DNA of 64,000 bases, from assembly GCA_965223855.1 (NCBI GenBank), contig CBDCXM010000009.1, positions 2,560,001 to 2,624,000 of the forward strand. The letters are read 5' to 3'. Below the pieces are notes generated by a model. The model saw only the letters and a list, made by a program, of their open reading frames with translations, ran no database searches and was not told the DNA's origin. Origin of the DNA: Candidatus Multivoradales bacterium (GTDB lineage: Bacteria; Acidobacteriota; Thermoanaerobaculia; Multivoradales; JAHEKO01). Shown here one piece after another: positions 1 through 64,000 of the stretch (the stretch's first letter is position 1; each line of letters starts with the position of its first letter). The translations under genes were made by a program, and so were the position numbers.

Positions 1-450
1 CCCAGGTCTCACCTGCCGTTCCTCGCTGCCGAGGAGGAATTCGAGGTCGAGCGCCTCGGTGACCGCATCGTTCCCGCGCCCTCGACCTACGCCCGCTACG
101 ACCGACTGACCGCGGTAGTGACGTCGCTCCACGCCGACGGCACGGCTCGTCTCTATCGGGCCGTTCGGCCGTTGCTCGACGAGGCCTATCGCAACCTCGG
201 CTACCCGGACGGTTCGTTCGACGACGTCGCCGCCCGAGCGGTCAGAGTGCTGCTGGAGACTCCGATCGTCGAAGATCCGGAACTCGTCGAGTTCGCCTCG
301 AGCTACAAGTACGCCGACCCCGCGCTCGAGGGGCTCGATCCCGCGCAGGGGCACTTTCTGCGCTTCGGTCCGGACAATCTGCGGGCGATCCAGGCGCGGG
401 TGCGTCAGATCGCTCGCCGGGCCGGCATCGAAGTGCCGGCAGAGCGCTGA
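1..450 (+). CDS. DUF3014 family protein (5'-truncated by window edge)
   Basis: Frame open from base 1; motifs 'PRSHLPFL', 'YARYD', 'PLLDEAYRNLGYP', 'YKYADPALEGL', 'LRFGPDN' typical of DUF3014. Confidence 0.75.
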   Translation, partial: PRSHLPFLAAEEEFEVERLGDRIVPAPSTYARYDRLTAVVTSLHADGTARLYRAVRPLLDEAYRNLGYPDGSFDDVAARAVRVLLETPIVEDPELVEFASSYKYADPALEGLDPAQGHFLRFGPDNLRAIQARVRQIARRAGIEVPAER

Positions 451-464
451 CGCAGGCTGCGCGC

Positions 465-1115
465 TCAGCGCAGCAGGAAGCCGCCCCGGCGAGCCCACCG
501 GGCCAGGAGCGCGTGCGTCGGCAGGTAGAGAACCAGCGGATAGAGGACGATGCAGGCGAGGACCCAGCCGGCCGGGGGCAGCAGCGTCTGCTCGATGCCG
601 AACGGTCGGTAGATCCAATTGAGATTGAGCTCGGGATCGGTCAGCAGGCAGGCGGGAAGCAGAACGGCGGTGATCGCCGCCTGGAGCCTCCATCCTCTCG
701 GATCGTAGCCGCGGCGGCGCACCGCCCAGAGAACGAGGAGCGGCACCCAGACGTGGAAGGTCGACAGCGCTCGGACCAGCACGGCCTCCGCCGGGTCGAA
801 CATGTACTCCGTGCCGCCGATCGGGTGAAAGCCCATCAGGATCCGACCCAGCACGTCGAGGATCCAGACGCACTGGATGATGAGAATGCCGGTGGCCTGC
901 GAGGAGAAGAGCAGCGCCGAGCCACTCCACACGGCCAGTAGCAGCACGAAGTTGGCCACGTCGCAAAGCCACAGGAAGTTCGCGGGGCCGACGATCTGGA
1001 AGATGGTCGTCGTCCATACGATCATCCACGCGGTGTAGCCGTAGCGAATCCAGGCCGGAATCGCTCCCGGTGTGAAGCGCGGCCCTCCGGCCTCGTCCGA
1101 CGTTCCGCCCGTCAC
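465..1115 (-). CDS. Conserved integral membrane protein, unknown function
   Basis: About 6 hydrophobic segments, motifs 'GPANFLWLCD', 'GGTEYMFD', 'NLNW'; GTG start at 1115 chosen because the longer ORF overlaps the upstream gene. Confidence 0.7.
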   Translation of the reverse strand: MTGGTSDEAGGPRFTPGAIPAWIRYGYTAWMIVWTTTIFQIVGPANFLWLCDVANFVLLLAVWSGSALLFSSQATGILIIQCVWILDVLGRILMGFHPIGGTEYMFDPAEAVLVRALSTFHVWVPLLVLWAVRRRGYDPRGWRLQAAITAVLLPACLLTDPELNLNWIYRPFGIEQTLLPPAGWVLACIVLYPLVLYLPTHALLARWARRGGFLLR

Positions 1116-1122
1116 TTCGCCG

Positions 1123-1437
1123 TCACTCCGCCCGCTCGTCGAGCTCGTCGACGACCCTTCGGATGGCGCGGAGCTTCTCGAGCTGACCGAGCCGGAATCC
1201 GGAGTGCACGGCGACGGCGAGAATGCCGAGGGTGAAGACGGTCTGGGGCGTTGCGCCCACGGCCAGCTGCGGTCCGGCGTCGCCATGGAGCGCCACGAGG
1301 ACGACGATCGCGGCCCAGTCGAAGCCGATGACCCACCGGCATCGCCGTATCGCCGCGTCTAGAGCCTCGCTCCCTTCGGAACGCAGCCCACCCACGTCCT
1401 CGAGGAGGATCGATCGCACGGCGCGGAGTCGCAGCAT
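1123..1437 (-). CDS. Small two-TM hypothetical protein
   Basis: 104 aa, two hydrophobic helices, TAGGCT-N8-ATG upstream, fills the gap between co-oriented genes. Confidence 0.6.
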   Translation of the reverse strand: MLRLRAVRSILLEDVGGLRSEGSEALDAAIRRCRWVIGFDWAAIVVLVALHGDAGPQLAVGATPQTVFTLGILAVAVHSGFRLGQLEKLRAIRRVVDELDERAE

Positions 1438-1448
1438 TGCGGGCGAGC

Positions 1449-2189
1449 CTACCGGACTCGAAGCCCGTTCGAGGTCAGAGTCGCGGCTACCGGTCCCAGG
1501 TCGGGCCTCTTGCAGTCGACTTCGAGGTCGAGCGAGCCGCCGTCGTCGATGAGGTCGCCGCCTGCGAGGAGAGCCATGGCGGTCAGGGGCTCGTCGCAGT
1601 CGACCGGGACCGAGGCGACGGCGAGTCGGGCGAGTGCTGCCTCGTCGAGGCGCTGGCGGCTGACGGCGAGGGCGATCCCGTCAAGGTCGCGCGCATCGAT
1701 ACCGGCCTCGCGAAGGTGCTCTTCGGTGATGCAGTCGCCGGCGTCACCGTCCAGGGCATAGGCGGTCTCGAGCCCCAACGGGTCGAAGGAGGTCGTCGCC
1801 AGCCCGTGGCGCCCCAGCAGGCGAAGAGTCGCCGGAGCGACGAGTACCGGCAGCAGTCGGGGTCCGTGGATCTTGAGACTGAGGGTTCCCTCGAGCCTCC
1901 CGAGCGGCCGCGTGGCGAGCGATCGAAGGGCCGCGACGATGCGGGCGTGCGGGAGGTCGCGGAGGCGCAGCACAGACGGCTCCTCGATCCGCAGTCGCGC
2001 CTCTTCCCCGAACGAGAGCTCGAGCGCGGAATTCCGTGATCGGACCGCTCCGCCGCCTTCCTTGACGGCAGCGCTGACGGCGGCGAAGAACTCGAGCCGC
2101 CTGCGTGCGGCGCGCCGCCGCAGCAGCTCGACGGCGACGGCGACGACCAGCACGGTCAGCGCGAGGACGCCGATGCCGGCTGGGCTCAT
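1449..2189 (-). CDS. Hypothetical protein with N-terminal membrane anchor
   Basis: True start MSPAGIGVLALTVLVVAVAVELLRRR lies within the 896-aa shadow ORF; begins 17 nt after the antiporter stop. Confidence 0.55.
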   Translation of the reverse strand: MSPAGIGVLALTVLVVAVAVELLRRRAARRRLEFFAAVSAAVKEGGGAVRSRNSALELSFGEEARLRIEEPSVLRLRDLPHARIVAALRSLATRPLGRLEGTLSLKIHGPRLLPVLVAPATLRLLGRHGLATTSFDPLGLETAYALDGDAGDCITEEHLREAGIDARDLDGIALAVSRQRLDEAALARLAVASVPVDCDEPLTAMALLAGGDLIDDGGSLDLEVDCKRPDLGPVAATLTSNGLRVR

Positions 2190-2206
2190 CGCGGACCGTC
2201 CGAGCG

Positions 2207-4087
2207 TCAGGCGGGAGCGATCGGTTCGGTGTCGGAGGCGGGGCTCATGTCGTGCGCCTCGAGCCAGGCGCTCGCCTCGGCATGGGTGCGCTCGATCACC
2301 GCGACCCACAGAAGCTCCCCCTTCTTGAGGCGGGTGCGGTCGTCGAACAGCCGGCGGCGCTCGTCGCTGCCGCAGGTCAGCGGCAGGATGAGGTCGCGAG
2401 GATCGGTCGTGTCGCCTTCCTCGCGCTTCATCGGGTCGGTCTCGCGGTCGGCCTTCCAGATCTGAAGCGTCGCGTCCCCGCGGGCGAAGCGCGTCGACCA
2501 GTGGTCGATCGTCCGCGGAGCGCCGAAGAGCACTCGTGCCTCCAACTCGTGCAACATCGCCTCGTGGACGCTCTCGTGCCCTCTCCTCAGGGCGATCCAC
2601 AGGCGCGGCATCTTGAATCGATCCCTGGCGTGTCGGGCGAAGAGAAAGTTGATCTCCTCGTTTGGCGTCACCGCGATACAACCTGCTCTCGACTCGATCT
2701 GCGCGCGTGCCATCACGCTTTCCTTGAGGGCGTTGCCAAAGAGCACCCGGAAGCCCTCGGCCTCGGCCGCTTTGCAGGCATCGGGGTTCGAGTCGAGGAA
2801 CAGCACTTCGTGGCGCGGTGAGCGCAGCAACCTTCCGATCTGTCGACCGATCGGGCCGGCCCCGAGGATGACGTAGCCGGAGTTCGAGGGCAGTCGGAGA
2901 CCGAGCAGTCTGGCGATGCCGCCGCCGGTGAGTCCCTGGAGGAGCACCGTGCACGCGATCACCAGGAAGACGAGCGCCCGGAGCTGGGAGGCTTCTGCAA
3001 CACCGTGCTCCGCGAGCCGCTCGGCGAAGAGGGAGGCGATCGCCGCCGCGACGATGCCGCGCGGCGCGATCCAGGAGAGAAACGCCTTCTCCTTGAGGGA
3101 GACCGTCGACCGCAGCGTCGACGCGGCGACGTTCAGCGGCCTTACGAGGAACATGAGAGCTGCGACCGTGGCGAGCCCCCGCCATCCGAGCTGCTCCACC
3201 TCCTCGATGCGCACGTCGGCGGCCAGGAGTACGAAGAGCATGCCGATCAGCAGGGTCGAGAGCTCTTCCTTGAACTCGCGCAGGTCGTCGAGCGCCCGGG
3301 TGCGGATGTTGCCGACCACGAGGCCCGCCAGGGTGATGGAGACCAGGCCGCTTTCGGACAGCACTTCGTTGCTGAACTGAAAGACGAGCAGTACCGCCGC
3401 CAGGATGAGCATCTTCTCGAGCCCTTCCGGGATCGTCCGGTGGAGCTTGAGCAGGCCGCCGATGAGGAAGCCGAAGGCGACCCCGATCACCGCGCCGAAG
3501 GCGAAACGCAGGAACAGTTCTTCGAAGGCGTGGCCGAGGCCGACCTCGGCGAGCGCGACCTCGAGGGCGACGACCGCCAGGATGGCGCCGACGGCGTCGA
3601 TCAGCACCCCTTCCGCTTCGAGGATCGTCGAGACCCGCCGCTGCACCCTGAGTCGCCGCATCAGCGGGTTGACGACCGTGGGCCCGGTCACGATGACGAG
3701 GCTGCCGAAGAGAATCGCGAGACGCCACGGCCAGCCCATGATCCAGTGGGCCGCCAGTGCCCCGCCCGCCCAGGTGACGAGTGCACCGATCGTGATCAGC
3801 CCGCGGATGCTGGTCGCCGATCTTCGGACGCGCTTGAGATCGAGGCTCATGCCGCCGTCGAAGAGAATCACTGCGACCGCGAAGCCGACGAGCATCTCGA
3901 GGAGCTCTCCCAGCAGGCCGGGCCGGACTACATTGGCGCCGTCGGGGCCCAGGAGAACTCCGGTTCCCAGCAGGAGGACGATACCCGGCAGGCGGAGGTG
4001 ACGCGCCAGGGCATGAGCCACCATGCCGGCAGCCAGGGCGAGCGAAAGGGTGAGCGCGGAGGAGTCCAGATCGACGGGCCAGTGCAT
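2207..4087 (-). CDS. Cation:proton antiporter (CPA1/NhaP-like) with C-terminal TrkA-N (RCK) domain
   Basis: Many TM helices; 'VTGPTVV', 'EAEGVLID', 'WIAPRGIVAAA' CPA1 motifs; 'ILGAGPIG' Rossmann motif; start set at MHWPV. Confidence 0.88.
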   Translation of the reverse strand: MHWPVDLDSSALTLSLALAAGMVAHALARHLRLPGIVLLLGTGVLLGPDGANVVRPGLLGELLEMLVGFAVAVILFDGGMSLDLKRVRRSATSIRGLITIGALVTWAGGALAAHWIMGWPWRLAILFGSLVIVTGPTVVNPLMRRLRVQRRVSTILEAEGVLIDAVGAILAVVALEVALAEVGLGHAFEELFLRFAFGAVIGVAFGFLIGGLLKLHRTIPEGLEKMLILAAVLLVFQFSNEVLSESGLVSITLAGLVVGNIRTRALDDLREFKEELSTLLIGMLFVLLAADVRIEEVEQLGWRGLATVAALMFLVRPLNVAASTLRSTVSLKEKAFLSWIAPRGIVAAAIASLFAERLAEHGVAEASQLRALVFLVIACTVLLQGLTGGGIARLLGLRLPSNSGYVILGAGPIGRQIGRLLRSPRHEVLFLDSNPDACKAAEAEGFRVLFGNALKESVMARAQIESRAGCIAVTPNEEINFLFARHARDRFKMPRLWIALRRGHESVHEAMLHELEARVLFGAPRTIDHWSTRFARGDATLQIWKADRETDPMKREEGDTTDPRDLILPLTCGSDERRRLFDDRTRLKKGELLWVAVIERTHAEASAWLEAHDMSPASDTEPIAPA

Positions 4088-4115
4088 GACGGTGCGGAGA
4101 ATACCGAAAAGTCGC

Positions 4116-4142
4116 TGAAACCTTTTTCCGGCAGAGCACGTC
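4116..4142 (+). promoter_or_regulatory. Putative ECF sigma (SigW-like) promoter
   Basis: TGAAAC-CTTTTT...-CGTC with 17-nt spacer, 40 nt upstream of ATG 4183. Confidence 0.45.
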
Positions 4143-4182
4143 GTTAGGGGCAGAGCGTCAACGAGAAACGAGGAGACCAACC

Positions 4183-4749
4183 ATGAAGCGCAATATCCCC
4201 CATCGCAGTTTCGTCCTCGCCGTCGGCCTGCTTCTGGCAGCCGGCGTCGCCACCGCCGACTCCGACCTGTGGCTGCACGTCAAGGTCGACGAGGCGGGCG
4301 GAGCCAACGTCGTCGTCAACCTGCCGATCAGCCTGGTCGAGAAGGCGCTGCCGATGATTCCGGTCGACGAATGGAACGACGGCCACATCCACTTCGACGG
4401 CGACGTCGATTGGACGCTTTCCGACTTCCGGGAGCTCTGGTTCGAAGTGCGGGACGCCCCGGACATGACCTTCGTTACCGTCAAAGACCGCGGCGACGAC
4501 GTCAGGGTTTGGAAGGAAGACGGTTACCTGCGTGTGCGGGTGCTCGAGGACGACGGCCGGGATGCCGAAGTCAACGTCCAGATTCCCGCACGGGTGGTGG
4601 ACGCGCTGCTCAGCGGTGACGACAACCAGGTCAATGTGCGGGCGGCGATCGAAGCGCTGGTCGACGAGGGTGAGGGTGAGTTGGTGACCGTCAACGATTC
4701 CGACGACCGGGTGCGAGTCTGGGTCGATCGGATCGCGGAGGCGGAGTAA
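4183..4749 (+). CDS. Exported hypothetical protein
   Basis: GAGGAG RBS, Sec signal peptide (..AAGVATA), acidic beta-rich mature region with repeated 'VTVxDxxDxVRVW'. Confidence 0.8.
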   Translation: MKRNIPHRSFVLAVGLLLAAGVATADSDLWLHVKVDEAGGANVVVNLPISLVEKALPMIPVDEWNDGHIHFDGDVDWTLSDFRELWFEVRDAPDMTFVTVKDRGDDVRVWKEDGYLRVRVLEDDGRDAEVNVQIPARVVDALLSGDDNQVNVRAAIEALVDEGEGELVTVNDSDDRVRVWVDRIAEAE

Positions 4750-4752
4750 GCC

Positions 4753-5229
4753 ATGACCCGCGGACAACGATGGCTGACCTACGCCGCGGCGGCGTTCGCC
4801 GTCGTGGTGCTGGGCTGGGCGGCGATCTTCGCGACCGTCTATGTGCTCGGTGGGGTCGGAACCGTGAGCGTGGTGTCGCACGAAGACGACTTCCGATTCA
4901 AGGCACCGATCCCCATGGCACTCGTGCACGCAGCCGCCACGACGGCACGGAGCACCCAGGTCTTCTCGCTCGACGATCTCGAAGTGGAACTCCAAGGGGA
5001 GTTCGGCGATCTAGGCGAGTGGGGCGGGATGGTGGTCGAGATGCTCGAAGCTCTCGATGACGTTCCGAACGGCACCACCTTCGTCTCGGTTCAGGACGGC
5101 GACGACCGGGTAAGGGTGTCCAAGGAGCGCGGCAAGTTCCGTGTCGAGGTCGACAACCCCGACATCTCGGTGCGAGTCGCCGTGCCGACGAGAAGCGTGG
5201 TCCGGACCGTTTCTGCGCTCGTCGACTAG
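4753..5229 (+). CDS. Membrane-anchored hypothetical protein related to the upstream gene product
   Basis: N-terminal TM helix; 'FVSVQDGDDRVRV' motif shared with 4183..4749; 3-nt gap. Confidence 0.75.
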   Translation: MTRGQRWLTYAAAAFAVVVLGWAAIFATVYVLGGVGTVSVVSHEDDFRFKAPIPMALVHAAATTARSTQVFSLDDLEVELQGEFGDLGEWGGMVVEMLEALDDVPNGTTFVSVQDGDDRVRVSKERGKFRVEVDNPDISVRVAVPTRSVVRTVSALVD

Positions 5230-5264
5230 CGCACCCAGGGCGAATCCGGCCGGTGGCCGGAGAG

Positions 5265-5299
5265 CGGGCCGGGGCCTTCGGGCTCCGGCCCGTCTGTTT
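5265..5299 (+). terminator. Putative intrinsic terminator
   Basis: CGGGCCGGGGCC-TTCG-GGCTCCGGCCCG stem-loop followed by TCTGTTT. Confidence 0.5.
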
Positions 5300-5381
5300 C
5301 CGAGCCGAGCCACTGCCGTCGCGGGTCCTCCCGCGCTACACTCCTCGGCCTCCCGAGACGTCAGGTCTCCGGAGGCGCCTC

Positions 5382-5894
5382 ATGACCGTCCCGCTGCGCC
5401 AGCCGCTCGTTCACGAGCTCGAAGTCGAACTCTCGGTCACCCGCCCGCTCCTCGAGCGACTGCCGGGGGACCGGCTCGAGTTTCGCCCGCACGAGAAATC
5501 GATGTCGCTCGGCCGGCTGGCGACCCACATCGGCGAGTGCGCCAGGTACGGCTGGCAGGTGCTCGCTACCGAAAGTATCGACTCGGCATCGCCCGCCACG
5601 CCACGCCCTACGCTCGACAGCGTCGGCGACATCGTGACCGCGTTCGACCGAGAAGGTGCCGCGTTCGTCGCCGCCCTCGAGTCCGCTTCCGACGAGTTGC
5701 TCCTCGGCTCGTGGAGCTACCGCAAGGGGGAGCGGACGATCTTCGAGGTGCGACGTGTCGGCGCGTTGCGCCGCTTCGTTCTGAACCACCTGGTCCATCA
5801 TCGGGGCCAGCTCACCGTCTACCTCCGGCTGCTCGGAGTGGAACTGCCGCAGGTCTACGGACCTTCGGCGGACGATCGGGAGGGCTACGCGTGA
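5382..5894 (+). CDS. DinB/YfiT family protein
   Basis: 'FRPHEKSMSLGRLATHI' and 'NHLVHHRGQLTVYLR..G...P.VYGPSAD'; GGAGG RBS. Confidence 0.88.
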   Translation: MTVPLRQPLVHELEVELSVTRPLLERLPGDRLEFRPHEKSMSLGRLATHIGECARYGWQVLATESIDSASPATPRPTLDSVGDIVTAFDREGAAFVAALESASDELLLGSWSYRKGERTIFEVRRVGALRRFVLNHLVHHRGQLTVYLRLLGVELPQVYGPSADDREGYA

Positions 5895-6619
5895 GCGAGG
5901 CGCGTTTTCTGCTGCTTCAGGCGCGCCGGGAGGACGATCCGGAGAGGGACGGCGAGCGTCGCCTGTTCGCTCGCCGGATGGGAGCTCCGGAAGCTAGCGT
6001 GGTGGGGCACAACCTCCTCGAGGGGTTGCCGGAGTTGAGAGCCATTCGCGATTTCCAGGGACTTCTGATCGGCGGAAGCGGCGAGTACTACGTGACGAAG
6101 GAGAACCTGCCACGCCAGGAGGAGGTGCTCGATCTGCTGCGGGAAGCGGTCGAGGGACCGACACCGGTCTTCGCGTCGTGCTTCGGCTTTCACCTGCTGA
6201 CGGCCGCCCTGGGCGGCACGCTGCTGCACGATCCGGACAACATGGAGATCGGCACCTACGAACTGGAGTTGACCGGGGCGGGCGCGGCCGACGAGCTCTT
6301 CGGAGTTCTCCCTTCCCGCTTCTGGGCTCAGGTCGGGCGCAAGGACCGGGCCAGTGAGTTGCCCCCTGGGACCTCGAACTTCGCTCGCAGTGCCCTGTGC
6401 CCCAACCAGGGCTTTCGCTTCGGAGAGCGCCAGGTCTGGGCGAGCCAGTTTCATCCCGAGCTCGACGGCGAGACGAATCGCGGCCGCTACCTCGCCTATC
6501 TCGAGGGGTACGCCGAGATGATGTCGGAGCAGGAGCGGCGCGACGTGCTGGAACGTTTCCGCGACAGCCCCGAGACACCGCGGCTGCTGCGGCGGTTCTA
6601 CGAGATCGTCACGGACTGA
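5891..6619 (+). CDS. Class I glutamine amidotransferase-like protein
   Basis: 'LIGGSG', nucleophile 'ASCFGFH', 'QFHPE' triad; GTGA overlap with the DinB stop. Confidence 0.85.
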   Translation: MSEARFLLLQARREDDPERDGERRLFARRMGAPEASVVGHNLLEGLPELRAIRDFQGLLIGGSGEYYVTKENLPRQEEVLDLLREAVEGPTPVFASCFGFHLLTAALGGTLLHDPDNMEIGTYELELTGAGAADELFGVLPSRFWAQVGRKDRASELPPGTSNFARSALCPNQGFRFGERQVWASQFHPELDGETNRGRYLAYLEGYAEMMSEQERRDVLERFRDSPETPRLLRRFYEIVTD

Positions 6620-6807
6620 CGGCGCTCGTCGCCGTCAGCGCTCTCCGGGGGCAGAGACGAGAGGCACTCGTCGAAGTCTCGCGGCGAGCAGTCGAAGCCG
6701 AACCGGAGGTTCTGCGAGCGGCGTGAGGTCGTTCCGCCTCCGCCTGTAACAACGCCTCGAGCGAAGCGCCCGTTCTCACTGGTGGCCTGAAACACGAGGT
6801 CCTAGCC

Positions 6808-6978
6808 ATGAGCAACCTGAACATCGTCCTCGCCGTCTTCGCGATCCTGATCGGAGGGGTCCTCCTCCTCACGCCGAACGGGATCATCGTCATTGTCGAG
6901 AACCCCGCCCTCAGGATCGGTATCGGCGCGATCTCGGCAGTTCTGGGCGTGCTCGGGTTGCGAGCCTCCCGCCGATAG
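6808..6978 (+). CDS. 56-aa two-TM small membrane protein (absent from ORF track)
   Basis: Hand translation MSNLNIVLAVFAILIGGVLLLTPNGIIVIVENPALRIGIGAISAVLGVLGLRASRR; GAGGT 7 nt before ATG; GC3-rich codons. Confidence 0.65.
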   Translation: MSNLNIVLAVFAILIGGVLLLTPNGIIVIVENPALRIGIGAISAVLGVLGLRASRR

Positions 6979-6989
6979 CTCGCGCCCGG

Positions 6990-7022
6990 AAAGAAAAAGA
7001 GCCCCGCCGAAGCGGGGCTCTT
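6990..7022 (-). terminator. Intrinsic terminator of hup (possibly bidirectional)
   Basis: Minus strand GAGCCCCGC-TTCG-GCGGGGCTC-TTTTTCTTT. Confidence 0.85.
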
Positions 7023-7044
7023 CGAGTCTTCCGAGAAGGAGTGC

Positions 7045-7338
7045 TTACTCGGCGACGCGGTCCTTCAGACCCTTGCCGGCCTTGAAGAAGGGGTACTTCT
7101 TGGCGGCGATGGTGATCGTCGCGCCGGTCGCCGGGTTACGGCCCTGGCGAGCGGAGCGGCGCTTGGTCCCGAAGGTACCGAAGCCGAGGATCTGCACCTC
7201 GCGGCCCGCATCGAGCTCGACGGCGATGATGCCGTGACCGGGCTTCGTGTCGAAGATCGTCGCGACGACCTCCTGAGCCTTCGACTTGGAGAGGTCGCAC
7301 TTGCGGGCGAGCTTTTCGGCGAGTTCCTTCTTGTTCAT
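7045..7338 (-). CDS. hup: HU family DNA-binding protein
   Basis: 'MNKKEL', 'GFGTF', 'RSARQGRNPATG', 'FKAGKGLKD'; AAGGAG RBS. Confidence 0.95.
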   Translation of the reverse strand: MNKKELAEKLARKCDLSKSKAQEVVATIFDTKPGHGIIAVELDAGREVQILGFGTFGTKRRSARQGRNPATGATITIAAKKYPFFKAGKGLKDRVAE

Positions 7339-7491
7339 TCAGACTCCTTCCCCTGGAAAGGTTGGGACAAAGGTCCCGTTTGGTGGGATTCCACTGATGA
7401 GTGCGATGCGAACTGCATCTCGAAGATCACGTTCCGTCCCTCGGTGTGGAACGTGCGATCAGCATAGCACGGCAAATCGTCACGAAACCAG

Positions 7492-8214
7492 TCAGTGGCT
7501 GCCTTTTCGAGGTCTCTCGTCGAGGTCCGGCGGGCCGTGGAAGCGGCAGATTTCTTCCAGCGGCTTCTTGCCGATTCTCGGCACTTCGGCGTCGGCCGCC
7601 GGCAACCCCGTCACGAGGATCAGGAACGGCTTCTCGTGGCGCGGCCGGCCCAGGATGTCGTTGAGGAAGCGCATCGGAGCGGGTGTGTGGGTCAAAGTCG
7701 CCAGTCCCGCGTGGTGGAGCGCCGAGATGAGCATTCCGGTGGCGATGCCCACCGATTCGCTGACGTAGTAGTGCTTGAACTTCTCGCCTTCGGGGGTGAT
7801 CCCGTGGAGCTGCGCGAAGATCACGATCAGGTAGGGCGCGATCTCCAGAAACGGCTTGTTCTCGTCGGTGCCGAGCGGGGCGAGGGCGTCGAGCCACGCC
7901 TTGGGGGCGCGCTCGCGATAGAAGGTGCGCTCCTCCTCTTCGGCGGCCTCGCGGATGCGCGACTTGATCTCCGGGTCCGAGACGACGCTGAAGAACCACG
8001 GTTGCCGGTTGGCGCCGCTAGGCGCCGTCGCGGCGGCTTCGATCGAGCGTTGGATCACCTCTCGCTCGATCGGCTCGCTCGAGAAGTGACGCACCGTCCG
8101 CCGCCGACGCAGTTCGTCTCGCATCGCGGTCACCCGGACCAGGCGCTCCCCCGGCGGATACTGGCGAAAGCCGGTCAACGGCTCGAACTGTGGCTGCTTC
8201 ATGGTCGGTTTCAT
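7492..8214 (-). CDS. Nitroreductase-fold flavoprotein, iodotyrosine deiodinase-like
   Basis: 'RRRTVRHFS', '[11 protein letters not shown]', '[10 protein letters not shown]', '[18 protein letters not shown]', '[11 protein letters not shown]', 'LATLTHTP'; start 8214 or 8202. Confidence 0.85.
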
Positions 8215-8303
8215 GGTGGGTGGCAAAGCTGGTGCTACGATCCGCCTCCGCGCGGCTTCGGCCGCATCCATGCGACCCCACCTGACTCTCCCGGAGGCTC
8301 CTC

Positions 8304-9023
8304 TTGAGCAAACTCGCACTCGCTAGTATCCCACTCGTTTTCGTCCTCGCAACCGCCTGTGGCGCCGGCCCGGCGGAGGACAGCGCCGCCGCGGAGGAAC
8401 CTCCGACCGACGACCAGGGCGCGGACGTCAGCTACTCGATCGGCTGGCAGACAGGTTCCGGTTTCCGTCAGCAGGGGGTCGAGATCGACGCCGATCTCTT
8501 CGTCGAGGGGCTGCGTCAGGCGCTGGCTGAGGGCGATCCGCGCTGGAGCGAGCAGGAGATGGTCGCAGCCCTGCAGAAGTTCCAGCAGGAGTTCATGGCG
8601 AAGCAGCAGGCTCGGATGGCCGAGATGGGCACCGCCAATGCCGCCGCCGGAAAGGCCTTCCTCGAGAACAACGCTACCCGCGACGGCGTGATGACCACGG
8701 CGAGCGGCCTGCAGTACGAGGTGATGAGCGCTACGGACGGAGCCAGGCCCACGGCGACCGATCGGGTGACCGTGCACTACCACGGCACGCTGATCGACGG
8801 CACGGTGTTCGACTCGAGCGTCGATCGAGGCACGCCGGCGACCTTCGGCCTCAATGGGGTCATTCGTGGCTGGACCGAGGGGTTGCAGCTCATGGGCGTC
8901 GGATCGAAGTACAAGTTCTACATCCCGGCGGAGCTCGCCTACGGTCCCGGAGGCCAGGGCAGGATCGGCCCGAACTCGACCCTGATCTTCGAGGTCGAGC
9001 TCCTCGGCATCGAGGGTCGCTGA
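8304..9023 (+). CDS. FKBP-type peptidyl-prolyl isomerase (FkpA/Mip-like), probable lipoprotein
   Basis: 'SYSIG', 'TASGLQYEV', '[16 protein letters not shown]', 'VIRGWTEGL', '[14 protein letters not shown]'; lipobox-like LATAC; TTG start with GGAGG. Confidence 0.93.
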
Positions 9024-9080
9024 CGCGGGGCCCCCGGCCGGACTCCGATCGGGGTCCGGCCGCGGCAGCTCGCCCGTCTC

Positions 9081-10163
9081 TCAACTCGTCTCGGCGTTCT
9101 CGCCCGGGAGGATCCGCACCTCGCGTTGCGGGTAGGGGATCTCGATCTCCGCTTCGCGCAACGCGACGTAGACCCTTCGGAAGAGGTCGTCGAGCACCCG
9201 GCCGCGCAACACCGGCATCTCGATCCAGCCGAGCAACTCGTGGTCGATGCCCGAGTCGCCGAACGCCCGTATGCGGACCCGTGCTTCGGGTTCCTCGAGA
9301 ATGTCCGGCTGCTCCTCGGCCACGTTGAGAAGAACGTCCCTCACCTGGTCGAGGTCGGAGCCGTAGGCGACGCCGACCTTGAGACGGACGCGCTGCTTTT
9401 CCCACGGACCGCCACTTTCGTTGATGATCTTGGCGTTGGCGATCACCGCGTTGGGCACCGTCACTTCGACGTCGTCGCGAGTGAGGAGGCGCGTGCTGCG
9501 AAGGCCGATGTGCTGGACTTCGCCCCTCTCGCCGGTGTCGATCACGACGAAATCACCCTTCTTGTAGGGGGCGTCGGCGAGGATGAAGATGCCCGCGAAG
9601 AGGTTGGCCAGGGTGTCCTTGGCAGCGAAACCGACGGCGATCCCGACGACGCCTGCGGAGGCGAGCCAGGCAGTGACCTCGATGTTCCAGGAGAGGAAGA
9701 GGAAGTAGATCGCCGCGCCTACGATCACCACCCGTGCCACCTGCCCGAAGAGTGGCACCGTGCGCTCGTTGATCACCGGGAAGCGCTCGTGGTGGCGTCC
9801 GGCGACGCCGATCAGGAGGCTCGCGACCCTGGCGACGAAGATCGACCAGATGAGGACCGCGGTCGTCTTCAGGATCGGCAGGATCAGTTTGTCGAGATAG
9901 ACCTGCCCGATCTCGAGCTCGAGAGCCGCCAGCCACGCCCCCAGCAGCACCACGCTGGTGAAGACGGGGCGATCGAGGGCGGCGATCACCTCGTCATCGA
10001 AGTCCGTTTTCGTGAAACGCGCCCCGGTCTTGAGAACGACCCGGAGAAACCAGCTGACGATCCTGGCGGCGAGGACTGCGGCGAGCAGGATGGCACCTGC
10101 TCTCGCCCAGGAGTTCGTTCCCACCACCTCGAGGATCGGTTGCAGCCATTCGGGTGTGGTCAT
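9081..10163 (-). CDS. MscS family mechanosensitive channel
   Basis: 'GVVGIAVGFAAKDTLANLFAG', 'GEVQHIGLRST', 'VPN', 'VGVAYGSD', 'IEIPYPQR'. Confidence 0.93.
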   Translation of the reverse strand: MTTPEWLQPILEVVGTNSWARAGAILLAAVLAARIVSWFLRVVLKTGARFTKTDFDDEVIAALDRPVFTSVVLLGAWLAALELEIGQVYLDKLILPILKTTAVLIWSIFVARVASLLIGVAGRHHERFPVINERTVPLFGQVARVVIVGAAIYFLFLSWNIEVTAWLASAGVVGIAVGFAAKDTLANLFAGIFILADAPYKKGDFVVIDTGERGEVQHIGLRSTRLLTRDDVEVTVPNAVIANAKIINESGGPWEKQRVRLKVGVAYGSDLDQVRDVLLNVAEEQPDILEEPEARVRIRAFGDSGIDHELLGWIEMPVLRGRVLDDLFRRVYVALREAEIEIPYPQREVRILPGENAETS

Positions 10164-11485
10164 GCCTTCTCCTTTGCACTCCGATCACGCAGGAGGCCCG
10201 CGACCGTCCCGCCCAGTGCGAGAAGCGCGATGAGGTTGGGGATCGCCATCATGCCGTTGAGGATGTCCGCCCACGCCCAGGTGAGGCGAGGTCCGGCGAG
10301 TGCGCCGCCGGCGATGGCGATGCAGTAGAGCGCCCGGTACGGAGCACGCGCCCCCGGGCCGAAGAGATAGGCGGCGCTCTGCTCGCCGTAGAAGGCCCAG
10401 GTGATGAGAGTCGACAGGCCGAAGAGGACCGACGACGCCAGCACCAGCGGTCCACCGACACCGCCGAGCGCGGTGGAGAACGCCTCGGCGGTGAGTGCCG
10501 TCGAATCGAGCCCGGACTGCCAGGCACCGGTGACGAGGAGCGCGAGCCCGGTCGCGGTCGACACCACCATGGTGTCGAGGAATACCCCCAGCATGGCGAT
10601 CTTGCCCTGTCGGACGGGGTCGTTGGTCTTCGCCGACGCGTGGGCGATCGGCACCGAGCCGGTGCCCGCCTCGTTCGAGTAGACGCCCCGGGCGACGCCG
10701 AAGCGGAACGCCTCCCTGACGCCGGCGCCGAGAAAGCCGCCGGTCGCCGCGATCGGCGAGAAGGCGTGGTGCACCACGAGCTGAAGACTGGGCACGATCT
10801 GCTCCCGGAACAGCACCAGAACGACGGCGGCGCCGCTCAGGTAGAGAGCGCCCATCAGCGGAGCGAGGATGCTGGAGGTGCGCGCGATCGATCTGACACC
10901 GCCGAGGATCGCCGCTGCGCAGACCGCGGCCAGCAGCAGGCAGGTGGTGAGCGCGTTCCAGCCGACCTGCGCCTCGACCACCGAGGCGATCGAGTTCGAC
11001 TGGACGACGGTCGTCGCCAGCAGAGTCTTGACCGCCAGCCCGAAGGCGAAGAAGGCGGCCAGTCGGCGCCAGCCGAGGGCGTCCCGCAAGTAGTACATCG
11101 GGCCGCCGACGTAGAGTCCGTCGGCCTCGCGGCGGCGATAGCGGACGCCGAGCACTGATTCGGCGAACATCGTCCCCATGCCGACGAGACCCGAGATCCA
11201 CATCCAGAAGAGCGCCCCGGGGCCGCCCGCGGTCACGGCGGTGGCGACCCCTGCGAGATTGCCGTTGCCGACGATCCCGCCGACGGCGGTCATCAGGGCG
11301 GCGAACGGGCTGATGTCGCCGTCCTCGTCGCGCTTGCGCGCCGTCAGCAGCCTGACGGCGGACGCGAAGCCGCTGAACTGGATGGCGCGGAGCCTGACGA
11401 ACAGGTAGAGGCCGGTGCCGAGCACCAGCAGCAGCATGGGCAGGCCCCACAGCCAGTCACTGAAGCTCTGGATCCACCCGCTCAT
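10160..11485 (-). CDS. Alanine/glycine:cation symporter (AGCS family)
   Basis: 'GNLAGVATA..AGGPGALFWMW', 'GGPMYY', 'RGVYSNEAGTGS', 'MAIPNLIA'. Confidence 0.93.
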   Translation of the reverse strand: MSGWIQSFSDWLWGLPMLLLVLGTGLYLFVRLRAIQFSGFASAVRLLTARKRDEDGDISPFAALMTAVGGIVGNGNLAGVATAVTAGGPGALFWMWISGLVGMGTMFAESVLGVRYRRREADGLYVGGPMYYLRDALGWRRLAAFFAFGLAVKTLLATTVVQSNSIASVVEAQVGWNALTTCLLLAAVCAAAILGGVRSIARTSSILAPLMGALYLSGAAVVLVLFREQIVPSLQLVVHHAFSPIAATGGFLGAGVREAFRFGVARGVYSNEAGTGSVPIAHASAKTNDPVRQGKIAMLGVFLDTMVVSTATGLALLVTGAWQSGLDSTALTAEAFSTALGGVGGPLVLASSVLFGLSTLITWAFYGEQSAAYLFGPGARAPYRALYCIAIAGGALAGPRLTWAWADILNGMMAIPNLIALLALGGTVAGLLRDRSAKEKA

Positions 11486-11590
11486 CTGAGGAGCGGTGAC
11501 TATACAGGCAGCCTCCTTCGTCCCGAAGACCCCGGTAGTCGCGCTAGCCGGTTGGGCACCGCAAGCAGGGTTGAGGCGAGGTGCGTGGGC

Positions 11591-13564
11591 TCAGGGCAGG
11601 GTTGCGGACCAGGCCGAAGTATCCCCCGACTCGAATCCATCGCTGAAGATTCGACTGGTGTAGGAATACACCCCTGCGTTGGTCGCGATCCAGAGGACCG
11701 GCGGGTTCGTGCGAGAGAGATCGACCGATCGCAGATACCGCAGGTCGCGGGGTAACCCCTCCGTGCTGAAAGGTGCCCAGGTGTCGCCGTCGTCGGTCGA
11801 TCGGTACAGCCTCTCGGCCGCGGCGTAGAGTTCGCCAGCCGTGGGTCCGGCGGCGATAGAGACTGCGGCGAACGGTGGATCGAGCAGGTCCCATGTCCCC
11901 CCCGAATCCGTGCTCCGGCGCAACTGGGATTCCGAACCGCTGAAGAAGAGGCTGAACACCGTGCTCGACTCCACCGGATTGGCCTCGATGACCGCAAGAC
12001 ATTGGCCCGACGGCCCTTCGTCGAGAACCTTGGTCCAGACGGAGCCTCCATCCTGACTCCGCTCTACCCAGCACCGCCAGCCACCGTCCAGCCCTCCTCC
12101 GGTGACCAGGAGCAAGTTCCGGTCGTGCGCGGGGAAAGCGACGTCGAGGGGGTAGTACCAGTCCCAGCTCGGGTCGATGGGAAGCTGCTGCGACCAACTG
12201 GACCCGTCGTCGTTGGTGATCGAGAGCGCAGGGGCCTGCGTGGACTGGATGAAGACGTGACCGAGTATCCGCCGGGAGGCCAGATTCGGGTCGATGTCGA
12301 GCGAACCGAAGTTAATGGGGATACCGGCAGGTGTCACCTCAGTCCAGGTGGCTGCGGTGTCCGTGCTCTCCCAGACGCCGGAGAGGTCGAACCAGAAGGC
12401 GCGGGCCGGATCGGTCGGATCTGGGGTGAGTCCACCTGCCGGCTGAGGAAGGCCGGTGTTGGCGGCTGTCCAGGTGGCACCGCCGTCCGTGGTCCTCAAC
12501 CGACCGAACTCGTCGAAAGCGACGACACCGGAAGAAGGTGACGCGGTGACCCGGTCGTCGAACGCCTGCAAGCCGGCGACACGATCGTGCCATGTCGCGC
12601 CGGCGTCGGTGGAACGACGCAGCCCGTAACGGTTGGCGAAGAAGATCTCTGTCGTCGAGCCCGTTGCGAACGCGGCGCGGTACGTCGTGAACTGGCGAGC
12701 TGCGTCCGGTAGCGAGGTCCAGGAAACGCCCCCGTCGGAGCTCGACCAGAGACTCTCGCGACGATTCACCAGCATGTGCAGGGCGTTGGTCGAGGATATG
12801 TCTACGTCGTCCTCGCCCCGGACGTTGTCACTCTCCGACCAGGAATCCCCTCCGTTGGTGGTGACAGCCACGTCCGAGGAGCCCCCTGCGAGAACCGTTC
12901 CGGGAGCCGTGCGTGAGACGGCGATCCGAGCAGGTAGGAACGACAGCGAACCGGCGACGGCGTTCCAGGTCGCACCTCCGTCGGTCGTCCGAATCACTCC
13001 TCCAGAGGTGGCGCAGTAGGCGATCAGGTCTGTCGTCGGATCGAACTCGCACTCGCGCATGAGCGAAGGCCCGGGGTCGGAGACGTGCCAGGTCTGGCCG
13101 CCGTCCAACGACCGGTAGAGACCGGAGGGTACGCTCATCAACAGGAGGACTCGATCCGAGTTGCCCGGGGCCACGGCGATCTGGCGTGGCGTGCCCACTG
13201 GTGACGGGAGGGTCGCCCAGGTGAGTCCCCCGTTCATCGATCGGAGCGCCGGTCGGTCGTCGGTCGAGTCGATGGCGTAGAGCACTCCATCGTCAGCGAT
13301 CGTCAGGTTGCGGATCGTCTGGTTGGCGCCGTCGGCAACTCTCACCCAGCTGGCTCCCGAATCGTCCGATCGAAAGGGGCCGTTCACCGTGCCGACGTAG
13401 TAGCGCCCTGGTTGCGACGAGTCGCCGACGAGGTCGTACACCTTGCCTCCGAACGGCCCGCCGCCCGTCCAGGCGCCACCGCCCGCCGAGACCGCCAGGG
13501 CGTGGAAGGCCACCCAAAGGAGGACGAGGATGATTCTGGTCAAGTTGCGAGCTCCTCTTGCCAT
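11591..13564 (-). CDS. Secreted BNR/Asp-box repeat beta-propeller protein with C-terminal FSDGFESGD tail
   Basis: Signal peptide; more than 10 'SxDGGxTW' Asp-boxes; ends IFSDGFESGDTSAWSATLP. Confidence 0.85.
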   Translation of the reverse strand: MARGARNLTRIILVLLWVAFHALAVSAGGGAWTGGGPFGGKVYDLVGDSSQPGRYYVGTVNGPFRSDDSGASWVRVADGANQTIRNLTIADDGVLYAIDSTDDRPALRSMNGGLTWATLPSPVGTPRQIAVAPGNSDRVLLLMSVPSGLYRSLDGGQTWHVSDPGPSLMRECEFDPTTDLIAYCATSGGVIRTTDGGATWNAVAGSLSFLPARIAVSRTAPGTVLAGGSSDVAVTTNGGDSWSESDNVRGEDDVDISSTNALHMLVNRRESLWSSSDGGVSWTSLPDAARQFTTYRAAFATGSTTEIFFANRYGLRRSTDAGATWHDRVAGLQAFDDRVTASPSSGVVAFDEFGRLRTTDGGATWTAANTGLPQPAGGLTPDPTDPARAFWFDLSGVWESTDTAATWTEVTPAGIPINFGSLDIDPNLASRRILGHVFIQSTQAPALSITNDDGSSWSQQLPIDPSWDWYYPLDVAFPAHDRNLLLVTGGGLDGGWRCWVERSQDGGSVWTKVLDEGPSGQCLAVIEANPVESSTVFSLFFSGSESQLRRSTDSGGTWDLLDPPFAAVSIAAGPTAGELYAAAERLYRSTDDGDTWAPFSTEGLPRDLRYLRSVDLSRTNPPVLWIATNAGVYSYTSRIFSDGFESGDTSAWSATLP

Positions 13565-13775
13565 GAAACGAATGCCACCCTTTCGACCGATAGACGCTTC
13601 GCACGGTGCGGAGCGCGCGCACCTACCTGCCGCTCCACGTTGTCGCTGCGGCCAGGACGTAGAAGTTTAGCAATGCGAGGCAGATGGATGGGGCCTGCGC
13701 GGTGGATGGACGCTTCGGCATGGTGTGCGCTGAGGAATGTCGGACGAGCACGGGTCGGTTGTACGCTGGGTGACG

Positions 13776-16238
13776 ATGTTCCGAGTCGCCCTTCTAGCAG
13801 CGCTCAGCCTCGCCCTTCCTGCCGCCGTCAACGGGGAGAACGGGGCGTTGGGGCTCGAGCACCGGACCTGGCTCGAGGAAGTCGATCCCCTCATCAGCAA
13901 GCAGGAGCGCCGCGAGTTCCTCAAGCTCGAGAAGGACTATCAGCGCGACGCCTTCATCGAGCGCTTCTGGGAGGTGAGGGACCCGTTCCCGGACACCCGC
14001 GTCAACGAGTTCCGGGAGCTCTATTACTCGCGGCTCGAGGACGTCTACGAAGAGTGGGGGGGGCTCGAGGACGATCGGGCCAGGATGTTCGTGCTCAACG
14101 GCGAGCCGAGCGAGAAACTCGAGACCGACTGCGGTTTTCTGACCTGGCCGATGGAGGTCTGGACGTACGCCTATTCGGCGCGGCTCAGTCGGCCGGTTCA
14201 CGCGATCTTCTACCAGCGCAACTCGGGCGGGCCGTTCCGGCTCTGGAATCCGGCCGAGGGACACGCGGTGCTTCTCATGACGATCAACGAGGAGGAGCAT
14301 CCCGAGGACCAGCGCAACGTCTTCCATAGCGTCGTTCTGGAGTACTGCGCCGAGTTCTGGGACGACGCGCTGGCGATGCTGGAGACCTTCACGATCGTAG
14401 AGCGGGAGATGGGGGCGAGCTCCGCGCAGGCTGCGAGCAGCCCGCGATCGCTCGACCCCGAGTGGCTGGGCGGCTTCCGCGCCTTCTCGACCGACGTTCC
14501 CCAGGACGCTCCAACCCTGTCGGCGGAGCTCGAGGTGGCGTTCGTCGGGCGCCATCAGAGCCGGACTCGCGTGGCCGGTACCTTCCTCGTTCCCCGCACG
14601 GCGGCGACCCTGGCGGGAGAGGGGGAGGCGGCCTCCTACAACTTTCAGCTCACCGGCGAGGTTTTGCGAGACGGCGCGCTCTTCGAGTCGTTCCGCTACC
14701 GCTTCGATCTTCCGCTGCAACGACTCCGCGCGGACGAGCTTTCGTTGCAGTTCGAGCGGTTGCTCCGGCCCGCGGCGTATTCCCTGGTGCTCAAGCTCGA
14801 GGATCTCAACGGCGGCACGGTTCTGAGACGTGAGGAGCCGCTCGAAGTGCCCGCCGTCGTAGCGACGGCGAGCGCGGATGCCGCCGCCGGCGAGGAGGAG
14901 ACGCCTGACGAAGAGCCTTCGGTGGCCCTCGGCGTGCCCTCGGAGGACGTTCTCAGCGGCGCCACGCGGTTTGTCGCCGCGGTGGAGGGTGAAGCCGTGA
15001 AGAAGGTGAGGTTCCTGCTCGACGGGATTGAGGTTCTCACCAAGACGAGGCCGCCCTATAGCGTCGAACTCGACCTCGGCGGCGTGCCGCGCTCGCACAC
15101 CGTCCGCGCGGTGGCGATCGGAGCCGACGGCTCCGAGCTGGCGACCGACGAACTGCTTCTCAATCCGGGAAAGCAGAACTTCGTCGTCCGCCTGGTCGAG
15201 CCGCGCGACGGAGCGGACGTAGAGCGGTCGGTGAGGGTGCGGGCCCAGGCTTCGGTGCCCGAGGGGAAGAGACTCGATCGTCTCGAGCTCTTCGTCGGTG
15301 AGCAGCGGGTCGCGACGCTCTACCAGGAGCCGTTCGTCCAGAGTGTGAATCTCGATCCGGGCGAGCTCCAGTATCTGCGGGCGATCGGCCACCTCGAGGA
15401 CGGCAGCCAGAGCGAGGACCTGGTGGTCGTCAATTCCGGTCAGTTCGGGGCGACGGTCGACGTGCGGCTGGTCGAACTCTATGCGGCGGTCCTCGACGGC
15501 AACGGCTCACCGGTGGAGGGGTTGCAGGCGTCGGACTTCTCGGTGGTCGAGGCAGGCTCCGAGCAGGAGCTGTTCCGCTTCGAGTTCCTGCGCGACCTGC
15601 CGCTCTTCGCCGGCCTGTTGATCGATACCTCCGGATCGATGGCCGAGCACTTCGAGACAGTCCACCGGATGGGAAGCGCGTTCCTCGAGTCGACGATCGG
15701 GCCTCGAGACCGGGCGGCCGTGATCACCTTCAGCGAGCAGCCGCGTCTCGCTTCCGCCTTCACGGCGGACCATCCGACGCTCTCGAGCGCCCTCGCGGGC
15801 CTGCGCGCCGAGCAGGGGACGGCTCTGTGGGACAGCGTCGTCTACGCGATCGACTACTTCGGCGGCGTCAAGGCGCAGCGAGCGGTCGTTCTGCTGTCCG
15901 ATGGTGACGATCGCCGCAGTCAGCATACCTTCGACGAGGCCCTGCGCTTCGCCCAGAGCAGCGGCGTGACGGTCTACACGGTGGGGCTCGATCAGCAGGT
16001 GACCCGACAGGGCCGGCGGCTGCTCGCGCGCCTTGCCGAGGGCACCGGCGGCAGGAGTTACTTCCTCGGCGATCTGAACGGTCTCGGCGACGTCTATGAC
16101 GAGATCGAGCGCGAACTGCGATCGCGCTACCTGCTGGCGTACAGGTCGTCGAGTGAGGGCGCCGGCTTCCGCCCGATCGAGATCCAGGTCGCCGATCGGG
16201 ACCTCGAGATCCGCGCCCTCAAGGGCTACTTCCCCTAG
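13776..16238 (+). CDS. GWxTD domain + Ig-like + VWA domain protein
   Basis: Signal peptide; 'FIERFW.VRDP', 'DDRARMFVLNGEP' (GWxTD-like); 'PPYS'/'EPF' Ig modules; MIDAS 'IDTSGSM', 'GTALWD', 'LSDGDD', 'TGG'; TACGCT-N8-ATG supports start 13776. Confidence 0.85.
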   Translation: MFRVALLAALSLALPAAVNGENGALGLEHRTWLEEVDPLISKQERREFLKLEKDYQRDAFIERFWEVRDPFPDTRVNEFRELYYSRLEDVYEEWGGLEDDRARMFVLNGEPSEKLETDCGFLTWPMEVWTYAYSARLSRPVHAIFYQRNSGGPFRLWNPAEGHAVLLMTINEEEHPEDQRNVFHSVVLEYCAEFWDDALAMLETFTIVEREMGASSAQAASSPRSLDPEWLGGFRAFSTDVPQDAPTLSAELEVAFVGRHQSRTRVAGTFLVPRTAATLAGEGEAASYNFQLTGEVLRDGALFESFRYRFDLPLQRLRADELSLQFERLLRPAAYSLVLKLEDLNGGTVLRREEPLEVPAVVATASADAAAGEEETPDEEPSVALGVPSEDVLSGATRFVAAVEGEAVKKVRFLLDGIEVLTKTRPPYSVELDLGGVPRSHTVRAVAIGADGSELATDELLLNPGKQNFVVRLVEPRDGADVERSVRVRAQASVPEGKRLDRLELFVGEQRVATLYQEPFVQSVNLDPGELQYLRAIGHLEDGSQSEDLVVVNSGQFGATVDVRLVELYAAVLDGNGSPVEGLQASDFSVVEAGSEQELFRFEFLRDLPLFAGLLIDTSGSMAEHFETVHRMGSAFLESTIGPRDRAAVITFSEQPRLASAFTADHPTLSSALAGLRAEQGTALWDSVVYAIDYFGGVKAQRAVVLLSDGDDRRSQHTFDEALRFAQSSGVTVYTVGLDQQVTRQGRRLLARLAEGTGGRSYFLGDLNGLGDVYDEIERELRSRYLLAYRSSSEGAGFRPIEIQVADRDLEIRALKGYFP

Positions 16239-16239
16239 C

Positions 16240-16300
16240 CCGTGTGCCCTCCCGCTGCGGTGGGAGGGCACACGGTCCGGTCTGAAGGCGGACCGGACCG
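16240..16300. terminator. Tandem GC-rich hairpins between convergent genes
   Basis: CCGTGTGCCCTCCC/GGGAGGGCACACGG (14 bp) then CGGTCCGGTC/GACCGGACCG (10 bp); no U-tract. Confidence 0.5.
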
Positions 16301-16304
16301 CGGG

Positions 16305-17411
<1,107 letters not shown>

Positions 17412-17712
17412 CTCGTTACCCCTTTCGAGGGAAGAGTTTTCGGTCGCGCCGTTCGGGGAGGCTCATGGCAGTGTAGCAAAGGGCTCGATCGGCGCCCCGG
17501 CGTTGCTTGCATTCGCGCTTGGGCGCGTGGGACACTTTCCGGGTCGTGGCGCAGTGCCCCGACGTCAGTCACGGACCGCACTTCCGATTCCCTAACAAAG
17601 AGAGAGTCAGATTCGTCGCAGACCGGGCTGAGCTGTATCAAGCGGCGGGCTCGCCCCGCTCAGGAAGCGCCGGACAGGCGCTGAGAGTTTTGAAGAAGGA
17701 GTAGCTAGCACC

Positions 17713-17916
17713 ATGGCAAACGAAGGTACCGTCAAGTGGTTCAACGAGTCGAAGGGGTACGGTTTTCTGTCGCAGGATGACGGGCCGGACGTCTTCGTCC
17801 ACTATTCGGCGATCCAGGGAGACGGTTTCCGCACCCTGAACGAGGGTGAGCGGGTGAGCTTCGACATCGGCGAGGGTCCGAAGGGGCCTCACGCGATCAA
17901 CGTCGTTCGCCTTTAG
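17713..17916 (+). CDS. Cold-shock protein (CspA family)
   Basis: '[14 protein letters not shown]' (RNP1), 'DVFVHYSAI' (RNP2); AAGGAG RBS. Confidence 0.97.
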
Positions 17917-17946
17917 AACGCCTGAAGATTCCAGAAGAAGTTTCGG

Positions 17947-17982
17947 CGCCCCGTCGGAGAGTCCGGCGGGGCGTTTTCCTTT
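17947..17982 (+). terminator. Intrinsic terminator of the cold-shock gene
   Basis: CGCCCCGTCGGA-GAG-TCCGGCGGGGCG-TTTTCCTTT. Confidence 0.8.
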
Positions 17983-18010
17983 CCACACAGCGCCGTCTCG
18001 GCCGGGACGG

Positions 18011-18739
18011 CTATTGCGAAGGGTCGGTGCTGGAAGTCCCGTCTTCCGACGGCTGACCCAGTTGCAGCGCATACCTCCCGCGTGGCCCCTCGAGGACGAC
18101 CGTCCGCTCCGAGATCTCGACGATTCGAAGAGACAGGACCGGATCGCCGATCGACAGCAGCGCTCCGTTGATCACCGCCGACGGCGCGGTCGGCGACCAG
18201 GCGATGCCGCTGAGGAGAATCTCCCCCTCCGGTAGAACCAGCGAGCCCACGTGGTACCACGTGTCGCCCGCTGGTGGTGCGGTCGCCGGCACGGGATCGG
18301 GAGCCGGTTCCGGTGGGGGAGGTGAACTCTCGGCTCCACTCCCAGGGCCGGCGGCGGCTCGGTCGTCGGGAGCGCCGGCCCGCGCCGGCCTGCCTGCCGG
18401 CTCGGTAGCCGGTTGTCCTTGAGATTCTGTGCTCTCTGCAACGGCGTTCTGCAGGTCGGTGTGCGGCGGCGTCTCGCCGACTCGAGCCTGCGGCTGCGAT
18501 TCGGCCCGCTTGGCTACGGGAGCCGTCGGCTCGACCGGTCGTCCCGCGGGATCGTCGTTCAGTCGCAGCACCAGGACCAGGAGCACCGCCACCGCAGCGA
18601 GCCCCGAGATCCACCAGGCCGGAACGGGCGAGCGTTTCCGCGGTGGCGGCGGCAAGCTCGGGCGACCCTTCGACGGCTGCCCTTCCCGCTCCGCGGCCTC
18701 CGCCCGCGCTCGTTTCAGGGCGTCGTTGACGAGGCTCAA
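18011..18739 (-). CDS. GspB/ExeB-like membrane-anchored protein
   Basis: TTG start overlapping the upstream stop; '(M)SLVNDALKRA', TM helix, Pro/Ala linker, C-terminal 'LSGIAWS...SAVING....GD....LRIVEI'. Confidence 0.7.
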   Translation of the reverse strand: MSLVNDALKRARAEAAEREGQPSKGRPSLPPPPRKRSPVPAWWISGLAAVAVLLVLVLRLNDDPAGRPVEPTAPVAKRAESQPQARVGETPPHTDLQNAVAESTESQGQPATEPAGRPARAGAPDDRAAAGPGSGAESSPPPPEPAPDPVPATAPPAGDTWYHVGSLVLPEGEILLSGIAWSPTAPSAVINGALLSIGDPVLSLRIVEISERTVVLEGPRGRYALQLGQPSEDGTSSTDPSQ

Positions 18740-19545
18740 GACGCCTCTCCTTCGAGGTCGCGAATCGCCCGCCTCACGTGCCGCCCTCGGAGCTCGAAGG
18801 TCTGATCGACGTATCCCGCCAGCAGCGCCTTGTCGGTCACGGCGTTGATGAGTCGCGGCACGCCGCGAGAGTAGCGCTGCACGCGTCGTACCGCCCAGCT
18901 GGAGAAGCTCGGTGCCGGGTCCGCCCCTGCCACTGCGAGCCTGTGGCGGATGTAGGAGTCGGTTTCCTCGATCTTCAGTGGACGGAGGTGGTAGCGGACG
19001 GTGATCCGTTGCCGCAGCTGCTCGAGCTGTCGCAGCTTGTCGCGCAGCTCCGGCTGGCCGATGAGGATGATCTGCACCAGCTTGCGCTCGTCGGTCTCGA
19101 GATTCGAGAGCAGTCGAATCTGCTCGAGAGCTCCGAGGGTGAGTGCCTGGGCGTCGTCGACGATCAGTACGACGTCGCGCTGGTTGCCGAACTGCTCGAG
19201 CAGGAAACCGTTGAGACGCTCGAGCAGCTCCACCCGGTCGGTCACCTCGGCGTCGAGCTCGAACTCCCGCAGGATGGTGCGGAGGAGCTGCGTGTTGTTC
19301 ATCCGCGGGTTGAGCACAAGGGCGGTGGCAAAATCTCGAGCATCGAGTTGCTGCAGCAGGGCGCGACACAGCGTCGTCTTGCCGGCGCCGATCTCACCGG
19401 TGATCTGAATGAAGCCCTTGCGCTCCCGCAACCCGAACAGCAGGTGGTTGAACGCCTCCCGGTGCTTGGTGCTGAAGAAGAGGAACCGCGGGTCCGGCGT
19501 GATGTTGAAGGGCGGCTCGTCGAAGCCGTAGAAGTCGTAGTACAC
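18736..19545 (-). CDS. ExeA/GspA family AAA ATPase
   Basis: 'MYYDFYGF.E.PF.ITPDPRF', Walker A 'GEIGAGKTT', Walker B 'LIVDDAQ', 'LIGQPEL', 'QLRQRI', 'GVPRLIN'. Confidence 0.92.
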   Translation of the reverse strand: MYYDFYGFDEPPFNITPDPRFLFFSTKHREAFNHLLFGLRERKGFIQITGEIGAGKTTLCRALLQQLDARDFATALVLNPRMNNTQLLRTILREFELDAEVTDRVELLERLNGFLLEQFGNQRDVVLIVDDAQALTLGALEQIRLLSNLETDERKLVQIILIGQPELRDKLRQLEQLRQRITVRYHLRPLKIEETDSYIRHRLAVAGADPAPSFSSWAVRRVQRYSRGVPRLINAVTDKALLAGYVDQTFELRGRHVRRAIRDLEGEAS

Positions 19546-19690
19546 GATCGGTGGGGGCGGGGTGAGGGCGGAGAGTCTAGCGCAGCCGGTGGCCCTCGAC
19601 CGTCCGACGGCCTTCTGCGGTACGGTGTCGGGAGCCGGTCCGCGTCGCTCGCGCGAGCCCGCCGGGCGGCGAGGGAAAGGAGACCGAACG

Positions 19691-20341
19691 GTGAGACGAC
19701 AATTCCGGATCCTGCTGTTGCTGACGACGACCGTTGCCTCGGGGGTAGCGGCTCAGCCACTGACCGTCGCCGACGAGGAACGGATCGACGAGGCGGAGCG
19801 CAAGGGGGCCCTTCTGGCGCTGGGCACCGGCGCCGTCCGATACGACCCGGGGGCTCCGGCGGATGCCCTGCTGACGGGAGGGGGCCCCGGCCTCTACACC
19901 GACTACTTCGGCAACGTCTTCGACACCAGGAATGGCGCTCCTTTGAGCCCCGGGACGATCACACGGGTCTCCTGGTACGCCGGTAACGCAGGGACCTACG
20001 CCGCCTCTACCCAGATCGTGGCGTTCGGTCCGCCGAGCGGCTCGATCTCCACCTACGGACTGATCTCCGGGGTCGCACCCCTGGCCTTCAACTCCGTCAC
20101 CGCGGCCCTGCCGTTCAGCGGATCGATTTTCGGCGCGATCCTCGCGCGCACCTATGGTCAGGGCGGGGTGTTCGGCAGCGTCGGCGCGCGCTCCGCATCG
20201 ACCGGGAGCCAGGGCTTCCACGGGGTCCTGAAGTCGTTCTACGCGGGCAACACCTCGGTGCTGCCGGGTCAGAACGTGATGATCAGGGTCTCCGGGACGC
20301 TCGTGGTGCCGGTCGAGTTGATGGAGTTCGAACTCCAGTAG
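19691..20341 (+). CDS. Secreted beta-rich protein with C-terminal VPVEL tail
   Basis: AAGGAG RBS before GTG 19691, signal peptide, ends VVPVELMEFELQ. Confidence 0.75.
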   Translation: MRRQFRILLLLTTTVASGVAAQPLTVADEERIDEAERKGALLALGTGAVRYDPGAPADALLTGGGPGLYTDYFGNVFDTRNGAPLSPGTITRVSWYAGNAGTYAASTQIVAFGPPSGSISTYGLISGVAPLAFNSVTAALPFSGSIFGAILARTYGQGGVFGSVGARSASTGSQGFHGVLKSFYAGNTSVLPGQNVMIRVSGTLVVPVELMEFELQ

Positions 20342-20353
20342 CGGTTCAAGAGC

Positions 20354-20430
20354 CCGGGTGGTCGAGAAGCCGGGTGGTCGAGAAGTCGGGCGGTTGAGAA
20401 GCCGGGTGGTCGAGAAGCCGGCGGTCGAGG
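20354..20430. repeat. Tandem repeat, 16-bp unit CCGGGTGGTCGAGAAG, 4 full copies plus 1 partial
   Basis: Units start at 20354, 20370, 20386 (variant), 20402, 20418 (partial). Confidence 0.9.
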
Positions 20431-20439
20431 GTGCGGTGC

Positions 20440-20710
20440 TGGGCACGAACGTCGGGCGGGAACTCGTTGCGACGGCTTCGTGGCAGGTTGGCAGCCGAGT
20501 CGAGGGGGCGCCGGAGAGGTAGGCGGTAGTCCATCGAGAACTGCTGCCGGGTAAGGCAGAAGCGTCGCTTGCCAGGTGCGTCGACGAGCACGGACTCGTC
20601 CGGTCTTTCAATCGCTGAACTCTGCGATTCGAGGAGAACCTGCCGCGTTCCACGTGATCCGCCCTGCGCATCCGTACCTGAAGCCCTTCGAGATGGTCTT
20701 CGGATGCCAT
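20440..20710 (-). pseudogene. Possible decayed four-helix-bundle (23S rRNA-IVS-type) gene
   Basis: Fragments 'MASEDHLEGLQV', 'GRFSSNRRVQR', 'LTRQQF', 'TAYLSG' over two frames loosely recall this family; flanked by a tandem repeat. Confidence 0.3.
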
Positions 20711-20835
20711 CCTGGTTGTTCTCGCCTGCGACCGCGGTCGGAATCTTCTCCGCTGCCCTCTTTGGTGCGGGCGATCGGACAGGGCTCTGAATCTCGCGGC
20801 TGGTCGACTCGGCCCAAAGAGTGGTCCTCGCGATC

Positions 20836-22221
20836 TCAGAAGAGACCGACGGCGTGCAGGAAGATCGCCGCGATCGCGATCGGCACGACGTAGCGCAGCG
20901 CCACCAGCCATCCGGCGTAGAAGCTCGCCCATCGGCTGCCGCGACCGAACTCGTCGCGCCGCAGCTCGTCCGGCAGGCGCCAGGCGACGAACAGGGCGAT
21001 GCCCATCCCTCCTACGGGCAGGCACCAGTTCGAGGCAATGTCGGCGACCAGGTCGAACCAGTTACTGCCGACGGCGGCCTCCATTCCCGAACCGAAGAGC
21101 GCCGAAGAGCCGGAAAGCGCCGACGGAACGGCGAGAAGGGCGATGCCGATTCCCGAGAAGAGGGTGGCCCGGGCCCGTGTCCAACCCCGCTCGTCGATCA
21201 GGTAGGCGGTGGCAACCTCCAGGAGTGAGATCGCGCTCGTCAGAGCGGCGAAGACGAGCAGGCCGAAGAAGGCGGTCGCGAGAATCGAGCCCGCCGGCAT
21301 CTGAGCGAAGGCGATCGGGATGTTGGTGAAGATCAGGCCCGGCCCCTGCGTCGGTTCCAGCCCGAAGCTGAAGGTGATCGGGAAGATGACCAGGCAGGCC
21401 AGCAGGGCGATCAGCGTGTCGAGTCCGGCGATACCGGCCGACATCGAGGGGAGGTCGGAGTCGCGGCTCAGGTAGGAGCCGTAGGTCAGCAGGCCCCCCA
21501 TGCCGACACTCAGCGTGAAGAACGAGTGTCCGAGCGCTTCGATGACCCCTGCGGCGGTGAGTTCGTCAGCGTGCAGTCCGAAAACGAAGTCGAAGGCGCG
21601 GCCGAAGCCCTCAAGAGTGAAGGCACGCGCCAGCAGCACGAGAAACAGGACGAGCAGCGCCGGCATCAGGATGCGGGACCAGCGCTCGAGTCCGTGGCGC
21701 ACGCCCCGCCAGACGACGGCGACCGTCAGCGCGAGGAAGAGTGCCGTCCAGAGCAGGTTGACGGGTGCACTGGTATAGGTGTTGCCGAAGATGGCCGCGA
21801 TCGCCTCCGGGCTTTGTCCGGACAACCTTCCCGTGGCGGCGAGGAGGCAGTAGTACATCGCCCATCCCGCTACGACGGCGTAGAACGACAGCACCATCCA
21901 GGCGACGACGACTCCCATGCCCCCCAGGGTCTTCCACGGTGTGCGGGGCCCGGCGAGGGTCTTGAAGGCGGTGACCGTCGAGCGCTGCGAGGCGCGTCCG
22001 ATCATGATCTCCGCCACCATCACCGGCAGCCCGACGACGAAGATGCAGCCGAGGTAGAGGAGGACGAACAGCCCACCGCCGTTCTCACCCGTGATGTAGG
22101 GGAAGCGCCAGACGTTGCCGAGGCCGACGGCGGAACCCGCGGCCGCGAGGACGAAGCCGGTGCGGGAGGCCCAGGCCCCACGGGAGCCCTCAGGTGGAGC
22201 AGGACTGGCGGTGCTCGTCAT
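20836..22221 (-). CDS. Sodium-dependent transporter (NSS/SNF family)
   Basis: 'AGSAVGLGNVWRFPY..GENGGG.F', 'FFTLSVGMG', 'GPGLIF', 'ALTSAISLLE'. Confidence 0.95.
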   Translation of the reverse strand: MTSTASPAPPEGSRGAWASRTGFVLAAAGSAVGLGNVWRFPYITGENGGGLFVLLYLGCIFVVGLPVMVAEIMIGRASQRSTVTAFKTLAGPRTPWKTLGGMGVVVAWMVLSFYAVVAGWAMYYCLLAATGRLSGQSPEAIAAIFGNTYTSAPVNLLWTALFLALTVAVVWRGVRHGLERWSRILMPALLVLFLVLLARAFTLEGFGRAFDFVFGLHADELTAAGVIEALGHSFFTLSVGMGGLLTYGSYLSRDSDLPSMSAGIAGLDTLIALLACLVIFPITFSFGLEPTQGPGLIFTNIPIAFAQMPAGSILATAFFGLLVFAALTSAISLLEVATAYLIDERGWTRARATLFSGIGIALLAVPSALSGSSALFGSGMEAAVGSNWFDLVADIASNWCLPVGGMGIALFVAWRLPDELRRDEFGRGSRWASFYAGWLVALRYVVPIAIAAIFLHAVGLF

Positions 22222-22297
22222 CACGATCTCCTGTCGTTACGATGCCGGCAATATAGCAGCGGCCCGGAGCGGGAAGGCGGGTCGGGGAGGAGCAGCC

Positions 22298-22558
22298 ATG
22301 CAACCGGCAGACTGGATCGGCGCCACCGGAGTCGCCACACTTCTCGCGGCCTTCGCACTGAGCCTTCGCGGCACGCTGACGGCGAAGTCGCGGCTCTATC
22401 AGTGGATGAACCTTCTCGGCGCCGGCCTCGCCTGCTGGGCCTCGGTGCTGATCGAATACTGGCCGTTCGTGGTGCTCGAGGGGACCTGGGCGGCGGCAGC
22501 GTTGGCCGCGCTCGTGCGTCGGGCAGCGCCGGGGCAGTCGCAACCGGGAACACCGTAG
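22298..22558 (+). CDS. Small membrane protein (CBU_0592-like)
   Basis: 'DWIG..GV..LL.AF', 'YQWMNLLGA', 'WPFVVLEGTW'; GGAGGAG RBS. Confidence 0.7.
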   Translation: MQPADWIGATGVATLLAAFALSLRGTLTAKSRLYQWMNLLGAGLACWASVLIEYWPFVVLEGTWAAAALAALVRRAAPGQSQPGTP

Positions 22559-22645
22559 CCGGCCTCTCGGCCGCCCGGCGTCTTCTCAGCGTCGCGCGGT
22601 GCCGCGCGAGCGGTGGGATAGAGTCTGCCGCTTCGGAGGTGATGG

Positions 22646-23998
22646 ATGCGTAGACACTCCTGGGTTTCCTGCCTGGTTCTGGTGGCGATGACGGCGCCTG
22701 GCGCCGCTTCGGACTTCTTCGACGGACGGTCGATCGAGGCTCCGGGGGCCGTCCTGGCACAGCGCGATCGTGTGGCGCCGGTCAATGCGATGCTGGCGGA
22801 GCGTCTCGACGACGTCCTGCCTGCTCTCATGCGTGAGACCGGCATCGAGATGTGGCTCGTCCTCAACCGCGAGTACGCCGAGGATCCGGTGTTCTTCACT
22901 CTGGCTCCCGACCCGGTGTTCGCAGCCCGCAGGACGACGATGCTCGTCTTCCACGACCGCGGGGAGGAAGGGGTCGATCGGCTGACGGTCAATCGCTACC
23001 CCTACGGTCCGCCGTACGAGTCCGCATGGGAAGGCGGCGACCTGGACGAACAGTGGCAGGCTCTCGGTGCGCTCATCGCCGAGCGGGATCCGGCATCGAT
23101 CGGCATCAACGTCAGCCGCGACTGGCCGGTGGCGGACGGCCTCACGGCGGCGTTGCGCGACCGCCTGATGGAGGTGCTCTCGCCGGAGCTCCAGTCCCGG
23201 GTCGTGAGTGCGGAGGAACTCGCGGTGCGATGGCTCGAGACCCGCAGCGACGGCGAACTGGCGACCTACCCTCACATCGTCGCCATCGCCCGCGGCGTGA
23301 TCTCCGAGGCGTTCTCGTCGCAGGTGATCACCCCCGGGGTGACGACGACCGACGAGGTCGAGTGGTACATCCGTGAGCGCTTCCACGCCCTCGAGCTCGA
23401 TCCGTGGTTCCATCCGAGCGTCAACCGGCAGCGGCGTGGCGTCGTCTGCGGCGAGAAGGATCCGTTCTGCGGTGACAGCGGCATTATCGAGCCGGGAGAC
23501 GTGCTGCATACGGACGTCGGCATCTGCTACCTGCGGCTCTGCACCGACACCCAGGAAATGGGTTACGTCGCGCGGCTGGGGGAGGAGGAGGTGCCGGCGG
23601 GCCTGCGCGAGGCGCTGGCGGTCGGCAACCGGTGGCAGGATCACCTGACCGGTTCGTTCGTCACCGGTCGCACCGGAAATCAGATCCTCGCCGCGACCAT
23701 CGCCGCCTGCGAGGCTGAGGAGATTCTCTCGAGCACCTACACCCATCCGCTCGGCTTCTTCGGGCACGCGCCGGGACCGACGATCGGCATGTGGGACAAC
23801 CAGGGGGACACGCCGGTTCGCGGCGACTGGCCGCTCCACCCCGATACCGCCTACTCGATCGAGGGCAACGTCAAGGTCCGGGTGCCGGAGTGGGACGACC
23901 AGTTCGTGCAGATCAAGCTCGAGCAGGACGCGATTTTCGACGGCGACAAGGTGCGCTACATCGCCGGCCGCCAGGTCGATTGGCACCTGGTGCGTTGA
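22646..23998 (+). CDS. Exported M24 family (Xaa-Pro aminopeptidase-like) peptidase
   Basis: Signal peptide; 'REYAEDPV', 'GDVLHTDVG', 'TDTQE', 'YTHPLG..GH..GP.IG', 'SIE'. Confidence 0.85.
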   Translation: MRRHSWVSCLVLVAMTAPGAASDFFDGRSIEAPGAVLAQRDRVAPVNAMLAERLDDVLPALMRETGIEMWLVLNREYAEDPVFFTLAPDPVFAARRTTMLVFHDRGEEGVDRLTVNRYPYGPPYESAWEGGDLDEQWQALGALIAERDPASIGINVSRDWPVADGLTAALRDRLMEVLSPELQSRVVSAEELAVRWLETRSDGELATYPHIVAIARGVISEAFSSQVITPGVTTTDEVEWYIRERFHALELDPWFHPSVNRQRRGVVCGEKDPFCGDSGIIEPGDVLHTDVGICYLRLCTDTQEMGYVARLGEEEVPAGLREALAVGNRWQDHLTGSFVTGRTGNQILAATIAACEAEEILSSTYTHPLGFFGHAPGPTIGMWDNQGDTPVRGDWPLHPDTAYSIEGNVKVRVPEWDDQFVQIKLEQDAIFDGDKVRYIAGRQVDWHLVR

Positions 23999-24047
23999 CC
24001 ACTCAGTGCGCCGACCACTCAGTGCGCCGACCACTCGGTGCGCTGAC
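23997..24047. repeat. Tandem repeat, 16-bp unit GACCACTCAGTGCGCC x3
   Basis: Units start at 23997, 24013, 24029 (2 mismatches); the first overlaps the upstream TGA. Confidence 0.9.
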
Positions 24048-24072
24048 GTACACTAGCGGCGGCGGTTCACTC

Positions 24073-24417
24073 ATGGCGGACAGTTCCATCTACAAGGTCG
24101 TTTTTCTCAACCAGGGCAAGGTGTACGAGATGTACGCCCGCTCGGTGGGGGCGAGCGGCCTCTTCGGTTTCATCGAAGTCGAGGAGTTCCTCTTCGGTGA
24201 GCGCAGTCAGGTGGTCGTCGATCCGACCGAGGAGACCCTCAAGAACGAGTTCAAAGGCGTTCGGCGGACCAACATCCCGATGCACTCGATCGTGCGTATC
24301 GACGAGGTCGACAAGCAGGGGGTCAATCGGATCACCGGCGAGACCTCGGGAGACGCCAGCGTGATGCCGTTTCCGACGCCGATCTTCGAGAAGCCGTCCG
24401 GCTCCTCCGAGAGCTGA
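24073..24417 (+). CDS. DUF1820 family protein
   Basis: 'IYKVVFLNQGKVYE', 'GFIEVEEF.FGERSQVVVDP.EE.LK.EF', 'IPMH..VRIDEV'. Confidence 0.85.
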   Translation: MADSSIYKVVFLNQGKVYEMYARSVGASGLFGFIEVEEFLFGERSQVVVDPTEETLKNEFKGVRRTNIPMHSIVRIDEVDKQGVNRITGETSGDASVMPFPTPIFEKPSGSSES

Positions 24418-24477
24418 GGCCGGGGCCGGCGCTACCGGCTGCGACGCGGGCTCCGGGGAGCGCCCCCCGGAGCGACC

Positions 24478-25386
24478 TCAGTGGGACGAGGCGTAGCTCT
24501 TCTCGCCGGCCTCGATCCGCAGATCGAGCCGGTTTTGCGGCGGCGGCAGGGGGCAGGTCGCGAAGGCGGTGAAGGCGCAGGGAGGGTTGTAGGCCCGGTT
24601 GAAGTCGATCGTCACCCGCCCCTCGTCGTCCGGTGCCGGCGTGTAGAGGTAGCGCCCGGCGCCGTAGGTTTCGTGACCGCTCGTGGCGTCGCCGAAGATG
24701 ATGAACAGTTCCTCGTCGCCCGGCTCCGCGAGCACGTCGAGGCGATAGGCGGCGTCGCCGACCTGGAACTCGAGGGCGCCCCAACTCGTCGCATCGTTCA
24801 CCTGCCCCAGGACGTTGGCGACCGGGATCTGCCTGGGTGGCTCGTACGCGACGAAGCGGGCCTGCAGCCGCCAGTCCAGTGAGACCGGGAAGGAGTCGAT
24901 GCCGGTGAAGGCCCGGCGGGCGGAGTGCTCGCGATCGCGGCCTCTGAGCCACAGGACGCCGCCCCTTTCGATCACGTGGTAGTTGAGAGTGCCGATCTCG
25001 ACGAGAGTGGGATCGCCATCGACGTCGGAGCGAAGCGGGGTGGACTCGATCCGGTCACCGTCGATCGTCACCTCGACGCCGGGCGCGACTTCCAGGTACA
25101 GGCCGTCGGCTCCGACGGTGAGAACGCCGAGCCTGGAGGGCGCCGCCTCGGTGAGCCGGATGCTCGAATCCTCTGCGGAACCGAGGATCTGTCTACCCGG
25201 CTCGAGCCGGTGCAGGCCGGTCAGGGTGAGCCAGCCGGTGTCTCGGGTCAGCGCGGCGATCCTTCGGTCACGCCACTGCTCGACCTCCTGCCTGTGGAGC
25301 TCCTCCTCCCCCTGGGCTGCGAGGGCTCCGGGAAGCAGGAAGGCTGCGGCGATGGCGAACGTCGAGCAGGCGGTTGCGCGGTTCAT
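24478..25386 (-). CDS. DUF1684 domain protein, exported
   Basis: Signal peptide; 'GWLTLTGL', 'F.DATSG.ETYGAGR', 'IDFNRAYNPPCAFT.FATCPLPP..NRL...IEAGEK'. Confidence 0.9.
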   Translation of the reverse strand: MNRATACSTFAIAAAFLLPGALAAQGEEELHRQEVEQWRDRRIAALTRDTGWLTLTGLHRLEPGRQILGSAEDSSIRLTEAAPSRLGVLTVGADGLYLEVAPGVEVTIDGDRIESTPLRSDVDGDPTLVEIGTLNYHVIERGGVLWLRGRDREHSARRAFTGIDSFPVSLDWRLQARFVAYEPPRQIPVANVLGQVNDATSWGALEFQVGDAAYRLDVLAEPGDEELFIIFGDATSGHETYGAGRYLYTPAPDDEGRVTIDFNRAYNPPCAFTAFATCPLPPPQNRLDLRIEAGEKSYASSH

Positions 25387-25422
25387 GACTCGAGATTGTA
25401 GGCCGCAGTAAGATCCGCCCGC

Positions 25423-27339
25423 ATGTCCGACGATCGTCACTCCCGCAGACCGCCCTCCGACGGAGGGATGATCGACCTGCCTCTCGGGTCCGACGCCGCG
25501 CCTGCCCCCGAGCCCCCTTCGGCTCCGAGCGACAGGCCGCCTGAGGAGCCGGGATTTCACGTTCCGGGAGCGACTCCGCGACATGAGCGGACCGACCGCC
25601 CTCCCGCGGGGGACGTGCTCCGTGGCCGGGCGCAACAGCGGCGACGTCGGAAGTTCCCCTGGTTGTGGATCGTACTGCTGCTGATCCTCGCCGCGGTGGG
25701 TTACTGGATGTTGCTGCGTCCGCCGGAACTCGTCGTGGCTCCGGTGGCGCTCGACTTCGGCACGGCGCGCGTAGGGGACACGGGTGAGTCCCAGCGCCTC
25801 GAGATTGCCAACGGCGGTCGACGGGAGTTGATTCTGGCGGAGGTGGTGTCGGACTCGGAGTCTTTCGTCGTCGAAGCGACGCCGTGTCTCGGCCTGCCGC
25901 TGGCTGCTCGCCAGGGCTGTGGCTTCGAGGTCTCGTTCCGCCCGCAGGAGGCCGGCCCGCAAACGGCGCAGGTGACGTTCGATTCGAACGCCTGGGGCCG
26001 GGTTCCCCTCGTGACTCTCACGGGTACCGGTCAGGCGCCGTCTCTGGCCTCGACGCCGGCCGAGGTCGATTTCGGCCGCATCGGTGTCGGCAAGGAGGGA
26101 GAGGGTGTGACGCTGACCTTCACGAACCGGGGGTCGGCGACGCTCAACCTGGAGCGGGTGGCGATCGAAGGGGAGGACCGGGGGTTCGCCTGGCTTGCCA
26201 ACTCGTGCTCTCGCAAGGAGCTGGCTCCCGGCGAAGGTTGTGAAGTGCGGCTGGGCTTCCGACCGCGCGAGACAGGGCGCTTCGAGGGGACACTGAGGGT
26301 CTGGAGCGACGCTCCGGAAGATCCCCGGATCCCGGTCCGGGGCGTCGGCGTGGCTCCCGGTCTGTTCGTCGACCCAGACAGCCTGGCGTTCGGCGAGTTC
26401 AGCCCCTCCAGCCTGCCCTCGGGTGGCGCGACCGAGGCGAGGAGCCTGACCATCGAGAACACGGGCAACGCGCCGCTCGAGATCGAGCGGGTCGAGGTCA
26501 CGGGAGGCGACGCGGCAGCCTTCTCCGTAGCCGGGAACCAGTGCGAGGGAGCGACCCTGGCTCCCGGCGAGCGCTGTCAGGTCGGCGTGACGTACCGGCC
26601 CGGGGCGCCGGCGCGGCATCGGGCGACGTTGCGAGTCCGCTCTCCGTCGGTGCAGCGCCGTACGGAGGTTGCGCTGAGTGGCGCGCTCCTGGCGCCGCGA
26701 ATCCGGCTGTCCACCAACGAGCTCGACTTCGGTCAGGTGGTGCAGTACGGCACCAACGAGCTCGAACTCACCATCGCCAACGGTGGCTCCGCGGCGCTGG
26801 CTCTTCGGGACCTGCGCCTGTCGGCCGGTGGCGAGTTCGGCATCGCGCGCAACGACTGCTCCCAGCAGGTCGCTCCCGGCGCGAGCTGTACCCTGCGGCT
26901 GCGCTTCTCTCCCAGTCGGGTAGGGGAGAGCGACGGCAGGCTGGCGATCGACCACAACGCCGGGGGCACCACCACGGTCGCGCTCCGGGGGCGCGCTGCA
27001 GCGCTCCCGGCTCCCGCGGCGCGAGTCGAGCCGTCGACAGTGAGCTTCGAGCCGCTGCCGGTCGGTGACCGGAGCGACATCCGCACGGTCCGGCTGCTGA
27101 GCACCGGTGCCGCGCGGCTGCCGTTGGGAGACGTTTCGATCACCGGGGCGCAGGCAGGGGACTTCCGGATCGTCCCGGCCTCGTGCGCCGGCCTCGACTC
27201 GCTGCTGCCGGACAGCGACTGCACCGTCGGGGTCAGCTTCCGCCCGGGTGGTGCCGGCACCCGCAGGGCGACCCTCGTTCTGCGTCATGGCGCCGCAGGC
27301 GGGCGCTCCGAAGTGAATCTCAGCGGCGAAGGCTACTGA
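25423..27339 (+). CDS. Membrane-anchored protein with five choice-of-anchor-D/ASH-type Ig repeats
   Basis: Pro-rich N-terminus, RRRRK plus TM helix, five repeats 'P..LDFG.....N.G...L....C...L.PG..C...V.F.P...G' each with a Cys pair. Confidence 0.82.
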   Translation: MSDDRHSRRPPSDGGMIDLPLGSDAAPAPEPPSAPSDRPPEEPGFHVPGATPRHERTDRPPAGDVLRGRAQQRRRRKFPWLWIVLLLILAAVGYWMLLRPPELVVAPVALDFGTARVGDTGESQRLEIANGGRRELILAEVVSDSESFVVEATPCLGLPLAARQGCGFEVSFRPQEAGPQTAQVTFDSNAWGRVPLVTLTGTGQAPSLASTPAEVDFGRIGVGKEGEGVTLTFTNRGSATLNLERVAIEGEDRGFAWLANSCSRKELAPGEGCEVRLGFRPRETGRFEGTLRVWSDAPEDPRIPVRGVGVAPGLFVDPDSLAFGEFSPSSLPSGGATEARSLTIENTGNAPLEIERVEVTGGDAAAFSVAGNQCEGATLAPGERCQVGVTYRPGAPARHRATLRVRSPSVQRRTEVALSGALLAPRIRLSTNELDFGQVVQYGTNELELTIANGGSAALALRDLRLSAGGEFGIARNDCSQQVAPGASCTLRLRFSPSRVGESDGRLAIDHNAGGTTTVALRGRAAALPAPAARVEPSTVSFEPLPVGDRSDIRTVRLLSTGAARLPLGDVSITGAQAGDFRIVPASCAGLDSLLPDSDCTVGVSFRPGGAGTRRATLVLRHGAAGGRSEVNLSGEGY

Positions 27340-27366
27340 AGCGCTGCTGTCGAGGAGGAAACAGTG

Positions 27367-27912
27367 ATGAACGTCAGACAGTTGCGCCATCCCATGGTTG
27401 CGCTCTTCGTCGTGCTTGCGGCGGCCTCCGGGGTTGCAGGCCAGGAATCCCAGCCGGGTCCGGAGGCTCGGCTCGAGGCGCTCGGCCTGGAACTGCCGGA
27501 ACTCTCCGCTCCGGTCGCCAACTATGTGCGTGCGGTCTCGACCGGCGACCTGGTCTTTCTCGCCGGGCACGGTCCGGCACGCCCGGAAGGAGGCTACGTC
27601 ACCGGCAAGGTCGGTGCCGACCTGACCGTGGAAGAAGGGCAGGCCGCTGCACGCCTGACCGGGCTCGCGCTGCTGGCTTCGCTCAGGGCCGAGATCGGCT
27701 CGCTCGATCGGGTCACGAGGATCGTCAAGGTCCTCGGTATGGTCAACTCCGACCCCGCGTTCACCGACCAGCACCTGGTGATGAACGGCTTCTCCGACCT
27801 GATGGTCGAGATCTTCGGCGATCGCGGCAAGCACGCCCGCTCCGCGGTCGGCATGGCGTCCTTGCCGATCGGCCTGGCGGTCGAGATCGAGATGATCGTC
27901 GAGGTGGAGTAG
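27367..27912 (+). CDS. Rid (YjgF/YER057c/UK114) family protein with signal peptide
   Basis: 'PVANYV', 'GDLVFLAGH', 'NGFSDL...FG..GKHARSAVG..SLP....VEIE'; GAGGAGG RBS. Confidence 0.9.
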   Translation: MNVRQLRHPMVALFVVLAAASGVAGQESQPGPEARLEALGLELPELSAPVANYVRAVSTGDLVFLAGHGPARPEGGYVTGKVGADLTVEEGQAAARLTGLALLASLRAEIGSLDRVTRIVKVLGMVNSDPAFTDQHLVMNGFSDLMVEIFGDRGKHARSAVGMASLPIGLAVEIEMIVEVE

Positions 27913-27940
27913 GTCGGGCGGTCCGGCGGTCGCGGTCGTC

Positions 27941-29563
27941 TCAGGGGTGACCGGCCGCTGCGGCCTCGTCGCGCAGTTCGCGGAAACGCGGCTCGAACTC
28001 CTCGACCGCCAGGTAGGTGTGTCGATCGATGCGATCCTCGAGGTCGAAGACCAGGGTGTGACGCCGATGGCGCAGCTGGAAAGACCACGGGAAGACGATC
28101 AGCTCCTCGTCACTCCCGCGCACCAGCGACAGGCGGCGGCTCTCGACCGCGGACGAGTTTCCGCGGTTGTCGAGGGCTGCGACCCGCAGGATCACCTCGG
28201 CGACCTGGCGGCCGTCGACCTCGAGCCAGCCGAGTCGCGCCGGGTCGATGGTGACCAGCGCCGAAGCCTCCACCAGTCCGCGCCGGAGTCGCCGCGGCAA
28301 CGTCACCTCGACGGCGAAGCCTTCTTCGTCACCCGCGTCGCGCCATAGTGCGTTGAGGACGTCGAGCTGCCGGTCCTGCTCGTCACTGATCGGGACCGCG
28401 GTCTCCTGAGAGCGGACCTCGAGCCCCTCACGCAACACCTCGATTCGAACCTCCAGCCGTCGGTCGCCTCGCTCCTCGGGTGGCGGCACTGCCAGGGAGT
28501 AGTACGAACTCGTGTCCTCGACGGCTGTCGCCAGAAGCGTGGCACGCTCACCGTTGAGCATGCTGAGGCCGCCGGTGAGTCGGGCGAGTTCGCCGAGCAC
28601 CGCATGGAGCCGCTTCTCGCGGTTCCAGTCGAAGTCGAGGTCGGTGCCTTCGACGTCGATGGCGTAGATCGCATAACCGAGGAGGTTGGCGGTGTCGGTG
28701 AGGACGTTGTAGACGCTCGCCCCCTGGCACCACCCCGTGACGCACCAGTCCGAGAAGCGGCCCGCCCGCTGAAGCTCCACCGGATCCCACGAGCCGGCGA
28801 CCAGCAGCAGGGCACGCCTCCCCTCGGGCACGTCGAGCCGGCGCAGGGCGCCGGCGGCGGCGAGCACCGAGCGGCGCGTGTCGTTGCCCTCCCAGTTGGC
28901 GACGAAGTCGCGCATCCGCCGAAGCGCTACGTACTTGATGCCCCACGCTTCCTCGGTCATCGCCCGGTCGATCGCCGCCTCGAGCTGCGCACGGTCGTCG
29001 GTCCAGTCGGCGAGAATCCGCATCTTGCGCTCCTCTCCGAGTCGTACGACCGCCATCGAGTCGCCGGGGCGCATCAGCGCGAGATCGTCGCGCAGCCGCT
29101 GCAGCACGAAGTCGCGGTTGCGCGCCAGCGTCATCAGGTCGTCGATGAAGACCAGATAGTGAGTCGGTTGAGGCGGCGGTGCCTCGACTCCGTCCGCGGC
29201 CACGGTCGCCGGCTCTGTGGGCGAGAGGGCAGAACGCACCTCCTCGAAGAGCTCGATCGGTCGCTCCGTGTCGCCGACGAAGACCCGGAAGTCGTCAGCG
29301 GAGAGCCCGTAGACACGTTCGCCGTCGCCGTCGGTGACGACCGCCTGGAGCTCGAGCAGCTCGACGTCGACGGTCGCTCCGAAGTTGCGCTGGTATGGAG
29401 CGGGAGGTTCTGAAGCCGAGCCTGCTGGCGTGTCGCACTGAAGCGCCGGCGCCAGGAACGCCGCGGCGACGGCACACACCACAATCGGGAGCTGCGGACA
29501 CCTCTTCAGAGTCTCTCTCCTTGCCTGAGGTCTTTTCTGCTGGAACCCGCTGGGAGCTGCCAT
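27941..29563 (-). CDS. Exported VWA-domain protein (acidobacterial VWFA-related)
   Basis: 'FGATVDVELLEL..VVTD.DG..V.GL..DDF', 'LARLTGG', 'SSYYSL'; start uncertain. Confidence 0.75.
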   Translation of the reverse strand: MAAPSGFQQKRPQARRETLKRCPQLPIVVCAVAAAFLAPALQCDTPAGSASEPPAPYQRNFGATVDVELLELQAVVTDGDGERVYGLSADDFRVFVGDTERPIELFEEVRSALSPTEPATVAADGVEAPPPQPTHYLVFIDDLMTLARNRDFVLQRLRDDLALMRPGDSMAVVRLGEERKMRILADWTDDRAQLEAAIDRAMTEEAWGIKYVALRRMRDFVANWEGNDTRRSVLAAAGALRRLDVPEGRRALLLVAGSWDPVELQRAGRFSDWCVTGWCQGASVYNVLTDTANLLGYAIYAIDVEGTDLDFDWNREKRLHAVLGELARLTGGLSMLNGERATLLATAVEDTSSYYSLAVPPPEERGDRRLEVRIEVLREGLEVRSQETAVPISDEQDRQLDVLNALWRDAGDEEGFAVEVTLPRRLRRGLVEASALVTIDPARLGWLEVDGRQVAEVILRVAALDNRGNSSAVESRRLSLVRGSDEELIVFPWSFQLRHRRHTLVFDLEDRIDRHTYLAVEEFEPRFRELRDEAAAAGHP

Positions 29564-29629
29564 TGTTCCCTGCTGGTAGGCTGCCGTCGAGTCCTGAACC
29601 TGGATAGCTGGTCTTCGAGGAGGGTTGCC

Positions 29630-30997
29630 ATGTTGCGCCGACCGACAGATTCCCGCTCGCTTCCCGGAGTGCTGACAGCGCTCGCGATCCTTCTTCTCAG
29701 TGCGCCGGCGGCTCGATCCGACGGGCCTCTCAAGGCGTTGGTCGGCGGCACGTTGATCGACGGCTGGGGGTCTACTCCGCTTCAGGACAGCGTCGTCCTG
29801 ATCGAAGGGGAGCGCATCTCCGCCGTCGGCACCGTCGAGACGCTCGCCGTGCCGGATGACGCCGAGGTGATCTCCACCGAGGGGATGACGGTACTCCCGG
29901 GCCTGTGGGACATGCACGTCCATCTGATGATCAACGGCCACGCCGACTACGACCACTGGGACGACACGTATCCGCCGCTTTTCGAGAGCGTCATCATGCC
30001 GTCGTCGGCGCACCAGCTGCTGATGGCCGGGGTGACGAGCGCTCGCGACCTCGGGGCGCCGCTCGAGGCGTCGATCAACGTCCGCGACGCCATCAACCGC
30101 GGAGAGATCCCGGGGCCGACGATGTACATGTCAGGGCCGTTCCTGCAGCACCGCCCGTACCCCGGCACGGAGCAGTTCCGCTGGGGCGTCGACGGGGTCG
30201 AGGACGCACGGGCCAAGGTGCGGAAACTCGCGGAGGCGGGTGTCGACGTCATCAAACTGATCGATCAGGACCAGATGACGATGGAGGAGGTCCATGCCGT
30301 CGTTGATGAGGCGCACAAGCACGACCTGCCGGTGGCGGCGCACAGCCATCGCCCGGAGGAGATCCGCCGAGGCCTCGCTGCCGGCGTCGATTGCTTCGAG
30401 CACACCGGGCTCTCGACCGCGCCCGGCTACCCGGAGGACGTCCTGCGGCTGATCGAGGAGCGCACGGCGCAGATGAACCGCGGTCCGCTCTTCTGGACGC
30501 CGACCGTCGAGGGCCTCTACAACTACGAGTACGTCCGCGATCACCCCGAGAAGCTCGACACGACGGACTGGCACCTCGGATTGCCGGAAGACATCATTGC
30601 CGACATCCGGCAGTCGTTCGCCAAACCGGAGCGACTCGGCTACTTCCAGATCACGCCGCTACGCAGGCCGACCCTCAAGACCAAGATCGATCAGCTCCGG
30701 CGTGCCGGAGTGAAGCTCCTCGTCGGCACCGACAGCGGAATTCCGATGAAGTTCCACATCCAGTCGACCTGGAACGAGCTCGACATCTGGGTGCGGGTGA
30801 TGGGGATTCCGCCGATGGAGGCGATCCAGGCGGCGACCTACTGGCCGGCGGTGCACATGGGAGTCGCCGACGACTACGGCACGGTGAGCGAAGGGAAGTA
30901 CGCCGACATCATCGCCGTCAAGGGCGATGTCCTGCGGTACATCAACCTTCTGCAGCGCGTCGACATCGTGGTGAAGCACGGCCGCCGCGTGAAGTAG
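29630..30997 (+). CDS. Exported amidohydrolase family protein
   Basis: 'TVLPGLWDMHVH', 'GVTSARDLG', 'VAAH', 'FEH', 'GTDSG', 'G.VSEGKYADII'. Confidence 0.92.
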   Translation: MLRRPTDSRSLPGVLTALAILLLSAPAARSDGPLKALVGGTLIDGWGSTPLQDSVVLIEGERISAVGTVETLAVPDDAEVISTEGMTVLPGLWDMHVHLMINGHADYDHWDDTYPPLFESVIMPSSAHQLLMAGVTSARDLGAPLEASINVRDAINRGEIPGPTMYMSGPFLQHRPYPGTEQFRWGVDGVEDARAKVRKLAEAGVDVIKLIDQDQMTMEEVHAVVDEAHKHDLPVAAHSHRPEEIRRGLAAGVDCFEHTGLSTAPGYPEDVLRLIEERTAQMNRGPLFWTPTVEGLYNYEYVRDHPEKLDTTDWHLGLPEDIIADIRQSFAKPERLGYFQITPLRRPTLKTKIDQLRRAGVKLLVGTDSGIPMKFHIQSTWNELDIWVRVMGIPPMEAIQAATYWPAVHMGVADDYGTVSEGKYADIIAVKGDVLRYINLLQRVDIVVKHGRRVK

Positions 30998-31002
30998 GCA
31001 AG

Positions 31003-31033
31003 AAAAAGGACCGCCACCTGCGGGTGGCGGTCC
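31003..31033 (-). terminator. Intrinsic terminator
   Basis: GGACCGCCACC-N4-GGTGGCGGTCC 11-bp stem followed by TTTTT on the minus strand; lies between convergent genes. Confidence 0.8.
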
Positions 31034-31055
31034 CTCGAGCTTCGATATTCGGGAA

Positions 31056-31709
31056 CTACTCGTCGTCGATCGAGAACTCGGTCAGCTCCACGGGCACCAT
31101 CATGACCGTGAAGTTGGGGCCGTAGCGGCCGTTGTTGCCGGCGGAGTCTTCGGTCGGGAAGACGAAACCGAGATCGCCCACGGACGGGAAGACGCCGTTG
31201 AGCACGGTGATGTCGGGGTCCGTCACCACGGAGGTCGGGCCGGAAACGTAGCCGTCACCGTCGGTGGCGGTGTAGAGCATGCCGGCCGTGTAGGTGGTGC
31301 CCGGGTTGAGCGTGATCGGCGTGATCGACTCGTAGCGCCAGTCGCCATTCGTCGGGCTCGTCGGGGTGACGGTCACCGACGCGAGGAGCGTCTGAGTGTC
31401 GTCCCAGATGCCGACCTGATGGCTCGAGTCGAGCACCGGGTTCTGCGTCGTGGTGCCGGCGCCCGGATTGTCTTCCGAGGTGAGGGGAGTCGTGGTGTCG
31501 GCGTTCCAGGCGCCGAGCGAGTCGACCGTCAGGGGCGATGAGACGGTGAAGCGGTAGCCGACGACGTCGCCGGTCGAGCCGCCGTAGAAGATCACGAACT
31601 CTGTGCCGCCCGAGAACGACGTGATGGCGGGCGACTGGGCGTGTGCCACTCCGGCCACCGAGACGACGAGGAGCGCTGTGAGCGCCCACATGGTGAGATT
31701 CGACTTCAT
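31056..31709 (-). CDS. Secreted DUF4082-like protein with C-terminal VPVEL tail
   Basis: GAGG RBS, signal peptide ending AHA; 'VGYRFTV', 'HQVGIW', 'WRY..I.PITL.PG.TY', 'GPNF'; ends MVPVELTEFSIDDE. Confidence 0.8.
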   Translation of the reverse strand: MKSNLTMWALTALLVVSVAGVAHAQSPAITSFSGGTEFVIFYGGSTGDVVGYRFTVSSPLTVDSLGAWNADTTTPLTSEDNPGAGTTTQNPVLDSSHQVGIWDDTQTLLASVTVTPTSPTNGDWRYESITPITLNPGTTYTAGMLYTATDGDGYVSGPTSVVTDPDITVLNGVFPSVGDLGFVFPTEDSAGNNGRYGPNFTVMMVPVELTEFSIDDE

Positions 31710-31783
31710 GGATTCCTCTCTTCTGTTGTTGTTGGGGACCGAAGGCAAGTATAGCAACCTTCAGGGGGCTGGACGTTCGGGGG

Positions 31784-33031
31784 TCAGGGGACCGTCGCCG
31801 ACCAGGCGCCTGTGTCCCCCGATTCGAAGCCGTCGGAGAACACCTCGGGGCCTTCGAGCCGGTAGAGCGTGCCGCCGTTGCTGAGGTAGAGCTCGCCGGC
31901 GCTGTCCTCGCCGAAGCTGGTGACCGCCGGAAGGTCGATGTCGAGCAGTTGGGGCGTCCAGTTGCCGCTCGCCTCGGCCGCGGCCCAGAGGTTCCCCGTG
32001 CACCAGTCACCGTAGAGGTAGACCCCTGAGAGCGCGCTGATGCGACTGCCACGGTAGACGAACCCACCCGTGATCGAGCAGTCGCCGCCGCTGTGGCCGT
32101 AGTCGAGGATCGGCGCTGTGTAGCCGCTGTCGAAGCACGAAGCGGTGGCGCCCGGGCAGTTCGGGTTGATCGGATCGGGGTCGTGACAGGCGGTCCCTTC
32201 CATTACCTGCCAGCCGTAGTTCTCGCCTCCCGGCGAGGAGGCCGGTTGGCGGGAGACCTCTTCGCGCAAGTCCTGCCCGACGTCGGCGATGAAGAGGTCG
32301 CCTGTCGCACGATCGAAGGAGATTCGCCATGGGTTGCGGAAGCCGAGCGCCCAGATCTCGTCGAGCGGCGGGCCGGCACCGACGAACGGGTTGTCGGCCG
32401 GAATGCCGTGGTAGGGAGGGGTAGCGACGCTCTGATCGACGTCGATCCTCAGTACCTTGCCGTGCAGCGTGGACGGGTTCTGGCTGCGGCACTCCGGGTC
32501 GTTCTGGCCGCCGCCGTCGCCGAGCGCGATGTAGAGGTAGCCGTCGAGCGGGCCGAAGGCGATTGTGCCGCCCCGGTGCTGCCCGGTGAACTGCGGGATC
32601 GTCAGCAGGACGACGCCGGACGCTCTATCGGCGACGTTCGGGTCGGCCGAGACTTCGTAACGGGCGATGATCGAGTTCGAGGCCGTGTCGGTGTAGTGGA
32701 CGAAGAAGTAGCCGTTCGTGACGTAGTCCGGGTGAAACGCCATGCTCTTGAGACCCCCCTCGAGCCCCGATCCGGTCGAACCCGACAGGTCGAGGAACGG
32801 CGTCGGCAGCACCTGCCCCTCTTCGTAGACGACGATCTCGGAGTACTGCTCGACGAGGAACAGACGCTCGTCTCCGGCGTGATGGATCGAGACGAGATTG
32901 GAGAAGCCGCCTTCGAGCGGGTTGAGAGAGAGGGTGGGCAGTCCCTCTGTCTCGAGCGTTGTCGGCTCGAACGTCGCGGCCTCCGACATGGCGGCCGAGA
33001 GTGTGAGCATCAGCAGGGTGCGAGCGAGCAT
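31784..33031 (-). CDS. PQQ-dependent sugar (glucose/sorbosone) dehydrogenase family protein with FSDGFESGD tail
   Basis: 'MAFHPDY', 'H.GG.I.FGP.DGYLYI..GDGG', 'GKVLRID', 'IPADNPF', 'GFRNPWR.SFD', 'DVGQ', 'NYGW'; ends VFSDGFESGDTGAWSATVP. Confidence 0.9.
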   Translation of the reverse strand: MLARTLLMLTLSAAMSEAATFEPTTLETEGLPTLSLNPLEGGFSNLVSIHHAGDERLFLVEQYSEIVVYEEGQVLPTPFLDLSGSTGSGLEGGLKSMAFHPDYVTNGYFFVHYTDTASNSIIARYEVSADPNVADRASGVVLLTIPQFTGQHRGGTIAFGPLDGYLYIALGDGGGQNDPECRSQNPSTLHGKVLRIDVDQSVATPPYHGIPADNPFVGAGPPLDEIWALGFRNPWRISFDRATGDLFIADVGQDLREEVSRQPASSPGGENYGWQVMEGTACHDPDPINPNCPGATASCFDSGYTAPILDYGHSGGDCSITGGFVYRGSRISALSGVYLYGDWCTGNLWAAAEASGNWTPQLLDIDLPAVTSFGEDSAGELYLSNGGTLYRLEGPEVFSDGFESGDTGAWSATVP

Positions 33032-33074
33032 GGAACCTCCTGGGGCGTGAGTGGGCTCCGAGCCCCCGAGAATC

Positions 33075-34832
33075 CTAGGAGGCTGCCTTCTGCTCGGCTA
33101 TGAAGTCTTCGATCTGCTGTTCGAGCACGGACAGCGGAATGGAGCCGTTGAGGAGCACCGCGTCGTGGAACAGCCGGACGTCGAAGTCACCGCCCAGTTC
33201 CTGCTCGGCCCGCTTGCGAAGCTCCCGGATCTTGAGCTCGCCGATCTTGTAGGCGAGCGCCTGCCCGGGCCACGAGATGTAGCGATCGGTCTCGGTGCGG
33301 ATCTCGTGGAGTGACAGCGCCGTGTTCTCGGCCATGTAGTCGCGCATCTGCTGGCGGGTCCAGCCGAAGGCGTGGACGCCGGTGTCGACCACCAGGCGGC
33401 AGGCGCGCCACATCTCGTACGTCAGCCGGCCGAAGTTGGAGTAGGGGTCGGTGTAGAAGCCGGCCTCGAGCCCGAGCCACTCGGAGTAGAGGCCCCAGCC
33501 TTCCCCGAAAGCCGACAGGTAGGAGTAGCGGCGGAAGTTCGGCAGTCCCTCGAGTTCGGCGTTGAGCGAGATCTGGAAATGATGCCCCGGCACCGCCTCG
33601 TGGAGCGACAGCGCCTCGAGGTTGTAGAGCGATCGGGTGTCGAGGGCGTAGGTGTTGACCCAGTAGCGCCCCGGTTGGGTCGAGCCCTCCGGCGGCCCGA
33701 CGTAGCGGCCGGCGGTGTACTTGGGAGCGATGTCGTCCGGCACCGGCTCGACGGTGTAGGGGAGGCGCGGCATCGTCTTGAAGAGCGCCGGCAGCCTGCC
33801 GTCCATCGTCTTCGAGATGTAGGCCGCCTTCATCAGCAGCTCTTCGGCGCTCTTCGGGTAGAACTGCTCGTCGGTGCGCAGGAACTCGAGGAACTCGGCG
33901 AAGGTCCCTTCGAAGCCGACCTCGGCGATCACCTCTTCCATCTCGGCGCGGATCCGGGCCACCTCCGAGAGGCCGGTCTCGTGGACCTGCTCGGCGGTGA
34001 GATCGAGGGTGGTGAAGTTGCGGATCCGCTGGCGGTAGTACGCCTCGCCCTCGGGCAGGTCGACGGCGCCCAGGGTGTCGCGCGCTCCCGGCATGTACTC
34101 GTCGACCATGAAGTCGCGCAGCTCGCGGTAGCCGGGAACGATCGCCTCGGCAATCGCGGTCCGTGCCTCCTCGCGCAGTCGGGCATGGTCGGACTCGGGC
34201 ACGCCGACCGGGAACTCGCGGAACGGCTGGTAGAAGACGCTCGACTCGGGATCGTCGACGATCTGGGCCTCAAGGACCGCGTCGATACCGTCGAGAATGA
34301 TGCGCGGCTGGGTCATGCCACGCTCGAGCCCGAGCCGCATGTTGGCGATCTGCTGTGTGGCGTAGGTCGGCCACGCGCGCAGGCGGCTGAGGTAGTTCTC
34401 GTAGTCGCGGGTGGAGAGGAACGGCATGTTGAAGGGTTGGCGGGCGAAGCCGGAATAGAAGCCCGAATCGGCGTTGAACGGAATCTGCCAGCCGCCGAAG
34501 CGGTAGGAGTCGACCCGGTTCTGCAGCTGGTTCCTGAAGATGTCGAGATTGATGCGGTCGGTCGGCGAGAGTGCCTCCCGGTCGATCGCGTCGATCTCGG
34601 CCAGAAAGCCCTTCCACAGCCCGTCGCGGCGCTCGAGGTCCGCCCCATCCACCGACGGCAACAGGTGGTTGTAGTCGTGCACCCCCACGGACGTCGCCTG
34701 GAACGGATTCTCGCGCAGGCGCACGTCCCATTCGCGGTCGAAGATGTCGTGGAGCCGGGCGCTCTCGTCGGCCGGAAGGGAGACGGCGGACGTCGCTATC
34801 AGGAGGGTCAGGGCCAGGGTGAGACGTTTCAT
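33075..34832 (-). CDS. DUF885 family protein, exported
   Basis: 'HEAVPGHHFQ', 'EGWGLYSE', 'WRACRLVVDTG.H', 'DRYISWPGQALAYKIG', 'FHD..L.NG'. Confidence 0.93.
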   Translation of the reverse strand: MKRLTLALTLLIATSAVSLPADESARLHDIFDREWDVRLRENPFQATSVGVHDYNHLLPSVDGADLERRDGLWKGFLAEIDAIDREALSPTDRINLDIFRNQLQNRVDSYRFGGWQIPFNADSGFYSGFARQPFNMPFLSTRDYENYLSRLRAWPTYATQQIANMRLGLERGMTQPRIILDGIDAVLEAQIVDDPESSVFYQPFREFPVGVPESDHARLREEARTAIAEAIVPGYRELRDFMVDEYMPGARDTLGAVDLPEGEAYYRQRIRNFTTLDLTAEQVHETGLSEVARIRAEMEEVIAEVGFEGTFAEFLEFLRTDEQFYPKSAEELLMKAAYISKTMDGRLPALFKTMPRLPYTVEPVPDDIAPKYTAGRYVGPPEGSTQPGRYWVNTYALDTRSLYNLEALSLHEAVPGHHFQISLNAELEGLPNFRRYSYLSAFGEGWGLYSEWLGLEAGFYTDPYSNFGRLTYEMWRACRLVVDTGVHAFGWTRQQMRDYMAENTALSLHEIRTETDRYISWPGQALAYKIGELKIRELRKRAEQELGGDFDVRLFHDAVLLNGSIPLSVLEQQIEDFIAEQKAAS

Positions 34833-34902
34833 CGGCGGATTCCTTCGTTTGGAGTGAGCGGTCCAGCGCGTCGCTCGCGAGGCGCCGCCCTCACAGGTGG
34901 AT

Positions 34903-36456
34903 TCAGTCGGCTGGAGTGAACAGTGCGGCCATCATCTCGATGCCGTACCAGAGATTGGCGAGGCGCAGGTTCTCGTCGGGGGCGTGCTGGTTGTTGTCGT
35001 GGTTGGCGATCGGCACGATCACCATCGGGCTGCCGAGCACGCTCTCGAACAGGTAGAGGGGCAGCGAGCCGCCGAGGGACGGCATGAGGATGAGCTCCTC
35101 TCCGGCGACTCTTCGAGCTGCTTCGATCGCGAACTGTGCTTCTGCCGTGTCGAGGGGTGTGCGAGCGGCAGGGTAGCCCTCCCGCCGGTCGACCCGCGCG
35201 ATCTTCGGATGGGCGAGGCGAGTGTCGGCGTCCGGTTCTTCGTGGACGACGTGGTAGCCCTGGCGTTCGATGTGCCGCTCGACGACGTCGAGTATCCGCG
35301 CGGGATCGTCGCCCTTGACGAGGCGGATGTCGAGGCTCGCCGTCGCCTCGGTCGGGATGACGTTTCGCGCCCCGGCCCCGACTTCGGCACTCTTCATGCC
35401 GCGGATGTTGAGCGAAGGGAGCACCAGGCGGACCGCCAGCGGCGCTCCGGCGCCGTCGGTGGAGCCCTCGGCGAGCAGCAGCTCGCGTCGCAGCTGCTCG
35501 TCCGGATGAGGGAGCGATTTGATGATCTCGAACTCCTCAGGGGTCGGCGGGATCGAGTCCTGGAAGAAGTCGGCGATATCGACCCGGGCCTCCTCGTTCT
35601 TCATCGACGCCAGCAGCTCGGCGAGCCGCAGAGCCGGGTTGGGAGCCCAGTTGCCGTAATGACCGCTGTGCAGATAGCGAGCCGCGCCGTAGACCGTGAT
35701 GTCGAGGCCGGTGTAGCCGCGCACACCGAAGACGAGTTGCGGTCGACGGCTCTGGTGAACAGGTCCGTCACAGATCAGCCAGAGATCGACCTCGAGCTTG
35801 TCGGCGTGTTCGCGCATGTAGCTCTCGAGATGCGGGGAGCCGGCTTCCTCCTCCCCCTCGAAGAAGAACTTGAGGTTCACCCGCCGTTCGATGCCGGCCG
35901 CCTCGAGCGCGTCGATCGCGCCTAGGATGGCGGCGAACGGCGCCTTGTCGTCGCCTGCGCCGCGCCCGTAGATGCGCCACTCGGGATCGATCGCGTCGTC
36001 TGCCGCCGGGTAGTCGATCTCTTCGCCACCGCTCCCGAGCGCCCCCGAGACGAGAGTGGCGCTCCAGGGATCGAACGTCCACTCTTCCGGCACGACCGGC
36101 TGGCCGTCGTAGTGGAAGTAGACACCGACGGTCGTCTCGCTGCCCGCCGCTCCGGCAAGCTCACCGTAGACGATCGGTGGGACGCCGTCCTGCTGCCAGA
36201 TCTCCATCTTCGCGCCCCGGCTCTCGAAGGCCTCGACAATGTGACGGGCGTTGGCCTCCATCGCCTCGACGTCGGAAGCGACGTTGGGCAGGGCTAGGAA
36301 GCTCGCGTAGTCGGCGAGGATGGTGGCGCCGTTGGTCTGGTGGTAGTCGCGTGCTGCGAGAACCGCGGCGTCCTCCGCCGTGAGCGGCAGGGCCGCCGCG
36401 CCGGAAAAGAGAAGCAGGGCGGCGTTGACCGCGCTGCCGGAAGCTCGTCGAATCAT
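34903..36456 (-). CDS. Exported M20/M25/M40 family metallopeptidase
   Basis: 'HYDGQP', 'YGRGAGDDK', 'EGEEEAGS', 'LHSGHYG', 'NQHAPDEN'. Confidence 0.9.
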   Translation of the reverse strand: MIRRASGSAVNAALLLFSGAAALPLTAEDAAVLAARDYHQTNGATILADYASFLALPNVASDVEAMEANARHIVEAFESRGAKMEIWQQDGVPPIVYGELAGAAGSETTVGVYFHYDGQPVVPEEWTFDPWSATLVSGALGSGGEEIDYPAADDAIDPEWRIYGRGAGDDKAPFAAILGAIDALEAAGIERRVNLKFFFEGEEEAGSPHLESYMREHADKLEVDLWLICDGPVHQSRRPQLVFGVRGYTGLDITVYGAARYLHSGHYGNWAPNPALRLAELLASMKNEEARVDIADFFQDSIPPTPEEFEIIKSLPHPDEQLRRELLLAEGSTDGAGAPLAVRLVLPSLNIRGMKSAEVGAGARNVIPTEATASLDIRLVKGDDPARILDVVERHIERQGYHVVHEEPDADTRLAHPKIARVDRREGYPAARTPLDTAEAQFAIEAARRVAGEELILMPSLGGSLPLYLFESVLGSPMVIVPIANHDNNQHAPDENLRLANLWYGIEMMAALFTPAD

Positions 36457-36533
36457 CGGGGTCCTCGTCTCGTAGTTGTCGGTCGCATTCTACTCGCGGG
36501 ATCGGCGGGGTCGGGAGCCTCGCGAAAGGGGGG

Positions 36534-36562
36534 TTGACAGGGAGCCGAAGGGCTCTTATAAT
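36534..36562 (+). promoter_or_regulatory. Consensus sigma70 promoter of arsR-arsM
   Basis: TTGACA (36534-36539), 17 nt, TATAAT (36557-36562). Confidence 0.88.
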
Positions 36563-36590
36563 TGCACCATGGTGCAAACATAGCAAACAT
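36562..36590. promoter_or_regulatory. Putative ArsR operator
   Basis: Perfect 16-bp palindrome TTGCACCATGGTGCAA (36562-36577) plus direct repeat GCAAACAT x2 (36574, 36583) over the predicted TSS. Confidence 0.7.
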
Positions 36591-36608
36591 TCGCGGCAGG
36601 CTGAAGGC

Positions 36609-37070
36609 GTGTCGGGGAGTGCTGGCGGCTCGGATCCGCGTCCAGGGGGAGCTTTTCGCGGATCCGCGGCGCTCGACCCTGCATCCCGGGTCTCCTGCGA
36701 ACTCGACGGATTGCTGGATGCCCGCCTCTTCAAGGCGCTGGCCGATCCGAATCGAGTCGTACTGCTGAGCAGGCTGGCCGGCTGCAGGACGCCGCAGACG
36801 GTCGGTGCCCTCAACGACTGCTGCCCGGTCGACCTGTCCGTCGTGTCGCGACATCTCGCCGCGCTGCGCGATGCAGGACTCGTGCGAGCCGAGAAGCGTG
36901 GGCGCGAGGTCTACTACGAGGTCTGCTGCGGCGAGGTCGCGGCCTGGTTGCGCCGTCTGGCCGACGCCTTCGAGACCTGCGCCGCGACCACAGAAGAGAA
37001 CTCGTCGGACGCCACGGGTCCGAGCCGTCAGGACGGTCCCTCGGGGACCGGGAAAGGAAGTCGCGCATGA
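36609..37070 (+). CDS. arsR: ArsR/SmtB family transcriptional repressor
   Basis: 'FKALADPNR', 'SVVSRHL..LRDAGLV...KRGREVYY'; Cys pairs DCCP and VCCG; start uncertain (GTG 36609 assumed); ATGA overlap with arsM. Confidence 0.8.
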   Translation: MSGSAGGSDPRPGGAFRGSAALDPASRVSCELDGLLDARLFKALADPNRVVLLSRLAGCRTPQTVGALNDCCPVDLSVVSRHLAALRDAGLVRAEKRGREVYYEVCCGEVAAWLRRLADAFETCAATTEENSSDATGPSRQDGPSGTGKGSRA

Positions 37071-37948
37071 GTGTGCACGAATCCGTTCGCAAGCGAGTGC
37101 GATCGAGCTACGGCGCGGCGGTGAGCGAGGGTCGCAGTTGTTGCGGCGACGCCGTACCGCGAGGTGTCGCCGTCGAGACCGCAGGCTACAGCCGGGAGGA
37201 GATCGCCTCGCTGCCGAACGAAGCGGTCGTCAACTCGTTCGGCTGCGGCAATCCGCTGGCCTTCAGCGAGGTCGCCGAGGGTCAGACCGTGCTCGACCTC
37301 GGCAGCGGCGCCGGGATCGACCTGTTGCTGGCCGCTCAGAGAGTCGGCCCGACCGGCAGAGTGATCGGGGTCGACATGACCGACGAGATGATCGCCCGCG
37401 CCCGCGACACGGTGTCGAAGGCGGGCCTCGCCAACGTCGAGATCCGCAAGGGGCTGATCGAGGAGCTTCCCGTGGAGTCGTCGAGCGTCGACTGGGTGAT
37501 CTCCAACTGCGTCATCAACCTGTCGCCCGAAAAGGACCGCGTGTTCGCCGAGATCTCGCGGGTGCTGAGGCCGGGTGGCCGGGTGTCGATCTCCGACATC
37601 GTCGTCGAATCGATGCCGTGGTGGCTGCGCAGGAGTCGGAGACTGCACTGCGCCTGCGTGGCCGGCGCGATCTCGGAGGACGACTACGTCGAGGGTCTGA
37701 GGCGGGCCGGCCTCGTGGAGGTCGAGGTGCCCGAGAGGCTCGTCTACGAGGCCTCGCAGCTCGAGGCGCTCGCCACTTCCGACATCGCGACCGTTCGCGG
37801 GCCTGCCTTCATGCGGAAACTCGCCGGTGGTCTGGTCGGACGGGCCGCGCGAGGGTTCGAGGGCAAGGTGTGGAGTGCGAAGTTCGTCGGCCGGCTGCCC
37901 GAGGAATCCGAGACTTCGAACCACGGAGCCCCGAGCTGCTGCTCCTGA
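37067..37948 (+). CDS. arsM: Arsenite S-adenosylmethionine methyltransferase
   Basis: 'SCCG', 'SFGCGNP', 'VLDLGSGAG', 'GVDMT.EM', 'ISNCVINL.P.K', 'CVAGA'; next to arsR. Confidence 0.88.
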   Translation: MSVHESVRKRVRSSYGAAVSEGRSCCGDAVPRGVAVETAGYSREEIASLPNEAVVNSFGCGNPLAFSEVAEGQTVLDLGSGAGIDLLLAAQRVGPTGRVIGVDMTDEMIARARDTVSKAGLANVEIRKGLIEELPVESSSVDWVISNCVINLSPEKDRVFAEISRVLRPGGRVSISDIVVESMPWWLRRSRRLHCACVAGAISEDDYVEGLRRAGLVEVEVPERLVYEASQLEALATSDIATVRGPAFMRKLAGGLVGRAARGFEGKVWSAKFVGRLPEESETSNHGAPSCCS

Positions 37949-37975
37949 CGATGCGGGGACGGCCCTGGCCGTCCG

Positions 37976-38656
37976 CTACTCGTCGAGTTCGGCATTCCCG
38001 GCGTCGGCGGTAGCTGCCGGGTCTGCTGCCGGATCGAGGGACGGCGGCAGCAGGATGCCGCCCGAGATCACCATCCGTACTCCCTCCTCGACGGTCATCG
38101 GCAGGTCGGTGGTCCGGTCGCGGGGTACCAGCAGAAGGTAGCCGCTGGTCGGATTCGGTGTCGTCGGCAGGAAGACGAGGACGAAGTCGTCGGTGCGCGG
38201 GTGGACCTGCGGCCACCTGCTGCTGCCGGTGACGAAGGCGATGGCGAACATATCCTTGTGGGGGTACTCGATCAGGACCACTCGCTTGAACGCCTCGCTC
38301 TTGTCACGTGCGAGCGCCTCCATCACACCCTTGGTGCCGAGGTAGATCGCCCCGCCGACCGGGATGCGCGTGATGAGGGTCTCGAGCGCGCCGACGATTC
38401 GACGGCCGACGAAATTGCTGGACAGCCAGCCGAGGAGCAGGACCGACAGCAGGGTCAGGATGAGTCCGAGCCCGGGCACGTAGAAGCCCGGGAACCAGGG
38501 GTCCATCCACTGCTGGATCGCCGGCGCGAAGAAGCCGTCCATCACCTGGAACAGCTTGATCAGCACCCAGGCCGACAGCGCCACCGGGGCGAGGATCACG
38601 AGTCCGGTGAGGAAGTTGCGCCTGAGCCGCGCTCGGATGGGGGTTCCTTCGTTCAT
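37976..38656 (-). CDS. DUF502 family membrane protein
   Basis: 'FLTGL', 'RIP....IY', 'VLIEYP', 'VFLPTTPNPTSG', 'ISGG'. Confidence 0.9.
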   Translation of the reverse strand: MNEGTPIRARLRRNFLTGLVILAPVALSAWVLIKLFQVMDGFFAPAIQQWMDPWFPGFYVPGLGLILTLLSVLLLGWLSSNFVGRRIVGALETLITRIPVGGAIYLGTKGVMEALARDKSEAFKRVVLIEYPHKDMFAIAFVTGSSRWPQVHPRTDDFVLVFLPTTPNPTSGYLLLVPRDRTTDLPMTVEEGVRMVISGGILLPPSLDPAADPAATADAGNAELDE

Positions 38657-38680
38657 CCCTGTCGTCTTGGTGCCGGTCCG

Positions 38681-40591
38681 TCAGCCGGCCAGCCTGTCCT
38701 CGATCTGCTCGAGGCTGCCGCGATGACCGAGCACGGTCACACGGTCGCCTCGGCGCAGGCGAGTGTAGCCGTGGCAGAGGATCGATGCGCCGTCACGCTC
38801 GACCGAGAGCACCAGAACGTCGAGCGGGAGCTGCAGGTCGCGCAGGGCGATTCCGTGGAGCTGCGGGCTGCGGACGGGGATCTCGACGATGTCGCGATCG
38901 TCGTCCATCCCGACCACCATGCCGGTGAGGGCGGGGGAGCGCACGAAATGATCGAGCACGTTGACGAGCGCCACGCTCGGATCGATCGCGGTCGCCCCAT
39001 AGCGTCGGCAGGCGGCGCCCGCTTCCTGACTGCTGACCCGCGCGACGACGTTCGAAACGCCGAGCTCGTCGTGCGCCAGGCGGCTGAGCTCGACGTTGGC
39101 GTCTTCGTCCATCAGGCCGATCAGGGTTCGCGCCGAGTCGGCACCGATCCGCCTCAGCTCGGAGGCCGACAGCTGATCGATCCGGACGACCTCGAGGTCG
39201 GGCGGGACGTCGACCGGAACCTCGCGCCGGGTGACGAGGGTCGTGCGCCAGCCGTGATCGAGGAGTTGACGGGCGAGCGCCCAGGCCTGGGTGTCGAGGC
39301 CGAAGACCAGGGCTCGAGGGGCGCCCGAGACCCCATCGGTCAGATCGGCACGAGCCTCTCCGACCCGCCGAAGGATCCATTTGGCCGGCGGCGGCCCCAG
39401 CACCTGGTTGACGACGATCACGGCGATCATCGTCGTGGCGAAAGTGCCGCCCCATTCTGGGAAGTCGACCGCGACCTCTTTCGCCAGGCCGAGCCCGATC
39501 CCGGCCTGGGTCAGCATGCCGAACCAGACTCGTCGACGGACGTTGGCGGGGGCGCCACCGACCCAGCCGCCGATCCAGGTCCCGGCGATCATCGCCACCA
39601 GCCGGACGAGGAGCAGCAGCAACGCGACTCGCCACGCGATTCCAAGCGAGGCGAGGTCGAGGGAGGCGCCGGCGAGCGTGAAGAAGCCGAGGTATACGAA
39701 GGGCCCGGTCGCTTTCAGCACGCGCTCGAAATCGTTGCGGAAGCTCGACAGGTTGCTGACGACGAAGCCGGCCACGAGGCAGACGAGCAGTGGCTCGATG
39801 AAGATCTCGAACGGCCCTCCCTCGTGGGTCGCCCGGCGGATCGCGCCGCTCGCGGCGTAGACGCCCAGGCCTACGCCGAGCAGCAGCAGAGCTCGGAGTT
39901 GGAGATTGCGCGTCAGGCTGAGGAGCCAATGGAGAAGACCGCCGACCAGCGCTCCCGCCACCCCGGCGACCAGCAGCTCTCCCGCTACAAGCAGCAGCAG
40001 ACCGGCCTCGAAGTCCGCCGATCGCAACAGAACGTCGGCGACTGAGGTGCTGACGGCGAAGAGCAGGATCACCACCACATCGAGAGCGACCGTCACTCCC
40101 ATCAGCAGTCGGGTGAAGGGACCTCGTGCACGCAGTTCCGACACCAGCGCCATGAGTGAGGACGGCGATCGGGAGACGAGGATCGCCGCCGCGACGAAGG
40201 CGACTCCGAGCCGGCCGCGCTCGTCGAGGCCGGCGAGGAAGGGGACCGACTCCCCGAGCGAGGTGAGAACCGGCACCACGAGGGCGTACGAGGCGGCGAC
40301 GATGCCGAAGGTGATCCACCAGATGCGGCGCAGCTGCTGGCGGATCTCCCGGTAGTGGAGCTCTGCGCCGGCGGCGAAGGCGATGAACGACAGCGCGATC
40401 TGATCGAGCACCCGGAGACGAACGACGTCTTCGGCCGTCAGCACGCCGAGGACGTACGGCCCGATGAGGATGCCGGCGGCGAGGAAGCCTGTGATGACCG
40501 GCAGGCGGAGTCGCTTCGCCCCCCGGCCGATCCACTCGGCGGAGAGCATCAGGACCCCGAACAGGGTCAGAAGAAGCGCGAAGTCAGACAC
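38681..40591 (-). CDS. Cation:proton antiporter with TrkA-N and TrkA-C domains (K+/H+-like)
   Basis: About 12 TM helices, 'FIAF.AG.EL', 'ARGPFT', 'ALD', 'QAGIGLGL'; C-terminal RCK 'HG.T.L..GD.VTVLG'. Confidence 0.85.
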   Translation of the reverse strand: MSDFALLLTLFGVLMLSAEWIGRGAKRLRLPVITGFLAAGILIGPYVLGVLTAEDVVRLRVLDQIALSFIAFAAGAELHYREIRQQLRRIWWITFGIVAASYALVVPVLTSLGESVPFLAGLDERGRLGVAFVAAAILVSRSPSSLMALVSELRARGPFTRLLMGVTVALDVVVILLFAVSTSVADVLLRSADFEAGLLLLVAGELLVAGVAGALVGGLLHWLLSLTRNLQLRALLLLGVGLGVYAASGAIRRATHEGGPFEIFIEPLLVCLVAGFVVSNLSSFRNDFERVLKATGPFVYLGFFTLAGASLDLASLGIAWRVALLLLLVRLVAMIAGTWIGGWVGGAPANVRRRVWFGMLTQAGIGLGLAKEVAVDFPEWGGTFATTMIAVIVVNQVLGPPPAKWILRRVGEARADLTDGVSGAPRALVFGLDTQAWALARQLLDHGWRTTLVTRREVPVDVPPDLEVVRIDQLSASELRRIGADSARTLIGLMDEDANVELSRLAHDELGVSNVVARVSSQEAGAACRRYGATAIDPSVALVNVLDHFVRSPALTGMVVGMDDDRDIVEIPVRSPQLHGIALRDLQLPLDVLVLSVERDGASILCHGYTRLRRGDRVTVLGHRGSLEQIEDRLAG

Positions 40592-40768
40592 GGGTCCCTC
40601 GGCTCCGGCTTGCGGAGCCGGGGGAGGGTATCAGCACCTCGGCGGACGGAGCGCCGGCCCGTCTTTCTCGCCCTGCCATGGCGTGGCAGCGCGGATCTGG
40701 CGAGATAGTTCCTCAAGTTGACGATTCCGCCACTTTTCTCGAGAACGGATCTCGGTCAGCATTCCGCC

Positions 40769-41707
40769 ATGAACGATGGATCGAACGCCCGGGCAGCCTC
40801 GGCATGGGCTCTCGCCCTCGCCTTCGCGGCCGTCTACATCATCTGGGGCTCCACGTATCTGGGGATCCGGGTCGCGATCGAGACGATTCCGCCGTTTCTG
40901 ATGGTCGGGGTGCGGTTCTTCGCCGCCGGGGCGATCCTCTTCGCGTGGTCGCTGTGGCGGGGCGACCCGCTGCCGCGGGCGGTCCACTGGCGCTCGGCGG
41001 CGATCATCGGCGCTCTGCTGCTGGTCTCCGGCAACGGGCTCCTGGCGTGGGGAGAGAAGACGATCCCTTCGGGGGTCGCGGCGCTGATCGTCGGCACGGT
41101 GCCCCTGTGGATGGTGATCCTCGAGGCATTGCGACCGTCCGGCGACCGGCCCGGGAAGGCGGTCATCCTCGGGCTGGCGCTGGGGACCGTGGGCATCGCG
41201 GTTCTCGTCGGCCCCGGTGATCTCGGAAAGCCGCTCGATGGGGCAGGCGCCACCGCCATCCTGGTGGCGGCGCTCTCGTGGGCGGCGGGGTCGATCTACT
41301 CGCGGAGCGCCCCGCTGACTTCCTCGACCCTCCAGAACGTCGGCATGGAGATGCTCGCCGGCGGGATGCTGCTCGGCTTGGTCTCCGTCTCGCTCGGTGA
41401 GAGCGTCGAGTGGGCTGCCGTCTCCGCACGCTCCCTGTGGGCGCTCGTCTATCTGTCGGTGGTCGGCGGCCTCGTCGGCTACTCCGCCTACCTGTGGCTG
41501 CTGAAGGTCTCGACCCCGGCGAAGGTGGCGACCTATGCCTATGTCAACCCGGTGGTGGCGGTAATCCTCGGATGGGCGGTAGCCGGCGAGGTCGTCGATC
41601 GACGGGTCGTGCTGGCCGGAGCGGCCGTGCTCGCCGCCGTGATCCTGATCACGACGAGTCGCGCAGCTGGAAAGGACGGGAGCGGCGAGATCGATGCGGA
41701 GCGTTAG
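40769..41707 (+). CDS. EamA/DMT family transporter (YedA-like)
   Basis: 'VYIIWGSTY', 'PPF....RF', 'SGVAAL', 'TYAYVNPVVAV.LG'. Confidence 0.92.
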   Translation: MNDGSNARAASAWALALAFAAVYIIWGSTYLGIRVAIETIPPFLMVGVRFFAAGAILFAWSLWRGDPLPRAVHWRSAAIIGALLLVSGNGLLAWGEKTIPSGVAALIVGTVPLWMVILEALRPSGDRPGKAVILGLALGTVGIAVLVGPGDLGKPLDGAGATAILVAALSWAAGSIYSRSAPLTSSTLQNVGMEMLAGGMLLGLVSVSLGESVEWAAVSARSLWALVYLSVVGGLVGYSAYLWLLKVSTPAKVATYAYVNPVVAVILGWAVAGEVVDRRVVLAGAAVLAAVILITTSRAAGKDGSGEIDAER

Positions 41708-41716
41708 GATCCCGCC

Positions 41717-42682
41717 ATGCGCCTGACCGTCGCGGCTGCCGTCTACGACGGCCTGCTCGCCTTCGAGTACGGGTTGGCTCGAGAGATCCTGGGCCGCGAT
41801 CGCAGCGACCTGGCGGCCGACTGGTACGACTTCCTGCCGTGCCGTGTCGAGCCCGGGAGCCTGACGACGAGCCACGGCATGGTGTTCGAACCACGCGGAT
41901 CCCTCGAAGACCTGGCGGCAGCGGACATCGTGCTCGTCGCCGGATGGCGAGAGCCGCTCGAGAGGCCGCCGGCCGCGTTTCTGGAGGCGCTGTCCGTGGC
42001 CCATGAGCGTGGAGGCCATCTCGTGACCATCTGCACCGGGAGCTTCGTCCCTGCCTGGGCGGGCCTGCTCGACGACCGCCGCGTCACGACCCACTGGATG
42101 CACGCGCCGACCATGGCCGAGCGTTTCCCGCGGGTCCGGCTCTCGGTCGATGCTCTCTACGTGCGCGACGACAGCGGCCCGGGACCGATTTCGACCTCCG
42201 CCGGCAGCGCGGCCGGTCTCGATCTGAGCCTGGCGCTGGTGCGCGAGCACTTCGGCATCGCCGTCGCCAACGCGGTGGCGCGCCGGATGGTCGCGCCGGC
42301 GCATCGCGAGGGGGGACAGACGCAGTATGCGGAGGCGCCGGCAGCCGGCCGTGACGATTCGGCGATGGGGCCTCTGCTCGACTGGCTGGTCGAGCACCTC
42401 GACCAACCGCTCAGACTGGAGGAGGTCGCGTCGAAGTTCGGCCTGTCGGGCCGCACCCTGCAGCGCAGGTTTCGCGAGCAGACGGGGGACAGCCCTCATC
42501 GCTGGCTCGTCTCTCAGCGCCTCGGCAGGGCACGTGAGCTCCTCGAGTCGACCGGCCTGAGCGTCGAGCGTGTGGCGACGGAGTCGGGCCTCGGCTCGGC
42601 GGCGAACCTCCGCAAGCACATGGCCCGGCAGCTGGGGACGACACCTAGGGCGTATCGGACGGCGTTCCGGGCCGGAGACTGA
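41717..42682 (+). CDS. GlxA/FtrA family AraC regulator (DJ-1 domain + HTH)
   Basis: 'ICTG.F..A.AGLLD..R.TTHW', 'TSAG.AAG.DL', 'R.GGQ.Q', 'S.RTL.RRF'. Confidence 0.92.
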   Translation: MRLTVAAAVYDGLLAFEYGLAREILGRDRSDLAADWYDFLPCRVEPGSLTTSHGMVFEPRGSLEDLAAADIVLVAGWREPLERPPAAFLEALSVAHERGGHLVTICTGSFVPAWAGLLDDRRVTTHWMHAPTMAERFPRVRLSVDALYVRDDSGPGPISTSAGSAAGLDLSLALVREHFGIAVANAVARRMVAPAHREGGQTQYAEAPAAGRDDSAMGPLLDWLVEHLDQPLRLEEVASKFGLSGRTLQRRFREQTGDSPHRWLVSQRLGRARELLESTGLSVERVATESGLGSAANLRKHMARQLGTTPRAYRTAFRAGD

Positions 42683-42698
42683 GGGCGAGGCCCAGGGG

Positions 42699-43274
42699 TC
42701 AGTAGAGGCCGGGGACGAAGCGGTGGGTGCGGCGGGCGTAGTCGCGCCAGCGCCGACCGAAGGCCTCCTCGAGAACGGCTTCCTCGATCCGGACCCGGTA
42801 GCTGAGCGCGACGGACATCGGCACGAGGGTGAGGACCAGCGACAACCAGGTGCCCATGCCGAAGCCGCAGCCCGCAGCGGCGATCAGCATGCCGCTGTAG
42901 GAGGGGTGTCTCACATGCCGGTAGAGGCCGGTCTGCACGATCTCGTGTCCCTCGCGGACGGCGACGTTCGTGGTGAAGAGCCTGCCGAGGGCGCGGATGG
43001 CCGTCCAGCGCAGAGCCAGTCCCGAGACGACGAGGCCGCAGCCGACCAGGCTCCGCAGCGAAGCGGAAAGACCCCACGACGAGATCCCGGCCCGGCTCGC
43101 GAACGAGGCGAGGATGAACGAGGTCATGACGACGATCCAGATCCACCGTTCGCTGCCGGCATCGGAGGCCGCATCGTCGGCGTCCGTCGCGCGCCGGCTC
43201 CGCCCGAGGAGGACCTCGAAGCTCACCCACAGCAGCATGGCGATAGCGATCGGCGTCGGCATCGCGCGGAGCAT
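42699..43274 (-). CDS. Isoprenylcysteine carboxylmethyltransferase family protein
   Basis: 'LG..F', 'H.IV.TG.YR.VRHPSYSG', 'RVRIEE..L...FG..W..Y'. Confidence 0.88.
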   Translation of the reverse strand: MLRAMPTPIAIAMLLWVSFEVLLGRSRRATDADDAASDAGSERWIWIVVMTSFILASFASRAGISSWGLSASLRSLVGCGLVVSGLALRWTAIRALGRLFTTNVAVREGHEIVQTGLYRHVRHPSYSGMLIAAAGCGFGMGTWLSLVLTLVPMSVALSYRVRIEEAVLEEAFGRRWRDYARRTHRFVPGLY

Positions 43275-43387
43275 AGCCGTGGTGTTGGCCCTGCGGCGGC
43301 CCGAGCCCGGGCGGATCGCTCCGAAGGCTCCGACCGGCTGCGGGGAAGTGCATTGTCCGCTCCGGGAGCAGGCGAGACGATAGAGGC

Positions 43388-44908
43388 ATGAGATGGAGAC
43401 GCGTAGTTCGAGTTCCGCCGATGTCGATTCTCGTCGCTGCGCTGGCCGCGGGCTCGCTCTCGGCCGGCACGCTGGAGGTCGTCACCCTCGATCCCCCCCG
43501 TCACACGCTGGCGGCAAAGGACGCGACCGTGACGGTGACCTTCGACCAGCCGGTGGATCCGGCCACGGTCGATGCTGATTCGTTCCGGGTCTTCGGCCGC
43601 TGGAGCGGCCCGGCGGCGGGACCTCTGACGATCGGTGGCGGCGGTACCACGGTGACGCTGACCCCGACTCGCCCGTTCTCGGCGGGGGAGAGCGTGCACG
43701 TCAACCTCTCGCACGATCTGGCGTCGCTCGGAGGGGCTTCGCTGAGGATGGCGGGCTACACGTGGTCGTTCGCCGTCGAGGTGCGGCCGACGCCGGGCGA
43801 CTTCGCTCTCGTCGACACCCTCACCGTGCTCGACGGCGGTCCGACGCCGCGCATCTACGGAGGCCTGGCGACCGATCTCGACAACGACGGCTGGCTCGAT
43901 CTGTCGGTGATCAACGAGGACACCGCCGACATCCGCGTCTTCCCGAATCGGGCGGACGGCAGCGGGCTTTTCGACCCGTTTCTCACGCCGCCTTCGCCGG
44001 TCGGCTTCGGTGCGAGCCCCAACGAACCGGCCGACTTCGACAACGACGGCTTTGCCGACATCACCACCGGCAACGCCTTCGAGTCTCGCGTTTCGGTGCT
44101 GCTGGGACGCGGTGACGGGACGTTCGACCCCGAGGCGGTGCACGTCGTCGGCGCCGGCCCGAAAGGGATCGCGGTGCTCGACGTCGACGGAGACGGCGAC
44201 ACCGACATCGTCAGCGCCAACGTGACGGCGGACAACCTCAATCTGCTGCGCAACGACGGCAGCGGAACCTTCGCCGTGGAGGCGCCGTTCGACGCCGGCA
44301 GCGAGGAGTACGCGCTGACCGCCGGAGACATGAACGAGGACGGCATCGCCGATCTGATCGTCGGCACCCGTGCCGGTTCGAGCGTGCATGTTCTCGCCGG
44401 CAACGGCGACGGCACCTTCACCACGGTGGAGACCGAGGCGGCGGGGGTGGCGCTGTGGATGATCGGCGTCGGGGACGTCAACGGTGACGGTCACCTCGAC
44501 GTCGCGTCGGCCGACGGGTTCAGCAACAGCGGTTCGATCTTTCTCGGCAACGGCGACGGCACGCTCGATCCGCCGACGACGATCGGCGTTGCCGGACTGA
44601 CGACGGCGACCGATCTCGGCGACATCGACGGTGACGGTGATCTCGATTGGATCCTCTCCGCTTTCGGCGGCAACGAGTGGACGCTTTACGAGAACGACGG
44701 CGCCGGCAACTTCCAGCTCATCCGCACCTTCCCGGCACCGTCGAACCCGGCTTGTGCCGCCTTCTTCGACGCCGACAACGACGGCGCACTCGATCTGGCG
44801 CTCTTTGACGAGATCGACAACGTCATCCAGATCTTCCACAACGGGGAGATCTTCGCCGACGGCTTCGAGAGCGGCGACACGACAGCCTGGTCGGCGACGG
44901 TGCCGTGA
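43388..44908 (+). CDS. Secreted Ig-like + FG-GAP repeat protein with FADGFESGD tail
   Basis: N-terminal 'VTFDQPVDPATV' Ig module; 7 'D.D.DG..D' repeats; ends IFADGFESGDTTAWSATVP. Confidence 0.87.
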   Translation: MRWRRVVRVPPMSILVAALAAGSLSAGTLEVVTLDPPRHTLAAKDATVTVTFDQPVDPATVDADSFRVFGRWSGPAAGPLTIGGGGTTVTLTPTRPFSAGESVHVNLSHDLASLGGASLRMAGYTWSFAVEVRPTPGDFALVDTLTVLDGGPTPRIYGGLATDLDNDGWLDLSVINEDTADIRVFPNRADGSGLFDPFLTPPSPVGFGASPNEPADFDNDGFADITTGNAFESRVSVLLGRGDGTFDPEAVHVVGAGPKGIAVLDVDGDGDTDIVSANVTADNLNLLRNDGSGTFAVEAPFDAGSEEYALTAGDMNEDGIADLIVGTRAGSSVHVLAGNGDGTFTTVETEAAGVALWMIGVGDVNGDGHLDVASADGFSNSGSIFLGNGDGTLDPPTTIGVAGLTTATDLGDIDGDGDLDWILSAFGGNEWTLYENDGAGNFQLIRTFPAPSNPACAAFFDADNDGALDLALFDEIDNVIQIFHNGEIFADGFESGDTTAWSATVP

Positions 44909-44938
44909 GTCGAAGTCGCGCTGGCGTATGCTGAGGGG

Positions 44939-45568
44939 ATGACGCCCCGACCTTCCCGGACCTCCAGCGACCGCGAGTTGTGGATCCTGCTCGCGCTCAC
45001 CGGCATCGCGGTCGTGGTGTCGGGAATCGATCCTCACGAGCGAGGCACCTGGTTCCTCGAGGTGCTGCCGGTGCTGATCGGTGCGCCGCTTCTGATCGCC
45101 ACCCGGCGGCGCTTTCCGCTGACGCCTCTCGTCTACCGGCTGATCTTCGTCCACGCCCTGATCCTGATTCTCGGCGGTCACTACACCTATGCCCGGGTTC
45201 CGGTCGGCGATTGGGCGCGGGAGGCGTTCGGCTTCGCCCGCAACCACTACGACCGGCTGGGCCACCTGGCCCAGGGCTTCGTGCCAGCAATGCTGGCGCG
45301 CGAGGTGCTTCTGAGGACCTCACCGCTCTCGCCCGGCAAGTGGCTGTTCGTCCTGGTGACTTCGATCTGCCTCGCCTTCAGCGCCTTCTACGAGATGATC
45401 GAATGGTGGGCGGCCCTCGTTGGTGGGGGATCCGCCGAGAGTTTCCTGGGGACGCAGGGGGACGTCTGGGACACCCAGTGGGACATGTTCCTGGCGCTCG
45501 TCGGAGCGCTCGGCGCTCAGCTTCTGCTCTCGAAACTGCACGATCGACAACTGGGCCGCCTGACCTGA
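44939..45568 (+). CDS. DUF2238 (YjdF-like) membrane protein
   Basis: 'TW.LE', 'GGHYTYA.VP', 'RNHYDRLGH', 'YE..EW', 'FLGTQGD.WDTQ.DM'. Confidence 0.92.
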   Translation: MTPRPSRTSSDRELWILLALTGIAVVVSGIDPHERGTWFLEVLPVLIGAPLLIATRRRFPLTPLVYRLIFVHALILILGGHYTYARVPVGDWAREAFGFARNHYDRLGHLAQGFVPAMLAREVLLRTSPLSPGKWLFVLVTSICLAFSAFYEMIEWWAALVGGGSAESFLGTQGDVWDTQWDMFLALVGALGAQLLLSKLHDRQLGRLT

Positions 45569-45593
45569 TGCGGCCGAAAGGAGACTGGTCAGA

Positions 45594-46127
45594 ATGAGGA
45601 AAACGACGATCCTGATCGCCCTGGTGGCGACGCTGAGTCTCGCGATGCCGGTGATCGCCGAGCATCACGAAGAGACCGCACCGGGCGCCTACGCCCGCAA
45701 CCTCGCCTTCGTCGGCGGGCGCGCCGTCGAGCTGGCCGGAGCGATTCCCGAAGAGGTCTACGGTTGGCGCCCGATGGAAGGGGTGCGGTCGGTCAGCGAG
45801 GCGATCATGCACATGGCGAGCGCCAACTACTTCTTCGCCGGTCGCCTCGGCACGCCGGCACCCGAGGGCGTCGACACCTCCGACATGGAGTCGATCACCG
45901 ACAAGGCGGAGTGCGTGCGGATCCTCGAAGAGTCGAACGCCCATCTCTCGAAGGCGTTCGACGCGGTGAAAGACCCGATGGAGGCGACCGACATCTTCGG
46001 TCGCGACGGCACGATCGAGGACATGATGCTGGTCGCGATCGGCCACGTCCACGAGCACTTCGGGCAGCTGATCGCGTACGCCCGGAGCAACGAGATCGCC
46101 CCGCCCTGGTCGGGCGGCGACGGCTGA
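45594..46127 (+). CDS. Exported DinB family protein
   Basis: Signal peptide; 'WRP.EGVRS..E...H', 'H.HEHFGQLIAYAR.N.I.PPWS'. Confidence 0.88.
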   Translation: MRKTTILIALVATLSLAMPVIAEHHEETAPGAYARNLAFVGGRAVELAGAIPEEVYGWRPMEGVRSVSEAIMHMASANYFFAGRLGTPAPEGVDTSDMESITDKAECVRILEESNAHLSKAFDAVKDPMEATDIFGRDGTIEDMMLVAIGHVHEHFGQLIAYARSNEIAPPWSGGDG

Positions 46128-46135
46128 TCACCGAG

Positions 46136-46177
46136 CGTCTGAACACGGAGCCGTCTGAAGCCGTCTGAACACGGAGC
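46136..46177. repeat. Direct repeat CGTCTGAACACGGAGC x2 flanking an internally deleted copy CGTCTGAAGC
   Basis: Units start at 46136, 46152 (10 bp), 46162. Confidence 0.85.
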
Positions 46178-46205
46178 CGGCTTCCCGTCGCCGCGGGAAG
46201 CCGGC
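46176..46205. terminator. Hairpin between convergent genes
   Basis: GCCGGCTTCCCG-N6-CGGGAAGCCGGC 12-bp stem; no U-tract. Confidence 0.5.
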
Positions 46206-46216
46206 GCTTCAGCCCG

Positions 46217-46777
46217 TCAGGCCGGCCAGAGCCAGCCGAAGACGCCGGCGGTGAGCAGCGCGTAGACGAGGCCGTCGACCATCATCTTGCAGGTCATCGT
46301 CCACGGTGCCCCCTTCCAGATCGAGGAGACCGCCTCCGCGAGCCCGTAGGTCATGAAGGCCACGGTGCCGACGTATCGGAAGATCGACAGGTAGCTGGTC
46401 CCGGCTGCGTGCGTGCGCCCGGTCAGGTAGGCGATGAAGATCCCGACCACCAGCACGTAGACGAACCACTGGCCGAGGAACTTGCCGAGCTTCGGAGCGC
46501 CGCTCGGCACCACGGTGAGAAAGCCGACCGGGCCGCGCTTGAACTTCTCCATCACCTCCGGCTTTCCCATTTCGCTCGGGTCGGAGCAGTTGGGGAAGGA
46601 GTAGTAGCCGGGCGTCAGCGAGGCGCCGGAGAGGGTGTCGAGAATGCCGTCCTCGTCCGGCAGCTTGCGATAGTCCTTGTAGTGGTACTTGAGCACCATG
46701 TGAAGGATCGAGCTGGCGACGAAGACGACGACCGCCGAGACGACGATCGGCAGCCAGAGTTGCGGAATCGGGATCAT
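46217..46777 (-). CDS. Conserved 4-TM membrane protein, unknown function
   Basis: AGGAGG RBS; 'LWLPI..SAV.VF.ASS..HM', 'PG.Y.FP', 'DGL.Y.LL.AG.F.WLWP'. Confidence 0.8.
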   Translation of the reverse strand: MIPIPQLWLPIVVSAVVVFVASSILHMVLKYHYKDYRKLPDEDGILDTLSGASLTPGYYSFPNCSDPSEMGKPEVMEKFKRGPVGFLTVVPSGAPKLGKFLGQWFVYVLVVGIFIAYLTGRTHAAGTSYLSIFRYVGTVAFMTYGLAEAVSSIWKGAPWTMTCKMMVDGLVYALLTAGVFGWLWPA

Positions 46778-47190
46778 GCCGTTCCTCCTGAGGTCGGTGC
46801 CTCTGGTTGGTTGGATGGATCGGGGCGGGTCGTTCGAAGCCTAGCAAGGTTGGTCCTCTCGCTTCTGATCTCAGAGGGCGAAGCTTCGATGAGGCTGCCT
46901 CGCCTTGTGCGGACTCGCTGTCCAGGTAGAGCAAGGCGAGGCTGGCCGCGTCTGGCGCTCGAGGTGACGTTCGATCCCTGCGTGCGTCCTTCACGGCGCC
47001 GTTCGCTTACCGCTGGGGTCGCTCGGTCGGGCGGTCTTTCTGACGCGATCCGTGCCTCTGTGCGAAAGCCGCTTCAGAGCCTCGGCCTACTTGGAGCCTT
47101 TCGCGCCGAACGTCGCGTGTCGCACTGGCTACTTCCTTGCGTGGGCCGCGGCAGACCGCCCAGCAAGACTCGTACCGTAGGATTCGCCGA

Positions 47191-48507
47191 ATGAAGACGA
47201 TCCGTCCAGTCGCCCTGCTCCTGCTGTCGATTCTGACTGTCGCCGACCTTGCCGGGGAGGATTGGCCTTCGTTCCTCGGCGCGAACCGCGACGGCAGCTC
47301 GCCGGAGAGCGGCATCCGCACGGACTGGAAGGAGGGCTTGCCGATCCTCTGGCACCGGGAGGTCGGCGAGGGCTACAGCGCACCGGCGGTCGTGGACGGG
47401 AAGGTGTTCTTCTTCGATCGCGCCGGCGATCGGGCGCGCCTGTCGGCGCTCGACGCCCGTTCCGGGGAGCTGCTGTGGGAGAGCGGCTACCCGACGAGAT
47501 ACGAGGACTACTACGGCTACTCCAACGGCCCGCGTGCCTCGCCGCTCGTGGACGAGGGGCGGGTCTTCACCTTCGGAGTCGAGGGGAGATTGCGGGCACA
47601 CCGTCTCGAGGACGGTGAGCTCCTGTGGGAGGTCGATACGGCCGAGCGCTTCGGCGTCGTCCAGAACTTCTTCGGCGTCGGCTCGACACCGGCGGTGGAG
47701 GGCGATCTGCTGATCGTCCAGGTTGGAGGCTCACCGCCCGAGTCTCCGCGGATCCATTCGGGAGAGGTTCGGCCTGCCGGCTCGGCGGTGGTCGCTTTCG
47801 ACAAGGCCACCGGGGAAGTGCGCTACGCCGCGGGCGACGAGCTGGCCAGCTACGCGGCGGTCAAGCTGACGACGATCGAAGGACGGCGGTGGGGATTCGT
47901 TTTCGCCCGCGGCGGGCTGCTCGCCTTCGATCCCGCCGATGGTGCGATCCGCTTCCACTACCCGTGGCGGGCGAAGATCCTCGAGAGCGTGAACGCGGCC
48001 ACACCGTTGGTCGTCGGCGATCGGCTCCTCGTCACCGAGGCTTACGAGAAGGGTGCGTCGCTGCTGCGGGTCACCGGCGATGGGCACGAGGTGGTCTGGC
48101 GGGACGAGAACCGCCGGAGTGCGCGCATCGGCAGCCACTGGATGACTCCCGTTCATCACGACGGTGTCGTCTATGCCTCGAGTGGGCGCAACAGGGGCGA
48201 CTCCGAGTTGCGCGCGGTGGATCTGGAATCGGGCGAGGTTCTGTGGAGCGAGCCGGGCCTGGAGCGGACCTCGTTGCTGCTGGTCGACGACCACCTCGTC
48301 GTCCTGAGCGAGGGAGGGACCGTGAGGCTCGTGCGCCCCGACCGCGAGCGCTTCCACCTGGTAGCGGAGTGGACGCCGACGGAAGGCGGCATGCCGCTCC
48401 TCGAGCATCCGGCCTGGAGCGCGCCGGCGCTCGCCGACGGCGTTCTCTATCTTCTGGGGAAGGGGCGACTGCTGGCGGCGGAACTCATTCGCTCGGGGAG
48501 CGACTAG
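47191..48507 (+). CDS. Exported PQQ-binding-like (BamB-like) beta-propeller protein
   Basis: Signal peptide; 'DWP.F.G..RDG', 'G.GYS.P', 'GPRASP', repeated 'D..SG..LW', 'W..P...DG.LY'. Confidence 0.88.
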   Translation: MKTIRPVALLLLSILTVADLAGEDWPSFLGANRDGSSPESGIRTDWKEGLPILWHREVGEGYSAPAVVDGKVFFFDRAGDRARLSALDARSGELLWESGYPTRYEDYYGYSNGPRASPLVDEGRVFTFGVEGRLRAHRLEDGELLWEVDTAERFGVVQNFFGVGSTPAVEGDLLIVQVGGSPPESPRIHSGEVRPAGSAVVAFDKATGEVRYAAGDELASYAAVKLTTIEGRRWGFVFARGGLLAFDPADGAIRFHYPWRAKILESVNAATPLVVGDRLLVTEAYEKGASLLRVTGDGHEVVWRDENRRSARIGSHWMTPVHHDGVVYASSGRNRGDSELRAVDLESGEVLWSEPGLERTSLLLVDDHLVVLSEGGTVRLVRPDRERFHLVAEWTPTEGGMPLLEHPAWSAPALADGVLYLLGKGRLLAAELIRSGSD

Positions 48508-48526
48508 GGCGGGATCGCCGGCGGAA

Positions 48527-49006
48527 TCAGTCGGGCCGGCTGGCGATCTCGAGGGTGAGCGCGTCGATCTTCCCCACCGCAACCGAATCGAGCAGGAACT
48601 TGAAACTCCACTCCTCGAGTTCGTTGCTGTCGATGCCGCCGTTCTGTTCGAGGGCACCGAGCACCGTGCCGTCACCGTCGACGAGTTCGACCTCCAGTCG
48701 GACCTTCTGGTCGTCTCCACTGCCGTTGACGAGCTTGACGCGCACGACGGCGCGCTGTTGATCGCCGACCTTCTTGCCCGGCCTGCCGGTGATGCGCAGA
48801 ACGGTCACGGGCGCCGTCAGGATCTCGGGAACGAACCCCTCTTCCAGGTAGTCCGCGGTCAACGTCTCCATCACCTCGGTCGTCGCGGCTCCCGCCGGCA
48901 CCGGGGGGCATACCAACACCCAGGCGAGAAGGGCGGCCAGTGAGCGCAGTGCCAGCCGGATCGAGACCGTCTCCCGGCGACGCTGCCGTCCGAGGTGGTC
49001 CCGCAT
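48527..49006 (-). CDS. Exported hypothetical Ig-like (FxLYD-like) protein
   Basis: Signal-like N-terminus; beta-rich 'VKLVN.S...KVRLEVELVD.DG.VLG'; 4 nt downstream of a co-oriented gene. Confidence 0.55.
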   Translation of the reverse strand: MRDHLGRQRRRETVSIRLALRSLAALLAWVLVCPPVPAGAATTEVMETLTADYLEEGFVPEILTAPVTVLRITGRPGKKVGDQQRAVVRVKLVNGSGDDQKVRLEVELVDGDGTVLGALEQNGGIDSNELEEWSFKFLLDSVAVGKIDALTLEIASRPD

Positions 49007-49010
49007 CGGC

Positions 49011-49541
49011 TCAGCCGGCTCCGCCGCTGGTGCAGGCCGCCCGGATCTGCTCGTCGCTCAGGCCCGTGCGAGCCATCGCGGCGATCTGTTCGAGCGTGCA
49101 ATCGTGCGCTTCGGTCGCCTCGTCGAGGGCGGGCGGCTCGGGCCGCTCGGGAGCGACGTAGCCGCCACGGGCCAGCTTCTGGCCTGCCTCGGCGATGTAG
49201 GTCGGGTCGGCATTCGGCTCGCACGGCAGGCGCTCTTCGCCGTCTTCCCAGTAGAACTGCACCCGGATGGTGGCGTTGGCGGACTCGTACTCCTGCGCCG
49301 CCTCCGATTCCTCTTCGAGCACCCGCAGGTACGAGAAGCCGGCGGCTTCGCATAGAGAGGCCGCCTTGGTGAAGACGAGGCGGCTCGCCTTCGCCCGGCT
49401 GCCGATCGCCTTGACGCGGTGACTGACGACGAAGACGTCTTCATCGAGTTGTGTGAAGGTGATGACGGCCGCGGCCGGCAGGGGAGCCAGCAAGGCGAAC
49501 AGGAACAGAGCGGCGGGGACGAGTCGGATTCGCTGAGACAT
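49011..49541 (-). CDS. Exported hypothetical protein with four Cys
   Basis: GGAGGT RBS, signal peptide MSQRIRLVPAALF..AAA; C-terminal 'CT.EQI.AM...GLSD.QI.AAC'. Confidence 0.7.
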   Translation of the reverse strand: MSQRIRLVPAALFLFALLAPLPAAAVITFTQLDEDVFVVSHRVKAIGSRAKASRLVFTKAASLCEAAGFSYLRVLEEESEAAQEYESANATIRVQFYWEDGEERLPCEPNADPTYIAEAGQKLARGGYVAPERPEPPALDEATEAHDCTLEQIAAMARTGLSDEQIRAACTSGGAG

Positions 49542-49698
49542 GAGACCTCCCTGGTGCGAGTCGAGTGGCCGAGTCGATGCCACGTTCCGTGAAGTGGACC
49601 GCATCCTAACCGGTCGGCACACGATCGTGACCTCCGGGGGGTGGTCGAATCGTCGCTGGTGGATATAGTGACGGTTCCAATCTGACTGGGGGGAAACC

Positions 49699-52600
49699 GT
49701 GGCTTCGACTCCGATTCGCCTTTGTGTGGGGCGCCTGCAGGGCGCTCTGATCGTTCGTATCTTCGTTCTCGTCGCGCTCCTGACCGGGGCCTCGGCAACA
49801 GGGCAGGTCGTCATCAACGAGGTCGACTACGACCAGCCCTCGACCGACGGTGCCGAGTTCGTGGAGCTCAAGAACGCCGGCCTCGTCGCCGAGAACCTCG
49901 ATCTCTACGAGCTCGAGCTGGTGAACGGCTCGGGCGGCGGAGCGACGATCTACGTGACGGTCGATCTGCCGAACGTCAACCTCGCCCCGGGCGGCTACTT
50001 CGTGATTTGCGGCGACGCGGCCAACGTCGCCAACTGCGATCTCGACGTCTCTCCCGACACCAACCTGATCCAGAACGGAGCGCCGGACGCCGTCGGCCTG
50101 ACCTTGATGGGAAGTCTCGTCGATGCGCTGAGCTACGAGGGGTCGGTGCCGGGTTACACCGAGGGCTCGGGTGACGGGCTGGTCGACAACTCGGGGGTCG
50201 CCGACAGCGGTCTTTCACGCTGCGCTGACGGCGCCGACACCGACCAGAACAACGTCGACTTCAGCTTCCAGGCGAGCACGCCCGGGGCGACGAACTCCTG
50301 CCCCGGCCCGACGCTGGTGGTCAACGAGATTGACTACGACCAACCGGGTACCGACACCGGCGAGTTCGTCGAGATTCTCAACAACGGTACGGCCGGCGTG
50401 GATCTCGACGGCATCTCGCTCGAGCTCGTCAACGGCACGGGGGGTGGAGCGTCGGTGTACTCGACGATCGCGCTCCCCGCGGTCACGCTGGCGCCGGGTG
50501 GCTACTTCGTCGTCTGCGGCGACGCGGCCAACGTGGCGAACTGCGATCTCGACGTCTCTCCCGACAGCAATCTGATTCAGAACGGCGCGCCCGACGCGGT
50601 CGCGCTGACTGCCTCCGGGGCGATCCTCGACACAGTCTCCTACGAAGGGGACACGGGCGCTCCCTACACCGAGGGGTCCGGTTCCGGCCTCGAGGATCTG
50701 GGGACGACCGGCAACGACGGCATGAGCATCTCTCGCTGCGTCGACGGTTTCGACTCCGACCAGAACAACGTCGATCTGATCTTCACCGGCAGCACGCCGG
50801 GTGCGTCGAACGACTGTGGCACCCCAGGTGGCGGCCTCGTGATCAACGAGATCGACTATGACCAGCCGTCGACCGATACGGCCGAATTCATCGAGATCCT
50901 CAACACCGGTAGCGCTGCGGTCGCTCTCAGCGCTTTCGAGCTGCAGCTCGTCAACGGCTCGGGCGGCGGAGCCTCGATCTACAACACCATCGCCCTGCCC
51001 GCCGTGTCGCTCGCTGCCGGCGACTACTTCGTCGTCTGCGGCGACGCCGCGGCGACCTTCGATTGCGATCTCGACGTGTCACCCGACTCCAATCTGGTGC
51101 AGAACGGCAGCCCCGACGCCGTGGCGCTTCTGCAGGCCGGGGTGATCGTCGACACCGTGAGCTACGAAGGCAACACGGCGCCACCCTTCACGGAGGGATC
51201 CGGATCCGGTCTCGAGGACTCCGGGGCCACCGGCAACGACAACCGTGGCATCTCTCGCTTCCCCGACGGGGTGGACACCGACGTCAACAACGTCGATCTG
51301 AGCCCACGCTGCATCACGCCGGGCGGTCCGAACGCCACCGCCTCGAGCAGCTGTCCGGACCCCGGGCCGCCGTCGCTGGTGGTCAACGAGATCGACTACG
51401 ACCAGCCCGGTAGCGACCTTGCGGAGTTCGTCGAGATCAAGAACGTCGGCACCGGAGCGGTCGATCTCACCGGGATCGACCTGGTGCTGGTCAACGGCAA
51501 CGGAGGCACCGTCTACGACACGATCGCCCTGACCTCGACGAGTCTCGGGGCTGGCGACTACTGGGTCGTCTGCGCGGACGCGACGACGGTCGCCAACTGC
51601 GATCAGCAGGCGATTTCGTCGGTGCAGAACGGAGCGCCGGATGCGGTGGCGCTGCAACAGGGTTCCCTCCTCATCGACACGGTCAGCTACGAGGGAGACA
51701 CCGCAGCGCCCTACACCGAGGGTTCGGGTGCCGGGCTCGTCGACTCGGGATCGACCGGTGAGGACAACAAGGGCATCTCGCGATTCCCCGACGGTGTGGA
51801 CACCGACGTGAACAACGTCGACCTGCTGTCGAGCTGCATCACGCCCGGCGCGGCGAACACCTCCGTCGCCACCGCCTGCACCGGCACCGGCTTCGTGGTC
51901 GAGATCTTCGAGATCCAGGGAGCCGGAGCGGCGTCGCCCTTCGACGGCCAGACGGTGACGACCGAGAGCAACGTCGTGACGGCGCTGCGGCCGGACGGCT
52001 TCTTCATGGAGACGCCGACGAGTCGCGACGACGGCGACCTCGACACCTCGAACGGCATCTTCGTCTTCACCGGCGGCGCGCCGCCGGTCGCCGTCGGCGA
52101 TCTGGTCGACGTCACCGGTCCGGTGATCGAGTTCTTCGACTTCACCGAGTTCACGGCGCCTTCGACGGTCACGGTGGTCGGCTCCGATGTGGTGCCGGCA
52201 CCGGTCGTTTTCGACGCTTTCGTGCCGTCGCCCGACCCGACCGCCCCGAGCTGTGCGATCGAGTTCGAATGCTACGAAGGGATGCAGGTGGAGATCGCCT
52301 CCGGCGTCGTCGGCGAGTCCAACCAGCGCTTCAACCCCGACCCGATCGCCGAGGTGTTCGTCACGGCTACCGGCGCCCGCTCGTTCCGCGAGCCCGGGGT
52401 CGAGTTCCCGGGGCTCAACCTGCCGCCGATCCCGACCTGGGACGGCAACCCCGAGGTGTTCGAGCTCGACCCGGACAAGATGGGGCTGCCGAACCAGATC
52501 ATCCCGGCCGGCTCGACGTTCACGGCCACCGGGGTGCTCGGCTTCGAGTTCGGCGGCTACGAGCTCTGGCCGACCTCGCTCACCGTGAACCCGGCGCCGC

Positions 52601-53895
52601 TTCCGGACCCCGTGCGGCCGCGCGCCGACGGCGAGTTCACCGTCGGGTCACTCAACCTCTTCCGTCTCTTCGACGACATCGACGATCCGCCTAGCGCCAA
52701 CGCCAACGGCGATGTCATTCGCGACGACCAGGTGGTCTCGACGGCCGAGTACCTGAGGCGTCGCGGCAAGCTCGCGGTCCATGTCCTCGACGTGCTCGGC
52801 GCGCCCGACATTCTCGCCGTTCAGGAGGCGGAGAAGATCGAGGTGCTCCAGGATCTCGCAAGTGACATAGCGGCCCTCGAGCCGGGCGTCGTCTACACGG
52901 CGTATCTGATCGAGGGCAACGACGTCGGCACCATCGACATCGGCTTCCTCACACGCGAAACGATCGCCGTCGATGCGGTGACGCAGTTCGGCTACACGGA
53001 GATCCTCACGTTCGACGGCTCGCTTCTCAACGATCGACCGCCGTTGCTGCTAGAAGGGCGCTGTACGGCCGGCGGGACCGACTTCCCGGTCGCCGTACTC
53101 AACCTCCACGGCCGGTCGCTCGGCGGCATCGACGATCCGAGCAGCGGACCGAGAGTGAGGCAGAAGCGACTCGAGCAGGCGGAGTTCGCCGCCTCGGTCG
53201 TCCAGGATCTGCAGAATCTCGATCCCGACGTCGCTCTGGCGGTGGTGGGAGACTTCAACGCCTTCGAGTTCACCGACGGCTACGTCGATGTCGTGGGCCA
53301 CATCGCCGGCGACTTCGACCCGGCGATGAGCCTGCTGTCCGGAGCCGATCTCGTCGATCCGGATCTCACCAACCAGGTGCTGACGGTCGCCGCCGACGAC
53401 CGCTACTCGTTCGTCTTCAACGGCAACGCGCAGGTGCTCGATCATGCGCTCACGAGCGTAGGCCTGGCGCCGCATGTCGCCGGCTTCGAGTTCGGCCGGG
53501 GCAACGCCGACGCGGCGGAGGATCTGATCAACGACGACGTCACGCCCGCCAACCTGGCGCTGCGTGCCTCGGACCACGACGGTCTCGTCCTCTACCTGCA
53601 GAAGGTGCTCGACGAGGACGGCGACGGCGTGCCCGATGAGCTGGATTTCTGTGCCGGTACGGAGATTCCGGAGAAGGTGCCCACCATCGGGCTGCGGCCG
53701 AACCGTTGGGCGCTGGTCGACGACGACACGGTCTTCGACACCCTCGGCCGGCCGATGGAGGTCTTCACGACCACCGATACCGCCGGCTGCTCCTGCTCGC
53801 AGATCATCGACGAGCTCGGGCTCGGCGAGGGGCACCGCAAGTTCGGTTGCAGCGTCGGCGCGATGCGTCGCTGGGTCAGCATCGTGACTCCGTGA
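49699..53895 (+). CDS. Extracellular endonuclease/exonuclease/phosphatase (ExeM/NucH-like) with four lamin-tail domains
   Basis: 4x 'V[IV]NE[IV]DYDQP..D..EF.E[IL]' LTD repeats; 'EIQG.G..SP', 'S.GIFV' OB-fold; EEP motifs 'QE', 'GDFN', 'LDH', 'SDHD'; start uncertain. Confidence 0.88.
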   Translation: MASTPIRLCVGRLQGALIVRIFVLVALLTGASATGQVVINEVDYDQPSTDGAEFVELKNAGLVAENLDLYELELVNGSGGGATIYVTVDLPNVNLAPGGYFVICGDAANVANCDLDVSPDTNLIQNGAPDAVGLTLMGSLVDALSYEGSVPGYTEGSGDGLVDNSGVADSGLSRCADGADTDQNNVDFSFQASTPGATNSCPGPTLVVNEIDYDQPGTDTGEFVEILNNGTAGVDLDGISLELVNGTGGGASVYSTIALPAVTLAPGGYFVVCGDAANVANCDLDVSPDSNLIQNGAPDAVALTASGAILDTVSYEGDTGAPYTEGSGSGLEDLGTTGNDGMSISRCVDGFDSDQNNVDLIFTGSTPGASNDCGTPGGGLVINEIDYDQPSTDTAEFIEILNTGSAAVALSAFELQLVNGSGGGASIYNTIALPAVSLAAGDYFVVCGDAAATFDCDLDVSPDSNLVQNGSPDAVALLQAGVIVDTVSYEGNTAPPFTEGSGSGLEDSGATGNDNRGISRFPDGVDTDVNNVDLSPRCITPGGPNATASSSCPDPGPPSLVVNEIDYDQPGSDLAEFVEIKNVGTGAVDLTGIDLVLVNGNGGTVYDTIALTSTSLGAGDYWVVCADATTVANCDQQAISSVQNGAPDAVALQQGSLLIDTVSYEGDTAAPYTEGSGAGLVDSGSTGEDNKGISRFPDGVDTDVNNVDLLSSCITPGAANTSVATACTGTGFVVEIFEIQGAGAASPFDGQTVTTESNVVTALRPDGFFMETPTSRDDGDLDTSNGIFVFTGGAPPVAVGDLVDVTGPVIEFFDFTEFTAPSTVTVVGSDVVPAPVVFDAFVPSPDPTAPSCAIEFECYEGMQVEIASGVVGESNQRFNPDPIAEVFVTATGARSFREPGVEFPGLNLPPIPTWDGNPEVFELDPDKMGLPNQIIPAGSTFTATGVLGFEFGGYELWPTSLTVNPAPLPDPVRPRADGEFTVGSLNLFRLFDDIDDPPSANANGDVIRDDQVVSTAEYLRRRGKLAVHVLDVLGAPDILAVQEAEKIEVLQDLASDIAALEPGVVYTAYLIEGNDVGTIDIGFLTRETIAVDAVTQFGYTEILTFDGSLLNDRPPLLLEGRCTAGGTDFPVAVLNLHGRSLGGIDDPSSGPRVRQKRLEQAEFAASVVQDLQNLDPDVALAVVGDFNAFEFTDGYVDVVGHIAGDFDPAMSLLSGADLVDPDLTNQVLTVAADDRYSFVFNGNAQVLDHALTSVGLAPHVAGFEFGRGNADAAEDLINDDVTPANLALRASDHDGLVLYLQKVLDEDGDGVPDELDFCAGTEIPEKVPTIGLRPNRWALVDDDTVFDTLGRPMEVFTTTDTAGCSCSQIIDELGLGEGHRKFGCSVGAMRRWVSIVTP

Positions 53896-53965
53896 GTCCC
53901 GGTGCCGTTCCCGGCTCGCGCTCGCTGGAGCGGGCGCGAGCCGCGGATCGGTTCCGCAGCGGATC

Positions 53966-55225
53966 TCAGAGCACGGCTTCGAGCGCCTCCAGCAGGTGGT
54001 CGATCTCCGCCGGGCTCGTGTAGTGCAGGAAGGACAGGCGCACGACGCCGCGCTCGGGCGGGATCCCCATCCCCTCGAGCGGGCGTACTCCGTAGAAGTG
54101 GCCGAAGCCGGCCATGATCCGCCGCTCGGTCAGCCTCCTGTGAACCGCTTCGGGCTCTCTCGCCAGCGGGACGAAGGAGACCGTGGGAGCCCTCGTCTCG
54201 GGGTCGGCGGGGCCGACCAGGCGGACGTCGTCTCTCCCCTCGAGCCACGCCAGAAGCGGTGCGGCCAGACTTGTCTCGTGGCGCCGGAACAGCTCGCCGA
54301 GTCGACGGCTTCGCTCGGCCGGGTCGGCGACGGGAGGGAAGTGGTGGTCGTGAACCAGATCCAGATACTCCGCGACCCCGGCCGCGGCGCCGATCTGCGC
54401 ATGGTCGGGGCCGGCCGGCAGCAGGCGGTAGCGCGGCTCTCCGGCATTGAAGTAGTGACTCTGGTTGGCGGCGCGCTCGAGCAGCGGGCGGCGGATCGCC
54501 ATCAAGCCGAGGTGGGGTCCCCAGGTCTTGTAGAGCGAGAAGAGGTAGATGTCCGCGCCGAGTGCCGGCACGTCGGGCAGCCCGTGGGGTGCCCAGGCGA
54601 CGCCGTCGACGACGGCGAGTGCTCCCGCGGCGTGGGCGCGCTCGACGATCGCGGCGACCGGGTTGATGGCCGCGACGACGTTGGAGCAGTGGGGGAAGGC
54701 GACGAGCCGTGTTCGCTCGTCGATCAGTCGCTCGAGTTCCTGCGGGTCGAGGGCGCCGGTGTCGCGATCGACGGACCACTCCCGGACTTCGATCCCGGTG
54801 TCCGCCAACCGGCGCCATGCGCCGGCGTTGCCCTCGTGGTCCTGGTTCGAGGCGACGATGTTGTCACCGCCCTCCCAAAGCGGCCGGAGTGCCCGTTCCA
54901 GGACGTAGGTGTTCTGGGAGGTCGAGGGTCCGAGGTGTACCTCGAACGGGTCGAGGCCGAGGTGGCCGGCGAGTCGCTCGTACGCTTCGTCCATCGCCGC
55001 GCCCGCCTTCTGTGAAGCGGGGTAGGGGAAGTAGGGCTGGACTTTGTGGCGGGTGTAGAAGCTCTGGAGGCGGTCGATCACCTGGCGGCAAGGGTAGGAG
55101 CCGCCGGCGTTCTCGAAGAACGACCAGCCGGCGAGGTCGGGCTCGCCGAAGGCCGGGAACTGCGCGCGGACGAACTCGAGATCGATCTCGGGGATCGACG
55201 GATGGGTGGCGGAGGGGTCGCTCAA
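53966..55225 (-). CDS. Class V aminotransferase, cysteine-desulfurase-like (VC1184-type)
   Basis: 'VRAQFPA', 'FENAGGS', 'DHEGN..AW', 'VDGV', PLP Lys in 'SLYKTWGPHLG'; 'GHFY' where SufS has GHHC; TTG start with GGAGA. Confidence 0.85.
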   Translation of the reverse strand: MSDPSATHPSIPEIDLEFVRAQFPAFGEPDLAGWSFFENAGGSYPCRQVIDRLQSFYTRHKVQPYFPYPASQKAGAAMDEAYERLAGHLGLDPFEVHLGPSTSQNTYVLERALRPLWEGGDNIVASNQDHEGNAGAWRRLADTGIEVREWSVDRDTGALDPQELERLIDERTRLVAFPHCSNVVAAINPVAAIVERAHAAGALAVVDGVAWAPHGLPDVPALGADIYLFSLYKTWGPHLGLMAIRRPLLERAANQSHYFNAGEPRYRLLPAGPDHAQIGAAAGVAEYLDLVHDHHFPPVADPAERSRRLGELFRRHETSLAAPLLAWLEGRDDVRLVGPADPETRAPTVSFVPLAREPEAVHRRLTERRIMAGFGHFYGVRPLEGMGIPPERGVVRLSFLHYTSPAEIDHLLEALEAVL

Positions 55226-55309
55226 GGTGTCTGTCTCCCTGCGGCCGGAACGCAAGCGCACGTCTTGGTCGGGTGGCGCCGACGGCGGCCGCTGTCGTAG
55301 CGTGGCGTC

Positions 55310-56323
55310 ATGATTCCACGTCGCGCGCTGCCGGTCGCTCTTCTTGCGGTCGCCTTCCCGCTGGTCGCGATCGGCTGCGCGCCGGTCGAGAGAGCCGCAG
55401 GAGAGCAGGAGCCGCCGTCGAGCGACAACAGCGAGGTTGTCGGTCGGGGCGAGGGCAAGGACGCGTGGTGGGACCACCTCCCCCGGGAGGCGTGGTCGGC
55501 CTTCGACCCGGTCGAGGTCTCCGACGCCTGGTTCGAGGTCTACCGGCTGGCAGCGGGCGTTCACGCGATCTACGAGCCGGGCCAGTTCGAAGAGGTGGTG
55601 TCGTACCTGGTCACCGGCGACGAACGCGCGCTTCTCTTCGACACCGGGCTCGGGATCGGCGATATCGCCTCGGTCGTCGCCGAGCTCACTCCGCTGCCGG
55701 TTGTCGTCCTCAACTCCCACACCCACTACGACCACGTCGGCGGAAACCACGCCTTCGACGAGGTCTACGGGACGGACCTCGACTACACCGTCCGACACGC
55801 CGCCGGCAGGTCGCCCGAGGAGGTCGCGGAGTTCGTCGGTGACGGGTGGATCTGGAAGGAGACTCCGGCCGGCTTCGATCGCGGCTCCTACCGCGGGCGG
55901 CCGTTCGAGGTCACCCACGTCGTCCGCCACGGCGAGCGGATCGACCTCGGTGGCGTCGTCCTCGAGGTCCTGCTGACGCCGGGCCACGCCCCCGACGCGC
56001 TCTGCCTTCTCGATCGCAGCCGCCGCCGTCTCTTCACCGGCGACACCTTCTACCCGGCGACTCTCTACGCCCACCTGCCGGGAACCGACTTTACGGCCTA
56101 TGCGGATTCCGCCCACCTCCTCGCCTCCCTGAGCGGCGAGATCGACCATGTCCACCCGGGCCACAACGAACCGGTGATGGAGCCGTCTCAGCTGGTCGCC
56201 CTGGCGGAGGCGTTCGACGCTGTTCAGCTGGACGGATCCGACTACGTCTCGACCGATGGCCTGCGCGAGTACGATTTCGGCCGCTTTTCGTTGCTGGTGT
56301 CCGATCCACCGCCGTGGGAGTAA
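55310..56323 (+). CDS. MBL-fold metallo-hydrolase, probable lipoprotein
   Basis: Lipobox-like 'AIGC'; 'DTG.G', 'SHTHYDH.GG', 'TPGH', 'TGD', 'PGH'. Confidence 0.9.
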   Translation: MIPRRALPVALLAVAFPLVAIGCAPVERAAGEQEPPSSDNSEVVGRGEGKDAWWDHLPREAWSAFDPVEVSDAWFEVYRLAAGVHAIYEPGQFEEVVSYLVTGDERALLFDTGLGIGDIASVVAELTPLPVVVLNSHTHYDHVGGNHAFDEVYGTDLDYTVRHAAGRSPEEVAEFVGDGWIWKETPAGFDRGSYRGRPFEVTHVVRHGERIDLGGVVLEVLLTPGHAPDALCLLDRSRRRLFTGDTFYPATLYAHLPGTDFTAYADSAHLLASLSGEIDHVHPGHNEPVMEPSQLVALAEAFDAVQLDGSDYVSTDGLREYDFGRFSLLVSDPPPWE

Positions 56324-56354
56324 CGCAACGCCCCGGTTGCTGTAGCCTGCGCCG

Positions 56355-57593
56355 ATGAGACGACTCCTCGTCGCGGCGTTTCTTCTCCTTGTCTCTCCCC
56401 ACTCCGGAGACGCCGACTGGCCCCAGTGGCGCGGGCCCGCCCGTGACGGCGTCGCCTCGGGTGCGACTCTTCCCGAGAGGCTTGCGCCCCAGCTCGAAGA
56501 GATCTGGTCGCTCGAGGTCGGAGCCGGGCACGCTTCGCCCGTCGTCGCCGGCGACCGCGTCTACCTGCACTCGAGAGTCGGCGACGAGGAGGTCGTTCGG
56601 GCACTGTCGCTCGCCGACGGCAGCGAGCTGTGGCGGTGGGGGGCCGAGACTCCCTACAGCCGCCATCCCGCGGCGCTCTCTCACGGCAAGGGGCCGCGCT
56701 CGACGCCGCTGGTAGCCGACGGCCGGCTGTGTACCTTCGGCGTCACCGGTCGCGCCGCCTGCTTCGACGCGGCCGATGGGCGGCTGCTGTGGCAGCACGA
56801 CTTCGAAGGCCGCTTCGACCGTGCCTGGCCCGACTTCGGCGTGGCGATGTCGACGGGGCTCTTCGACGGAGGGCTCGTGCTGCACGCGGGCGGCAAGAAG
56901 AGCGGTGCGCTGCTGGCGCTCGACCCGGCGACGGGAGAGGAGCTCTGGGCCTGGTCCGCCGATCCGCCCGCCTACGCCTCGCCGATTCTGGCGGTGCTCG
57001 ACGGAGTTCCCCAGATCGTCACCCAGAGCCGGACGCGGGTCGTCGCGGTCGATCCCGGGAGCGGTCGTGAGCTGTGGAGCACTCCGTTCGAGACCGCCTA
57101 CGAGCAGAACAGCGTCACGCCGCTGTGGTTCGACGACCGTGTGATCATCTCGGGCCTCGACAACGGCGTGGCGGCCTACGAGCCGCACCGCGACGCTGCC
57201 GGGCGATGGGTCCTCCAGGTCGCGTGGAAGAACGACGAGGTGCCGATGTACATGAGCTCGCCGGTCGTCCGCGGCAACCTGCTCTTCGGCATGAGCGACA
57301 AGCGCAAGGGACAGCTCTTCTGCATCGATCTCGCCACCGGCGACACTCTCTGGAAGACCGAGGGTCGGGAAGGGGAGAACGCAGCCCTGATCGTCGCCGG
57401 GGATCGCCTGATCGTCCAGACCGACGACGCCCGCCTCGCGGTCGGCCCGGCCGTGGAAACGGGTTGGAGTCCCGAAGCGACCTACACCGTGGCCGACAGC
57501 CCGACCTGGGCTCATCCGGCGCTCGTCGGGGACCGGCTGCTCGTGAAGGACCGCGAGCGGCTGACCGTCTACCGCTTCCTGCTCGCCGACTGA
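56355..57593 (+). CDS. Exported PQQ-binding-like beta-propeller protein
   Basis: 'DWPQWRGP.RDG', 'G.G.ASP', 'GPRSTP', 'YASP', 'TWAHP'. Confidence 0.88.
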   Translation: MRRLLVAAFLLLVSPHSGDADWPQWRGPARDGVASGATLPERLAPQLEEIWSLEVGAGHASPVVAGDRVYLHSRVGDEEVVRALSLADGSELWRWGAETPYSRHPAALSHGKGPRSTPLVADGRLCTFGVTGRAACFDAADGRLLWQHDFEGRFDRAWPDFGVAMSTGLFDGGLVLHAGGKKSGALLALDPATGEELWAWSADPPAYASPILAVLDGVPQIVTQSRTRVVAVDPGSGRELWSTPFETAYEQNSVTPLWFDDRVIISGLDNGVAAYEPHRDAAGRWVLQVAWKNDEVPMYMSSPVVRGNLLFGMSDKRKGQLFCIDLATGDTLWKTEGREGENAALIVAGDRLIVQTDDARLAVGPAVETGWSPEATYTVADSPTWAHPALVGDRLLVKDRERLTVYRFLLAD

Positions 57594-57699
57594 GCTGGTC
57601 CGCCGCCGTCGCGCGCAGTCCCTGCCGGGGCCGTGCCCGCGGACGGGGTGCAACGAAACCCCGGCCGGTGGTGTCCCGTAGATAGCCCCAAGCCCGACG

Positions 57700-59112
57700 A
57701 TGATCTTCAACACGCCGATCTTCTTCGTCTTCTTCGTCGTCTTCCTGACGGTGTACGGCCTCGTGCTGCGTCGCCATGGCGCGCGAGTGTGGTGGATCGT
57801 GCTCGCGAGCCTCGTGTTCTACGGCGCGTGGAACTATCGCTTCATCCCGCTGCTCGTCGGCAGTGCGATCGCCGACTACTACATCGCTCTCGCCATCGGG
57901 CGAAGCGAGGACCCGGCGGTGAGGAAGCGATGGGTGACGCTGTCGGTGGCGATCAACCTCGGTGTGCTCGGGCTCTTCAAGTACGCCGATTTCGTGCTGC
58001 TTTCGGTGGCCGACTTCCTGGCGCTTTTCGGCATCGCAGCGGACCTGCCGACCCTCGCCTGGGTCCTTCCCGTCGGCATTTCGTTCTACACCTTCCAGAG
58101 CCTGAGCTACACGATCGACGTCTATCGCGGCGACATGGAGCCGCGCCGCGGCCTCGGCGAGTTCGTCGCGGCACTGTCGTTCTTCCCGCAGCTGGTCGCG
58201 GGCCCGATCCTGCGGGCGCGCCAGATCCTGCCGCAGATGCACGCGTTGCCGACGCCGACCCGGGAAGGGGTGCGGCACGGCATGCTCCTGGTGACCGCCG
58301 GGGTCCTCAAGAAGACCGTGGCCGACCTGCTGGCCGCTCCGGTGGCGCGTGCCTTCGACTCCGCCGGGCCGGTGAGCGTGCTCGAGACCTGGACCGGTGT
58401 GCTGGCTTTCGCCGGCCAGATCTACGGCGATTTCGCCGGCTACACCGACATGGCGATCGGCCTCGCATTGCTGCTCGGCTTCCAGATTCCGCTCAACTTC
58501 CGGGTGCCGTACTTCGCCGTGTCTCCGGTGGACTTCTGGCGCCGCTGGCACATCTCGCTCTCGACCTGGCTTCGCGACTATCTCTACATCTCTCTGGGGG
58601 GCAACCGCACCGGGAATCGCTGGCGCAACGTGATGATCACGATGCTCCTCGGCGGTCTGTGGCACGGCGCCGCCTGGACCTTCGTCGCCTGGGGAGCGTT
58701 CCACAGCCTCCTGATCGCCGGTACCCATGCTCTGGGGAGCCTCGCGCCGCTGCGCGCCTTCGGCGCCAGTGCCTCACGCCTCGCGACGACCGCCAAGTGG
58801 GCGGTGACCTTCTATCTGGTGCTGATCGGCTGGGTGTTGTTCCGCGCGGCGACGCTCGCCGAGGCCGGTACGGTGCTTGCCACCCTGCACGGCTTCTCGG
58901 CGCCGTCAGCCTCCGCGCCGACGGCGCTGATCGTCTTCGCCCTGACCTTTACGGCCCTGTGGCTGATGCACCTGATGGACCTGGTCGTCCTCACCAGAGC
59001 CGAGGCAATCGAGAGTCGCCCCTGGCTGCTGTGGCTGCTGGTGGTCCTCGGGCAGACCCTCGCCTTCACCATCGGAAAACCGAGCAATGAGTTCATCTAC
59101 TTCCAGTTCTGA
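57700..59112 (+). CDS. MBOAT family O-acyltransferase (AlgI/PatA-like)
   Basis: 'LPVGISFYTFQS.SY', 'FFPQLVAGPI', 'QIY.DF.GY.DMA', 'FWRRWHISLSTWLRDY.YI.LGG', catalytic 'GLWHGA', terminal 'FIYFQF'. Confidence 0.95.
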   Translation: MIFNTPIFFVFFVVFLTVYGLVLRRHGARVWWIVLASLVFYGAWNYRFIPLLVGSAIADYYIALAIGRSEDPAVRKRWVTLSVAINLGVLGLFKYADFVLLSVADFLALFGIAADLPTLAWVLPVGISFYTFQSLSYTIDVYRGDMEPRRGLGEFVAALSFFPQLVAGPILRARQILPQMHALPTPTREGVRHGMLLVTAGVLKKTVADLLAAPVARAFDSAGPVSVLETWTGVLAFAGQIYGDFAGYTDMAIGLALLLGFQIPLNFRVPYFAVSPVDFWRRWHISLSTWLRDYLYISLGGNRTGNRWRNVMITMLLGGLWHGAAWTFVAWGAFHSLLIAGTHALGSLAPLRAFGASASRLATTAKWAVTFYLVLIGWVLFRAATLAEAGTVLATLHGFSAPSASAPTALIVFALTFTALWLMHLMDLVVLTRAEAIESRPWLLWLLVVLGQTLAFTIGKPSNEFIYFQF

Positions 59113-60391
59113 GGCGCCCGTGGCCGCCGAGTCCGAACGCTCGTCGCGGGCGATCTACGCTCGGACGCTCCTCGCGATAGGTCTCGTCGGACTGGCTGCG
59201 GTGCTGATCTTCAGGATCCTGACCATCGCCTTCGACGCCAGCGCGGAGACCATTCTCGGCAGAGTGACCGAGGCGCGAGCCGCCCTTCCCACGATCGTCG
59301 CCGAAGACGAGGATCTGGCGATGGTCTTCGGGTCCTCGATGGTCGATGCCGGCTTCTCGCCGAGGCAGTTCGATCGCGAGCTGGAGGAGCGGGGAGTCGA
59401 TCTCAAGTCGTTCAATTTCGGCTTCGGCGGGCTCAATCCGTACTTCCAGGACTTCTGGGCTCGGCGGATCCGGGAGAGCTTCGAGCAGGCCGATCGCAGA
59501 CTCGAGCTCGCCGTGATCGAGTTCAACCCCTTCCAGACCACGCAGGCGCGCTGGAACGGGGCGTTGCCGGCGGTCGATTCGTTCCTCGTGATGCTGGCCA
59601 GCCCGAGCGAGATGTGGGAGATCCTGCTCGAGGATCCGACCCGGGGGATACGGCTCTTCACCATCCGCTACCTGCGCAACGACATCTCGGCGGAGATGAC
59701 GACCTCGTTCTTCGGCCGTCCCCTGAGGCCGAGTCGACCGCGTAGCACCCTGCCACGCGACGAGGAGGCTGAAGCACGTTTGCGGGAGCTCGGCGAGGAG
59801 TTGGGCCGCCGTCTGGACGAGGACTACCCGGAGTATCCCGATGCGAACTGGTACTACCCGTGGCAGGGGTCCGGCACGTTGCCCGAGGAGCGTTCCGAGG
59901 AAACGCAGCAGGTCTACCACGACTACTACGAGGTACTCCGCGGCGAGCGCTATCTCGACGACGACAAGCTCAACCGCCTCCACTGCTGCGACGTCGAGGG
60001 CCTGCACTTCGAGCCGGTGCTCGTCGAGGCGTTCATCCGTGTCGTCGAGACGTTCCAGCAGTTCTCGGAGCGGGTCGAGGTGATCATGCTGCCGCGCAAC
60101 ACCGACTGGATCGAGTACTCCCCGGAGGCGCGCGCCCGGCTCGAGGAGGCGATCGCCCGCATCGAGAGTGGGACCGGGATCCCGATCCGCGACTTTCAGG
60201 ACCTCGACGAGATCACCCCCGAGATGTTCAGCGACACGACCCATCTCGCGCGGTACTCCGGCAACGTGGCGTTCACGAGCTTCCTCGCCGAGCGCTACGC
60301 CCCGATGCTCGGGGGCTCCTCGGAGCCGATCGACCAGGAGGGCGTCGCGACGGAAGAGCCGGCCGCTGCGGGCGAGACTTCGGGAGGTTGA
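59087..60391 (+). CDS. Membrane-anchored SGNH-like partner of the MBOAT
   Basis: N-terminal TM; 'VFGSS', 'FNFG.GG', C-terminal 'FSDTTHL' (DxxH); overlaps the MBOAT 3' end. Confidence 0.75.
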   Translation: MSSSTSSSEAPVAAESERSSRAIYARTLLAIGLVGLAAVLIFRILTIAFDASAETILGRVTEARAALPTIVAEDEDLAMVFGSSMVDAGFSPRQFDRELEERGVDLKSFNFGFGGLNPYFQDFWARRIRESFEQADRRLELAVIEFNPFQTTQARWNGALPAVDSFLVMLASPSEMWEILLEDPTRGIRLFTIRYLRNDISAEMTTSFFGRPLRPSRPRSTLPRDEEAEARLRELGEELGRRLDEDYPEYPDANWYYPWQGSGTLPEERSEETQQVYHDYYEVLRGERYLDDDKLNRLHCCDVEGLHFEPVLVEAFIRVVETFQQFSERVEVIMLPRNTDWIEYSPEARARLEEAIARIESGTGIPIRDFQDLDEITPEMFSDTTHLARYSGNVAFTSFLAERYAPMLGGSSEPIDQEGVATEEPAAAGETSGG

Positions 60392-60419
60392 GCCGACGGC
60401 GCTGAGCCGAGGACGACGA

Positions 60420-61298
60420 TCAGGCGATCGAGAACTCGATCGCCGAGAGGGTCGCCACATCCTCGGAGGTGAGCTCCACCTGCGCGGCCGACAGGCTGTC
60501 GCGAATGTGCTCGATGCGGCGCCCGGCGGGAATGACGATCACGCTCTTCCCCTGGTGCAGCACCCAGGCAAGCACGGCGACGTGGGGTGAGACCCCGAGG
60601 CGCGAGGCGACCTCGAGCAGCTCCGTCATCTGCGGCAGCTTGCGGTTGAGACGCCCGCCGCCGACCGGGCTGTAGGCGAGGAACGCGAGCCCCTCCCGGT
60701 CGCAGTAGTCGACGACACCACCGGTGACCGACTCCCGGAAGAAGGGATTCAGGCGGTTCTGAACGCTCTCGATCGCGGTGATCGACCTCGCCTCCTCGAT
60801 CTCCGCGACACCGACGTTGGAGAGGCCGAGCCAACGGATCTTTCCCTCGTCCCGCAGCTCGGCGAGTTGACCGACGCTCTCGGCGAGCGGCACCTGCGGG
60901 TCGGGTGCGTGGAGCTGGTAGAGGTCGATCCGGTCGATCCCGAGCGCGAGCAGGGAGCGGTCGCAGGCGGCGCGCAGATGCTCCGGTCGGGCGTCGTTCT
61001 GCCAGCGCCCGTCCGGTCGCACGAAGCCGCCCTTGGTCGCGACGACGATCGAAGCCCGATCCCCCTGCCACTCGGCGAGAGCGCGAGCGATCAGCCGCTC
61101 GTTGTGGCCGGCCTCGCCCTGGTGGAGACAGTAGGCGTCGGCGGTGTCGATCAGTGTGACGCCGCCGTCGAGGGCGGTGTGCAGGGCGCGCACGGCATCC
61201 GTGACGCTCGGCCTGCCGTCATTGTCGGAGAGCGGCCAGGCTCCGTAGCCGACGATGCCGACCGAGGGAGCGTCCGGGCCCAGGGCTCGTGTCTTCAT
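60420..61298 (-). CDS. Aldo/keto reductase
   Basis: 'DTAD.Y', 'ATKGG', 'SL..LG.D.IDLYQLH', 'GKIR..GLSN', 'YSP.GGG'; start MKTRALG. Confidence 0.93.
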   Translation of the reverse strand: MKTRALGPDAPSVGIVGYGAWPLSDNDGRPSVTDAVRALHTALDGGVTLIDTADAYCLHQGEAGHNERLIARALAEWQGDRASIVVATKGGFVRPDGRWQNDARPEHLRAACDRSLLALGIDRIDLYQLHAPDPQVPLAESVGQLAELRDEGKIRWLGLSNVGVAEIEEARSITAIESVQNRLNPFFRESVTGGVVDYCDREGLAFLAYSPVGGGRLNRKLPQMTELLEVASRLGVSPHVAVLAWVLHQGKSVIVIPAGRRIEHIRDSLSAAQVELTSEDVATLSAIEFSIA

Positions 61299-61357
61299 CG
61301 GCTCAGCATACCCCTCCGCGTCGGTGCGCCCGGAGACGGCGGAGACCCCGGCCGGAG

Positions 61358-62686
61358 TCAGAAGATCTGGCGCGATCGCACCGTCAGATTCCCCAGCAGC
61401 AGGCCGGTGACGATCGAGAACGCCAGCAGGACCATCGTGAATCCGGCCTCGATCCCGGAGACGACGTCGTTCGCCAGCAGCGACGAAACGCTGCGGAAGC
61501 CGAGGCTGCCGGGCACCAGCAGCAGGATTCCCGGCAGGATCGCGACTGCCGACGGCCACTGCCACCAGCGGCCCGAGAGATACCCCAGCCAGGTCACGAG
61601 GCAGGCGCCGATCAGCGCCCCCAGCTCGGGTCCGGCGGCGACGCTGCCGAGCCGCGAGCCGGCGAAGCTCACCGTGCAGGCGGCGAGTACCAGCGGCCAC
61701 TGTCGGGGGGCGGCCTGAAAGAGCACAGTGAGACCGGAGGCGATGATGACGAGGCTCACCGCGACCAGCCACCAGGCGAGCGGTTCAGGAGCCGCCGCGG
61801 GTAGCAGCGCGCTGCTGCCGACGGTGTCGAACCACCGTGCAGCCAGTCGGCCGCCGATCGCGATGCCGAAGCCGAGCTGCAGGAAGGCGATCAGCGAGCC
61901 GACGAATCGCGCCGTGCCGCTCACCAGATGGCCGGTCGCCAATTCGCTGACGGCGATCGTCACGGTCAGTCCCGGCACGAGGACGATGAGGCCGGCGAGG
62001 ATCGGTATGAACGGAGCCAGACCGTCGGCGACCTGGACGCCTGCGATCGAGAAGCCGGAGCTGAAGGCGAGGTGGCGCGCGGCCTGGACGGCGAGGACCG
62101 CGACGGCGCCAGCCAGCGTCGGGACGATCACGCCCACCCTCGGCGCCCGGCGCCCCGCTTCGACCAGCAGGCCGATGAGCAGGCCGAGGAGCGACGCGAC
62201 TGCGATCTCGGGCCAGCCGCCATCGAAGAGGGTGGCGGTGGCGCTCGACACGAGGGCGGCGCACACGACGTTGAGCCAGCCGTTGTAGGAACGGCGCTCC
62301 GTGCGCAGCGCTTCGACCTCGCGGGTCGCCTCACCGACCGGCAGCCGGCCGTCGATCACGGCGCGCACGAGCTTGTGCAGATGGGTCAGGCGGCCGAGAT
62401 CGACGACTCCCGGCCGCACTCGAAGCAACATCGTGCGCGGGGCCAGCTCAGGCCCGAACGAGGCGACGATCGAGGTCGGGGTGACGAGGAACTGCGCCGC
62501 GACCCCGAGCTCTTCGCTAACCTGCTCGAGCGCCTCCTCGATGCGGTCGGCCGCCATGCCGTAGCCGTGGAGCGCGCGTGCGAGGCGCATCAGGAAGTCG
62601 ATCTCTCGAGAGGGGCCGGTTGCGGAAACCTCCAACACCTCCGAGTAGACGGTATCGGAGCCCGATCCGGGGTCGGTGACGCTCAT
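61358..62686 (-). CDS. Threonine/serine exporter (ThrE family)
   Basis: 'L...LH.YG....R.E', 'DLG.L', 'LVPG..VT.A..EL....LVSG..R', 'LLVPGS'. Confidence 0.88.
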   Translation of the reverse strand: MSVTDPGSGSDTVYSEVLEVSATGPSREIDFLMRLARALHGYGMAADRIEEALEQVSEELGVAAQFLVTPTSIVASFGPELAPRTMLLRVRPGVVDLGRLTHLHKLVRAVIDGRLPVGEATREVEALRTERRSYNGWLNVVCAALVSSATATLFDGGWPEIAVASLLGLLIGLLVEAGRRAPRVGVIVPTLAGAVAVLAVQAARHLAFSSGFSIAGVQVADGLAPFIPILAGLIVLVPGLTVTIAVSELATGHLVSGTARFVGSLIAFLQLGFGIAIGGRLAARWFDTVGSSALLPAAAPEPLAWWLVAVSLVIIASGLTVLFQAAPRQWPLVLAACTVSFAGSRLGSVAAGPELGALIGACLVTWLGYLSGRWWQWPSAVAILPGILLLVPGSLGFRSVSSLLANDVVSGIEAGFTMVLLAFSIVTGLLLGNLTVRSRQIF

Positions 62687-62695
62687 CGGAGGTCC

Positions 62696-64000
62696 TCAGT
62701 TGCCGGAAGCACGGGCGTCGAAGCTTCGCGAATCTGCAGCGCCTTCGAGGAGCCCCGATTCAGGGAGAACGCGGATCGCGTTGGCGGCCCCCTGCCGACG
62801 GCGCGACTCGAGCTGGTGGCCGCGCCCCTCGAGCAGCACCACCGTGTCGGGGGAGAGCGCCCACTCTTCGTGCCGGAGCTCATCCGGGAACCACTGATGA
62901 TGAATGCGTCCCGCCGCCACCGCCGCGCCGATGTTCATGCCGTGATCGAGGACGTTGAGGATCACCTGCAGGGTGGTGTTGATGATCGTCCGTCCCCCGG
63001 GGCTGCCGACGACCAGCACCGGCCTGCCGTCCCGCGCGACGATCGTCGGCGTCATGCTCGACAGCATCCGCTTGCTGGGAGCGATCAGGTTGGGAGTCGT
63101 GCCGATCCGGCCCTCGGTGTTGGTGTCCCCCGGGACCGGGTTGAAGTCGCCCATCTCGTTGTTGAGCAGGAACCCGGCACCCGCGGCGACGAGGCGCGAG
63201 CCGTAGCTGTACTCGAGCGTGTAGGTGAGGGCGACCGCGTTCCCCTCGGCGTCGACGACCGAGAAGTGCGTGGTCTCTTCGCTCTCGGGTCGGAGCTCGA
63301 AGCTTTCGTCGACTGCGCTGGCGGTAGCGCGTTGGGGGTCGATCGAGGCTCGCAGCTGGGCCGCGTGCTCCCTGGACGTCAGCCGCGCCACCGGCATCTC
63401 GGGATTCCACTCGGGGTCTCCGAGGTGGAGTGCCCGGTCGCGAAACGCGCGCCGCATCGTCTCGGTCAGCAGATGCACGTAGGCGGCGGAGTTGTGGCCG
63501 AGCGCTTTCAGGTCGTAGGCCTCGAGCACGTTGAGCATCGTCACGAGGGCGATCCCTCCCGAGCTCGGCGGCGGCATGCCGTAGACGTCGTAACCCCGGT
63601 AGGTGCCGTGGATCGGCCGCCGTTCGACCGCCTTGTAGGCAGCGAGGTCCTCGAGCGTGATCAGCCCGCCCTGTTCACGCATGAAAGCGTCGAGGAGGCG
63701 TGCGGTCTCGCCTTTGTAGAAGCCGTCGCGGCCGTCGTCCCGGATTCGCTCGAGCGTGCGCGCGAGGTCGGGCTGGCGCCAGATTTCGCCGGGCTCGTAG
63801 AGCTCGTTGCCGGGCTTGAGGAAGGCTGCGGCGGTCGCCGGCCAGTCCTCGGCCCGCTTCCGCACCTCCTCCAGGAACGATTGCATCGCCCAGGTCGAAG
63901 GGACTCCGTCGCGGGCGAGGGCCACCGCCGGCTCGATTAGTTCCGCCCACGGCTTCGAACCGAGCCGCTGATGGGCGAGCCACAGCCCGGCGACCGTGCC
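62696..64000 (-). CDS. ggt: Gamma-glutamyltransferase (5' part outside window)
   Basis: 'PPPSSGG', autoprocessing 'ETTHFSVVD..GNAV', 'LLNNEMGDF', 'KR.LSSMTPT', 'GSPGG..I'. Confidence 0.95.
   Translation of the reverse strand, partial: GTVAGLWLAHQRLGSKPWAELIEPAVALARDGVPSTWAMQSFLEEVRKRAEDWPATAAAFLKPGNELYEPGEIWRQPDLARTLERIRDDGRDGFYKGETARLLDAFMREQGGLITLEDLAAYKAVERRPIHGTYRGYDVYGMPPPSSGGIALVTMLNVLEAYDLKALGHNSAAYVHLLTETMRRAFRDRALHLGDPEWNPEMPVARLTSREHAAQLRASIDPQRATASAVDESFELRPESEETTHFSVVDAEGNAVALTYTLEYSYGSRLVAAGAGFLLNNEMGDFNPVPGDTNTEGRIGTTPNLIAPSKRMLSSMTPTIVARDGRPVLVVGSPGGRTIINTTLQVILNVLDHGMNIGAAVAAGRIHHQWFPDELRHEEWALSPDTVVLLEGRGHQLESRRRQGAANAIRVLPESGLLEGAADSRSFDARASGN

Follow-up and report, generated by a model that had tools for sequence, protein, structure and literature searches.

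PorU is the sortase of type IX secretion (T9SS), and the C-terminal domain (CTD) of this system has a size of 70-100 amino acids. Published work describes the CTD as a beta-sandwich domain (PMC4804311) and T9SS cargo as attached to anionic LPS (PMC4560394, PMC8545088). Several other C-terminal signals, namely LPXTG (sortase), PEP-CTERM (exosortase), GlyGly-CTERM (rhombosortase) and MYXO-CTERM (myxosortase), are short, lineage-restricted signatures found on many unrelated exported proteins, and the 19-residue tail described here is like them in this respect. It ends three proteins encoded in the window, the whole 64,000-nucleotide stretch of Candidatus Multivoradales bacterium DNA that was analysed. 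These proteins have the C-terminal pattern [IV]FxDGFESGDTxAWSATxP in common, and each begins with a signal-peptide-like N-terminus:

11591..13564, minus strand: cargo gene 1, 657 aa, signal peptide, BNR/Sortilin-Vps10 propeller (F510_1955-family glycosylhydrolase model above its cut-off)
11594..11650, minus strand: 19-codon tail IFSDGFESGDTSAWSATLP of this BNR/Sortilin-type protein, stop codon at 11591-11593
31784..33031, minus strand: cargo gene 2, 415 aa, signal peptide, GSDH beta-propeller
31787..31843, minus strand: 19-codon tail VFSDGFESGDTGAWSATVP of this PQQ sugar dehydrogenase, stop codon at 31784-31786
43388..44908, plus strand: cargo gene 3, 506 aa, signal peptide, Big_5 and FG-GAP_3 repeats
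44849..44905, plus strand: 19-codon tail IFADGFESGDTTAWSATVP of this FG-GAP protein, stop codon at 44906-44908

The three ORFs are as the earlier note described them, and the tail sequences agree with its statement that the peptide has no transmembrane helix, basic tail or terminal aromatic residue. No secretion genes were found in the window.

In the source genome (G000; 4.52 Mb, 92% complete) a six-frame scan with F..GFE.G.{2,5}W returns 84 matches, 77 of which continue for exactly five residues before the stop. The reversed DNA pattern has no match in any of the 401 genomes scanned, so the tail occurs far beyond chance. A looser expression places it at the end of 86 ORFs, roughly 2-3% of the ORFs of G000; in 76 of them, the canonical tails, the stop follows the tryptophan at exactly five residues. 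What had been claimed for three proteins, a common terminal peptide on unrelated exported bodies, holds for about 86 carriers genome-wide. All canonical tails contain the core IFx[DN]GF[DE] followed by 12 more residues, and seven residues (F, D, G, F, E, G and W) are invariant over the 76 copies. The final residue is proline in 63 of them, with Q, N or D in 10 of the remaining 13. At position -12 the serine codon varies (AGC 27, TCG 24, TCC 11, AGT 5), the stop codon is TGA in 51 tails and TAG in 25, and nothing is conserved downstream of the stop. Invariant residues combined with varying serine codons and no conservation past the stop indicate selection on the peptide, a claim that the earlier note had made from synonymous differences among three copies and that the 76 copies uphold.

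Besides the 86 C-terminal copies, G000 holds three copies just after a signal peptide and one about 31 residues before the stop; internal copies, which if equally common would by the earlier note have refuted its idea, almost never occur in this genome. The motif is also self-contained at the mature N-terminus or internally, proline-rich linkers then following it. One instance in another genome (L109) is followed by a hydrophobic stretch and RLKER, and clade variants place the stop 0-8 residues after the tryptophan.

The carriers are enriched in export signals, as the sorting idea implied: a strict signal-peptide heuristic is passed by 66 of the 86 tail ORFs versus 829 of 2478 background ORFs in G000, and about 12 further tail proteins look exported on visual inspection. 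The leader of one DUF1501 cargo is of the RR (Tat-like) type. Pfam models match 52 of 80 cargo proteins, whose bodies are unrelated and typical of a secretome. They comprise peptidases of the S8, M36, M28, M14, M12B and trypsin families together with sulfatase, GH, GDSL, GSDH, FG-GAP, BNR and haem proteins, cytochromes included. One cargo is a full-length choice-of-anchor B protein (4e-151) and another combines choice-of-anchor Q with CSLREA. For the M36 cargo the best model is 'T9SS-dependent M36', and the match runs from position 21 to 791 of 869, leaving out the C-terminal end of the model; this protein has further relatives in the M36 families that depend on myxosortase and rhombosortase. 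Judged from these matches, the tail occupies the slot of known sorting signals in the choice-of-anchor B, Q and M36 families. The gene neighbourhoods of tail genes in G000 reveal no general machine, and the families enriched there are either large paralogous ones (~300, 900 and 1050 aa) or a cassette confined to the region upstream of FG-GAP_2 cargo genes.

The tail is matched by no Pfam or NCBIfam model. The T9SS CTD models (type A TIGR04183/PF18962, type B TIGR04131) match none of the three whole window proteins at E<=1 or 0.01, and they match neither the 80 cargo proteins nor, at E<=10, the tails alone. Tail motif strings, DGFESGD included, are absent from the searchable literature, a body of text with bioRxiv supplements and non-CC papers outside its scope. 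Shorter or variant strings such as GFESG occur there in 14 papers, at least 13 of which are irrelevant by their titles and the opening of their abstracts, and no paper there mentions Thermoanaerobaculia together with C-terminal and secreted. The tail is a short C-terminal tag on exported proteins with neither a curated family nor a searchable paper. In the AlphaFold2 model of the GSDH protein (model mean 87) it is coil, with pLDDT 52 falling to 43. The model leaves it undocked and devoid of secondary structure and so does not show it completing the protein's own fold, an outcome that the earlier note had named as refuting. In genomes without the tail, GSDH orthologues stop at the propeller or are extended by an unrelated sequence. 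The tail is predicted to be separate from the cargo fold.

Among Thermoanaerobaculia-type genomes the tail is patchy, with dozens of copies in some lineages and none in their sisters; the tail-rich relatives scanned have 34-87 tail-pattern matches per genome. A core form of 7-9 residues, IFxNGF[DE] followed directly by the stop, ends many proteins of the Xanthomonadales; Dokdonella, Tahibacter, Pseudofulvimonas and Marinicella are cultured genera that have it. In GSDH orthologues the long form is found in Acidobacteriota, the short one in Gammaproteobacteria. The IFxDGFE core is common to the long tail and to the short form D-L-I-F-x-[DN]-G-F-[DE]-stop, and both are borne by unrelated exported proteins. 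The Thermoanaerobaculia tail adds SGDTSAWSxT[VIL]P, whereas the short form stops at GF[DE]. The short tail of Xanthomonadales and Marinicella appears to be the same core minus the SGDTSAWSxTVP extension.

The neighbourhoods of tails in tail-poor genomes contain no adjacent dedicated enzyme. The lead to C25 peptidases is a 3144-aa DUF11 protein in a tail-poor genome, with the motif in its interior and a C25 domain at its C-terminus. G000 encodes two such peptidases:

G000 C8:16055-18664, outside the window: PorU-like C25 peptidase
G000 C9:2931319-2934006, outside the window: PorU-like C25 peptidase

Both proteins match NF033707 'T9SS sortase PorU' (3.9e-63 and 8.8e-54). The scores of 213.5 and 182.6 bits lie below the 420-bit cut-off and the matches cover model positions 67-744 and 338-744 of 1095, leaving the C-terminal third unmatched (alignment to the model ends at about 745-780), and the two proteins are relatives, not members, of the PorU equivalog. 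PF01364 is matched at positions 1-373 of 374 on both (5.4e-77, 1.5e-71), indicating a full C25 domain, and the closest solved chain is PorU 6za2 (1.7e-33). Between the phyla the proteins are 37-38% identical along their whole length; 10 aligned sequences all retain His640 and Cys682, which probably form the catalytic dyad. A gene for a PMT_2 GT-C glycosyltransferase adjoins the orthologue at four of six Thermoanaerobaculia loci (G000a, G005, G165, G266a), GT4 and GT2/sulfotransferase genes adjoin the peptidase gene in four of five Xanthomonadales, and a sulfotransferase-like neighbour is common to both phyla. One database homologue of the peptidase is fused to a GT4 domain. Only one tail gene lies near the PorU-like loci (13 loci examined). 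When the PorU-like protein was modelled in complex with the C-terminal 44 residues of the GSDH cargo, the score was 0.01, a value that speaks neither for nor against an interaction.

The distribution of the peptidase follows that of the tail with exceptions. In the class sample a C25 protein is found in seven of seven tail-bearing versus 11 of 32 tail-negative genomes. All five further tail-bearing acidobacterial genomes have a PorU-like relative, making 12 of 12, and tail-pattern matches number 57-87 in the six genomes that combine tails with a full-length orthologue. G119 (44-63 tail-pattern matches), G505 (38) and G508 (34) have no full-length orthologue, only longer relatives of about 30% identity. 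Each of five named tail-bearing Xanthomonadales has one PorU-like copy, and over 101 genomes of this order a PorU-like match is found in 48 of the 64 that have tail-pattern matches (one or more) and in 5 of the 37 that have none. Since the sampled genomes are related and not independent, Fisher values for the tail-C25 association are overstated. Nine Xanthomonadales with 14-41 tail-pattern matches, genomes whose completeness is not given, have no PorU-like match, and in five of the nine (41, 28, 21, 21 and 21 tail-pattern matches) Pfam C25 has no significant match; the peptidase is thus not necessary. Nor is it sufficient, given the 11 tail-negative genomes with a C25 protein and G266, which has two full-length orthologues and in which neither the long nor the short tail was found. 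No alternative tail emerged in G266, where the GSDH orthologue ends without an extension and the choice-of-anchor B query has no match. Tails and C25 proteins could both simply mark secretome-rich lineages.

We tentatively propose that the tail is a portable address tag that is read by a PorU-like C25 peptidase and cleaved, the cargo being moved to a surface glycan, a reading that we regard as quite possible though short of probable. The ~86 cargo proteins would first cross the inner membrane by Sec, at least one of them by Tat, and the tag would act in the cell envelope, either in release across the outer surface or in covalent attachment to it. The PorU-like C25 cysteine peptidase, the best candidate tail reader, may recognise the unstructured tail and cut it off and, like the PorU sortase, may transfer the cargo to a surface glycan. 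The glycosyltransferase (and sulfotransferase) genes on either side of the peptidase gene would provide the enzymes for this glycan. The system would work without the T9SS translocon, and it counts against the PorU-like model that passage of cargo and peptidase over the outer membrane without T9SS is left unexplained. A broader version, in which one sorting system of two phyla combines a tag of 7-9 residues (Xanthomonadales) or 19 residues (Thermoanaerobaculia) with a PorU-type C25 transpeptidase working without T9SS and places dozens of exported enzymes covalently on a dedicated, possibly sulfated glycan, the peptidase and glycan module having been transferred horizontally between Acidobacteriota and Gammaproteobacteria, seems rather unlikely.

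Somewhat unlikely, too, is that the tail directs sorting or translocation across the outer membrane through a different reader (a translocon, a shuttle or a type II-like machine), the C25 proteins being a lineage coincidence or further secreted proteases. All the evidence for an address tag applies equally to such a signal, the C25 link has exceptions both ways, and S8, M28 LapA-like, GDSL and sulfatase proteins, all present among the cargo, are typical type II secretion substrates as well. However, the tail-gene neighbourhoods and the window offer no candidate machine, and the PorU-like relative in 12 of 12 tail-bearing acidobacterial genomes would have to be accidental. The T2SS marker PF03934 (39 genomes) is uninformative here, because the model is non-specific and also matches Bacillus and other controls.

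The idea put forward in the earlier note, that the tail is an uncleaved, non-covalent docking peptide (a donor beta-strand or hairpin) completing the fold of a surface scaffold or S-layer protein, is improbable. It would suit a motif that is unstructured on its own protein and self-contained at the mature N-terminus or internally. One N-terminal copy in G000 also appears, by eye, to run directly into a beta-rich domain, and the motif is similar to how ConA/LamG-like jelly rolls begin. The analysis identified no acceptor protein, however, and the fixed distance to the C-terminus (77 of 84) and the even shorter Xanthomonadales form of 7-9 residues are more readily explained by recognition of a terminus than by insertion of two strands. 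The evidence favours a cleavage or attachment enzyme somewhat more than donor-strand docking. That the tail has no sorting role, being a remnant of a truncated domain, a junction left by recombination or a generic stabilising or masking cap, is very improbable: the motif is mostly internal in two other Acidobacteriota, G230 (four of five copies) and G285 (two of two), with 28 to 837 residues after it, but seven invariant residues amid free synonymous change, the strict stop position, the restriction to exported proteins, dozens of copies per genome versus none in sisters, tail-less orthologues that are otherwise intact and a tail unpacked on the fold all speak against such an origin.

As a sorting or attachment signal, the tail would mark the exoproteome of a widespread, uncultured acidobacterial class (~86 proteins here), and annotators could predict from it which enzymes act outside the cell. 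It would represent a class of signal that is shorter than the T9SS domain and free of the membrane anchor of sortase and exosortase signals. Should the peptidase be its reader, PorU-type peptidases would gain a role outside type IX secretion. The hypothesis is directly testable, since the core form occurs in the four cultured genera named above.

The tail is like the T9SS CTD in being a C-terminal signal without a transmembrane helix on Sec-exported hydrolases and adhesins, with dozens of cargo proteins per genome. The likeness extends to the M36 cargo, which is closest to the T9SS-dependent family, and to the PorU-like peptidases of G000, whose setting among glycan-synthesis genes is reminiscent of the attachment of T9SS cargo to anionic LPS. 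In contrast to the CTD, it is 19 residues long (7-9 in Xanthomonadales) and was predicted as coil, not as a folded beta-sandwich, and its hosts are Acidobacteriota and Gammaproteobacteria rather than Bacteroidota. The PorV model NF033710 has no match in the 92% complete G000 and does match the Bacteroides control; the SprA model TIGR04189 has no match in G000 either, but its control matched nowhere. Unlike the tripartite signals, the tail has no hydrophobic helix or basic cluster and continues after the tryptophan with S-x-T-[VIL]-P and then the stop, and PEP-CTERM-like C-termini in G000 amount to none beyond ordinary membrane proteins. With the BAM beta-signal, which is read in the periplasm, it has in common that it is a C-terminal peptide with aromatic residues. 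In contrast to the beta-signal, the tail mostly ends in proline (63 of 76) and not in an aromatic residue, and its cargo consists of soluble enzymes and propellers rather than barrels.

The 19-residue peptide [IV]FxDGFESGDTxAWSATxP that ends three genes in the window is a terminal tag of exported proteins, confined to certain lineages and under selection as a peptide, and it stands where other lineages place sorting signals.

11591-13564, minus strand: cargo 1, 657 aa, BNR/Sortilin propeller, ends IFSDGFESGDTSAWSATLP
31784-33031, minus strand: cargo 2, 415 aa, GSDH PQQ-type sugar dehydrogenase, ends VFSDGFESGDTGAWSATVP
43388-44908, plus strand: cargo 3, 506 aa, Big_5 + FG-GAP, ends IFADGFESGDTTAWSATVP

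The earlier note had described near-identical ends on secreted proteins with unrelated bodies, and the description holds: all three ORFs and their tails are confirmed, 3/3 have a signal-peptide-like N-terminus, and no Pfam family is common to the three. No secretion genes lie near them, the neighbours being unrelated transporters, peptidases and regulators. At 49699-53895 (plus strand) the window also encodes a tail-less protein of 1398 aa that contains four Lamin Tail Domain (LTD) stretches, and BamB-like PQQ_2 propeller proteins are encoded at 47137-48507 and 56355-57593.

Across the source genome (G000; 4.52 Mb, 68% GC, 9 contigs, with the window at C9:2560001-2624000), a six-frame scan with F..GFE.G.{2,5}W gives 84 matches; in 77 the stop comes after exactly five further residues. 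An HMM built from 76 canonical tails adds six C-terminal variants, with DDFE or without the Phe, and a looser regex finds 86 tailed ORFs in a crude set of 3282. Set against these 86 terminal motifs are four copies elsewhere, three just behind a signal peptide and one about 31 residues before the stop. Seven positions (F, D, G, F, E, G and W) are invariant in the canonical set of 76, synonymous sites vary freely (Ser at -12 is AGC in 27, TCG in 24, TCC in 11 and AGT in 5) and nothing is conserved 3′ of the stop. Selection therefore acts on the peptide and not on a DNA repeat, as had been proposed from the window genes. The pattern read backwards has 0 matches in 401 genomes. Two proteins (C9:748651-749562, plus strand; C9:2463250-2464269, minus strand) carry the motif at the mature N-terminus, directly behind the signal peptide, one with a PPLPAP linker after it and the other a beta-helix protein, so that the module can occupy the opposite protein end too. 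At C9:2451172-2456190 three tail genes follow in succession, encoding a sulfatase, a ThuA-like protein and an M12B metallopeptidase.

The expected enrichment for signal peptides is found in this genome: a strict heuristic is passed by 66/86 tailed ORFs vs 829/2478 others, a background that comes out too high since each ORF was tried with several start codons. Of the 20 tailed ORFs that fail, about 12 have an obvious leader by eye and the others are over-long. A DUF1501 cargo starts with an RR leader, which we take to be of the Tat type, suggesting that the tag is read after export whether by Sec or by Tat. Pfam families are diverse and found in 52/80 cargo proteins, 28/80 having no match. They include peptidases (S8, M36, M28, M14, M12B, trypsin-like), sulfatase, GH39/GH5, GDSL lipases, ThuA, four GSDH, CCP/MauG and multihaem proteins, many FG-GAP and BNR propellers, DUF11, CHRD, LamG and beta-helix.

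A scan of 185,579 species genomes for this long form gives at least 125 loci, those listed being almost all from MAGs labelled Thermoanaerobaculia, Holophagae or Acidobacteriota. Among 126 listed motif instances, five residues follow the Trp in 74 and the stop falls within 0-8 residues in 109; 13-49 residues follow in 9, and 8 have no stop in the available flank. Within the phylum 18/401 genomes match, with high counts only in G000 (82), G005 (79), G165 (66), G119 (44) and G276 (13). Sister genomes in the families of G000 (G314) and G165 (G143, G373) have no match, nor do nine congeneric genomes from the same order; a looser pattern also finds no tails in G314, G143, G266 and G365. Two other acidobacterial genomes carry the motif mainly at internal positions (4/5 copies in G230, 2/2 in G285). 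GSDH orthologues of Gammaproteobacteria end in a short form, IFxNGF[DE]-stop. A scan for it gives at least 125 loci, those listed being mostly from Lysobacterales/Xanthomonadales and including the cultured Dokdonella ginsengisoli, D. soli, Tahibacter soli and Pseudofulvimonas gallinarii; 111 listed matches end exactly at GF[DE], the pattern itself demanding a stop-like codon. At least one tail-pattern match occurs in 64 of 101 Xanthomonadales genomes, with up to 55 each (backward control 0-1).

A candidate reader emerges from a 3144-aa protein of the acidobacterial genome G176 that has an internal motif and a C-terminal Peptidase_C25 domain. G000 has four C25 matches. Two are signal-peptide-bearing proteins (869 and 895 aa) most of whose sequence aligns to the model for the T9SS sortase PorU, at 3.9e-63 (213 bits) and 8.8e-54; neither reaches the model's 420-bit cut-off. 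The closest solved chain is PorU (6za2, 1.7e-33; gingipains ~1e-8), and one His and one Cys are invariant among the aligned PorU-like proteins. PorV has no match in G000, and neither has SprA, in a search whose positive control also gave none. In a sample of the class Thermoanaerobaculia, C25 is present in 7/7 tail-bearing vs 11/32 tail-negative genomes. Full-length PorU-like orthologues (40-45% identity) occur in G000, G005 and G165; the two in tail-less G266 count against the hypothesis. All of five further tail-bearing acidobacterial genomes have a PorU-like relative, full-length in three (87, 84 and 57 tail-pattern matches) and only longer and ~30% identical in the other two (38 and 34). 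In Xanthomonadales, each named carrier of the tail (5/5) encodes a single PorU-like protein of 930-980 aa, with a lipobox by eye in at least three, and a PorU-like match occurs in 48/64 genomes with tail-pattern matches vs 5/37 without; Fisher's test gives 1.7e-9, a value that the non-independence of related genomes makes too strong. Nine Xanthomonadales genomes with 14-41 tail-pattern matches have no PorU-like match, and five of these no significant Pfam C25 match either. Full-length identity is 37-38% between the phyla and a similar 38-43% within the class. No PorU-like protein with a readable C-terminus carries the tail, and the surroundings of 13 PorU-like loci contain a single tail gene in all. 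A giant G000 ORF (C9:156946-166833, ~3295 aa) also ends in a Peptidase_C25 domain, and comparable proteins of 2300-3700 aa are encoded by G131, G276, G176 (with DUF11 repeats) and G314.

A PMT_2 (GT-C) glycosyltransferase gene adjoins the orthologue in G000, G005, G165 and one G266 locus and is missing at the second G000 and second G266 loci. The G000 orthologue also adjoins GT4, GT2, sulfatase-family and MMPL transporter genes, GT4 and GT2/sulfotransferase genes adjoin the PorU-like gene in 4/5 Xanthomonadales, and one G000 neighbour aligns to the Xanthomonadales sulfotransferase domains. An AsnB-like gene adjoins the longer relatives in G119 and G276. One database homologue of the PorU-like peptidase, 1394 aa long (P0203), has a GT4 domain, Glyco_trans_1_4 (PF13692), in the same predicted protein; the fusion may be genuine or an artefact of merged gene calls. 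Genome-wide, 31 G000 ORFs have LGY[LIVM] within the last 10 residues (e.g., C8:14601-15926, adjoining a PorU-like gene), most ending ...L(R/E)(A/S/D)LGY[LIV]x, as in ...EALRALGYLD. Those examined belong to one 36-member paralogous family, whose one scanned member, g0365, is a Sulfatase-family protein; this end looks like a feature of the family rather than a tag on unrelated proteins.

In the T9SS, PorU cleaves the CTD and attaches anionic LPS (PMC4560394, PMC8545088). We infer that the tag directs a post-export step and, by analogy, tentatively propose that a PorU-type sortase, working without a T9SS, would cut off the tail and join the cargo to a surface glycan. This reading is kept short of an even chance, since some genomes break the strong co-occurrence one way and some the other. 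It is rather unlikely that a translocon or shuttle, and not the PorU-like peptidase, reads the tail.

The earlier note had instead suggested non-covalent strand docking, which we consider improbable, and had asked whether the tail completes its own protein's fold. In an AlphaFold2 model of the GSDH cargo (mean pLDDT 87; 50-sequence alignment with the tail conserved), no secondary structure is assigned to residues 396-415, where pLDDT falls through 52 to 43. The tail regex occurs in 40 of 120 listed GSDH homologues, query included, with four more obvious variants, and one tail-less homologue (P0117) has only a short unrelated end beyond the last propeller strand. Orthologues in tail-negative relatives have no extension (choice-of-anchor B in G314; GSDH in G266 and one G314 copy), a second G314 GSDH copy having an unrelated, longer one. 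By model and alignment, the tail is thus not part of the cargo fold.

Judged by NCBIfam matches, several cargo proteins are in families defined by interchangeable C-terminal sorting signals. One matches choice-of-anchor B over its full length (4e-151), one matches choice-of-anchor Q and CSLREA, a second CSLREA, and another is ScyF-like, related to a PEP-CTERM family. The best model for the M36 cargo is 'T9SS-dependent M36' (positions 21-791 of 869, the model's C-terminal end unmatched), with weaker matches to M36 families that depend on myxosortase or rhombosortase. Among the indirect arguments for a sorting or anchoring signal these memberships are the strongest, and a tail with no sorting role is very improbable.

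The PorU-type mechanism, if true, would be a new system common to two phyla and testable in cultured Dokdonella. Neither Pfam nor NCBIfam contains the tag: no model matches the tail segment in whole proteins or tails alone, even at E<=10. Its motif strings are absent from the searchable literature: DGFESGD does not occur, and shorter strings have no relevant occurrence among the listed matches, as far as titles and abstract openings tell. In one Holophagae-labelled MAG (L109, CAWDGW010000008.1) a hydrophobic segment and then RLKER-stop come after the motif, a tripartite-looking arrangement that may hint at an ancestral or hybrid form. The tail behaves like known C-terminal sorting signals yet misses defining features of each: unlike tripartite signals it has neither TM helix nor basic cluster and unlike the BAM beta-signal no terminal aromatic residue, both as noted earlier, and it differs from the T9SS C-terminal domain in having no CTD fold.
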